Assembly: GCF_001186125.1 (NCBI RefSeq)
Contig: NW_014040433.1
Span: 18,521 to 82,520, forward strand
Source: Sphaeroforma arctica JP610
Taxonomy: Eukaryota
Length of the DNA: 64,000 nucleotides
Direction: 5' to 3'
Part shown: in pieces, positions 1 to 64,000 of the stretch
Layout of the letters: each line of letters starts with the position of its first letter
How positions within the stretch are numbered: the stretch's first letter is position 1
Notes under the pieces: generated by a model
Database searches by the model: none
Told to the model about the DNA's origin: nothing
What the model saw: the letters and a program-made list of their open reading frames with translations, nothing else
Translations under genes and position numbers: made by a program

Positions 1-13079: not shown

Positions 13080-14511
13080 CTAACGTACTTTGTAAATGCT
13101 GTCAGGCAAAGGGTACGCACTGATGAGAGTGGTCACTTTGTGATTTGCCAAGTATTTGCGGTGTTCTGACGATGTACAAGTCTTGGCAGTGTGATACTTC
13201 GCAGAACATATTTTGCATATTCGTGGATTTTCTTTGCGTTTGTATTCACGTCGATTCCTGGTACGTCGACCTTTTTTATGCCCTCGATGACCAGGATTTT
13301 TTGGAGGATGTACCTGACATAATTTGCTCTCGATATCGAGTTCATTTGGAATTTGAAGTGTCTCCGAATACTGCTTCATGTATGTCTTGACATGAAATAC
13401 AGGGCTGTACATGAATATTTAAAACAATGGTGGAAATATAGTAAATATAGTGGAATTTCGTTTAAACTTAAAATAGGTGAAACCTGTAAAATCAAGTGAC
13501 TTACTATTTCTCATCTTGTAGGTTGTACTTTTCTTTTAATTTATCATACCCCCGGGAGTTGTCCAATGCTAATGTCATCAGAGTTCTGCCTCCGTGTACA
13601 CATAGCATTCCAAACGCTTCTCGACGCAAGTATGCGCAAACCGATACACCTAGAGTGTGTGAAATAAAACGTTCATAAATGTCAATTCTGCCTACAGTAG
13701 TGGCTGGCTATTAACATGCTTGACAACGCAAAACAAAACAAAATCATTAGACCTACCATTAGACTTCAACGTTACTGAACACCGACCACGTACGGGTTCG
13801 TCTCTCAAGTCTTGAACAGTTGCCATGACACAGTCCTTTGAAACTGTAATAATTCCATGTAGAATAGTCATCAGTGGTAATTCGAGAGTTTGGAACAGAG
13901 TTTGTTAATGAGATAGCTATCTCATTAAGAGATGACACATACCTTTAGTAAGCAGTACTTTGATCTTTGAACCAGTCAACTCCCGTTTGTATTGTATGTG
14001 TTGTAGTGCGGGTTCGGTCAGTGTATGACCGAGTGTGTATAGGCTTAAAAACTCAACTTGTCGGCGACAGAACTTATCAGCAACGTACGTCAAGAATCCT
14101 CGGTTGAAACTCACCTAGTAAAGAGTAAGCGTTAGTTGATGCGAAGTATGAATTATACATGTCTCACAAATGCATCAGTTCAAGCGCAGAAATGTATCAC
14201 AAACGTTTCAATTCAAGCACAGAAATGTATCACAAACATACCGGTCCCAAGTTACGTAACAGGTCGAGTACGCCGTTTGTCTGTGCTACTAAATTGGAAG
14301 TCACATCGCCAAACCTGCAAATATTGATTTCTAGTACGTGTACGAATTGATTAGAAAATATAATTAATGCGATCGATATCCACAGTATAAAAGAATGCAA
14401 TACATCCACTGCTGCTGCGATAATGTCAAACTCACCACGGTCCGCAGAGGTGTATGCGGATATAGTGTATTCCTTTCTATGCTTCATCAGGATCCCGGCG
14501 ACTTCTTTGAG
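13080..14511 (-). pseudogene. Mutator/MULE-like transposase relic, C-terminal part (intron-containing)
   Basis: RFGDVTSNLVAQTNGVLDLLRNLGPV (MULE TxN-x-E-x-N..R motif, E lost), degenerate SWIM finger CAYLRREAFGMLCVH (~13595-13640), then PPK..GRR..R and knuckle CKICSAKYHTAKTC. Confidence 0.7.
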
Positions 14512-15276
14512 TGTAATAGCCGGGCCTCCACATTAGACTCTATGTTATAAGCGTACTCTTAAGCAGTACGTAAACTATAAACGTACTCTTAATAGTACAA
14601 GGAACTTAAGTTTCCTAAATGGTTTTTAACGGTTTTATTAATTAATACCTTTTCCATTTTACATATCAGATATTTGGACAAGGCCATTAAAAGGCCCCAG
14701 TAAAATACCAAACATATGATTTGGTCTAGTTCTATTATTAGAACTATATTTACTTTCCAAATATATTTATATCTGAATACTTCGGTAGCGAGATGGCTCA
14801 ACCGAATATAGGTTTCTAGGGACTATTAGCGTTACCTAGTTTAACCTCAGTTCAGCCAACCAGATATGCCAGTCTGATGAAGGCTAAGTCGGTAATTCTT
14901 GATAAGTGGCAAGTTATTGGTTAATGCACTAACTATGGACATCAAGAGTTTTTTTCTTTTTTCTTTTCTTTTTTTCTAAAGATAGGATTTTATGAGTCTC
15001 TCGGATTCGCCCCAACGAAACATACCATAGTTTCTAATAGAGCGACACCGAAACACTAAATAAAATCCCTTGGCGAAACCAGTACTGAGAGGATTATAAA
15101 TAGGCAATGTCTCAGCCTCACAATCCCTCAGAGTATTACTGATTTTACGAGGCATACCTAACTTTACTAAAAGACTCATTTCGTTTATGTACTTCGAATT
15201 TCACGATACTTAGACTTAACCTACACGTTTAATCACTCTAAGGCGTTAATATCGCCTTGATAGACCGAATCTTACA
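14512..15276 (+). repeat. 5' LTR of element A
   Basis: Near-identical to 21780-22540; TATA-like tataaata at ~15095. Confidence 0.93.
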
Positions 15277-15403
15277 CATTTTAAAGTTAGCAAAGGTATT
15301 AACTACTTAGACTACTTGAATGTAAAGGTAGATAACTACCACGAAATTTTCCTAAGCACAGTCATTCCTTAAGAGAAAAAGACTGAAGTCATAAGTTAAG
15401 ATT

Positions 15404-17510
15404 ATGACACAGAAAGACAATACACCTGCAAAGAAACGCAAGGCTGAACGTAAGAAGATGGAGAGAGAAGCCGCTAGCGCTGCCGCAGAAGCAACCACCG
15501 CCGCTGCCGATGCGTTTAACCGCACCGTAGCCGAAGCACTTGTCTCCGACAATAATAGTCGACAGAACAATGCTTCGGATATGGATGTAGCCACTCCGAT
15601 TAAGGAGACTACTCCTACAGACAGATCTTGAGGGCCAACTATTGCTTCAACTTCAAAGCTTGCATTTTACGAAGCCAAGAAGTGAAACAAGGGACACGTC
15701 TCAAGACGCCCCAACCAACTCTTCTGACGAAACTCAGAAAGGAGAGTCCCCAATTATAGGGGACAAAGACGAATATCAGAAGGTACCTATAACGGAACCA
15801 GAAGAGGAGGCAAGCTCAAGTGGCAAACCCAAATCTACGTCTGAGACCACTGAACCAACGCGCATAAGTAAGTTAATTACTGAAAACACTGAGCTTAAGA
15901 ATCAGATAGCCGCCCTTATGAAAGACATGACCGTTGAACATGTAGATCGAATGTATAGATCAGGAAAANNNNNNNNNNNNNNNNNNNNNNNNNNNNNNNN
16001 NNNNNNNNNNNNNNNNNNNNNNNNNNNNNNNNNNNNNNNNNNNNNNNNNNNNNNNNNNNNNNNNNNNNNNNNNNNNNNNNNNNNNNNNNNNNNNNNNNNN
16101 NNNNNNNNNNNNNNNNNNNNNNNNNNNNNNNNNNNNNNNNNNNNNNNNNNNNNNNNNNNNNNNNNNNNNNNNNNNNNNNNNNNNNNNNNNNNNNNNNNNN
16201 NNNNNNNNNNNNNNNNNNNNNNNNNNNNNNNNNNNNNNNNNNNNNNNNNNNNNNNNNNNNNNNNNNNNNNNNNNNNNNNNNNNNNNNNNNNNNNNNNNNN
16301 NNNNNNNNNNNNNNNNNNNNNNNNNNNNNNNNNNNNNNNNNNNNNNNNNNNNNNNNNNNNNNNNNNNNNNNNNNNNNNNNNNNNNNNNNNNNNNNNNNNN
16401 NNNNNNNNNNNNNNNNNNNNNNNNNNNNNNNNNNNNNNNNNNNNNNNNNNNNNNNNNNNNNNNNNNNNNNNNNNNNNNNNNNNNNNNNNNNNNNNNNNNN
16501 NNNNNNNNNNNNNNNNNNNNNNNNNNNNNNNNNNNNNNNNNNNNNNNNNNNNNNNNNNNNNNNNNNNNNNNNNNNNNNNNNNNNNNNNNNNNNNNNNNNN
16601 NNNNNNNNNNNNNNNNNNNNNNNNNNNNNNNNNNNNNNNNNNNNNNNNNNNNNNNNNNNNNNNNNNNNNNNNNNNNNNNNNNNNNNNNNNNNNNNNNNNN
16701 NNNNNNNNNNNNNNNNNNNNNNNNNNNNNNNNNNNNNNNNNNNNNNNNNNNNNNNNNNNNNNNNNNNNNNNNNNNNNNNNNNNNNNNNNNNNNNNNNNNN
16801 NNNNNNNNNNNNNNNNNNNNNNNNNNNNNNNNNNNNNNNNNNNNNNNNNNNNNNNNNNNNNNNNNNNNNNNNNNNNNNNNNNNNNNNNNNNNNNNNNNNN
16901 NNNNNNNNNNNAACAAAGGACAAGGCGCAGCGGGATGGGTACGAGTTCCTGGCTATGCATGTTTTCTGTAAGAACATAGGGAACAACGACCGTGAAAGTC
17001 TGTACACCGAGTTGCGACGTAAATACGCTACCGAGGCTCGATACAAGGGACATGAAACAAAGTTTTTATCTATCCCGACTTACGTGGGAACAGTTTTATG
17101 ATACTGTATCCACTCTTTTCCCCGCACACCGAGTAACCTCGAAGGGAAAGGCGGTAAATAAGAAACCGCGCGAGCACGCTGATCAAGGATACCCACGCCA
17201 GACGTCAGATGATAAACCTCATCAGACGCGTCCTAAGCAGACACGTGCTCGTGACTCCACTCAATCAACGCGACCCAATAAACGAGCACGCGCATAGGCG
17301 AAGGACAAGGAACCTTCATGTAAGGAGATTAGGAAATGTGCCGACGCACAGTGTGGGTATGACATGTACCAATTGACCCCTAACGGTGATTGGAATGGCA
17401 GACATGCACCCACCTGTACATATTTTCTTACTAAGTGTGACAAGTGTGAGAAGACCAATGGCTATCACGCCAAGTCTTGTGACAAAAAGCCCGACATTAA
17501 GTTGGAGTGA
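15404..17510 (+). pseudogene. gag: gag of element A (frameshift, internal stop, spans an assembly gap)
   Basis: Basic N-terminus, coiled coil, C-terminal Cys/His finger homologous to the one in element B. Confidence 0.7.
15969..16910. other. Assembly gap (N run)
   Basis: Ns in the sequence. Confidence 1.
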
Positions 17511-20500
17511 AAGTACTACCAGGTACAATCGTTACAAAGGAAACACAACGACTCTTTAGACGAGCGTGTAATAATACCTATATATTGCAATGGAAATAAA
17601 GTCCTTGCATTGATTGATCCTGGTTCAGAAATTTCATGTATATCCGACCGCTTTGCATTAATGAAAGACATAGAAAGGCGCACTCGAACTACTCACCTAA
17701 TCCTAGCAGATGACAAAACTTCTAAGTGTAATACCATGGCCACAGATGTTAAAATCTCTCTGGCCGATGATAGAAATATCACTACCCAAGCTGTGATAGT
17801 TAAGATGTCACAGAAGTACGACTTAATAGTCGGAATGAGTGACTTACTCGCTCCAGGTATAGCCGTATCTGGTTTACCAAATAACATAGATCCATTAAAG
17901 GATCAATCAGCCGATAACTGTCTGAAACCATATAAGCCCCCGTCAGACACAGTCAAGGTATTAATACCTGACTTTGCGGACAAAATCATGGATCTGATTC
18001 TAGTAAATAAGACGATAAAGATCACAGATTGGGCAAAATTTCGGTTTAACGACGGGTATGTCAGCCTTGACTTATCCAAGGTAGACTTTACTAAGATCAA
18101 ATGCCCTTCAAGAAACTATGTTTCTTGGAGACACGAAGCTGTAGTTAAAGAACAAGTTGAGAAATGGTTATCCGATAGGGTAATCGAAATCAATTACCAA
18201 CAAACGCCAGTTAACTTAGCATTATTGGCAGTTGATCAACACAACTCTGACGGAACATTTAAGAAAGTCAGAGTATGTCTAGATATGAGTCCAATGAATA
18301 AGTTATTGCCGACACATAGTTTCCATCTCCCTCGTATAAACGAGTTATTGAGACGAATGGAAGGTGCTACGGTGTTTACATCCATAGACCTAACACAGGG
18401 GTATCATCAAATGCAAGTTTATGAACCCCATCGTAAGTACTTTAGTTTACCTGGAAAGGTAAACAATACAGGTTCAGAGGTGCATCTTTCGGGTTGCACT
18501 CCTTACCAGCATTCTTCCAACAAGTAAGGGAGTAAATGTTTGCAGACATGCCTAACGTGCAAGTCTATATAGATGACATATTCATCTTTTCTAAGACTAA
18601 GGGCGAACATGCCGCATTAGTCAGGCGAGTCCTTCAGAGACTCAACGAACAAAACTTCAAGATTAACGAGAAGAAATGACACTTCGCCATGAGCGAAATA
18701 CAGCTCTTAGGCTACCGTATATCTGGGGAAGGTATTAAAATCGACCCCGGTAAAGTGGAACACCTGTTAGATTGGCGAACACCAACTACAGGAAGAGATG
18801 TGAACAGCATGTGTGGGTTTGTAAACTTCTTTTCAGATGGGGTACCACACTTGGCTGATTATCTTAAACCCTTTGGACACTTAAGATGTCATAAAGGCAA
18901 ACTAGGAGACTTGTAGACTAAAGAGTGTGATGACGCATTTAAAGCTCTCAAGCACGCAGTCCAACAAGCCCCTGTTGTACAAGGACCAGTCGATGGCGTG
19001 CCTTTTGAAATAGCAACGGACGCATCAGACTTAGCACTCGGAGGTGTACTATACCAGGTTATAGATTATAAACCTAGGTATATACAATTCTTTAGCCGAG
19101 AAATGAATGCATCACAGATGAATTATCCAACTGTGAAGCAAGAGCTACTAGCCATAGTAGCAGCTTTAACAAACTTCCGCGATTGCTTATACGAAACCGC
19201 TTTTACGCTGATGTGTGATCAGAAGTCCCTTCAATATATGAAGGAAATAAAGTCAGACTCTCGATTACTGAGCCGATGGCATGATACACTATCAAAGTGT
19301 CATTTTGATATCAAACATCTACCAGGGATACATAACCATTTACCGGATATGATATCACGCTTTGTACCGGACTTTAATAAATTCGTACGCGAGTTACAAG
19401 CCACTGATTGGAAATGTAACCCCAGGGGGTTTGAACTGGCTCAAAAAATATTTGGGCCACATACAGTTGCATGTTTGCTGCACATCATAATGCACAACTT
19501 AAGAATTACAGGACTTTAAATCATCCTTTAGGAGATGCCTTTCAGCTAGACCTCTCCGAACATAATGCGTGGGCTAATCCACCATGGCAGTTAATTGCCC
19601 AATTACTAAATTATGTTCATATACACAAAGCTATCATCACGTTGTGTTGCCCATTACGGAGTAAAGATTCATGGCTTAATACATTAATAGGTATGATACA
19701 ATGCGAGCCAATATATTTAGATAGGGAAGTAGATACTTTTCTATATCAGGGTACCCGAGCCGTCCAGAAGACGCCCTGGAGACATACTATAATATGTCGT
19801 ATAGGTCCCATTAGAACAACCAAATGGACCCCTTCTGAGACCTTCCTTAACAAGGTCAAAGAATCAGAGATTCTACTCTCTACTAACTTGAACGTTAAGC
19901 AGTTCAAAGGCAACACAGCACTTGAAGTCTGTGCACAAGAAATATAGTCTACTAATGACACTACAGTTAAGAAGCGTAAATCGGTGTTTAATAACATACA
20001 GTCCAAGGAAGTCTTTCAAACCGTATTTTTAAAGGGATTAATGAAAGATAATCCTGAAGCATATACACATATAATGCAACTATTAAATGAGTCAGGTGTA
20101 TCAAACGCACACGAGCGCATTTATGACACTCATGCGAAAGAAGGACAGGAGTCTGGAAACACTACAGACTTAGAGACCATGCAAGTCCCTACCTTTATTC
20201 TGGAGGAGCAGAATGATGAAAACATTCTTGCTTGGCTGACGCAAAACCATAAGCTGAAGCACAAGAACGTAGTAGACGCACTTAAAGATGCTAAGCGAAA
20301 TGGGATCGCGCACCCTAAGCTGGCAACTTTAGTTGACAGAGTATATCAGTCATGTACAGACTGTGATCTCAACCAGATTAAGCGCTATGGGTTCGTATCG
20401 CTTAAGAGTGTGACTGAAGATGTTCCATGGCGCAGGGTCATCATTGATCTGGTTGACCTGCCTACGTCCGAGCACACAGGCGACCGTTACGTATGCCACT

Positions 20501-21640
20501 TCATTGGTGTGGCGTCACGGTATAACTTGCTCTATCCGTTAAAGGACAAGAGTACGCAGACCATGGCAGAATTATGTTGCCAAGTCTTTGCTGACCACGG
20601 GTGGCCAGGTATTGTGTGTACTGATAACGGTAGCGAGTTCTGCGATGACGTAATGGAATCGGTAGTACTCGTAACAGGCATGTGCCATAAAACGGGTGTA
20701 CCATATAAACCGCAAACACAAGGCGCGAATGAAACGCGCCATAGAAGACTTAACTTCTTCTTACGTACTGCATTAACGGATGATGCAGATGATTGGCCGT
20801 ACCACCTTAAGTGGGTACAAACACAGATGAACGAGTGTGCTGATCCGGTTACAGGTACAACACCCGCTCACTATTTTCGTGGCAGATATAGTGAGTTACA
20901 AATACCTTTTAGCAAGGACGAACCTAATCACCAAGAGTTACCATGGTTAGAGAAGGTAGATCGTATTTATAACGTTGTATATCTTTGCTTGCGAGAAACA
21001 CGCAATATTGCCTTATTAAAAAGGCAAAATAGATAGAATGCTACCAAGAAGATAGCAGAGTATCAGGTTGGAGACAGAGTTAACATCCGTCAACGTATTT
21101 CCGATGCTACTGTATTAACATCTAAATGGTTAGGACCATATATAATCTCTGTAGCTGACGTTAAAAGTGGAACCTATGAGGTTAATAACTCCGACGGTTA
21201 CAGTGCTTTAAATATAGGCGTTAGTCGGATTCCGACTACCGAGTTTATTCTCGCAAGAAGACATGACTATAATGCCCCTCTTGATCGTTCTGAATTTAAA
21301 GACATTATATGGAGAACGGATCATGGAGGCTATACATACTATCGTACACGCTTTATAGCGCTGAGTTGACTTCAGATGCTTTCGATAATCAAGACTATTT
21401 AAAAGCCTTTAATCGAAAATGGCATAAACGCCTGCATAAGTCACAAGCTGAAAAAGATAGCACGTTTCCATCGTCTGAAGGCACGAAGTTAAAACTTACC
21501 CGCCTACAGCATTTATCCCGAGCTTTAATGCTCACCTTTCATATGTGCTTAAGACACTGAAGCGTAAGGAACGTCCAGTCGACCACCACGGACCTACTGA
21601 ACCTAAGCCCAAAACTCACAGGGTAACCGAGAACGCTTAA
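17511..21640 (+). pseudogene. pol: pol of element A (protease, RT, RNase H, adenine MTase-like domain, integrase, GPY/F, chromodomain-like) with several stops and frameshifts
   Basis: LIDPGS; IDLTQGYHQ; VYIDD; ATDASD; NPPW; HKLKH..CTDC; IIDL, TDNGSEF, QGANE; KWLGPY. Confidence 0.92.
19406..19810 (+). other. N6-adenine DNA methyltransferase-like domain (phage Dam/DIRS type) in pol of A
   Basis: TDWKCNP..FGPHTV[D]MFAAHHNAQL (1-nt frameshift near 19469)..DAF..NAWANPPW (19576-19587)..CCP..W. Confidence 0.85.
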
Positions 21641-21779
21641 CTTTTCCGCCTGAGAAACATTAACTATACGTTATGCTACTTAATGTTTTCGACCCGTTTT
21701 TCCTTTCTCGCTTTTTGACCCATAATCAGCTTGAGTGAGCAACTTGCTTCTCCTGGGTCTCAAAGCTGGGTGGGGGCTG

Positions 21780-22540
21780 TGTAAGCCGGGCCTCCACATT
21801 AGACTATGTTATAAACGTACTCTTAAGCAGTACGTAAACTATAAACGTACTCTTAATAGTACAAGGAACTTGAGTTTCCTGAATGGGTTTTAACGGTTTT
21901 ATTAATTAATACATTTTCCATTTTGCATATCAGATATTTGGACAAGGCCATTAAAAGGCCCCAGTAAAATACAAACATATGATTTGGTCTAGTTCTATTA
22001 TTAGAACTATATTTACTTTCCAAATATATTTATATCTGAATACTTCGGTAGCGAGATGGCTCAACCGAATATAGGTTTCTAGGGACTATTAGCGTTACCT
22101 AGTTTAACCTCAGTTCAGCCAACCAGATATGCCAGTCTGATGAAGGCTAAATCGGTAATTCTTGATAAGTGGCAAGTTATTGGTTAATGCACTAACTATG
22201 GACATCAAGAGTTTTTTCTTTTTTTTCTATTCTTTTTTTCTAAAGATAGGATTTTATGAGTCTCTCGGATTCGCCCCAACGAAACATACCATAGTTTCTA
22301 ATAGAGCGACACCGAAACATTAAATAAAATCCCTTGGCGAAACCAGTACTGAGAGGATTATAAATAGGCAATGTCTCAGCCTCACAATCCCTCAGAGTAT
22401 TACTGATTTGACGAGGCATACCTAACTTTACTAAAAGACTCATTTCGATTATTTACTTCGAATTTCACGATACTTAGACTTAACCTACACGTTTAATTAC
22501 TCTAAGGCGTTAATATCGCCTTGATAGACCGAATCTCACA
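21780..22540 (+). repeat. 3' LTR of element A
   Basis: Follows the PPT; TGTAAG...CTCACA; matches the 5' LTR. Confidence 0.93.
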
Positions 22541-23281
22541 GTAAGGCTTGAAGAGAATTGGATTTGTACGATTCATTGTGTTTAGCACTACTATAGTCAG
22601 ATACTATAGTCAGGTGAATGTTTGACTAAAATCGTTAGTGATACCGTAGTTTTTTTCTTCATTTTACATCTGTTAGCATAAAATAGAGTGTCGGTATAGA
22701 GATCTATGTACTATTGCCATTCGTTTTCAGGTCGAGCCACTCACGGATGACTGCACGATGCAATCCATAATGATCCGCGTTTAGCAGACAAAAAAGGTTT
22801 TCAAATAATTGAACATTCTCGATATTCACATTTTGTGATACATGGATGTGAAGTTCATACGTGGTGCTTTGAGGTTCGTATCAGTTTTTATATCAGTTGT
22901 AATCTCAATTTCGAGAGTGCTAATCGTAATTATTCATTACTCTCTGCACGGACCCCTTGAAAGGGCCTATGAAGAAATGAGCATTCTATTTCCTAGATAA
23001 TTTGATGCACCTGATATATGTTCCGCATGGAGCAAGAATACGATAGCAAACCAATTGCAGATAGAATATCAAATTCAATTAACGAATGTTTGTATTAGCT
23101 TATGATATAACAAACCTTCTGTCTAAGCAACCATTCTGCCAGGGTGAAAGGCGTGGAAAAAAAAAGTTGATCATTTGCAGTAAAAAAATCCGAAACGGCT
23201 TAAAATATATTCATTTCGGCATGGGAATAATGTAGAGAAACTCAGGTTGCCTCCATCTCCTTCTGATAACGGCGGATCTGG
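22541..23281 (-). pseudogene. Probable middle part of the MULE transposase relic, between insertions A and B
   Basis: Lies between two recognisable MULE segments; its right end joins in frame with 31316-31475 when B is removed. Heavily degenerate. Confidence 0.45.
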
Positions 23282-23337
23282 TGTAAAATTCGGTCTCCTT
23301 TTTACATAGTTTTAAGTTTATATACGCTATCGATATT

Positions 23338-26141
23338 ATGACGAAAGGAAAAAATAAGACAGCGAATGTAGCTAAGGCTGCAAAAGCGAAAGGGTTTACT
23401 GTTGGCGAAGAAAAGCAGAAAACACACCCGGCACCATCAGCAGAAGCTGAAGCAACTGAGATCACGCCGGTACAACCGGCACCAACTCTGACTAAACGGA
23501 AACGCAAGAAGTTGGTTGACTCGGGTGTAGGTGCAACCGGAGGTAATGTGACTACGGAGCCACAGAAGCCACCAGCGAAGACGGCGAAATCTCGAAAGGG
23601 AAAAGCCGAGACATCGCAATCCTCGGAAGATTCAACTTCAGAGGAAGTGCGACATGCACTGGAATCAGATGTATCATCCCCGCCAGTGGACACGCGCACA
23701 GCACGTAGGCAAGATCCTACTTATCATATGATAGCAAGGGATAGGAGATCCTTCCTGAAGAACTACCAACCAATGGTACATGAATTGAGACCTACTAAGC
23801 AGCGGAAGAAAAAGCAGGCCGCAGCGAAGGATCAAGGTCATGGTAAATCAGGGGAGGATGACTCGGAGGATGTGCCAATAGCACAAACTCTGTTGTATCA
23901 ACCCCAAATCAACGTAACGGAGGAACAACTGCGTTTCGTGGATATAGGTCCGGATGATGTGGACCATACACTTCACCATCAGGACGACGATTCGGACACC
24001 AGGTTGGATTCACAATTCCTGCGCTTACCCAAAACACCACTACGACCGGCTTGGCGACAGAACTTTGATCTGGGCCATCCATACCAGACTCAGATTGATA
24101 TCCAGAGGAGGGTCAACGAAAGTTGATCCGTCAGCGGGCCAACCGGGCATGGGTGTTTCGAAACACGTATGGAACGTACTTTCCGGATGTAGTGAAGACC
24201 AACCCGGATGGTACAATCTCACCGAGGTATGTAATGAATGCAGCAGTAAGAAATTTTGGGCTCGATTTGTTTAGAGATTCTAAATACTACAATCGGCTAA
24301 TAGCAATGAAAACTGACGAAGGTAAGCAGGCACGCAAACTTTTCCGTCGGTTTCAAAAGATACTACCGAAGGTATTCGGAACTAGGAGAGATGGAAGTTT
24401 TGCACACTTAATTTGGTACGTAATTCGGGATCTTCTTGGAGACATTCCCGCGATGTCAAACCATTTGGCACTCTATCAAGCCATATTGGCGTTTGAGATG
24501 TTGTCAGACAATGGAGAGGTAAACAGAATCCGATCTTCATCATCCGAAGCTCAATCTTCTCCTGGATTGGACGCAACAGCAATGTCGCGAATGGCATCTG
24601 AACAGGAGCCTAAACCAAATCCACCACCGGAAGGAAATCCACAGAATGCCCCAGAGGTATTTCCGAAGGACAAATCGACCGAAGAGCCTAAACCTGATCA
24701 GGTGGAAGCTAGAAAATCTTTGTCGTCATCGGGAGACAGTTCGCCCCCAGCGGCTATCCCAACGACGACAAAAGATGCTGTCCCATCAGAAGCGTTCATT
24801 CACATCGAACAGGTCGATGGATCAAAGGATGAGGCAGACAACTGACTGCATGGTCAAATGCAGTTAGAAAAGAAGGGATCAGATCACTCTAGTAGTGATC
24901 TGAAAATTGCTGAATTCACTGTTCAAATGAACAAGGCTGAGGCTGCTTCACTCGAGGCGACGGATCTAGGTAGGATTGATGCCGCTAGTCTTTATATGAC
25001 AATGGCTACGCACTTCCAGACTAAGATCGATTCAGAACCAAGAGTGATTCAGACCGAGAAGGCCGTGGAAGGCAAGAAGTTTGTCAAGGACATAGGTAAA
25101 CTACCAACGACATACAGATCTGATCGAAAGGACCGGAAGGATCCAATCGATACTAGCAGTCTGGTGTTGTTATCTAGGTCTTTGAAAGAGTTTGGACAGA
25201 TTATGCTTACAGCCAATCTACGGAAGAATCTATGGTTCGAAGCAGCGCAGCAGAGCTTTAAGCCGTCCTCTTACAAGTACAACAAGTTAGAGAAAGCGAA
25301 ACAAGCGATCACTAAGCTGAAAACGTGGAAAGAGCGGAGTGAGATGATCGTCCACTTATTTTCGAGGGATCCTCGACCGGAATTGCTTGTATCGATCATG
25401 ATACCACCGGAAGAAGGAACGCCAGTGTCCCACTACTTATTAGAGTTGGACACACACATGTCACGGGCACAGACTCAGGAGATGTCACCTGACATACTAT
25501 CCTTGTGTGTACTATGGGTGCAGACAATATTTTGGTCAAACCTACATAGGAGAGATCAAGAGATTCTGTACGCTGATATGCATCAATATTACCCGGACAA
25601 GGTACGAGAGATCTCCATTGAAGGACCTACTTACGGCATAATGTAGCTAGCGGACTTAACCTGGGCTGAATTTTACTCGAGAGCGCATCAGACGTTTACC
25701 AAACGCCCTAGTTCCGTGGTGAAAGTCACTAATGCTCAGAGGAAGGTCGGCGGCAATCTTACCGGGGGATCAGGCAATGGTCGAGACTCTCAGTCCACTA
25801 ATGGAGGTCAGAAGGTAAACAAAGGGGGTGACAAGGGTGGCAATAAGAACAAAAATACAAATGGTTCTGAAGGCCACAAGAACAATGTCATCCCTAAGGG
25901 TAACCAGACCAACAGAAATGGACCGCTGGCAGGCAACCCTAAGCCTAGGCATTGGGAGGTCAAGAACTGTAGTGAGACTGATTGCAATTGGCGAACGACT
26001 CAACATGAGCCGAATGGCGGATGGAATGGAAGGCACGCAGAAAAGTGTAAGCACTCTATCGAGAAGTGTGCCGACTGTACCGGGACTGGAGGTTACCACA
26101 AGCATACATGCAAGGTGAAACCAAAAGTTGAAGTTAAGTGA
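23338..26141 (+). pseudogene. gag: Long gag of element B (~930 codons; one frameshift near 24123, stops at 24845 and 25646)
   Basis: Consecutive ORFs 23338-24126, 24123-24845, 24858-25646, 25716-26141, ending in a double Cys/His finger. Confidence 0.75.
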
Positions 26142-29100
26142 CAAACATACCGGGTCTTGTCACTAAGACAAAAGGACGCACCTCAAGACGATCGTGTAAT
26201 TCTTGACATACGAGTTAACGGACATGAAATAAAAGCGATGTTAGATCCGGGCTCGCAAATTTCATGTATGTCTTTTAGATTCTGTAAAATGACAGACGTA
26301 ACTCGTAAGTCAGAGCCAACTATGTTGCAACTGGCTGATGAAAGAGAGATCACTTGCAGAGAAATGGCAATCGGTCTTAGGTTTACATTGACAGACCAAC
26401 GTACTATAGTTACTAAGGCAGTCATATGTAACACTTTACCAGACTATGATCTCATAGTAGGTATGAGTGATTTATTGTCATTAGGTATCCCAATTACAGG
26501 CTTACCTACTAACATTGAACCACAGAAGGATCAGTCGGCCGACAACTTGTTGAAACCGGTATATAAACCTTCGAAGACTGTGAAGGAGATGACCCCTCAC
26601 TTCACAGAGAAACTCAAGAACTTGATTTTCGAAAACGACAAGATTCAGATCACTGACTGGACTAAGTTCAAATTCAATAACGGATACGTTAGTCTAAACC
26701 TGACGAGAGTAGATTTCTCGAAGTTGAAGTGTCCTACACGTAACTATGTTGCATGGCGTCATGAGCAGGTCATACGAGAACAGGTTAAAGCATGGTTAGA
26801 TGACGGAGTGATCGCAGTCAACTACGAGCCGACTCCCGTCAACCTAGCGCTTTTAGCCGTCGACCAATTCAACTCTGACGGGATGCTGAAGAAAGTTCGG
26901 GTGTGTTTGGTAATGAGCCCGATTAACGCTTTGATACCGACACACAATTTTCATTTACCAAGGATAAACGAACAACTCAGGCGCATGGAGGGAGCTAAGA
27001 TATTCTCCACTATCGACCTGAAGGAGGGCTACCACCAGATGAAGATCTACAAACCATACCGGAAGTATTTCACCTTTACCTGGGAGGGTCAGCAATATTC
27101 GTTCAAAGGTACCCCCTGTGGGTTACACATGTTATCTGCGTTCTTTCAGCAAATTATGCAAGAGTTGTTTAGGGATATGGACAATGTACAAGTATACATT
27201 GATGACATTGTGGTATTCACCAAAACCAAAGAGGAGCGCGAAAGGGTTGTGAGAGAGGTTCTAGACAAACTCAACAAGCACAACTTCAAGGTCAACAGTA
27301 AGAAATGTCACTTCGGTGTTAACGAGATTCAGCTGTTGGGTTACCGAGTATCCGGGGATGGAATCATGATCGATCCCGGGAAGGTCGACCACTTGCTAGG
27401 CTGGAGAACTCCTACCACGGGTAAGGATGTCAACAGCATGTGCGGATTCGTCAACTTTTTGTCTGACGGAGTACCACACCTGGCAAGTTATTAAAAGCCC
27501 TTTGGACATCTGAGATGTCATAAAGGCAAACTAGGCGCACTGTGGACCAAAGACTGTGATGACGCATTCAAGCAGCTCAAAACAGTGGTACAGCAAGCAC
27601 CAGTAGGCGGCGTCTTGTATCAAATGATTGATGGGAAACCAAGATATGTACAGTTCTTTAGCAGGGCTATGAATTCGTCTTAGACCAATTACCAACCGTG
27701 CTACAAGAGCTTTTGGCTATTGTTACTGCACTCACTCATTTTAAGGACTATCTATATGGCACGCACTTTAACGTGCTATGAGATCAGATGTCATTGCAAC
27801 ACCTAAAGGACATGAAACCTAACTCACAGTTAGTCAGTCGGTGGCATGACACGATCGCGAAATTTTCTTTCGGCATAACACACATACCGGGTATTCACAA
27901 TCACCTACCCGACATGTTGTCTCGCTTCGTACCAGACTTTTAACAAGATGGTTAGGGAGTTACTAGCTACAGATTGGATGGCCAATCCTAGGTGGTTTAA
28001 GATCGCTGACAATATATATGGACCACATACCATAGATATGTTTGCCGCTCATCATAATGCGCAACTGCCGAGGTACCAGACACTGGAACATCCGGAAGGA
28101 GACGGATTCCAGATAGACTTGTCTCACGAGAATGCCTGTTCAAATCCTCCATGGCTATTAATACTACAGTTGGTAAATTATGTAAATATTCAAGATGCTA
28201 CCATCACGTTATGTTGTCCCCTAAGACACTCAGATAAATGACTACCACAGTTGATCTCAATGATACAATGTGAGCCGATCTATGTGTATAGAGAGGTAGA
28301 TACTTTTCTCTACCAGGGTACCCGTGCAGTCCAAAAGACGCCTTGGCGACATACTATAATATGTCGAATAGGTCCAGTTGGAACAACCAAGTGGACACCA
28401 TCCGAGACTTTCAAACAGAAGGTTGAGAAATCCAAGATTCCACTCTTGAATCCGAAGTCTCAATCAGAGACTGGGACAACACTAGCACTTGCAGTATGTG
28501 TTACCGAGATACAGCCAAATTCAAAGGAATCAAAGAGGAGCGCAACACTAGCGAAAGCCTTCTACAAAAAGATATGGTCTGCCAGGGAAACTGCACACCG
28601 AGCAGAAACTCGATTGCTTAAGCAATTGATGAATGACTTTTCTGAGGTATATGATCATGTGACTCAACTAATGGACAGATCAAACATTAGTCGGATTCAC
28701 GATGTAGAAGCTTTAGGCGAGATTGGACAAGACGAGTCTTCGAGTCCAGGTGATGACGCGGTGGAATCCTCACCTCCTGATTTCAATGTAACAAGTAGAT
28801 CACAGGAGGCGATTCTGAAGTGGTTAAGACAAAATCATGCTCTTAAGCACATGGATAAGGTTAGAACTGAGAAAGATTGCAAGAGGTACGGAATCGTACA
28901 CCCGAACCTCAAGCAATATATATCTCAGGTGTATCACGAATGTAACAACTGCGAAGTTAACCGGATCAAGCGCTACGGGTACGCACCTTTACGCAGCGTA
29001 TCAGAAGACGAGCCGTGGCGCCGGGATATCATTGATTTGGTTGAGCTACCCACGTCCGAATACACGAAGGATAAATATGTCTGTCACGTGTTTGATGTCG

Positions 29101-30228
29101 CATCAAGATATAATATATTATATCCGCTGAAAGATAAATCGACACAAACTGTGGCTGAGTGCATATATAAGTGCTTCGCAGATTTCGGCTGGCCAGCTAT
29201 TGTATGTTCCGACAACGGTTGTGAGTTTACAGGAGATGTCATGACGACACTGTTACTCGTTGCGGGATCAAGCCATAAGATGGGTGTACCTTACAAGCCT
29301 CAGACACAAGGTGCGAACGAGGTACGACACAGAAAAATGAAGGAGTTCATGTGAGGAGCACTACTTGATGATGCTGACATGTGGTCATACTCAATCATTT
29401 GGGTACAGACACAGATGAACGAATCTCTTGATTCAGTCACTGATACAACACCAGCTCACTATTTCCGGGGCCGTTATAGTGAATTACAGATCCCCTTATA
29501 ACAAGGAGTCTCAAGATGATCATGTGTTACCATGCTTAGAAAAGATGCGTCGGACCAGAGATGTGGTTTATCCTTGCTTAAGGGAGATGAAGGACATCGC
29601 TCTCAATATGAGACAAAAGCGGCGGAATGATACCAAGAAAATAGACGAGTTTGAGGTAGGCGATATAGTCAACATTATGGCTCGCAACTTCGATACAACT
29701 GTGCTTACGGCTAAATATATTGGACCATTTATGATCTCTGTGGCCGATAAGAAGAGCGGAACGTATGAATTTAACAACGTTGACGGCTCTATAAATACCG
29801 GGTCACATCGAATCCCTACGACACAGATAATCCTTCGTCGCACACGTGAAGCTACTACACCTCTTATGTCTTACGAGTTTAAGAAGATTTTAAGGAAGTA
29901 CAAACATGAGGATATGACATATTACACTGCGGAGTTCGACGATGGAGCACAGTTTGATCTTCCACCATCAGCATTTGATGATCCGGATGTACTAAAGGCT
30001 TTTAATAAGAAGTTTCGCAAACGCTTACACAAAAATAAGGCTGATGTAGAAACAATCTTACCATCGAATAAGCGACCCGAAGTGGTTAAGATCTATCCAC
30101 AGACATCATACATTCCCAGCTTTAAACAGCATAGAATGTACGTACCTCCAATAGGCATTAAGAAACGTCCCATCCACCATCGGGGACCACAAGGACCAAA
30201 GCCCAAACGTAATAGAGTAGCCGAGTAA
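26142..30228 (+). pseudogene. pol: pol of element B (PR, RT, RNase H with the TDAS segment deleted near 27603, MTase-like domain, integrase, GPF, chromodomain-like)
   Basis: MLDPGS; IDLKEGYHQ; VYIDD; NPPW; HALKH..CNNC; IIDL, SDNGCEF, QGANE; KYIGPF; YEFKKILRK. Confidence 0.92.
27972..28380 (+). other. N6-adenine DNA methyltransferase-like domain in pol of B
   Basis: TDWMANPRWF..YGPHTIDMFAAHHNAQL..DGF..NACSNPPW (28143-28154)..CCPLRHSDK* (W codon changed to stop). Confidence 0.87.
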
Positions 30229-30412
30229 CTTATAACGTCTATGTATACTTTGTCTAAGAGAATATAACATAAGCATTGAGGCTGTTATATGATCGAAACC
30301 CGTTTCTTTTCTTTCCGCTTTTACAATTCATGTGAGCTTTTTGAGTCTATGTGCTAATACCACGTATAAGCCAATATTGTAATTTTCAAGCTGAGGGGGG
30401 GGGGGGGGGCTA

Positions 30413-31315
30413 AGTAAAAATAGCTGGTTCCTAATAGTAGTTGCACAGTTAACGTATTTTATAAATGTAATAACGTATTACCGTTTATACTTATGATACA
30501 GGAATATGTTTAACGAATTGGATATTAACAAGAACTGAGAAATTCAATATTCTGTATATGTGACAGTACTCAGTAGAGTATGGGACTCTACTGTGGACAA
30601 TTAGGTGGCTTTCCGAATATAGATTGGTTTTTCCACTGAAATTAGAATTGTACATAATATAGGAACGAGACTAATCTGACACCTGAAAATGACACTCTGG
30701 GAATCTCTAATTAATGGGAGTACCATGAGAGAGGATCTCAGGCATGAAATGGTTGTTGGTACAAACCTATGGTGTAATTCGATACTGATCTCAGAGCAAG
30801 ATAATCCACTGAGAAAAGGACAGGATCAAAGTTGTTAGAATTTAGGACAACATGGTTTTGATTCCTCCTAGCCAGCCAACTAGATATGCCCGTCTATGCA
30901 TTAAATGGGATGGGGAGCTAGGTACCAAGTGATGGGGTTTAGGTGCAGATGTATACTGCACCAGCTTGGTGTTTTGATTTGATTTTTGATTTTCTTAAGT
31001 TGGACTTAGAGGTATTTCATTGGTTAGTTTGATTGAGTGATTGTTTCGATGCGTGAAATGTAAACTATGCGTCCAATGTAGTGATATCTAGTCTTGTTAA
31101 CTAAAACATAAATAAATCTAGACCGAAGTAGTGAGTGATTAGAGCGGAATATATAGACAATAGTCCCAGTATAAAACCCCCTAATCTTTTGCTCATTACC
31201 AAAGGCTGAAGCTAAACTTATTTAACATTTTGCATTTTATCGTAATAACGGATTGTCTTGTTAACGTAAACGTCTTGGTATCGTATAGTCAGCCTAGAGG
31301 AGACCGACTTTTACA
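30413..31315 (+). repeat. 3' LTR of element B (~900 bp)
   Basis: Follows the PPT with the same spacing as in A (AGTAAAAA in place of TGTAAAAA); ends GACCGACTTTTACA followed by the TSD. Confidence 0.8.
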
Positions 31316-31475
31316 CTGGGCAGAAAATCATCATATCGCTGGTTCTTATATCGGACACATTCATGTATTGCACACTTCCGCACACTGCACGTGATCTGTC
31401 GATAGGAACCCTGCTCGCATTCGATGCCATCACTATCACTTCTCACCACGAACGTATATTTGCAGATCCACATAG
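31316..31475 (-). pseudogene. N-terminal Zn-binding DNA-binding segment of the MULE transposase relic
   Basis: WICKYTFVVR...CAIHEC resembles the MULE C...HxC domain; the frame continues through the CTGG target site into RSAVIRRRWRQPEF at 23281. Confidence 0.55.
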
Positions 31476-31545
31476 CTAAAAATTACGCTTGCTATGAATC
31501 ATGGATTTATTTATTTTTGTTATTAAGGACAATTGTTCAGCTGCC

Positions 31546-31988
31546 ATGCAAGTGAACGAACACTCGCAACAGCCAACTGCAATCGTTCCCGAGCGTAGGC
31601 CATAAAGCGTAGTTGAGTATAAACTCCATATAATGTAGCATCTAGGTACCAGGAAAAGCAAAAGCTGGAACTAACACCACAGAATTCCCAAATCGGAAGT
31701 TTCAGGAAAGTCGGTATGAAACAGTGTTGCCTAGTAAGAGGAACACTCAAGTAAAAACTGAGTCCAGTGAGAAAATGCAAGTGAACGAACACTCTCAACA
31801 GCCAACTGCAATCATTCCCGAGCGTAGGCCATAAAGCGTAGTTGAGTATAAACTCCATATAATGTAGCATCTAGGTACCAGGAAAAGCAAAAGCTGGAAC
31901 TAACACCACAGAATTCCCAAATCAGGAGTTTCAGGAAAGTCGATAGGAAACAGTGTTGCCTAGTAAGAGGAACACCCAAGTAAAAACT
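31546..31988. repeat. Tandem duplication, ~229-bp unit x2
   Basis: Copies start at 31546 and 31775. Confidence 0.92.
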
Positions 31989-32117
31989 TACAATAAGTAG
32001 TGAAGAGAGACAGGAATACACGAATGTGTGGAGGAGACGACAAGCAGGACCTCCAGCGAGGCTACGAATAGTGAGTGTACCAGACACACCGAGGTTTTGG
32101 GGACATGGCCATGACGA

Positions 32118-32549
32118 GGAAATGAACGAAGAACATTGGACAGGGGAAGCTTGCTATGGACAAGGTAAGTCGCTATGGATAACAAGGAGACGTGCAACAA
32201 TACACTGAAATATAGGTGGAATCTATAGGCAGATGAGTGTTGCTAGGAAGGTGTGAACATTAGGAATGAACAAATATGAAGTAATGTACATGAGGGGTGT
32301 GATAAGGGATCAGTAGATTTTAGTGGTACGTATGGAAATGAACGAAGAACATTGGACAGGGGAAGCTTGCTATGGACAAGGTAAGTCGCTATGGATAACA
32401 AGGAGACGTGCAACAATACACTGAAATATAGGTGGAATCTATAGGCAGATGAGTGTTGCTAGGAAGGTGTGAACATTAGGAATGAACAAATATGAAGTAG
32501 TGTACATGAGGGGTGTGATAAGGGATCAGTAGATTTTAGTGGTACGTAT
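32118..32549. repeat. Tandem duplication, 216-bp unit x2
   Basis: Copies start at 32118 and 32334, near-identical. Confidence 0.92.
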
Positions 32550-32997
32550 ATGGAAGTGAAGCATTGTGTATTGGCCTCGTATAAGTGTAACATGCGATAG
32601 CGACTAGTTATGAGCAGCATAAGTGTAGAAGTAGAGGTATGAGAAGAATACCACAAAATTCGACATGAGACACGTAATAGCATCACATTGTGGAACATGC
32701 GCGACAGAACAGCTGTCAGCGAAGAAGTAAGAGGAGCAAGAGATGCAGGATGGATGGAATAGAGAAAGAATAGGTAGACAACACGTACGGTCGGGACTAG
32801 AATAAGTAATAGATAGAACGAGTATGTATACAGATGAAGCACGTGCGACAATAGGGGGAGCATGACACGTGCGACCAAAGGGGGGGCATGAGTCTAAAGC
32901 AAAGAGTGATGAATGAGAGTTACTCCATGCAATTAATCTGCACGAGGAGTAGTGAGTCCATGGGCTCTGGGAATAGGCAGTTGTAATTGAGAAGTAT

Positions 32998-34014
32998 ATG
33001 TGTGTCAAGAGAGGTTATCTGAGGACCAGCGAGGGGGGGGCAGACAAACCAGTTCGGGCGAATCAGACAATGCTGCAGCAAGCCCTAGTGACTCACCAGA
33101 ACCGGTTGAGACAAGGCGAGAGTTCAGCACCGCCGAGCGAAAGCAACGAGTCGTCCCCTCCGAGCGCCCACACCTGGCGAGGTAGTGATAGGGGACAGGA
33201 GCGTCAGAATGACGGCGGCAGGGTTCTACACCAACAAGGACAGACTCGACCTCGTCAGAAGCGACGCCCTTACCGTCAGAGCCGTCAACACGGGAGCAAT
33301 GCGCAATCCAAGACGGATCAGCTACTGCAGAAACAGCAAAAATTGCTGGATAGATATGAGCAGCGGCTGCAACACCTTCAGCGGCAGGCAGAGAGACCTC
33401 GAGGAGGTCCGACCACTATTTCTCCAGATCAGGGCCAAGAGGAGAGTATTAGTACCAGTCAGCCGCCGGAGCCAGTTGGGGAAAATGAACGTTTAGAGTT
33501 CAGGATTCCAGGCAGTGCGGCTAGATACGGAGTCGGATACCAAGCCCCAGCCCAAGGGATGGGACCTCAAGACTCAGATACACCACGGGCAGCGATCTCC
33601 CTACAAGATTCTGCACATGCGCAGCAAAGAGCAGCACAAGACCCTCATGGGCCGGAGGCGCTGGATAACCGTCGTGATCGATTATCCGAGACGGTTCATT
33701 CTCAGCAACAGAATCGACGATTCGAGGCGGAGGCACTACGAGACTCGATAACCGAACACACGGTGTTATCGACCCCTACGACACAGGTATCCTCACCAAC
33801 GGCTGGTGACAAGGTGACCCCTCCGAGACCGGAATGTATTGCGGCGGATCGCCAAGCGCTTCATGCACGGATGCTCCGACTATCGGAAGAATTGTGCAGA
33901 GCGGTTGAGGCAGACGAGGTAAATCGTTTCCTATTGTCGTATCTTTCCAGCCATTCTCATACTCTACGAGTGGCTTGCAAAAATACTAAGACGCCTATAA
34001 AGAGATTCGTATAA
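32998..34014 (+). CDS. Q/R/S-rich low-complexity ORF with coiled coil; possibly the truncated gag N-terminus of another retroelement
   Basis: 338 open codons of higher GC after a purine-rich leader; no diagnostic motif. Confidence 0.35.
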   Translation: MCVKRGYLRTSEGGADKPVRANQTMLQQALVTHQNRLRQGESSAPPSESNESSPPSAHTWRGSDRGQERQNDGGRVLHQQGQTRPRQKRRPYRQSRQHGSNAQSKTDQLLQKQQKLLDRYEQRLQHLQRQAERPRGGPTTISPDQGQEESISTSQPPEPVGENERLEFRIPGSAARYGVGYQAPAQGMGPQDSDTPRAAISLQDSAHAQQRAAQDPHGPEALDNRRDRLSETVHSQQQNRRFEAEALRDSITEHTVLSTPTTQVSSPTAGDKVTPPRPECIAADRQALHARMLRLSEELCRAVEADEVNRFLLSYLSSHSHTLRVACKNTKTPIKRFV

Positions 34015-37000
34015 GGACGTGTGTATCTGTATTGCTAGTGAGCTGGTCAGAATCCCTTAAATGTATTCGAACGGAAACCTTTTTGTTTTTATTAATTTTA
34101 AGGTCAACATATAATCATCCACATCATAGAACAATTTATTCACAGAGAAAGAGTTTCGTTATATTCTGTTAATGTGGTGGTTGTAATTTGCCCTTTCAAA
34201 TTTATATACCGAACTGTACAGGCATTGTGATCTAAATAAAGTTGATAAGTGGTGATTGAAACGTATATCAAATTAATTTTCCTAAATCTGGTGTGCAATA
34301 AACGGCAAAGACATCTGAAAAATTCTTATCGAGCTTGTTCTCTGTATCAGATCGGGACTCGAGAATATATTCCACGCGCTCCCAACATGATGGGTTCGGT
34401 TGTGCTAATTTCTAATTTTATTGTACGCAGTTTTTCAGAGATATTGAAAGCATTGATCATGTTCTAATTCGCGATACCAGAGCTTACCCCGAAATCGAAG
34501 TTGGACCACGAATGCAGTTGATTGACAATAAACACGTGGTTAGACCTTATTTATAGACACGGCGAAAATGAAAGAAATTGGTAAAGGCTTAATATTCAAG
34601 GCCAGGAATTTGATCACAAGGTTAAGCAGAAAGACTTCACAAAGGTCGAATGGAACAAAAATTGCAGTTAGCTCACTCTTTCTCAATTCGCCATTTTTCA
34701 ATAAGATTGTTTTCTCTACCTTCAGTCGCATCTGCTACTCCATCTCGTACCTGTATAGGTCTTTACAGTGTGTAACCACGATCTAATCTATTCAGATGCA
34801 TGAATCACTGGTATATGTACTGAATTGAGTAAACCTCCTTTTTATGCACAGGCCCTATAATTTAAGAAATACTATATGTTGCATGTATGCTTACCGTGCT
34901 ACTGTGTAATCTATTTTTATCTTGATTATTACCTTGACCCAAGTTTATCATTCTAGTTTGGTGCTCGCTTCGTAGGCCTACGATATAAGATAACGCTGCT
35001 TTTACATAGTCTTTCAAGCCTCCACCTGTTTCTTCTACAGTTGAATTTGTTAACCGTGAGCCACGTTAAATACCTGCATTTTGTATATAAACAATGTAGT
35101 TACTTGTTGTGCCCCTCAATGGCTAGAATAATGTGGAAACGAGCTACACTCTATTGTTCCCTTTCACAAAAACACAGACTTGTCTCTTCGGCAACTGACA
35201 ACTGATGAAATAGCTAGGCATACAAGCATTGATGGCAGCCAATCGAACAATGTTAAATTGCTGTAGCCTATTCCTGTATTGAAGATCGTCAAAGGGGAAA
35301 TATTTCGATACATGCAGCATTTAATACGTGTTAAGTAGCAACAAGACGTTATAGATCTTATCTATGTACCTTCTAAAAAGTATGAAGAATTGCTATACCA
35401 GATCGTTCTATGTGCGGAAAGTACTATTTTAATGCAATCCAGTAAATAAGTCGTTTGTATGCTACTATGCCACCTCATAAACAAGTACTAATTTCAATTC
35501 ACTATTGATATATGGTTATCGTATTCAATAATGATCACAACCATGACTAAAAATGCGTGTACAAAACTGTATTCACTTGTGAAATCAATCACGGTTTAAA
35601 GCGACAATGCTGGCACGTTCTCCGCGATCGAGAACTTCAATAACCGACTCTATGTATTGTACACGTTGCAAATTTTGGCAAAAGACTTACTGTATGCTGA
35701 GGGGGTGGGGGGGGGACGGACTAGAGCTCGATGGACTTCTAGTATGCACAAACGAGCTTGTGCACACGAACAGATGCATGGACGACTATGGTGTATGTCT
35801 ACACAGATAGGGTCAAAAAGAAAAGAGAAGGTAGGCAAAATGCTGGCGTAGAGCTGTACCACATTGTTGTGGTACACATGAACACCATTCACACGAGTAC
35901 ATTTTAAAATATTTACAGCATACCGATTAATACAGGATAAACGATGGGGGAACTTAGCACTGCGAATTGGAACTCGCGACATACATGACAAAATCCTCAA
36001 TAAGAAAATATGACTCCCCCGCCTCCCCACCACCCCTCCCAAATGTAGAAGACTATGTACTGGTCCCATTAAGAAGAAGTGTTTGGGCGGAACGGTGGAG
36101 ATGCTAAGCAAAGAAGGCAAAAATATGCATTCTAAGATGAAACTGGTTCAATAAAGGTATAGTTGTCATGTGTGCTATTCGAGAACTCGTAGATTAGAAC
36201 TCGAAGATTTGAAAAAGCTGCGATAATATCGTAACAATATTATGCGTGAATCTAAATCCAAACATCTACAACAGTAAGGTGTTTGCCGGACAGCCAGAGA
36301 TAACATAAAAGTGTATATTGATCAATATGCAGGTTGCCCCTGAAATGGGAGTATTGCTCACAAAATGGTTCAAGCAGTGTATGGAGAATGCAATCAAAAT
36401 ATCAAATGAGAAAGCACAAGACAATTGGATGAAGACTGAACAGAAAGTATATATGCACAGTTGAGATATACAAATCAGCCTAAACCATAGCCGCTGTGTC
36501 TTTAAAAGCCACATTCGGGCCTGGGCATTAGCAGTGTACATGATTCTTTCATACTACCTATCAACCTATGCGGCAAAACTCAAGCGAAGGTGATAAAGGC
36601 TACATCCTCTTCGAAACATACCAAGCTATGCGTACAAAACACATTCCCAAATGGCAGTATAGCAATAGTGGAGGGTAGAGAGCAAATAACAAGCAGTGCA
36701 TCAACACAAGAGTGAGAATAGCAAGCAGCAACACGTGAGAGAGAACACCAAACAGAAACACTTGGGAGAGAGCAACAAGTCAAGTGGGCCAACATCAGTC
36801 TGCAGTACCAAAAAGAAATTTAATCAATACCACACCACATGCAATATTAACCACGAATGGAAGAAACAGTTGTATATTTAAAAACATTTTGTACGATAAA
36901 AAATAGCCTTTATCAAGCACAGGAAGAGCAATTCTACCTAACAGTAAGCTGGGTTCCATCAACTGTTTTAAAAATAAACCAGATGTACGTCCCACCCATA

Positions 37001-39351
37001 ACATCGAGTGAACCCGATTTGAAGTGCGTAGGAAAACTTGCCTACTAAATAAGTTTTTATTGTGTACCTGCATGTGTATTGTATACATACTTGCTCTATA
37101 GACATACTGGCGGAGAACGTATTGAATAACTCGATAGAAGTAAATAAACGACGAGGACAAGGTGCAATGGTGTAGCATCTAGGGACCAGATTATCAACAA
37201 GCCAATACAAATCCCAAAACCTCATAATAATCAAATATTGAGTTTTGAAATTAGGATTCAAATATTTCTGATATTAGAGTCATCTGAAAAATAAACAGTA
37301 GAACCGGCAAGCTATACAGGGACTCCGCGTGTGAGAGAAACACTCAAGTATAAAACCTGAGTCTAGTGAAATAGAAAACACAAATAAAGACTCGGTTCGA
37401 TTATCTCAGACTGGGACTTTTCCTAGCTGAGATAACCGTGCTTGAGAAGCGGTCTATTGTACCCTTTGGCTCGTACTTTTCAGCTACTCTCCATACGCTA
37501 CATTTTTTTTAACAATATCCTTACTTAGATAAGTCAGATAGAAACAAACCTCACTTAAGGTGAGAAACTAGTAGTGTTTTGAGCAGAAAGAGGTCAGTTA
37601 AAAACCTCACACAAATTACTGTATTCAGCGTTAAGCAAGTATAATCCATAAAGAAGCAGTGACGGAGCTCCAGACCGTAACAAGGCGAAACCGGGAGACT
37701 ACCAGTGAGTCTGAGAAACAAGTGGGTCGGAGGAAATTAGAAGCTGGACCCCAGAAACAGGCAAGAAGCGGTCCCATGAAATCTCTGGTATCCGAGAAGG
37801 AGTAGGGTAAGGTTTGGGGGAGTTTCAGTGCCGTCTAGTGACAAATAGAAGAGAAACCACCCAAAAGTGTCAAGGTGATGAGTTCTTCAATGTTGAGATA
37901 TTCTGTGTGAAAATTGTGGAGTGCCACTGTGATTTTCAAATAAGAAAATTTTAGTAGGTTAGAACACCCCACTAAGGAAATGAAGAAAGACTAGTAAACG
38001 TACCCGACAGTCCAGATAGGGATAGAACAGGCAGGCACACCCAACCAACAGTGGTGGGAGGAATAAGGTGAGGTTCAGTGAGTAGAATCGCACTTATAGA
38101 CAAAAGCATAGAAAGAAGACAGTCAACATTTCGATAAGAAACGCACGTAGGCATCCAATTCGCAATAATACAGGTGAGGATTCTAATTTGGTCTGCTTAT
38201 GTAGATTGGCAAGTGTACTACTGCAAGTAAAGAGAAACTAGAACACAGAATACACAAGGTTTTCTTAGCCTATCCTCTAGAAACACAGAGAGGGCATCAA
38301 ATTCATGAGCAATCGATGAGACCACCAAATTTAGCTCAAAAAAGGGAATGCTGACTATCACACCTAATACTACAAGTACAGAGCAATCAAGGAAGAGTGA
38401 ATACCAAGACTCTCTTTATACCAAGAACATCAGTATCCTAGTTTGGGACCAGAAGTTTACAAATATACGTGGGTCAGCGGATGAAATTACCTCAAATGAC
38501 GTGTAACAGAACATCTCTGGACAATCATACCACAGGTGGCTACCAACGTATAACAGAACATATATCACGACTACAAAGAGAAGTATAACAAACGCTTGAA
38601 CATACAAAGGTTGTAAGGCGTAAAATTCAAGTGATAAGTCAAGGTCGAATCCTCAACATCTCATAGTAGCATAACATTGACAAATAATAGAAAGTAGTAC
38701 ACATGCTTCATGGAAGACAATAGCACGAGATTTATAACACATGACTAATGAATGATACACGTCAAGTGATACAACATTTAGCATGATAAAATCAAAAGCA
38801 CCAGTGTGGCTTGCAACCAGAAGACACATAAGCATTGAGACATCACATCCAAGTGACATTAAAAACACAAGACACAAAATAGCAAATCACAAACAAACAG
38901 TTTGAAATAACATAATCACAATCTGACAATGCAACCACAGTACAGTTGATCAAGAACAACAAAAAACCTGATCGAGCACGCTAAGAGCTCAATAGATAAA
39001 AAAATTACTAGAGCATCAAGATTACTAGTTGGGGCTCATAGCAACAGCAAGAAAGTAACCGACGAAAATCCAAGATACATAATAAGTGTAACATGCGGAT
39101 AACAAACACACCGAGTAATATCTAGCTAAGGGTGCACCACTACAAAAAGATACTGAAACAACATATGCGCAGGCGCATTCGCACACAATTCAGGTAATAA
39201 CACTTTAAATGGAAGAGGTATTGATCACAAGACTACTCTACAGTGTGCAACACAATGACACAAAAAGACAAACATAGGTTAGACGAACCCACAATTCAAT
39301 GGGGTCGGCAAACACACCAAACATAGATGCGAATCAAAAGTCACACATGTT

Positions 39352-40003
39352 AGAAAAGTGGGCTACCTAAGTGATATTCAGTTAGTAAACAGTTCGTGAG
39401 ACTCGGAAGTGAATTCAGTTCACTAACCACAATAAAAGCGACTAAAAGGACCACAAAGTAGACACACAGGTGCTAATCATCTGAAGTAATATCTCAAGTG
39501 TATACAGCACATCCACATACCACAGGAACACGATCAAACGATTCACATACAAGTCAAATAGATCGTCGTCAATACAAGTAAGTTCGGTATGAAACAGAGT
39601 ATCAAGGGTGATGCCAATAAGACCGAACAGAAAAGTGGGCTACCTAAGTGATATTCAGTTAGTAAACAGTTCGTGAGACTCGGAAGTGAATTCAGTTCAC
39701 TAACCACAATAAAAGCGACTAAGAGGACCACAAAGTAGACACACAGGTGCTAATCATCTGAAGTAATATCTCAAGTGTAAACAGCACATCCACATATCAC
39801 AGGAACACGATCAAACGATTCACATACCCACAAAGTAGACACACAGGTGCTAATCATCTGAAGTAATATCTCAAGTGTAAACAGCACATCAACATACCAC
39901 AGGAACACGATCAAACGATTCACATACAAGTCAAATAGATCGTCGTCAATACAAGTAAGTTCGGTATGAAACAGAGTATCAAGGGTGATGCCAATAAGAC
40001 CGA
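39352..40003. repeat. Direct duplications (~277-bp unit plus a partial internal re-duplication) upstream of element C
   Basis: Copies start at 39352 and 39629; the cacaaagtagacacacagg block occurs three times. Confidence 0.9.
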
Positions 40004-40266
40004 ACTTCAAAGGTGACGTCATTAGGACCAAACATCTAATTAAAATCGTGTGAGAAATATTTTCGCACATGACGAAATAAGTTCAAATAAGTCCACACGT
40101 GACGGAATAAGCCGAACCTACAAACACCGTTTACACCTCCCCAATCACAGGAAGGAACGCAACAAGATACCGCACAACACAGAACGGTGAGCACTTCCAA
40201 CGGAAGTGCAGCAAAGCGAGACCACAATAAAAGTAAGTGAGATAAATTCAAATTTTATACATTTTT

Positions 40267-43200
40267 TTGTACAAATTACTAGCAAAGACAAAGCGGGTGA
40301 AGCGCGCATTCGCACAGAATATAGCACGAGTCGCTACTAATAACCTGAAATACCCACACATCAACACATATATCTCAAGATGCCAACGGCAACCAGAGCA
40401 GGCGTGTATGGTCGTGAAGAGGGTGGCGCTGGCGCGGACGATGCGGGTGACAGCCCAGCAGGGGGGACAAACCCAGGCAGTAGCTCAAGCCAACCAACAC
40501 CGGGGGAGGGGCACCCATACAAGCTTCAGCAATGCGTTTACAAATAGACAAAAGCATCTGTCAAGGCAACTATGTCCTGGTGAGTAGGTTTGTAGCCAAA
40601 TTGGAACAAACAGCACCGATATCTATCGAGTCTACACAAGGTGAGAGTAGGCATAGACGATCAACAGCCAGAACGACGCATGCCAATCGTCGATGCATAA
40701 CTCACAGAAGAAGATACGATTTAGCTATCAATGAGTGTGGTGATGACGAGGAGGACGAACTAATACAAATCAGTCAGTGCATCAGTGAGTTATAACTCAT
40801 GCGTTCACGCTTAGGCGATAGGATCAATGAACCTACACTTTAACTACTAAAAACCTCAGGATTTTCCGAAGTTACCCCGAGACAGTTATTTCAAAACGAA
40901 AAAATGTGGAGATATTATAGAGTTTACTACGCGATGCAGAGATCTATTCTTAGCCAAGTCTGTGTCATCATGTTCGTACCCAGCGCGCGAGATATCTATT
41001 AGACTCCATTGATACAACGGAGACGACCAAGGGGGTGCCCAATGAGTTACGATACTCTGAAACACAGATGACCAAGCACTACAAGGACCCTGAACAATTG
41101 AATAGAATCATTATTGTCAGCCTCAGACACCATCCAGTAGAGAATCTGTTAGAGAAGTTTCTCAATGACATGCAGAATAAGACATTGAACGTGGAGGTGC
41201 ACACAGAGCGATTGCATCGAACAATGCAAGTGTTAGAAGAGTGTTACCGCAACTCGGACAAAGAGACTATACACACGCAAAATCCTCAAGATCAGGCACT
41301 TACGTACTACGGACAACAGAAGAAAGTGGACGTCATCATCAAAGCAGACAAACTGCCTGATGAAAGTGAAGGTCACTTATCCGATATGAAACACACCACG
41401 TTTTACTCTCCTACTGAAGCAATCATAAGAGTAGCGGCTAAAGTACAGGCAGAGCGTTTGTACAGAGAGCGTAAGAAACGCAACTCGCAGCCAGTCACAC
41501 GCAGCCAGTCTCAGAACGGCACAACCACTGCGACCAAACCTGAAACGTCACAAACCAGAGAAAGGCGCACCGAAACAAACCAAGCCAATAGGACAAACTC
41601 AAGAGAAGTGAGAGGCGCGCGAAGAGCGTGCATGTCCTTATTGTAAGGTGATGCCAGTCCCACATCGTTCCAGTCTATGTCTCATGAAGGCATCGAATCA
41701 GACCAAACAGGCTGGGGAGCGTGTCAAGAACGATGTGCAACTAGCAAGACTGTCCATCACCTCCGGAAAGGTAGAAGACATCACAGATGGCGATGAGTCC
41801 TGCAACAACTGGTGGGAGGAAGCAAACATGATTGACCTGGCTGACAGGCTTAATGTACATACAGATGAAGAAATGTTGTTAATACATGCATATGATATAA
41901 ATTACCAACCTTTATCCTTACTTCCCGCACCACGAGACCAACGCTTGCACTTTGACACGTACAAAATGGCAACACATACAATGCACTAGTAGACTCTGGC
42001 GCGCAGAGCTGATGTATGGACAAGAGTATATTAACTGAAGTGTATCTCTCTGTCAGAGCGCAACCGGGCTACATATAACTACCACAAACAGATGCAAGAA
42101 TACAAAGAACAAGGTCAATCCAAGTGTGTAGAAGTATTGAATCTATCAGACCAGAAGGCACCAATACTTCTAGGTATGGACATTTTACCCTACATAGGCG
42201 TATCCATAGCGGGATTAATAAATCCACTTATACCAACAGATGCAAAACGAAAATTACTACTCACTCCACATGAGGAAGACCCAAAGCATGAACAAAAAGG
42301 CTTCAGATAATCACTGTCAGATATCCTAGACACTAATGTGAACATACCTCCTGATGTACATTGCAACCTACCAGGCTCTACAGTCACAGTACCTGCAAAT
42401 GAAATCAATGTCAGACAAATGAGGCATGCCAAAGTCAACTTTGTACCCCATAAGTATATTCCGCAAACGGATGAAAACATGAAAAGGTGGCTTACAGATG
42501 GTCACATATACAAACGAACTACACCAACAACAGTGAATCTACCATTGTTATCAACAGGTGAACATGACCAAACAGGTGTCCTTAAGAAAGTAAGAACATG
42601 TTTAAACTCACTTGAGATCAATTACCAACATGGACAAGATAAATTCGTGCTACCAAAAATAAAAGAAGTACTACACAACCTACAAGGAGTACAATTCTTC
42701 TCAAAGTTAGTTCTCACGGGAGGGTTCCATCACTTCCTAGTAGATGAAGCAAGCCAACACTTCTTCATGTTCTCGTGGAGAGGAGCGCAATACGCATTCA
42801 TGTCAGCGCTGTTTGGCCTACACTCACTCACAGCACAATTCCAAAGAGTCATGGCAAACTTGCTCACAAACATCAAATGTGTGCAAGTGTATGTAGATGA
42901 CATAGTAATTGTAAGTCTTACAGAAGATGAACACCGCAAGACAGTTCTCGAAGTAATCAAACGGTTGAATGGAGCAAACTTCCGACTCAACCACTACAAA
43001 TATGCCTTCGCGGTCAAAGTGGTCAATATTCTAGGTGTGAAAGTCACCACAAATGACCTATAGCTGATCCTGAAAAAAAGAAACGAATGATGGACTGGCC
43101 ACTATCCAGAACGAAAAGAGATCTGCACAAAGCGGTGGGACTAGCAAATTATATGCGCGACCATATTTCCAACTTTGCCCACACAACTTAACACTTCAGG

Positions 43201-44720
43201 AACCTAATGAAAGGGAAAATAAACCAGAATATATTCATGCTATGGACACCGGAACTCAAAAAGAAGTGGGAAGAACTCAAAGAAGCCATCGCGTGTTCGG
43301 CGACACTAGCATACCCTGTTGATGGGGTACCGTTTCAAACCATGAACGATGCTAGTGACTATGGAATAGGAGGATGTTTATTTCAAGTCATCGATAGAGT
43401 CAGGAGAGATATTTTCTACTTTTCCAAAGGCTTGAATCCACCACAACAACGCTTCGGCACAAACACTAAAGAGCTACTAGCACTGGCATACAGCCTAGAA
43501 CATTTCTCCGAATATATCAAAGGAGGGGACATAACACTGTGGACAGATCATAAAGCGCTCACGCAAATGAACAGCCAACAGACGTTACACCCAATGCTAA
43601 CTAAATGGATAGCTAAAACATTACACCACCACTTCTCCATCAAACATGTCCCAGGCAAGGACGACCAGATGGCAGACATGATGTCGTGTCTATACGAAGA
43701 CATATTTACTACTAAAAAGTCAGAGGTACTGCATAACGCGAACAAAACAACACACAACAGCCGAGAGTGCACCACCTTGGAAACTAACATGCCCATAACC
43801 ATTATAGCTATAGACTGGATGTTACACCCCAGATTCTACAAATAAACTGAAAGACGATTTGAGAAATTCACAGTAGATCTGTTTGCATCAGTACTATACC
43901 AAAAACCAGAATGCGCTCCTGCAGAAGTGGGCGCAGGTATTGAATGCATGGGCAAACCCACCGTGGAAACTCATACTTGAGATCCTTGACAAAGTCATTA
44001 AAGAGGCAACCAGCATCACGAGATGTGTACCATAATATCCCAATGCAACGTGGTTTCCAAAATTATTGTCTTTACTAGAAGAAGACTCGATGCTAGTGGA
44101 AAACACAAACAATAAGTTCCTCAACGAATGTGGCAAGACCCCATGTGGCGTCTCATCAGTAGCAAAGATAGGAGTGAAGTCTCCATAATTTGCCTCAACG
44201 CGGGAACAACCTGCCATACACGCTTCAGCATCACAACCAGTTTACTCTGGAGAGGCACCGCATGAAACAGAATACGAGACACGTGTTCACGCCATCGAGC
44301 AATACCACAACTTGGGACATTATAACCCTGAGGAAACGGTAAAAAAGTTGCAAGCAGATGGACACGATTGGCCACAAATTCAACAACATGTACACAAGTA
44401 CAATGAAGATTGCGTACCATGTCTCAAAAATAAGATACACGAAAAGGAATTCCATCCCTTACAATCAATCACAGCCGCATTTACAGGGGACAGAGTCCAA
44501 GTGAACACCATTGGGCCACTACTGAACTCAAACAGAGGACACACAATGTGTTAGTATGGCTAGATGTGCATCCATCATATGTCATACTCAGACCAATGAT
44601 GAACAAATCAGCGGCGACTATAGCACGGACGCTGGTACATATCATATGTAAACATGGGTTTCCGCAAATCATACAGACCGACCAAGGCACTGAATATGTT
44701 AATGACAAGTTTAACCTTCT
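40267..44720 (+). mobile_element. Degenerate, 3'-truncated Ty3/gypsy element C (distinct family): gag-PR-RT-RH-MTase-IN. An A-rich leader may extend upstream to ~37 kb
   Basis: ALVDSGA (~41983), VYVDD, NDASDYGIGG, TDHKAL, VDLFAS, NPPW, HNLGH..CVPC, TDQGTEY; stops abruptly within the integrase. Confidence 0.88.
43813..44170 (+). other. N6-adenine DNA methyltransferase-like domain in pol of C
   Basis: DWMLHPRFYK*TERRFEKFTVDLFAS..(frameshift)..NAWANPPW (43955-43966) KLILEILDKV..CVP*YPNATWFP. Confidence 0.85.
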
Positions 44721-47392
44721 GGAACTTTGGCATTGTGACATATTTATGATGACACTCAACAGCTCTGTGATTTGTATTATTGATCAGTGAAAAATATTGA
44801 TTTGATATGGCTGACAAACATTGTCCCTAAAACCCTTTTGAAGCTAAGCAGCAGTTGTATCTGTTGTTAAACTGATTCACGGCAGCGTGCATATTTTTTT
44901 CAATTTAAGCCAGGGCCGACGGTAGGTGCATGAAAATATGCAGTGGTTTACTGTAAGCGGCTCTATCGTTGAAACGTTTCAAACAACATTTCCTTTCGAC
45001 ATATGTACCGTACACCTGGTCAATTAAACTGCCAATGGCGTGAATTTTTTCCCTATACGTTGACTATCTTGTACTATTTTAAATGCTTTGACCACTCTTG
45101 TGCGAATGACACCTCTGGTGGGCGAGTTATTAGACTCCACACATAATGAAAGGATTTCTTCTGTTGATATTTCTTAGCCTAATTTGAACGCGAGACCTTC
45201 TATCAGCTTTGCAGGTATCAGTGTGTTGGGGTCACAACAACCCTTACAAATAAACGGCTCACCTTTGCCTCGAGGGCTTGATGCTTAGAATTATTCGCCT
45301 TAAGGATATATTCCATCTCATCACGGGTAAGGTGCTTGAAATTTGCACTGGATGATAAGAATTCATTGGACGATATCTGAGTCGGATTTTGCGCTTGTGT
45401 AAAGGTATGTACTAGAATAAATATTATTTCTAGAAGCAGCGGTTTTCGTGCAAATTATCGTACATACGTGCCCATGATAGGTGATTCTGTAAACACTCCG
45501 AAGCATTATTTGTCTATCCATCTGAAGCTGACAGCGACATTTTGTGCCGCTACTGTCAATGATAATACATATGTGTATTACATGACGTGTCGGACTCTAC
45601 GCTCTCACCCCGAGTTTTTCAGTGAATTNNNNNNNNNNNNNNNNNNNNTATATTTCGACAGACTCACTCACACTCAATGTAGACGCATGCTTTGATATCC
45701 GCAGTTTTTCGTTGATAGTTTGTATTTGATGGCACTCGAGGTAGATAGAGATTCAGCTGTATTCCATGTCGAAAGCGTTACAATGGGGATAAAATACTGG
45801 ATCGTGTACATTACTATCTCTACTGCAGACGAAACGCCTGCCGTGTCACTCCCAAACTCTGCGACGCATTAAATCATCGGGTGTGGTCCGGAACTCACCC
45901 TCTGATCCGCCCGAATGTACACTATCTGTCAAATATATACATCTTCTGATTACAAGCGCGGCTGAATTAAAAAATAAACTAGAAATTCTGATTTATGCAA
46001 TACGGGGCCTCGTATGATAAATGTTTATGAATTTACTTGAGTGATGGGTTACACGTAATGCAGATAGGTACGGATATGATGTCTGCTCATCAGTTTGTAT
46101 CTAATCTCAGTTAATGGTGTACTTTTTTCAACAACACTGGTGCAACATAGGTAGGGTCACTAATAGCTTTTGTTTGAATATGAACACTTATTTAAAAGAA
46201 AGAATGCTCATCAGTACTGAAAAACAAAAAATGACGAGATTAGTTCTAGGTCATCATTTATCTAATGATAGTAGTATTAGAGCCGGCAGATGGGCTGCAT
46301 CAGAGCTAAGTGATGCTCAGCATTAATATGCGGTTCTGGACGTCTATATTCTCAGTTCTCTAATCGTGCTGGATATGGAACACTTAGTTCGCACTTTGAT
46401 TGTTGCAGATAGAAAGAGACGTATGGATTCCTATTTGTTTTCAAGCACAGACATGTGTGCAGAGAGATAAATATGTATTAGCACGGAAGACATTTCATGT
46501 TATATATGCTTTTGCTGTTGGTAAGAAAACTGCGTGGGTCTAGGTGACGGGCAAACACAAAGCCATAGGCGTTCGTATCACAAATATGAACATACTGCAT
46601 GAAGTACTGTAAATTGAAGATACAACTTATACTGTAAACGTCGGTCAAACGCGACAGTACTAACGGCTCAACGCGTAATGTTGTGAGACGTCCAACAGCT
46701 CCGGCAATATAACTTCAGAGGATCTTGTTGATGTTGAATAGGAAAACCTTTTCCTCTGACAACGTAGTAAGCCATTGCGTTGTATTTTGAAGAAAATTGG
46801 TTGCTTGTCGGGTTCTAGATCAAAATCTGGCCTTTTCACGATATAACCCGTGTGTTATATAATTCCTTTTTGGTTGTGTCGTGTCGCGCCACCTCTCAGA
46901 GACAACGTCTCCTTTCTGACGTGACCATACCGAGACGACCACCAAGGTAAGGAGCCTCGCGCAAAGTAATTTACGCGTACCATATTTACACAAAATCTAG
47001 TGCGCATATTTTTACTTCGCGCAGTATGATAGGTGAGGCGTATACACATAAAAATCAAGTAAACATATAAACAAAATGATTGGTGAGAGGCGTACAGGCA
47101 CGGGCTCTATAAATTGCTATACAAAATCCATTCGCATTCATTTCGTAAACATTTTAAATGTCTGTCGTTTTAAATACATGATTACCTTGAGAACAAGAGG
47201 TGACAAGAAAATAGAGACTTATGCTTTCAGAACCTGGCAACACGGAAACGTAGGGGCATTACTATAAGTCTTTGAATTGAAGTAAGTGAGAAAGTGGTAG
47301 GTTGACAAAGTTAGAAATTAGCCAAGGATAGTAGCAATAGAGCCGGTAGATGGGCTGCACCAGAGCTGACTGATGCTCAGCTTTTATATACG

Positions 47393-47645
47393 TGTTACGA
47401 CAAAATCAACATTGTACTTGATATTTCAGATACACTCACAGTTCGGTACCAACAATGGTACACAAACTTGAACATAAAGCTGTCATTGTGTCAGTTACAA
47501 GAACGAATGTCAGCTCAGCAATTAATTAGGTTTATACTACACATACGTGCGACACACATGACTAGGTAACGGATATAGCCTTCAGTAGAGGGATAAATAA
47601 AATCACTCTATACATGATATAATTGTTCGAACAGATTATGGGCCT
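47393..47645 (+). repeat. Possible short copia-type LTR (TGTT...AACA) followed by PBS-like GATTATGGGCC
   Basis: Terminal TGTT/AACA and a copia-type PBS; no second copy in the window. Confidence 0.35.
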
Positions 47646-48029
47646 ACTTAGATTACCAGACTACAATAGTGTCTAAGAAACTCATTTGTACAAAACATAA
47701 ACCACACATTACCGCACTCGACAAACACTCTTACAGGTCTACCGTACATTACACAACATAACTTTATTTGAAGTGTTTGATCTTCCCAAGAGCTTCGAGT
47801 TCTACGAGGAAGCTCTTGCCTTTGGCACCACCCACTGGGCAGACTGTGGAGACGAATTTATAAGACTCAAACCCTAAAAACCCTATACGGCCCAAAATAT
47901 ATTACGGCTCATATTTTGGCCGAATAATTGCAATAATATCTTAAAAGGGCACGTGGTAATTATTATACTATATACCCAATATGTAATATGATAATAAACT
48001 TACTTCTTTAGCAAATATATGTTCCAACA

Positions 48030-51000
48030 GTTATGGGCCTATATCGAATATATTTATTTTTATATACCTTATATACATCGCTTAGATTTCCACCCGAACT
48101 TCTCCCTTCTGATCTCCCACCCTTGATCCTTTGATTGACACTCTGATCTTCTGATCGACATTCTGATCTCTGATTCCCTCTCGCCAGTCCCCTGATTCAC
48201 TATCGCCATGCGACTCCCTCCACCCACGGGCCAAATCCCCGTCACTACACTCTCCTCCTTCGATGGAGCCCAACGCTTCCAACTCGATTTCTTCCCAACA
48301 CTTCAGCCAGACAACAATATCTCCCACGCCAACAACCACATTCAACTTGTCCGCACCATTATCTCTGCCGTTCTTGACACAAACGACAACCCTCACGTCA
48401 ACAACACCGCCATCTACTTAGGTGCACAACTTGATGCAATCACTGCTATCACCGACCTCAACAACTATCACAAAGCCGCCACCGATGCACAAGCTGTCCT
48501 TACCCGTATTCGACATGACCGCGCCACGTTATCCGCCGAGCTTGATACCATCCGCGTCGAATCCGCTACACAAGCTGCATCCATTGCTACTCTTAATGCT
48601 GACCTTGCTCGCATACGTCACGAACGACGCACAATTCTCACTGAACGTAACACTGCCAATACCGCTCGCGATTTAGCCCTCTATAGAACAGACTTCACTC
48701 GCCACTGATCTCGATTGCATCCGCAACAAACGAGGCACACTCATCACTGAACGTGACCAGTTTACATCTGATTTTCATCGCATTCGCACTAAACGTGAAC
48801 AGGTGCAATCCGACTGTTATGCCATAGCTGCACTGAACGTGAACAGGCGCAATTCGACTGTCATGCCATAGCTCTCGAACGTGATACCCTTCATCGCGAT
48901 CTCACACGTACACAAGACATCAACGCCAACGCAACCACAGAACACACCGCTCTACAAAATGATCTCCCACGCTTCCGCCATGAGCGTGACTTATACCTCG
49001 AGGAGCGCGAAGAGGCCCGTTTCGAACAAATCCAAGCCCAAGAACAGTCTACTGCCTCCCCTGATGCTTACATCCAAACCGCTCACACTGCCCTCCGCAA
49101 AGCCCATGCCCTCGCTGAAGCCGACAATCAACGCTTGCGCACCGATCGCGACGCACCCCGTGCAAGCCTCACCCAACAGCAGCACGAACATTCCCAACTC
49201 TTACAGGAAGCACTCGCAGAGAACGAAGACCTCACCACTGCCGCCACTCAGCTCCACGACGAAACAACTCCAGGTTGCTCAGAGCAAGATTCGCAAGCTC
49301 GAACAACGCATCCCATCCGCCGCACCTCGGTCTCACCCAGCTTCCCCACTCCTAATACCGAACATCCCTAACAGTCGTGCCACCACTGGCAAAGCTCTTA
49401 AATATTCGAGCAACAACCCGGCTACGAAGCTTACCGAGGACTACAATTTCCCCAATTGGCATCGTCAACTCATACACATCCTTAAGTATGGCGTTCTCCA
49501 CACTCTTCAACCTGCCTCCACTGCCGACTACTCCGAGAAAACCGTCGGCACCACCTTCTTATTCAAGTCACTCGGCAGCGGCCTCCCAGAACAGTATGGC
49601 ACCTACCTCGACCAAGACCCTCATGTATTCTATCGCCGCCTTTGCAACGACGTCAACTCCATCACTATCGGTCGTATATGGGAGCTTCTTGTCCAACTTG
49701 TAACCCTCCCCAAGCAACCATTCCTCGACGACAGCATCGCCAAAGTCCACCTACTTCGCGACCAACTCAAAGGCCTCCATGCCGACACTCCTGAGTTCTA
49801 TCACATCTGCAGTCTACTTCAACCCCTCCATGACGGCTTTGACATCGTTGCCCAAGACGTCATGGGTGCTACCGACCACACATACACCCCGCTATCGTCA
49901 CTAAGATGAGCAATTATGCTACCAACAGCAAAACCATTCTCAGCATCAGCAGCAACTATGCCGTCGCCAGTGTCTCATACCACACTCCTTCCACGCCCCC
50001 AATCCCCGACCCCGCCGCGTTTCACTTGGTAAAGACCCTTCAGGCAACTGCTTTGCACGGCAGAAGCCCGGTCACGGCGCATATCCGCTGCTGGGACTCG
50101 TCTCACACTGGCTCACAATGCACTCTCCCTGGCCTCCCCAAGTGTACCAACTGCCGCAACTTCACCGGTCACACCACCATTGCATATCGCCGTACCTGAA
50201 GCCACGGGGTTCCTCACGTAGCCACATGCCCACCTCCAGTTCCTCCCCCTCCCGATCCACCCCTTGAACCGGTGTAGTACCATGTGAACACGCTTATCAT
50301 CCGTGCAGAACCCAATCACTAATCTGTCATTGCTACAGCTCTCATCGACTCTGGCGCCGACATCTTTATTGTCACTTTCGCTGGCTCACTCTCTGATATC
50401 GAACACGGCCGCTTCGACATTGAGCTTGCCGGCGGCTCTCTCAACACCGCCTCCACTCGCGGTACTCTCCCCGGCCTCAGACCTGCCCTCATCCTCCCTG
50501 GCGCCAGTCACCCTATCCTACACGTCCGCCTCCAGTTCCTCCCTCTCCTGATCTACCCCTTGGACCGGTGCATTACCATGTGAACATGCTTATCCTCCGT
50601 GCAGAACTCAATCACCAATCCGTCATCGCTACAGCTCTCATCGACTCTGGCGCCGACATCTATATTGTCACTTTCGCCGACTCACTCTCTGATATCACGG
50701 CCGCTACGACATTGAGCTCGCCGGCGGCTCTCTCGTCACCGCCTCCACTCGTGGTACTCTCCCCGCCCTCGGTCCTGCCGTTATCCTACCTGACACCATT
50801 CAGCCTATCCTCTCCGTACGTAACATGCAGCGCAACGGTTACACCATCTTCTTTTCCGAAACCCTTACCCCCGATGGCCTTGCCCAATGCCTCATCACAC
50901 GCAATGGCTCCATCGTTACCATCATCGACGAATCTGTCGGGCGCTACCATCTGAATACCTCCCAAGCGAACAGCCTCAACCTCCATCATGCCCGCTTTGG

Positions 51001-52430
51001 CCATCAATCCATCCGTACGACTAAAGGCATTGCCCACACCCACAATATCCCCATCCCTCCTCCTCTTACTGCGACGACTATCAACTCCACCCCACACTTT
51101 TCGATACTCACGTCCCCTAGGTCTTTGGTCCCGTTGACATCGACATGTTCGCTACTCAACACAACCACCAAGTCCCCATCTACTACACCCTTGACCACAC
51201 CGATAAGACGACTCCTCTTCACGACGCGTACAAGCAGAACTGACGCCAGCCTACCAAGCGCCTCTACGGCAACCTCCCCTGGAAAGACTTCCCACGGGCC
51301 GCATGATCTGGCTGTTTCCTGTCAAACCTAAAGCTGCTTGGTGGCCCACTCTCATGTCTCATCTTCAGTCGCACGTCGAATTTATCCCCTCTTTTCCGCA
51401 CACGTTTCTCCGCCGCCAACTAGACGGCACCCAAGACTTTGTCATCACTCCCAACTGGCTCTCTACGGGTGTCGCTATCTTCGGTCCTCAGGCTCATGCC
51501 GTCCCCATCCCTGCAGCTCTCCAGACCGCCATCGACGTCAGTCTCTTCCACACCGCCCCCCCCCCGCATGCTCTTGCATCGCATGTGTCCTTAGAAAAAT
51601 ACACAAGTTTTCCGTCAGCAATAAGTCCCGCACCTTCCCTGACATCGGCGCCGAATGGCAGGTCGATCTTGAAGACAAAGTTGAGCAGGGCTACGGTGGT
51701 CATGCATACACTATCCGCTTCTTTGAACGCTGCACCGGCCTTGAATATCAGGAACACCTGCGCGACAAAAGCGACGCTCACCTCGTCCTAGACCATTTCT
51801 ACACATACATTAAAGTACAGGGTCGCGATCGTCTTTGCACCATCATTGCCAACCGTGGTGGTAATTTTTTTTGCCACCGAATTCAAACGCGTCAATCACC
51901 TCGCCCATGTGCAGATACTCTTCAACCCTACGAGTGACTCCGCCAAACACGGTGGTGTCAAACGCGTGTACCAGACCAACATGAACATTACACTCTGTAT
52001 GGTCGTCCAGGCTCTCCAACCCTCCCACATATAGGCTGAGGCCAAATCCCATGCCTCCCACATCTGCAACATCTCCCCCCGTGCCTCCAACCCCAAGCGT
52101 CTCAGCCCTTACGCAGTCTTCTTTGGTCGCCCCGTTACTGCCATCGTCAAAGCACTTTGCGTATAAGGTTGTATGACCCTTAGCCATGACCACGGCAACA
52201 CAGACAAGCTCCGTCCCAAATGCCGTGTTGACATCCTCATCACACATAACCCCTTCTCTACGCATGCCGACGAATATCGCATGCTTAACGTCGACGCTGG
52301 ATACACCAGACCTGTCGACACGTCCAATTCAACGAGGTCATCTTCCCCTTATGGCACAACGTCGACTCCAAGTCCAAGCCTTACTTTACACCGGAACAGC
52401 CCTCCGTCATTGACACATATCCGACGTGGT
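48030..52430 (+). mobile_element. Degenerate, 3'-truncated Ty1/copia-like element D: PBS-gag-PR(x2)-[ZnF split by MTase]-IN; RT/RH absent
   Basis: AACA|GTTATGGGCC PBS; gag KLTEDYNFPNW and knuckle remnants; ALIDSGA protease followed directly by HHARFGH...CIAC and the integrase core (WQVDL, ANRGGNF, HGGVKR, SPY..FFG). Confidence 0.8.
51073..51490 (+). other. N6-adenine DNA methyltransferase-like domain in copia-like element D
   Basis: Manual translation DDYQLHPTLFDTHVP*VFGPVDIDMFATQHNHQV..DAY..LYGNLPW (51271-51282), then IWLFPVKPKAAWWP..TFL..TPNW..IFGP. Confidence 0.8.
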
Positions 52431-53099
52431 CGAACTTGACCTTAGCATTTGGCAAGGCTCTTACACAGCACGCACAGGCAGCTCAGAAAGCTGCTGCTGA
52501 TAAGAATCGCTTAGACGTCCCATCGTTTCGTGTCGGTCAGCAGGTAATGTATGCAGCGTCGCATACAACCCCTCCCCCCCCCTTTCCTAAAAATAAAAAT
52601 ATCGTAAATACAAAAAAGCTAAAAGTTTTAAAAATGCCGCAGTTCTTTTTACACGATAACTCATAAAAAAAAAGAACAGGATATATTTGGAAAAACTATG
52701 CAGGGAGCAATAGAGATTTGAACATGTTCGATTTTAGTCTTTGTGAATTTGTTTTTGAAAAATATATATAAATAAGTAAATATGGATAGATATCTAGAAA
52801 TGTACCATCAGAAAGTTGTCAGTTGAAATATTAGACAGATGAAGTGATGAACTCTGAGGACTGGGAGTCTGAGTTTCTGGGAAGTTAAATGCTGACCTAA
52901 GTTGAATTTTAAGATTTTGAATTCGCTATAGGAATAAACTTTGTAGTTTTATTTTAAAAGATTGTCCTTGCCATTTTGTAAACTTGTATTTAATTGATTA
53001 TGGGCTGGCTAATAATGTAGATACGAAATAAACCTCAAACCTTGGCAAAATGATATAAGCTATATAGTGGTTTCATTGGTTGTAAAAATTGACATTTTA

Positions 53100-53600
53100 T
53101 ACTCTGCTGAATGGAGGCACCGGGGGGCAGGGGCTGGGGCACTGGGGCGCTGGGGCGCTGGGCCTGGCCGCCTATGTACTACATAGCGCCCGGGGCAGTA
53201 TAAAGTACAAAGTGCAAACTCAAAACTGCAAACGGGCAGGTGCAAACTGCAGAGTGCAAAGTGCAGACCAGGTCACCAGGGCCCCGCATTCGCAAGAGGG
53301 TCACCAACTCATCACCAGTTCACCACTCACGCTCGCTACAGAACTCTCTCTCTCTCTAAGTAAGAGAGAGAGAGAGTAGGAAGTTCAAACTGCAGAGGGC
53401 AGAGACTCCAGAGTACAGAGTCCAGAGTCCAGACTCCACCAGTAGAGTGGCAGACTCTGGTGACTGCAAACTGCAAACCTGCTCTGCAAAGTGAAAACAG
53501 TCAAAAATGTACACGGCAGTGCAAAGTGCAAAACTGCAAACAGCCAAATAAATAATGAAACAATCAACATCATGCAATCGCCAAACTGCAAAGGTTAAAT
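53100..53600. repeat. Low-complexity region of degenerate tgcaaa / cagagtc / gggcgctgg motifs
   Basis: Directly visible short imperfect repeats. Confidence 0.6.
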
Positions 53601-54776
53601 ATTTATGTACAGCCAGGTACATTTAGCACATATGGCCCTACATTCTGCAAACAACCCCCGAAGCACAAATGTGTCAGATATAATTTCATTGGTCAGTTTT
53701 CAAACATAAATTTGCTAAATTATAAATACTATAGATAATGGTAAACGATTGGGCAAAGAACATAGCCATATTTAAAAAAAGAGAGCGGAGATCGCTGAAT
53801 AAATATATTTTACTCAGAGGCTAGCCCAGCCCTCCGTCCCTCACTCAGTGGCCTCGGCCTCAGGGCTCAGAGCCTCAACCCTTAGTAGACGCTGTCAGGC
53901 TCCAGCCTCCACGCCTTCTGTCCTTACAATTTTATTTCCTCAAGGAGTCCAAACTTCAGACTTCAAGGTCAGAGTCTCAGACACTCTCAGTATTTACTCT
54001 CAGGCGTTCAGCCGACTCCGCAGGTGTTTTTGTTTTGTTTTTTACAAAATAAATATATTGTAAAACTTGTGCTATTTAGGTTTATGTACAGAAACATATT
54101 TACATACTACCTTTTCTTTGGTTGGGTGAAAAGTGAATACTATTATTGTTTTACTGAAAAAAACAACATCAAAAAAGCAAAACACAAAGACATTTCATTT
54201 TCAGAAAAATAACCGGCTCTTGGGGCTCGGGGCTCGGGCCCTCTGTCCATCTCGGGCCTTCGGGGCGGGTGACGGTCTGACTTGTCGGCGGGTGACGGTC
54301 TGACTTGTCGAAGCAGTAGCAGGCGACACAGTAAACACACCCATTCTAAAATAGTGTCAGAGTAAAGCCGAAAGCGATCTACACAATACACACACGGTAC
54401 ATACACGTTATTTTCCGAAGAAAATGGTGGCATGATCTCATAGAGTCTCATACACCCACTTTTGGCTTTCATATCATTTGTAGCATTGTCGTGCCTGAGA
54501 TCCCGAGAGCCAGGTAATCTGCCAGTATACAGCCTATCATCTAACGATATATATTTTTAATTATTTAACGTTGAGCAAGGATTCTCGTCGTCACACTCGC
54601 ACTTCACGTTCGCGGTGTTACCCAAGAACTAGCAACCTAGGAGACCACCTTTCTAGTTCCAAATCATATCACATATAACGCATACACATAGTTGCTAGCT
54701 GTTACACAGATAGACTAATTGCATTACATGACTACTGATACATAAGCTAACTTTCTTTCACAGTATATAATATAAA

Positions 54777-57700
54777 ATGATAAGTACAATTCTCACATGC
54801 GCCGCCGTAGTCGCATTCGCGCCTCATTGTCTAGCGCAGCCACATTCCGGTACGGTCGGTAGTAATGCACACTCGTCGGCTGACGTTCGTAGAGATGAAG
54901 ATTTTACATATCCGCAAGCTCGTATAATGAACGGAGATTCACAAGTAGAAGTTATACCGTACATGGCGGCCCTTAGGAATGTCCAGAGATTTAATAACGG
55001 GCGAATTCAGGTATTGTGTATTCTATTTTTACTTTGTTCGATATCGGATGTTCACTATTCACGATGCAGCAAACTTGTATGTGGGTTTAAACACCAGCGA
55101 AAGTTATAAACATAGAAAGCTGGTTATTTGTACAATAATTTTGATTTTCAAATTGTGGGAACTACAATCTATACTGATTTGGGTGTGGCAGTGCGTCTAT
55201 ACAGATTTTGTGTGTGGCTGTGATGATAGTCTTTTGTTGTCGACCGGAAAATTATGCGAGACACGGCATCTCGAATTTGTGCTCGTGGATTTGACATCGA
55301 TCGTATCTGCAAGTCTGTAGGCGCTATCATGATATTTTTCTACAGATACTTTCATGCCTTGCCAGAACGTGACATGTATTGTCACGCCTGCTAGAAACAT
55401 TTTAGGTGTGGTTTGATGTGTCATTCTAGGATATGCATGGGCATATCGATCGGATATTCCATTAGTTTGTCCATGTCGAGGGCATATTTAGACACGTGTA
55501 TGTACATACAGATATACATATATTTTAAGCCATTTATTTCACCCGGAGAGTTGCAGAGATGAGGCTAGTATTCTCTGTGGCGAATTGAAATTATACAATT
55601 TCATGAGTGCTGTCGGGTATTCAAGACTCTATAAGAATGTACTCTGCGATTACACCTGTGTATTTTAATTGTAGTATTTTCAGTATATCGCCTAGTATTG
55701 ATGCCAGTGGATGCTCGTTTACAACGAGCTGTAGTTCCCTGGGTTGTTTATTCAACACAAACCAGACACCGTATGTATACGTATATCACATGTGTATGTA
55801 CTATCGTATTCTGAGGGAAAGTCTGATCATACAAATGTGTACTACATATATTGAGTGTGTATTTACCATACCTGCGACTCCGTTCCTTTACCAGATATGT
55901 AGTGTAAATGGAAGAATTCGTTCACTACTCGCGATAGTTAGCCTCAGTATTTTGCTGTCTTTTTCTATTTTTCTAGCGAGTATACGATCACATTGCCAAC
56001 GACAATTGTCTGCGGGCACTCACATTAACTAATTCGACCGCACCCTTCCAAATTGTTCTCCAAGGAGTGTCTTGTCCAAAATTGCTACAGTCAGGGGATC
56101 AATAGTGATTATATCGATTTTACTAATTTGGTATCTATGTACTCGTGACTGAAACAGATAAAGACGTACTGTGGGGCGTCTTTAATACACAAAGATTGGA
56201 TTTTAACAGCCGGCCATTGTGTCGAGACCGACGGGGTGTCAAATACACACGGAAATGAGGCCTGGATTGGATGCCTCGATCTAACGGAATCGGACACCTG
56301 TGTTGTGAGAGAAATTGTGGAGTACAAGGTATGTAAGTTATCAACCTAGGCATACTGACCCAACTATATGTGATTCGTATTAGAGAACCGATTAAAAATG
56401 CAGTCACTATCGAGTACACAATTTTTTTTAATGCTATTGAGTAGGTATTCTTTTATGCTATTATTGTGCATGTTTGTATCGCCACAAGGCACATCGGGGT
56501 ACATCGGCTGTAAAACTCAGTTATAAAGCTTGTTGCACGTTATTGATCTTCAGTCATGCTATCCAGATAGAGTTTCAAATCATGTAAAACGACAGTACAG
56601 CTCAGCTCATCTGCATGAAATCTCTTACTTTAATGCAGTGCCACGAGGAATTTATGTTCGATACGATAGAAGGAGTACACAACGACATATGTGTGATGAA
56701 ACTGAACGAGTCTGTGACAGATCTGGAGGTTGCCACAATGAACGACTTACCGTAAGTGGGGCGAGTTTCGTATTTTTATTACATTCTAATCATTGAGGCG
56801 AGTTTCATATGCAATTCTGTCTCAGATGTTTCTGTTTGGCTCTATCTATCGGCGCGTGAATGGCATATGCAGGTGATACCTAATCCCCCAATCCCTTTTC
56901 TGTCACCGTTTTGAATATTTTGTCGGGTACTTGAAATTCAAATCACGTATCTGGGTCCTACTGCACTCGGCAAGAAAATTTTGTCTGTGCAAGCGTTCGC
57001 TTCGGCACGTATCTGGTCGCGATTATTTGCTGTGGGTCTTGTTTCTCTTTGTTGCGATAATGTGGTAATGTCACACGCAGGCGTAGCTCGGGACATGTAT
57101 GGGTGCAGCATAGATTGCGTTTTGTATCTCTTTGTAGACGTGGGCAATTTCCGTGAAAAACGACAAATCCACAGGAGCACAATCGGTGCTTCATGTATAT
57201 GTAGCCGGACTGTTCTTGAATTGAACTCAATCAGGGACCTTTGTTTGTTTTCAGTCTGATTTCCATGGTATGCATGTGTCATGCCAGTTTGTGTCGTCTC
57301 ATCTCGTTGCGGAATCGTTGATTTTGAACGCTTTTCAGTCAAGAACCAATCGATCCGATCGATATCTTCTCATCGTCCGAATTTTTGTTCCTCTCACAGG
57401 GCCAATGAAGTAGCGGGTACAAACACCACAGTGGTAGGGTTTGGTACGCTAAGCGAGAATTTAGGCGCCTCTTCGCAATTGCAGACAGTGGACCTCCCGT
57501 TGCAACCCACCGCCGTCTGTGAGAATACATTCAATTATAATAATAAGGTCTTTTTCCTTCCTGACGAGATGATGTGTGCAGGATACAGGACCGGGTTTTT
57601 CGACGCCTGTCTTGGAGACAGGTAGATACACAGTGTCACCTCTGCGTGTTTAAACCTTGTTAAAATGTTCAAACCTTGTTACAAAATATTTGGTTTGTTA

Positions 57701-60061
57701 ATATGCTGTGAGTTGTTTCTCCAAAGTGATTGGTTTATTGTTCATTTAATTTTGCTTTTTGACTAGATTCTTTTCGTTCTCGACGGTCATCTAAACCCAC
57801 ACCGTTATATATCCACCATAGTGGAGGCCCGCAGTTTGTACAAAACTGGACGCAGCCGCAGATCGGTATTGTGAGTTGGGGCGATGGTTGCGGTCGTCCA
57901 GACAAGTACGGCGTGTACACAAGGGTGTCGCATTATATTGATTGGATCCAGGCCACTACCGGCACACCGATTCAGCGTATGTCCTATCAAAGTTGAATGT
58001 GTATATACCTTTATATCCTGGGCTGCAAACTGAATAATCGGAATTTTGTTCTCAATGAACGGAGTTTATTATCTATGAACGGGGTTCGTGTAAATTGTCC
58101 ACTTTCATCAGGTGACAATGTCAAGCCAGTGCCGCTCTTGCTGTATTGAAGTCAGCTGTTGTCGAATTCGAATTCGAATTCGAATCTGAATTTGACTTCC
58201 AGGCCGAATCACTTTTTAAATGGCCTGACCCACACTCACACATTCTGATCATCATATACTGGCAATCGCTACTCTCTTCTCTCACCACGAAATAAATAGT
58301 TGCCTCTCTGGACGGAGGGCTCTCGTACGAGGAAGACTTACCTGCAACGACGCCGAAAGACACATCTGCGACTGAGTCTTCCACCCCGGTACCCTCAGCC
58401 AGCAGCGAAGCTCTGGTTACGACCTCTCCCCTTCACAGTGCATCTCCCAGTGCCGTGGTATGTTAGTTTGTGCGCAGCTGTTTTCATGTTAAAGACACGT
58501 GGTCACAATTCCCGTCGTGCTTCTCCCAGTATTGTGACAGATATCGAAGTTCACGTTACAGACCTTAGATTTTGTTTGTACCTTGATATGATGTATTTGT
58601 TGACGATTTGGATCTTGAAATCTATTGACCTGCCAGTTCATTATCAGGTGGGATCAGTCATATGATCCACAGTGCCATGTTTGTTTACAGACTCATTTGG
58701 TAATCACGCCTACGTCGAAGTACCTTGGTCACACTGATGGCTACGTACTTCATACATACTCTGGTAGACCTTTTTATAGCACACCGTGTTCTGATATATT
58801 TTTGGTGTCTGTAAATTAGTTTGATGTACTTCTGAACTGAGTAGGTAGCTAGAACTTCTCGGTAGTGACTGCCACTTCGAATTTTGCAATTGAAGTATAC
58901 AGGTTTGCACATTTTGTTTGGGCACACTCTGGTTTGTAACAGTATGCTCGAAACCAATTTACTCTAAGCACCACGGCTGGTCCTACACATATCACACACC
59001 GCAATCACTCATATGACTAAAAGCAGGTGATGCGATCAGCCTCGATTATCCGACATTAAACAAAGTTTCGCTCGACACAACTGGTTGTTTTGTAGTTCTA
59101 TTTCTGATAGTGATCAAACCTTTCAACACTACGGACTATTTCACAGGCGACGCCGGCAACGCTTACCTTGACCGCAAACGGAACGAGCAATGCACAGGGT
59201 GTTCTTGAAGTTCAAACTCCTCAGGAGTTCCCTGCCTGGTGCACCGAAAGCACGTGTATTGCTGTCGAGAGCGCTTTGCCAGCTGACTATCCGGCTGGTA
59301 CCCTACAGTTCCGCAGCTTCAACGTGACGTAAGTATATGACGCATACATATGTCGCAGCTTGATATACGTTTATGTATCTATGGGATACGTATGCGACGT
59401 GTTTCAGAGTTTTAGGCGCATCATGGAGAGGGGTTTGGGAGTATCCGTCTGCAGCACGGCCAGGTATTCATTGTCGTATCATAAGGTTATAAGTCGCGAC
59501 TGCCTCTGTCGCCCACAGTTGGATCAAACACATTCGAACTGTCTAATACAGGTATATGTCTTACTTGTGATACTAAATCTGTTTTTTTGCCTGTCTCACT
59601 TTTATACAGCGCTGGCGACACTTCCATAATCGGTTATAAAGGGCCCGCGGATACCGCACTAACTGTTACTACAGGATCAAGTACGTATTTGTTTTTAAAC
59701 GTAGGTAGTTTTCGAGTAAAGTTCTGTTTTCATTCTCATGACCCGCTTCTAAATCAGTCACTGCTATTTGACACATGACTGTATAACGCATATGAATATG
59801 CATGTCGAAGTATCAATTGTAGGTCCTGACGTTTAAGTGAAGGGTACTAATCTATTCATTCTCTACTATACCTTAACAGATGGAGGTGGGGAATTACTGG
59901 TAACCTTGGGTCCGGTAGTCAATGACACTTACACGTACGAGTATGCCTCCTGCAATAACTCCACACAGGAAATCTATGTCAACTTCCTTATACCTGAAAA
60001 TACTGTCGGCGGAAGGGTGAATATTTGGTTTGTAGAATCTGAGGGTTGTATCGCGAGGTAG
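54777..60061 (+). CDS. Secreted trypsin-like (S1A) serine protease with an S/T/P linker and C-terminal extension. Exons ~54777-55010, 56158-56328, 56639-56751, 57400-57621, 57822-57976, 58300-58457, 59147-59328, 59610-59680, 59880-60061
   Basis: Signal peptide, R|IMNG activation site, [30 protein letters not shown] (split by an intron), GIVSWG.GC..YGVYTRV; GT-AG phases are compatible. The 3' exons are less certain. Confidence 0.88.
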
Positions 60062-60629
60062 CTTTGAAGGATAAATTATCATGATAGTATTGTTGTGAAA
60101 GGTTATTATATATGTGTATATAAAAATACATGTTATTTAAGCTTATGAATAGTAAATAATAAAGTATTTATTGTGTCGTTAGAATTCTTTTGGGCCATGG
60201 TGCATTTTAAGACCTGAAGTTCAGGTGACTGTGGCATCTTCGATTGTGATCAACTATTTTTTTGTGTGCCGCTCATTGCTTTATTCGGGGAACAGGATAG
60301 GCCTATTCAGCATATTAGCAGCAGTCGAAGTGGTAGAAAAAACAGTAGAGGGCGTACTTCTCCTTCTGTTGAACAAGCGAGGCATCCATGGGAAGAAAAT
60401 GCACAAACTTCCAGTGCACTGCAGGCGTAGAGGGCCTTCTAAAAACCAAGTGAACAGTTTACGGGGAGATATGTTGTCCCGACTTGTATGGCGCACTAGG
60501 CGTAGGCGTGAAGCGCGTCCCGATTGATGAGCGAATCATTCATAGATAACTCTGAATTACATCAATTTCCGATAGTAGAGGGTCTTTTAATAAACAAGTT
60601 TTTGAGATATATTGCCCCAACTGCACTGG

Positions 60630-61350
60630 GATAACGTTTGCTGTAAACGTTGTTTGTGTAGTTGTACTGTTATATAATTTGCTGTAAACGTTGTTTGTCT
60701 AGTTGCACTGTAATGCCATTTGCTGTAGACGTTGTTTGTCTAGTTGTACTGTAGTGACATTTGCTGTAAACGTTGTTTGTCTAGTTGCACTGTAATGGCA
60801 TTTGCTGTAAACCTTGTTTGTTTAGTTGCACTGTAATGACATTTGCTGTAAACGTTGTTTGTCTAGTTGCACTGTAATAACATTTGCTGTAAACGTTGTT
60901 TGTCTAGTTGCACTGTAGTGACATTTGCTGTAAACGTTGTTTGTCTAGATGTACTGTTATAAAATTTGCTGTAAGCGTTGTTTGTCTAGTTACTGTAATG
61001 ACAACTGCTGTAAACATTGTTTGTCTAGTTGTACTGTAATAACATTTGCTATAAACGTTGTTTGTCTAGTTGCACTGTAGTGACATTTGCTGTAAACGTT
61101 GTTTGTCTAGATGTACTGTTATAAAATTTGCTGTAAACGTTCGTTGTCTAGTTGCACTGTAATAACATTTGCTGTAAACATTGTTTGTCTAGTTACTGTA
61201 ATGACAATTGCTGTAAACATTGTTTGTCTAGTTGTACTGTAATAACATTTGCTGTAAACGTTGTTTGTTGTGTTGCACTGTTATAACATTTTCTGTAAAC
61301 AGTGTTTGTCTAGTTGCATTGTTGTAACATTTGCTGTGAACGTTGTTTAT
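60630..61350. repeat. Minisatellite, ~41-bp unit (tttgctgtaaacgttgtttgtctagttgcactgtaatgaca), roughly 17 copies
   Basis: Directly visible head-to-tail imperfect copies. Confidence 0.95.
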
Positions 61351-61620
61351 TAACGTTTGCTGCCTATCTGTCAGTTTTATTAGTGTGATATGCCATAAAA
61401 ACCGGAGTGAAAAACCACAAGGCTGCTGATCTAGATCGTAAAGCAAGCGTTTCGTATTTGAAAGAACCAGCGCGGCGACCAATAGTGGCCAGTTGGATCA
61501 GCGCGAATTGATATCCGCATATCCATCTTTATAATCAAAATCCATGTATACTTCTCGATAATCAATATCCATATATACTTCTCCGTCTAAATCTGTACAG
61601 ACATCGTATCTAATTCTAAT

Positions 61621-62553
61621 TTATATGCGTTTCTTCCCGTCTTTCAGATCCGTTCCACCCCGATTTGCACACCCCACAGCAGTAGGCGTGGGCGTAAGGA
61701 ATATACTCATCAGGGGCAGACCACAACTCAAACATACAATGAGATTGTGCTGTAGCTCTTTACCAATGAACGCTTCCCGGAACAGGACCACAGGCAGATA
61801 TTTGATCACGGCCAAGCCTAAGGGGCCAGCAACGATCGTGCCAAGCATGATGTGGTTCCCATTGACGAGATCGGAAGCGTACAGTGTGTAGATCCCATAC
61901 AGAGCGAAGGGCAAGTTTAACATAGCACTACTCGCCACACCAGGAACATACCGCAGGTAGTACACTGATGGAATGATGTGCAGGAAGAGAGCACCACTGG
62001 CTAAAAAGATTAAGTTGAATAGCAGTGCAATAGAGCGACGTGACGTGGGGAGTACGAAAGAGAGTGGCAGCAGCATCATAAGGCTCCACTCGTAGATGTT
62101 TTCCCACAGTATAGTCTCAAGATCATACGGACATGTACCAGACATGATGTAGACGTACTTCACGGTGGGGTGCTCCACTATCGCCGCTTCACAATCAAAG
62201 ATCTTCTCTGATAGGAATTGCACATACGCATGCCTCTCCTTGTGCAGCAGATCAAAACCATACGACTCGACACATCTGAGTCCTACCATTGCACTGCAAA
62301 ATAGACACAGCCATGTCAGCCATTCGCGCGCATCATGGGTCAACTTGACGTACGGCGGGGCTAGCATGAATGGGATCCCAGCTATTAAGAAACCACCAAT
62401 GAAGAGAGCCCAGGTGCTCGTTAGAAAACGGTAGCCGTACGATGATTGATCCAAGCCTCCTGAGAAGATCGGAATGAATTGCAAACAATGAATATCAAGG
62501 ATTGGGAAAATCGAATAGTCATTTCCGTCGTCTGGAAAGTATGTCACATGCAT
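61621..62553 (-). CDS. Intronless multi-pass membrane protein resembling the HXXEE family, with a degenerate signature
   Basis: 310-aa ORF with ~7 hydrophobic segments; LRCVESYGFDL at the expected HxxEExGxDL position and YVPGVASS..LNLP matching the YNPG motif. Confidence 0.65.
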   Translation of the reverse strand: MHVTYFPDDGNDYSIFPILDIHCLQFIPIFSGGLDQSSYGYRFLTSTWALFIGGFLIAGIPFMLAPPYVKLTHDAREWLTWLCLFCSAMVGLRCVESYGFDLLHKERHAYVQFLSEKIFDCEAAIVEHPTVKYVYIMSGTCPYDLETILWENIYEWSLMMLLPLSFVLPTSRRSIALLFNLIFLASGALFLHIIPSVYYLRYVPGVASSAMLNLPFALYGIYTLYASDLVNGNHIMLGTIVAGPLGLAVIKYLPVVLFREAFIGKELQHNLIVCLSCGLPLMSIFLTPTPTAVGCANRGGTDLKDGKKRI

Positions 62554-63606
62554 TGGGATATAAACATATAAACATATATATATATATATATATATAGGTT
62601 TAGTACCTAGTATATATATATATATATAGTATTACGTACTGTATATATATATATATATATAATATACTATATATATATATATATATATATAGCGGGTTCT
62701 TAGATCTATACACCCGGTCGCAATTTCGTGTACATGAACGTTGAAAAACATTTTACAAATATGTATCTCCTTCTTGAAAGTTTACTTGGGCTTCCGTAAA
62801 TACATACCTCCATGTAGTACCCCTCCGACGAGACTCCAAGCCAGGAGTACACCCACTAGCGGTAAATATACAGCCTTGGTCAGCATTCTGGCCGGTATAT
62901 CAGGTGCCTTCGGATTAGCATCGTATCCACCTAACGACGACATCGTGTATGGAGTAATGAGCGCTAGTACGTGACCGGATCAAATTTGAAGTGCACTTTT
63001 TGAATTTCCCCCATTTTGGTGAAAATGGCAAAAAATATGACACGAGCGAGAAAGGTAAAAAGTAAAAACAACCCTTGTACAAACCGAAAGACCTACAGCT
63101 GTGGATTGCAATGCGATATTAAATAAATTTAACACAAGTCGTGTAAAAGGGTTTTAGTACACAGGTTTGTTGAACGTGTTTATTGGTAACCAGTACCCAT
63201 GTGATCGAGCTATTTTCATATACGTGTAAAGAACAGTTTTTTTTTTTTGCGTTCTCATAATTGAGGTGTTGCTACTAATCTATCACAGAGAGAAAAGATT
63301 TAGCACTTCATGCTCCTACTGTTTTTTGTGTGGGCACATTTCTTATGTCCTTGAATAAAACCGTCTCGCTTGTGATGAGCTGACTTGATATCACCTTAGA
63401 TCCTCAAGAGTATTATATGCTTACGACGGAGCACTCAAATATTGCACGACCTGCTTCATGGTCTACGAGCACTGGTATCGGTATTAGACACGTGCAGCAT
63501 TGGTTCGTTCCTGTATGTTCTCTCGATACTACACTATGTGTTCCAGCCTCCAAAAATATCTCTTACTAGATGAGTCGAATTATTACCAGCCTAAAGTATG
63601 ATACAC

Positions 63607-64000
63607 TCACGACAAAGCACTCAAATAGTGCACGACCTGCTCCATGGACCAGCGAATATTTGGGTCGGGGTCACACATATTTAGCAGTAGTTCTTGAATG
63701 TCTCCGTCGATACTACACCAGGTGTCCCAGTCACCAAATGTGTCTCTCCGTAGATAATGCAGATAACCAATATCGGTCTCATGTGCGAACTGGAAGGGCA
63801 GCCTTGAGGTAGACATTGAATACATGGTAATGCCCAACGCCCAAACATCAGACTTATACAAATCGAAATGCCAGTTGTATATGTTTACTCTGCTTCGCGC
63901 AGTGTGTGTCGCGCTTACTATTTCTGGTGCTAAATACGTGATCGTACCACACTGTAGTATTTCTACCGGGAGTTCTGCAACTTGGCTTTCGCCCAGGTCT
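63607..64000 (-). CDS. Ser/Thr protein kinase, C-terminal lobe (5' part lies outside the window)
   Basis: DLG..CGTITYLAPE..KSDVWALG..LPF..DPNIR (subdomains VII-XI). Confidence 0.9.
   Translation of the reverse strand, partial: DLGESQVAELPVEILQCGTITYLAPEIVSATHTARSRVNIYNWHFDLYKSDVWALGITMYSMSTSRLPFQFAHETDIGYLHYLRRDTFGDWDTWCSIDGDIQELLLNMCDPDPNIRWSMEQVVHYLSALS

What the first reader, a model, noticed from the sequence alone, without database searches (positions are those of the whole stretch)
19406..51590. Every LTR retrotransposon in the window, from both gypsy and copia lineages, encodes a Dam-like N6-adenine methyltransferase
Seen: four distinct elements (A 19406-19810, B 27972-28380, C 43813-44170, D 51073-51490) contain the same ~130-aa module, D[WY]xxxP..F..[FY]GP..D[ML]FA..N..D[AG][FY]..N[PL]PW..P....W, embedded in pol. 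Known: DxFA (SAM-binding motif I) followed by NPP[WF] (motif IV) is the signature of the phage-type Dam family (Pfam PF05869-like) that DIRS1 tyrosine-recombinase retrotransposons carry after RNase H. It is not part of the standard gypsy or copia architecture, and these elements use DDE integrases with direct LTRs. Inference: this genome favours retroelements that methylate adenines in their own cDNA or target. Possible purposes are mimicking host 6mA marks of active chromatin or evading a host defence. Whether this has already been described must be checked.
Basis: partly seen in the sequence, partly recalled or inferred. Interest (0 to 1): 0.93.

Follow-up and report, generated by a model that had tools for sequence, protein, structure and literature searches.

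The report
Adenine methylase inside a copia integrase
Four broken jumping genes here carry the same adenine-methyltransferase-like domain; three are gypsy elements of a kind described in a 2026 preprint, while the fourth is likely a copia element that holds the domain inside its integrase zinc finger, where it would travel with the integrase and likely mark the new DNA copy.

Summary
A Dam-like (PF05869) domain lies in all four pol-bearing LTR-type elements; every copy is broken by stops or frameshifts. A, B and C are Ty3/gypsy elements with the domain between RNase H and integrase. That design, including a Sphaeroforma arctica lineage, is in a May 2026 preprint, and this scan met it before on other DNA. 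The new part is D. Its integrase scores 29.3 bits against a copia profile and 3.0 against a gypsy one, and the domain sits between the His-His and Cys-Cys halves of the integrase zinc finger (about 190 residues instead of 24-28). Two S. arctica gene models show the same layout, one across its whole length. Two unrelated copia proteins carry the domain at other positions, one with a full copia reverse transcriptase. My literature searches found no copia case. The domain is under purifying selection (A versus B) and is predicted to fold like N6-adenine methyltransferases, nearest the RNA enzymes PCIF1 and DIMT1. Activity is unproven: the preprint's E. coli assay was negative. D's own reverse transcriptase was never seen. 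Verdict: new variant of a known kind.

The parts
14511..15276 (+). Element A 5' LTR (TG...CA)
   Evidence: 97.3% identical over 767 nt to 21779-22540; 745 of 761 aligned bases identical
17511..19297 (+). Element A protease, reverse transcriptase and RNase H (Ty3/gypsy order, frameshifted)
   Evidence: Pfam gag-asp_proteas E 4e-5, RVT_1, RT_RNaseH_2 E 6.5e-28; tblastn with P0001
19397..19815 (+). Element A Dam-like domain, one frameshift near 19470, motif IV NPPW
20239..21197 (+). Element A integrase (zinc finger, core, tail)
   Evidence: Pfam rve E 4e-8 at 20440-20712; translation
21779..22540 (+). Element A 3' LTR, preceded by a purine-rich tract
26142..27935 (+). Element B protease, reverse transcriptase and RNase H (Ty3/gypsy)
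   Evidence: Pfam RVT_1 E 1.2e-27 at 26943-27350
27963..28382 (+). Element B Dam-like domain, DMFA and NPPW present, one stop at 28239
   Evidence: PF05869 E 4.5e-4; 68% identical to P0001
28827..30222 (+). Element B integrase
   Evidence: Pfam rve E 6.9e-12 at 29025-29300
41980..43617 (+). Element C protease, reverse transcriptase and RNase H (Ty3/gypsy, another family)
   Evidence: Pfam RVT_1 E 2.9e-14, RT_RNaseH_2 E 6e-22
43804..44176 (+). Element C Dam-like domain, DLFA and NPPW present, two stops, a frameshift and a short gap against homologues
   Evidence: PF05869 E 1.7e-3; groups with P0003 and S. arctica SARC_09892 at 100/100
44282..44718 (+). Element C integrase zinc finger (H2C2) and truncated core
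   Evidence: Integrase_H2C2 E 3e-8, rve E 1e-8
48196..50200 (+). Element D gag-like region with a zinc-knuckle-like stretch (broken)
   Evidence: translation; only a weak Ty5 Gag hit, E 0.26-0.32
50224..50935 (+). Element D protease (DSGA), its first part tandemly duplicated (296 nt)
   Evidence: 53-58% identical to SARC_01068
50936..51061 (+). Element D integrase zinc finger, His-His half (LHHARFGH at 50981-51004)
   Evidence: Pfam gag_pre-integrs positions 19-44 of 67, E 0.027
51067..51554 (+). Element D Dam-like domain inserted in the zinc finger; DMFA and NLPW; stops at 51118 and 51241, deletion with frameshift near 51296; short helical linker after 51491
   Evidence: same layout in SARC_01068 and SARC_09551
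51560..52360 (+). Element D integrase from the Cys-x-x-Cys half (51575) through the core to the SH3-like tail; second Asp and Glu of the DDE triad are absent in this copy
   Evidence: 29.3 bits to a copia profile, 3.0 to a gypsy profile, collinear alignment to P0144; Atlas neighbours
52460..52568 (+). Fragment of another multi-copy element (resembles a gypsy integrase tail, by recall) at which D is cut off; no reverse transcriptase follows
   Evidence: separate contigs with loose ends on both sides; other D-family contigs leave the window sequence at 52421

Best explanation
All four elements carry a Dam-like domain in pol, and in D, which is likely a copia element, it lies between the His-His and Cys-Cys halves of the integrase zinc finger, so it would stay attached to integrase and likely methylates adenines in the element's own new DNA copy. 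Shown: the domain, its position, its presence in other copies and families, purifying selection between A and B, a predicted SAM-dependent methyltransferase fold. Inferred: the polyprotein is packaged in the particle; in gypsy A-C the domain may be released or stay on RT or integrase, but in D-type elements a protease cut on both sides would split the zinc finger, so it should ride with the integrase on the cDNA; the domain has no separate target-recognition part, so closeness rather than a sequence motif would pick the substrate; 6mA laid on the cDNA or RNA:DNA intermediate would be kept up by the host enzyme AMT1 and keep the new insertion transcribed (the preprint's model). The window copies are dead relics. 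The host is likely Sphaeroforma arctica or a close relative (inferred from named homologues).
For: Domain real and confined to the four elements. pN/pS 0.24 for the domain against 0.16 RT, 0.26 integrase core, 0.77 linker, one pairwise comparison. AlphaFold model of SARC_09551 residues 148-371: core pLDDT mostly above 90; best solved matches are N6-adenine methyltransferases: PCIF1 E 3.9e-4, Z 9.4 rmsd 3.2 over 139 residues, DIMT1 9.2, ErmE 8.5, M.TaqI 7.8, T4 Dam 7.8. D integrase with the domain left out aligns across the zinc finger to an ordinary copia integrase: 29.3 bits, best of 200 shuffles 6.6; gypsy profiles 3.0 and 2.4. His-to-Cys spacing 24 and 28 in P0144 and P0074, 194 in SARC_09551, 190 codons in D. 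Other genomic copies of D's family differ from D by indels at its three frame breaks that keep one frame and by sense codons at its two stops. NLPW shows no variant in the contigs that cover it; NLPY is the SAM-contacting motif of the active enzyme DIMT1 (PMC8463865, passages). Preprint: DAM-LTR insertions in S. arctica and Abeoforma have more 6mA and more transcripts than other LTR elements.
Against: The preprint expressed DIRS, DAM-LTR and adintovirus domains in dam-minus E. coli and saw no rise in 6mA. Iyer et al. 2016 place the DIRS1 domain in the PCIF1 clade and call it likely inactive (PMC4738411, passages). The top structural matches are RNA enzymes, with DNA enzymes 1.6 Z lower. All three split-finger families depart from NPP[WFY] (NLPW, NQP then end, NPIW), which 118 of 150 homologues keep. 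No D-type element with reverse transcriptase or LTRs was seen; at least two other D-family contigs are also broken. SARC_01068 and SARC_09551 are gene models whose DNA I could not read, so predicted introns are not excluded. The preprint's 6mA data were not split by copia or gypsy in the text I read. Pfam hits to D's copia domains are all below cut-off.
Confidence: 0.45

Rival explanations
1. The domain is a catalytically weak or dead binding module. Fused to integrase it would tether the integration complex to 6mA-marked or RNA-polymerase-II-associated chromatin, or bind the element's nucleic acid, and the extra 6mA on these elements would reflect where they insert and host AMT1 activity.
For: Negative E. 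coli assay; 'likely inactive' reading of DIRS1 domains in PMC4738411; altered motif IV in all three split-finger families; position inside integrase, the protein that chooses the site; earlier scan notes report gypsy families with a conserved domain but lost motif (not checked here).
Against: DxF[AS] kept in 133 of 150 and NPP[WFY] in 118 of 150 homologues; A, B, C and P0001 keep NPPW; Asn and the aromatic residue are kept in D and SARC_09551.
Confidence: 0.25
2. The domain methylates RNA, like PCIF1: the cap-adjacent adenosine or internal adenosines of the element's own transcript inside the particle, which would alter its stability, translation or detection.
For: PCIF1 is the top match by Foldseek and VIA-align, followed by DIMT1, Erm and KsgA; Pfam PCIF1_WW also hits several DIRS-like homologues; no DNA methylation in E. 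coli.
Against: Sequence profiles point to phage DNA methyltransferases (PF05869, phrog_111, TIGR01712 weakly; phage 'Dam' genes); Z differences under 1 are ties and a shared fold shows no substrate; placement inside integrase fits a DNA-stage role better; DNA 6mA is raised on DAM-LTRs.
Confidence: 0.2
3. D's layout is an accident: a piece of a gypsy or DIRS element nested in a dead copia integrase, or D is not copia at all.
For: D is badly decayed, has no reverse transcriptase or LTRs in the window and ends in a foreign fragment; the donor of its domain is unresolved (mean identity 28.5% to gypsy, 26.5% to DIRS-like rows).
Against: Three families only 28-64% identical in the domain share the layout and group together at 93/92; no RNase H or other donor sequence flanks the domain; frame is continuous in SARC_01068 and SARC_09551; protease is followed directly by integrase; copia profile 29.3 bits against gypsy 3.0.
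Confidence: 0.06
4. The domain is a neutral passenger inherited from DIRS pol and tolerated at domain borders.
For: No activity has been shown.
Against: pN/pS 0.24 against 0.77 in the neighbouring linker; retention at several different positions in gypsy and copia polyproteins.
Confidence: 0.04

Closest known systems
DAM-LTR retrotransposons, ichthyosporean lineage (Fernandez-Moreno et al., bioRxiv 10.64898/2026.05.21.726589; whole main text read, supplements closed)
   Same: Dam-like PF05869 domain in the pol of DDE-integrase LTR elements; Ty3/gypsy organisation without chromodomain; S. arctica and Abeoforma named. A, B and C fit; two top homologues are Abeoforma whisleri proteins.
   Different: The text treats only Ty3/gypsy-like LTR elements, classifies by RVT_1 and holds the word 'copia' 0 times. 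D, SARC_01068, SARC_09551, P0144 and P0074 are copia-type; in the first three the domain interrupts the integrase zinc finger.
DIRS tyrosine-recombinase retrotransposons with MT domain (PMC3783388, passages read)
   Same: Same Pfam domain after RNase H, as in A-C.
   Different: DIRS lack aspartic protease and DDE integrase and have inverted repeats; the window elements have protease and rve integrase, and A has direct LTRs.
PCIF1/CAPAM clade of N6-adenine methyltransferases (PMC4738411, passages read)
   Same: Best structural match of the modelled domain; the review places DIRS1 domains in this clade.
   Different: PCIF1 is a cellular WW-domain RNA cap enzyme of about 480-490 modelled residues; the element's domain is a bare 140-residue core at 12% identity.
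Retrotransposon-borne cytosine methyltransferases (de Mendoza et al. 2018, PMC5890265, passages read)
   Same: A DNA-methyltransferase-type domain captured into a retrotransposon polyprotein.
   Different: C5-cytosine enzymes in LINE, DIRS and gypsy elements; that paper notes that Symbiodinium copia lack such a domain.

Membership tests
Dam-like N6-adenine methyltransferase (PF05869 / DIRS MT) | Profile match to PF05869 | tested here: met
   Window copies below cut-off (E 4.5e-4 to 0.044); close intact relatives above or near it: SARC_09892 E 6.6e-12, P0003 E 2.4e-14, SARC_09551 E 1.2e-5
Dam-like N6-adenine methyltransferase (PF05869 / DIRS MT) | DxFA motif followed by NPP[WFY] | tested here: inconclusive
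   Met in B, C and P0001, and in A apart from the frameshift at the DxFA; D has NLPW, SARC_09551 NPIW
Dam-like N6-adenine methyltransferase (PF05869 / DIRS MT) | Class I SAM-dependent methyltransferase fold | tested here: met
   Predicted model of SARC_09551, Z 9.4 rmsd 3.2 over 139 residues to PCIF1, Foldseek E 3.9e-4
Dam-like N6-adenine methyltransferase (PF05869 / DIRS MT) | Methylates adenine in DNA | not testable with these tools
   Preprint's heterologous assay was negative
Ty3/gypsy DAM-LTR (A, B, C) | Order protease, RVT_1, RNase H, Dam, integrase | tested here: met
Ty3/gypsy DAM-LTR (A, B, C) | Direct LTRs | tested here: inconclusive
   Found for A only; none for B or C in the window
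Ty3/gypsy DAM-LTR (A, B, C) | Falls in the preprint's ichthyosporean Dam clade | tested here: inconclusive
Ty1/copia (D) | Integrase follows protease directly, before reverse transcriptase | tested here: met
   Window order and SARC_01068 / SARC_09551
Ty1/copia (D) | Copia-type integrase (GAG-pre-integrase finger, core, SH3) | tested here: met
   29.3 bits to a two-sequence copia profile against 3.0 gypsy; Atlas neighbours carry gag_pre-integrs and rve in 13-38% of members; Pfam itself only E 0.027-0.1
Ty1/copia (D) | RVT_2-type reverse transcriptase and RNase H after integrase | tested here: inconclusive
   D is cut off at about 52421-52460; no D-family protein reaching RT was found. Met for the unrelated P0144 (RVT_2 E 8e-60)
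Ty1/copia (D) | Direct LTRs | tested here: inconclusive
   None found around the truncated copy
DIRS | No aspartic protease or DDE integrase; tyrosine recombinase instead | tested here: not met
   Protease and rve integrase present in all four

The most novel reading that the evidence does not exclude
Ty1/copia retrotransposons have captured the Dam-like domain several times on their own (inside the integrase zinc finger in Sphaeroforma, between integrase and reverse transcriptase in P0144, ahead of the protease in P0074), and the Sphaeroforma version is an active integrase-methyltransferase fusion whose split zinc finger still closes around the enzyme, so that the integration complex writes 6mA on its own cDNA or landing site.
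Probability: 0.3. Interest if true: 0.8.

Novelty: new variant of a known kind. Interest (0 to 1): 0.58.

Why it matters
It extends adenine-methyltransferase capture from DIRS and gypsy to the copia superfamily, whose replication machinery is only distantly related, which strengthens the case that the domain is useful to retroelements in hosts that mark active genes with 6mA. The zinc-finger insertion also narrows the open question of what the domain acts on: it ties the enzyme to integrase and so to the cDNA and target-site stage. Natural unbroken versions exist (SARC_09551, P0001, P0144), and 6mA long-read data for S. arctica are reported in the preprint, so the idea can be tested directly. 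Screens keyed on RVT_1 would miss or leave unclassified such copia cases.

Tried and rejected
No whole genome was held, so no genome-wide census or many-copy dN/dS. Word-based homologue search with D's integrase found nothing; two metagenome contig scans found no locus. Sequence searches of solved structures gave nothing useful. In the second model the His-His helix and Cys-Cys tail were low-confidence and no integrase N-terminal domain appeared among the fold matches. A complex prediction of the two zinc-finger halves of SARC_09551 with zinc gave no answer (score 0.04). No RNA holder was listed for D. An AU test did not reject a single clade of all five copia rows (log-likelihood 40.6 lower, p 0.129), so separate captures rest on the three positions and on P0144's domain grouping with gypsy rows (100/97), not on a formal test. 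A clade of Sphaeroforma-type gypsy plus split-finger copia was neither shown nor rejected (p 0.389). I considered that the near-open frame across D's domain (50693-51937, one stop) is a second overlapping gene; rejected because the stretch is 37% C, the reading is Ser/Thr/Pro-rich, and homologues run through the Dam frame. GATC and ApT counts in the elements showed no consistent pattern. The first integrase dN/dS rows were out of frame and were redone.


Full report
Observation. Six-frame translation shows the module at all four places named. A search with the A piece returned one intact polyprotein, P0001 (1376 aa, 71% identical), with RVT_1, RNase H, PF05869 and integrase. Its domain finds all four window copies at E 4e-66 to 6e-7, against at most 24.6 bits in 50 shuffled windows; a profile of 150 homologues finds the same four and nothing else. 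All copies are broken. Only A has an LTR pair, 745 of 761 bases identical. A minus-strand LINE-like element has no such domain. No whole genome was available.

Elements A, B, C. Pfam gives protease, RVT_1, RNase H, Dam and integrase in gypsy order. Between A and B the domain has pN/pS 0.24 over 113 codons, against 0.16 for RT, 0.26 for integrase core and 0.77 for the linker after it (one pair, synonymous sites near saturation). In a tree of 65 domains (61 of the 150 hits, chosen for domain context and coverage, plus the four window copies; labels from Pfam architecture), A, B and P0001 form one group (100/100) and C another with P0003 and SARC_09892 of Sphaeroforma arctica (100/100). This architecture is published: bioRxiv 10.64898/2026.05.21.726589 (whole main text read; supplements closed) defines DAM-LTRs, names an ichthyosporean lineage in Pirum, Abeoforma and S. 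arctica with 'conventional Ty3/Gypsy-like organization', reports more 6mA and expression on these insertions, and found no 6mA when the domains were expressed in dam-minus E. coli. Earlier notes of this scan reached the same preprint for gypsy cases in other genomes. The host here is likely S. arctica or a close relative, inferred only from named homologues.

Element D. The order is gag-like region, protease (partly duplicated), LHHARFGH, Dam-like domain, Cys-x-x-Cys, integrase core, SH3-like tail; it then breaks off into a 110-nt piece of another repeat, with no reverse transcriptase. Pfam hits are weak (gag_pre-integrs positions 19-44 of 67, E 0.027; rve E 0.1). Atlas neighbours of the integrase piece and of the related SARC_01068 are unnamed or copia-type clusters with gag_pre-integrs or rve in a minority of members. 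With the Dam stretch left out, D's integrase scores 29.3 bits against a profile of two copia integrases (best of 200 shuffles 6.6) and 3.0 and 2.4 against gypsy profiles, and aligns straight across an ordinary copia zinc finger. The second His and first Cys are 24 and 28 residues apart in the ordinary fingers of P0144 and P0074 and 190 codons apart in D.

The layout is not an accident of this copy. Public-run contigs show six distinct sequences over 51217-51273 in run X14, one identical to D. Other copies run collinearly from the His-His half into the domain and from the domain into the integrase core; they differ from D by indels at its three frame breaks that keep a single frame, and read sense codons at its two stops (one search showed 40 of 365 differences). 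At least two of those contigs are broken elsewhere, and none spans the whole stretch. Two S. arctica gene models carry the same layout: SARC_01068 (protease, His-His, first half of the domain, then ends) and SARC_09551 (protease end, HRSEGH at 155, DLFA 211, NPIW 250, CRVC 355; spacing 194). Their domains are 64% and 31% identical to D's and the three group at 93/92, just under the starred level. I could not read the DNA under these models.

Other copia cases. An HMMER search of 1.84 billion cluster representatives gave 5,235 hits at E 0.001, of which the best 150 were listed and all scanned with Pfam (at a stricter threshold, and long lists show only five families a protein). 4 of 150 are copia-type: the two SARC proteins, P0144 (1248 aa, unnamed ENA contig: Pol_BBD, gag_pre-integrs, rve, SH3, Dam E 1.4e-12, RVT_2 E 8e-60) and P0074 (525 aa, unnamed JGI contig: Dam, Pol_BBD, gag_pre-integrs, rve). 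That is three positions. P0144's domain groups with gypsy and chromovirus rows (100/97), away from D, but a tree holding all five copia rows together was not rejected (p 0.129). The donor of D's domain is unresolved.

Fold and motifs. A model of SARC_09551 residues 148-371 from a 38-row alignment has a confident core that matches class I methyltransferases, first PCIF1 (Foldseek E 3.9e-4; Z 9.4, rmsd 3.2, 139 residues), then DIMT1, Erm and KsgA, with M.TaqI and T4 Dam at Z 7.8. Iyer et al. 2016 put DIRS1 domains in the PCIF1 clade and thought them likely inactive (passages). NPP[WFY] is kept in 118 of 150 hits and DxF[AS] in 133 of 150. The split-finger families have NLPW (no variant in covering contigs), NQP and NPIW; NLPY is the SAM-contacting motif of active DIMT1 (passages), so the change need not be inactivating.

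Mechanism. I favour, at 0.45, an enzyme that marks the element's own cDNA or RNA:DNA intermediate with 6mA, later kept by host AMT1. The new argument is positional: a domain inside the zinc finger cannot be cut out without splitting the finger (inference from the known role of the HHCC finger, recalled), so it should accompany integrase. Rivals are a non-catalytic tether (0.25), an RNA methyltransferase (0.2), a nested-fragment artefact (0.06) and a neutral passenger (0.04). Whether the split finger still binds zinc is untested.

Novelty. Gypsy plus Dam is known. For copia plus Dam, or an insertion in the integrase zinc finger, searches found no description; listings only were seen for most hits, with passages read in PMC5890265, PMC11673190, PMC3783388, PMC4738411 and PMC8463865. 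The library lacks most subscription papers, Repbase and GyDB, and the preprint's supplements were closed. The scan's own notes held no finding with all of copia, Dam and methyltransferase and no look-alike of SARC_01068, though they report copia elements with cytosine-methyltransferase-like domains between protease and integrase (unchecked). Verdict: new variant of a known kind, interest 0.58.

Noticed in passing
window 6750-11610 (-): LINE-like element with ORF1, a decayed endonuclease-like stretch and RVT_1 (E 8e-15); no Dam-like domain.
   Followed up: partly
window 30395-34014 (+): After B's poly-G tract lie two tandem duplications (31546-31988, 32118-32549) and a 345-aa ORF (32977-34014) without Pfam hit that looks gag-like by eye; no pol next to it.
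   Followed up: partly
window 36000-40900: Strongly A-skewed, decayed region with internal repeats (39352-40005); no recognisable domain in six frames.
   Followed up: partly
window 4310-6102 (+), 61621-62631 (-), about 56100-57000 (+): Likely host genes: alpha/beta hydrolase, HXXEE protein, and exons of a trypsin-like protease recognised by eye.
   Followed up: no
window 15969-16911; 60543-61397: A 943-N assembly gap inside A's gag region; a 41-bp minisatellite.
   Followed up: no
proteins P0018, P0028 (and fragment P0115): Gypsy-type polyproteins over 2100 aa that carry an exonuclease/endonuclease/phosphatase domain followed by the Dam-like domain ahead of reverse transcriptase; hosts unnamed.
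   Followed up: no
proteins P0119, P0022, P0052: A group of Dam-like domains (92/90) in other contexts: one after a dUTPase (P0119), two apparently ahead of a protease-like stretch seen by eye.
   Followed up: no

What the first reader, a model, noticed from the sequence alone, without database searches (positions are those of the whole stretch)
50984..51586. Copia-like element with the methyltransferase inserted inside the integrase HH-CC zinc finger
Seen: HHARFGH (50984-51004) and its partner CIAC (51575-51586), normally a few tens of residues apart in the copia pre-integrase finger, are separated by ~190 codons. The gap holds the MTase module (IDMFATQHN, GNLPW), flanked by Pro-rich linkers. 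The ORF track misses it because of frameshifts near 51071 and 51300. The insertion site differs from the RH-IN junction used by gypsy elements A-C, so an independent capture is inferred. It would keep the MTase covalently attached to mature integrase, i.e. on the pre-integration complex. The copia assignment rests on PR-IN order, PBS and gag motif, since RT is missing.
Basis: partly seen in the sequence, partly recalled or inferred. Interest (0 to 1): 0.88.

Follow-up and report, generated by a model that had tools for sequence, protein, structure and literature searches.

The report
Methyltransferase splits a retrotransposon's integrase finger
A broken, likely copia-type jumping gene in what is likely a single-celled relative of animals carries an adenine DNA-methyltransferase domain between the two halves of its integrase zinc finger, a layout shared by its sister copies, which would put the enzyme on the machinery that pastes new copies into the genome.

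Summary
The HH motif (50984-51004) and the CxxC motif (51575-51586) lie exactly 190 codons apart, and a Dam-family methyltransferase (about 51076-51490) fills the gap: 40 bits against an independent profile, matched by 0 of 444 reported shuffles. Contigs of diverged sister copies bridge both junctions, none skips the domain, and each frameshift is absent from at least one other copy. So this is a family architecture, not a one-off chimera. Copia identity is likely (protease-integrase order, anticodon-loop primer site, copia-type integrase look-alikes, no match to the local gypsy integrases) but unproven: this copy ends near 52568 with no RT, and no intact copy was found. Dam-carrying LTR elements of ichthyosporeans are known from a May 2026 preprint, but only as gypsy elements; its main text never mentions copia, and my searches found no Dam inside an integrase finger. 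The scan noted a gypsy-Dam element earlier on other DNA, not this layout. The Dam belongs to the eukaryotic retroelement family, not the phage one. The donor (DIRS or gypsy) is unresolved, so 'independent capture' is shown only for the insertion site. Activity and folding are untested. New variant of a known kind; interest 0.64.

The parts
47845..48029 (+). Putative 5' LTR (TGT...CA); no matching 3' LTR in the window
   Evidence: Sequence; high summed contig depth and loose ends at both borders; self-BLAST finds no second copy
48030..48039 (+). Primer-binding site complementary to the anticodon-loop region of tRNA-iMet (copia/Ty5 type)
   Evidence: Sequence; other copies carry one more G; the motif occurs in a human tRNA-iMet antisense oligo in PMC1797187; anticodon-loop priming described for Ty5 and copia in PMC10886601
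48208..50220 (+). Gag-like region, frameshifted: coiled-coil-like repeats, gag core, Cys/His knuckle-like motifs
   Evidence: ORFs; Pfam Retrotran_gag_4 (Ty5 gag) E 0.26, below cut-off
50284..50960 (+). Aspartic protease (DSG at 50347-50355 and 50643-50651), doubled by a 296-bp tandem duplication (50224-50519 / 50520-50811)
   Evidence: Pfam Asp_protease E 0.04
50984..51004 (+). HH half of the integrase N-terminal zinc finger (GAG-pre-integrase type)
   Evidence: Sequence; Pfam PF13976 positions 18-43 of 67, E 0.13
51005..51075 (+). First linker (about 24 codons, Pro-rich); frame break near 51060-51070
   Evidence: 4 extra bases in 2 X15 contigs and 1 X16 contig
51076..51490 (+). Dam-family (PF05869-like) N6-adenine methyltransferase domain, broken in this copy (two stops, a deletion at 51296, NLPW in place of NPPW)
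   Evidence: Profile scores with shuffles; Pfam E 0.04; sister-copy differences
51491..51574 (+). Second linker (about 29 codons, Pro/Ala-rich); frame break in the C-run 51556-51565
   Evidence: loose ends of other copies at 51553
51575..51586 (+). CxxC half of the integrase zinc finger
   Evidence: Sequence; directly precedes the integrase core
51587..52340 (+). Integrase core and C-terminal part, copia-like, with frame breaks and stops; second and third catalytic positions look replaced (by eye)
   Evidence: Atlas look-alikes with rve and gag_pre-integrs, scores 0.90-0.94, recognition 4167; no match to a gypsy integrase profile; motifs read by eye against recalled copia patterns
52341..52568 (+). 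Post-integrase segment, possibly SH3-like; the window copy ends near 52568 while other copies continue
   Evidence: Loose end at 52568; Atlas leads below 0.9; gypsy C-terminal profile not significant

Best explanation
This is a decayed, truncated copy of a small multi-copy LTR retrotransposon family, likely of the copia superfamily, whose pol gene carries a retroelement-type Dam adenine methyltransferase between the HH and CC halves of the integrase zinc finger; in working copies the domain was likely read in frame and would loop out on two linkers while the finger still closes on zinc. Shown: the order PR, HH, Dam, CC, integrase core; its presence in several diverged copies; each frame break being absent from some other copy; and an excess of synonymous differences in the Dam stretch. 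Inferred: protease releases an integrase-Dam fusion that rides on the new cDNA in the particle and pre-integration complex, and would mark the cDNA or its insertion site with 6mA, which in ichthyosporeans marks transcribed chromatin, so that new insertions are more likely expressed (the model the 2026 preprint proposes for gypsy DAM-LTRs). The domain was likely moved in by recombination from a DIRS or gypsy DAM element in the same host lineage. The window copy itself is dead.
For: Dam match with shuffle controls. Contigs 45 letters different over 271 bases (X15 record 1, X16 record 10) and X16 record 9 run from HH into Dam; X15 record 2 also crosses the first junction; joints 51553-51623 and 51553-51871 and loose ends at 51553 link Dam to the CxxC/integrase side; the only joint listed on 50900-51700 does not skip the domain. 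Frame breaks absent in other copies: 4 extra bases near 51060-66, 28 extra bases at 51296, a different length at the C-run; both stops are read otherwise in most or all of the depth. 15 of 31 displayed differences in Dam are synonymous against 21-27% expected (p about 0.009). Copia signs: PR before IN, anticodon-loop primer site, Atlas rve and gag_pre-integrs look-alikes, no hit of a gypsy integrase profile built from 8 DAM-gypsy proteins. Retroelement family, not phage: equal-size profiles score 34 (DIRS-like), 34 (gypsy), 11 (phage) bits. Host inferred as Sphaeroforma-like: element C's Dam is 79% identical to SARC_00333. 6mA enrichment of DAM-LTRs in S. arctica is reported in the preprint.
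Against: No intact copy seen: X16 record 9 lacks the first correction and has its own 8- and 1-base deletions, and the two-contig X15 loose-end consensus at 51553 (agreement 0.82) shows a stop just before CxxC. No RT-RH seen. Pfam hits for gag, protease and the HH half are all below cut-off, and an exhaustive HMMER search with the integrase N-half found no integrase among its 4 hits, all repeat proteins. The synonymous count uses only 40 of 107 displayed differences, and the four runs show the same contigs, so they are not independent. Enzyme activity is doubtful for the whole family: the preprint's E. coli assays were negative, and PMC4738411 calls DIRS1 MTases likely inactive. The segment after the integrase has weak gypsy/retroviral SH3 look-alikes.
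Confidence: 0.66

Rival explanations
1. The domain is kept but catalytically dead: it serves as a nucleic-acid-binding or tethering module on integrase (for example, steering insertion toward 6mA-marked chromatin or binding template RNA), not as a methylase.
For: Negative E. coli assays for DIRS and LTR DAMs; PMC4738411 argues DIRS1 MTases are likely inactive; the window copy reads NLPW; a position on integrase resembles that of targeting domains such as chromodomains (recalled).
Against: The D-x-F-A and NPPW-type motifs are kept across the family; DAM-LTR insertions are more often 6mA-marked; the Leu may be private decay, like the stops.
Confidence: 0.25
2. The element is not a true copia but a hybrid or non-autonomous PR-IN element, with pieces taken from the host's DAM-gypsy elements (Dam, perhaps the SH3-like tail), mobilised in trans.
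For: No RT in the window copy; Atlas leads of 0.84-0.86 to MLVIN_C and SH3_Tf2-1 for the tail; a nested position of D in the gypsy Dam clade is not rejected (p-AU 0.15, 0.17).
Against: The tail did not score against a gypsy C-terminal profile (319 of 968 shuffles as high); the gypsy integrase profile does not match; other copies continue past 52568; copia-type primer site.
Confidence: 0.15
3. The Dam stretch is a passenger: a fragment that landed in the finger of one copy, killed it, and was then multiplied passively (segmental duplication or trans-mobilisation).
For: No intact copy seen; all copies seen are decayed or only partly covered.
Against: The insert is one complete domain with a linker on each side and a frame that continues in other copies; synonymous excess; copies differ by about 17% yet share it.
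Confidence: 0.08
4. Protease cleaves in both Pro-rich linkers, so Dam is a free particle protein and the HH piece is either lost or held only through zinc; the insertion site is then incidental.
For: Linkers of 24-29 residues could hold cleavage sites (inference).
Against: Cutting there would split the integrase N-terminal domain, which is needed for integration in retroviral-type integrases (recalled); HH and CC are both conserved.
Confidence: 0.12

Closest known systems
Ichthyosporean DAM-LTR lineage (Fernandez-Moreno et al., bioRxiv 10.64898/2026.05.21.726589; whole main text read, figures and supplements not seen)
   Same: Same Dam family in an LTR retrotransposon pol gene, likely the same host lineage; window elements A-C are of this kind (Dam at the RH-IN junction; starred clade with SARC_00333 and Awhi_evm1s15067).
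   Different: Described only as Ty3/Gypsy, classified through RVT_1; 0 hits for copia, Ty1, RVT_2 or zinc in the main text. Element D has PR-IN order, a non-gypsy integrase, and Dam inside the integrase zinc finger.
DIRS1-type tyrosine-recombinase retrotransposons with an MT/Dam domain (PMC4738411 and PMC5890265, passages)
   Same: Same methyltransferase family; D's best single match is an RT-RH-Dam protein, P0011 (46.7 bits against 31.9 for the best gypsy).
   Different: DIRS use a tyrosine recombinase and carry Dam after RNase H; D has a DDE-type integrase, an LTR and a tRNA primer site.
Ty1/copia superfamily, Ty5/Drosophila copia priming type (PMC10886601 and PMC5445492, passages)
   Same: PR-IN order, HHCC finger, TGT...CA LTR, anticodon-loop tRNA-iMet primer site.
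   Different: About 190-200 codons with a whole enzyme between HH and CC instead of a few tens (normal spacing recalled); RT-RH not seen.
DNMT-carrying retrotransposons (SymbioLINE/DIRS-Dnmt, KnitGypsy-Dnmt3; PMC5890265, passages)
   Same: Recurrent capture of a DNA methyltransferase into a retroelement.
   Different: Cytosine rather than adenine enzyme; the paper notes that Symbiodinium copia elements lack a DNMT.

Membership tests
Ty1/copia | pol order PR-IN-RT-RH | tested here: inconclusive
   PR directly before IN shown; RT-RH absent from this truncated copy; others continue past 52568 but only 30 letters were visible
Ty1/copia | RVT_2-type reverse transcriptase grouping with copia | not testable with these tools
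   No genome held; no D-type protein or locus found
Ty1/copia | Copia-type integrase with GAG-pre-integrase (HHCC) domain | tested here: met
   Atlas look-alikes with rve and gag_pre-integrs at 0.90-0.93; PF13976 E 0.13, below cut-off; gypsy profile negative. Moderate strength.
Ty1/copia | LTR TG...CA followed by a tRNA primer site (anticodon-loop priming reported for copia lineages) | tested here: met
   one LTR only, target-site duplication not testable
Eukaryotic retroelement DAM family (PF05869-like) | Sequence similarity above phage Dam | tested here: met
   Equal-size profiles 34, 34 and 11 bits; shuffles
Eukaryotic retroelement DAM family (PF05869-like) | NPP(W/F/Y) catalytic motif | tested here: inconclusive
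   Window reads NLPW; the position was not among the 40 of 107 differences displayed for other copies
Ichthyosporean gypsy DAM-LTR lineage | Ty3/Gypsy organisation with Dam between RNase H and integrase | tested here: not met
   Order is PR-HH-Dam-CC-IN; gypsy integrase profile gives no domain hit
Ichthyosporean gypsy DAM-LTR lineage | Dam domain inside the gypsy Dam clade | tested here: inconclusive
   Outside the starred 12-row clade (100/99 and 97/99), on a long branch; AU does not reject sister or nested positions
DIRS | Tyrosine recombinase; Dam after RT-RH | tested here: not met
   DDE-type integrase look-alikes, LTR and primer site; no RT-RH before Dam

The most novel reading that the evidence does not exclude
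A copia-superfamily retrotransposon has captured an adenine methyltransferase separately from the known gypsy DAM-LTRs and grafted it into the loop of its integrase zinc finger, making a methylase-integrase fusion that marks new insertions with the host's 'active' 6mA at the moment of integration. It would be the first Dam in copia and the first enzyme housed inside an integrase HHCC finger.
Probability: 0.4. Interest if true: 0.85.

Novelty: new variant of a known kind. Interest (0 to 1): 0.64.

Why it matters
The 2026 preprint argues that LTR elements repeatedly took up Dam enzymes to exploit 6mA-marked chromatin, but all its LTR cases are gypsy-like and its classification relies on RVT_1. 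A copia case would extend the convergence to a second LTR superfamily in the same host lineage, and suggests that some of the 46% 'orphan' DAMs in that study are copia-borne. The position is informative: an enzyme inside the integrase finger would be bound to the intasome, which makes 'when and where does the retroelement Dam act' testable, and it shows that the HHCC finger tolerates a whole-domain insertion.

Tried and rejected
No whole genome was held. Searches for D-type relatives gave none: word search with the integrase N-half, 0 of 12 candidates; D-weighted Dam alignment, 2 hits of 349 candidates, both gypsy; exhaustive HMMER with the integrase N-half, 4 hits, all repeat proteins; metagenome scan, 1 locus of 102 stretches, a chance match in a phage-like contig; viral scans 0 of 7 and 0 of 80; prokaryote genomes 0 of 160; PDB sequence searches 0 hits. 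These blanks are weak evidence. The single-sequence fold of the integrase N-half had mean pLDDT 45 and was not used. The complex predictor was not available, so the HH + CC + zinc test was not run. No RNA holder was listed; no evidence either way on expression. The join of D with phage Dams (95/87) was flagged as long branches meeting and is rejected, since phage profiles score lowest. A gypsy-type tail after the integrase is not significant. The two LTR-like stretches at 47400-47633 and 47845-48029 do not align convincingly. Dinucleotide counts showed nothing clear. Rows left out of the second tree and the AU tests: 5 phage rows, P0036 and P0027. The C-terminal half of the integrase has no library or look-alike result as a read-through; its copia-like motifs are read by eye only.

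Full report
Observation. The window is eukaryotic and repeat-rich. HHARFGH (50984-51004) and CIAC (51575-51586) are in one frame, 190 codons apart. Between them the Dam motifs lie in two other frames, with three frame breaks (near 51060-70, at 51296, and in the C-run 51556-65) and two stops. Against a profile of 27 DIRS-like Dam domains containing no window sequence, the N-half scores 40.3 bits (0 of 444 reported shuffles as high, out of 500 made) and the C-half 14.1 bits (0 of 458). Those proteins were found with an alignment that included D pieces, a mild circularity, but many carry Pfam Dam labels on their own. Pfam on the window pieces is weak: Dam E 0.04, gag_pre-integrs E 0.13 over the HH half, Asp_protease E 0.04, Ty5 gag E 0.26, all below cut-off.

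Anatomy. An LTR-like stretch runs 47845-48029 (TGT...CA), followed at once by a primer site that occurs in a human tRNA-iMet antisense oligo (PMC1797187, one passage). Anticodon-loop priming is described for Ty5 and Drosophila copia and, in plants, only for some copia lineages (PMC10886601, passages). Then come a frameshifted gag, a protease doubled by a 296-bp tandem duplication, the split finger, and an integrase. The integrase N-half has Atlas look-alikes carrying rve and gag_pre-integrs (0.90-0.94, recognition 4167), while a profile of 8 DAM-gypsy integrases finds no domain in any of six frames. The copy ends near 52568 with no RT and no 3' LTR; another copy continues there. The tail before the break has only sub-0.9 leads to SH3-type integrase tails and fails a gypsy tail profile.

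Family or accident. No genome was available, so I laid public contigs. On 50900-51700, 30 contigs of run X15 and 7 of X16 were laid; 15 of 38 pieces were displayed. Pieces with 45 differences in 271 bases (X15 record 1, X16 record 10), and X16 record 9, run from HH into Dam; X15 record 2 also crosses the first junction. On the other side, joints 51553-51623 and 51553-51871 and loose ends at 51553 that by eye encode CxxC tie Dam to the integrase. The single joint listed, and the 15 of 32 shown, do not skip the domain. Each break is absent somewhere: 4 extra bases near 51060-66 in 2 X15 contigs and 1 X16 contig, 28 extra bases at 51296 in 1 X16 contig, a different length at the C-run; the two stops are read otherwise in 448 of 448 and 451 of 563 depth units in X15. 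Of 40 displayed differences (107 in all), 31 lie in the Dam stretch and 15 are synonymous, against 21-27% expected (p about 0.009). Against: no displayed contig is intact throughout, record 9 has its own deletions, one loose-end consensus shows a stop before CxxC, NPPW could not be checked, and the runs show the same contigs, so independence comes from paralogous copies and not from runs. Copies under 80% alike, which might lack the insert, are invisible to this test.

Origin of the enzyme. The Dam search returned 36 proteins: gypsy polyproteins (including SARC_00333 of Sphaeroforma arctica, 79% identical to element C's Dam, and an Abeoforma model) and RT-Dam proteins of DIRS-like layout, whose recombinase I did not check. 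Five phage Dams were added. In a 45-row tree the 12 gypsy rows, with A-C, form a starred clade that excludes D; D is a long branch drawn to phage, with a long-branch warning. Without the 5 phage rows and 2 degraded rows, D stays outside, unresolved; AU tests reject neither a sister position (p 0.52) nor nesting (0.15, 0.17). Equal-size profiles score 34 (DIRS-like), 34 (gypsy) and 11 (phage) bits; the best single match is DIRS-like P0011. So D's enzyme belongs to the eukaryotic retroelement family; its donor is open. A separate insertion event is shown by the different site and host element; a separate source is not.

Mechanism. Shown: the architecture and its sharing among copies. Inferred: in working copies Dam was in frame; linkers of 24 and 29 residues can span far more than the width of a 140-residue domain, so the finger could still close; protease would cut upstream of HH as in other copia elements (recalled), leaving an integrase-Dam fusion on the cDNA, placed to add 6mA to the cDNA or the insertion site. 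The preprint reports more 6mA and expression at DAM-LTR insertions in S. arctica and Abeoforma but no activity in E. coli, and PMC4738411 (passages) holds DIRS MTases likely inactive, so a binding or tethering role is the main rival. Folding was not informative and the complex test was unavailable.

Prior knowledge. bioRxiv 10.64898/2026.05.21.726589 (whole main text) describes Dam in gypsy-like LTR elements, including an ichthyosporean lineage; copia, Ty1, RVT_2 and zinc do not occur in its main text. Its figures and supplements were not visible and could show this architecture. Paper searches for a copia Dam (listings only, apart from the papers named) showed none; most subscription papers are not covered. 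PMC5890265 and PMC5445492 were read as passages. The scan's index had no look-alike by sequence or place and one note on a gypsy-Dam element in another genome.

Verdict. A real, family-wide architecture; likely copia; a new variant of the recently described DAM-LTR kind. Interest 0.64, limited by the lack of RT, of an intact copy and of any functional or structural test.

Noticed in passing
window:17500-21400, 26140-30230, 41000-44800 (+): Three decayed gypsy elements (A, B, C) with Dam at the RH-IN junction, members of the published ichthyosporean DAM-LTR lineage; A and B are about 67-70% identical in DNA. Four Dam-bearing elements in 64 kb.
   Followed up: partly
window:47400-47844: A second LTR-end-like sequence with a copia-type primer site (47634-47644), then about 200 bp and a purine-tract-like motif just before D's LTR: possibly a small non-autonomous copia-dependent element in tandem with D.
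   Followed up: partly
window:50224-50811: 296-bp tandem duplication doubling the protease active site (87.5% identical); another copy skips about 333 bases here.
   Followed up: partly
P0032 (JGI protein, 258 aa): Dam domain followed by a protease-like motif, i.e. Dam upstream of PR: a further possible insertion site. It shares a DYQLHP start with D but scores only 17.5 bits against it.
   Followed up: partly
P0007 (Logan protein, 1608 aa): DAM-gypsy polyprotein inside the ichthyosporean-type Dam clade with a weak chromodomain hit (E 3e-4, below cut-off); the preprint says this lineage lacks chromodomains. Source organism unknown.
   Followed up: no
window:6750-11610 (-): Decayed non-LTR (LINE-like) retrotransposon with RVT_1 (E 8e-15) and an upstream ORF1-like frame.
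   Followed up: partly
window:4310-6099 (+): Intron-containing alpha/beta hydrolase gene resembling homoserine O-acetyltransferase (Pfam Abhydrolase_1 E 1e-15; the finer name is recalled).
   Followed up: partly
window:14511-15276 and 21779-22540: 97% identical 767-bp direct repeats, likely the LTRs of gypsy element A.
   Followed up: no
window:54771-57620 (+); 61624-62631 (-); 63610-63999 (-): A signal-peptide, trypsin-like protease gene in exons (by eye), an HXXEE membrane protein and a protein kinase fragment; an 82-bp tandem array at 60622-61351.
   Followed up: no
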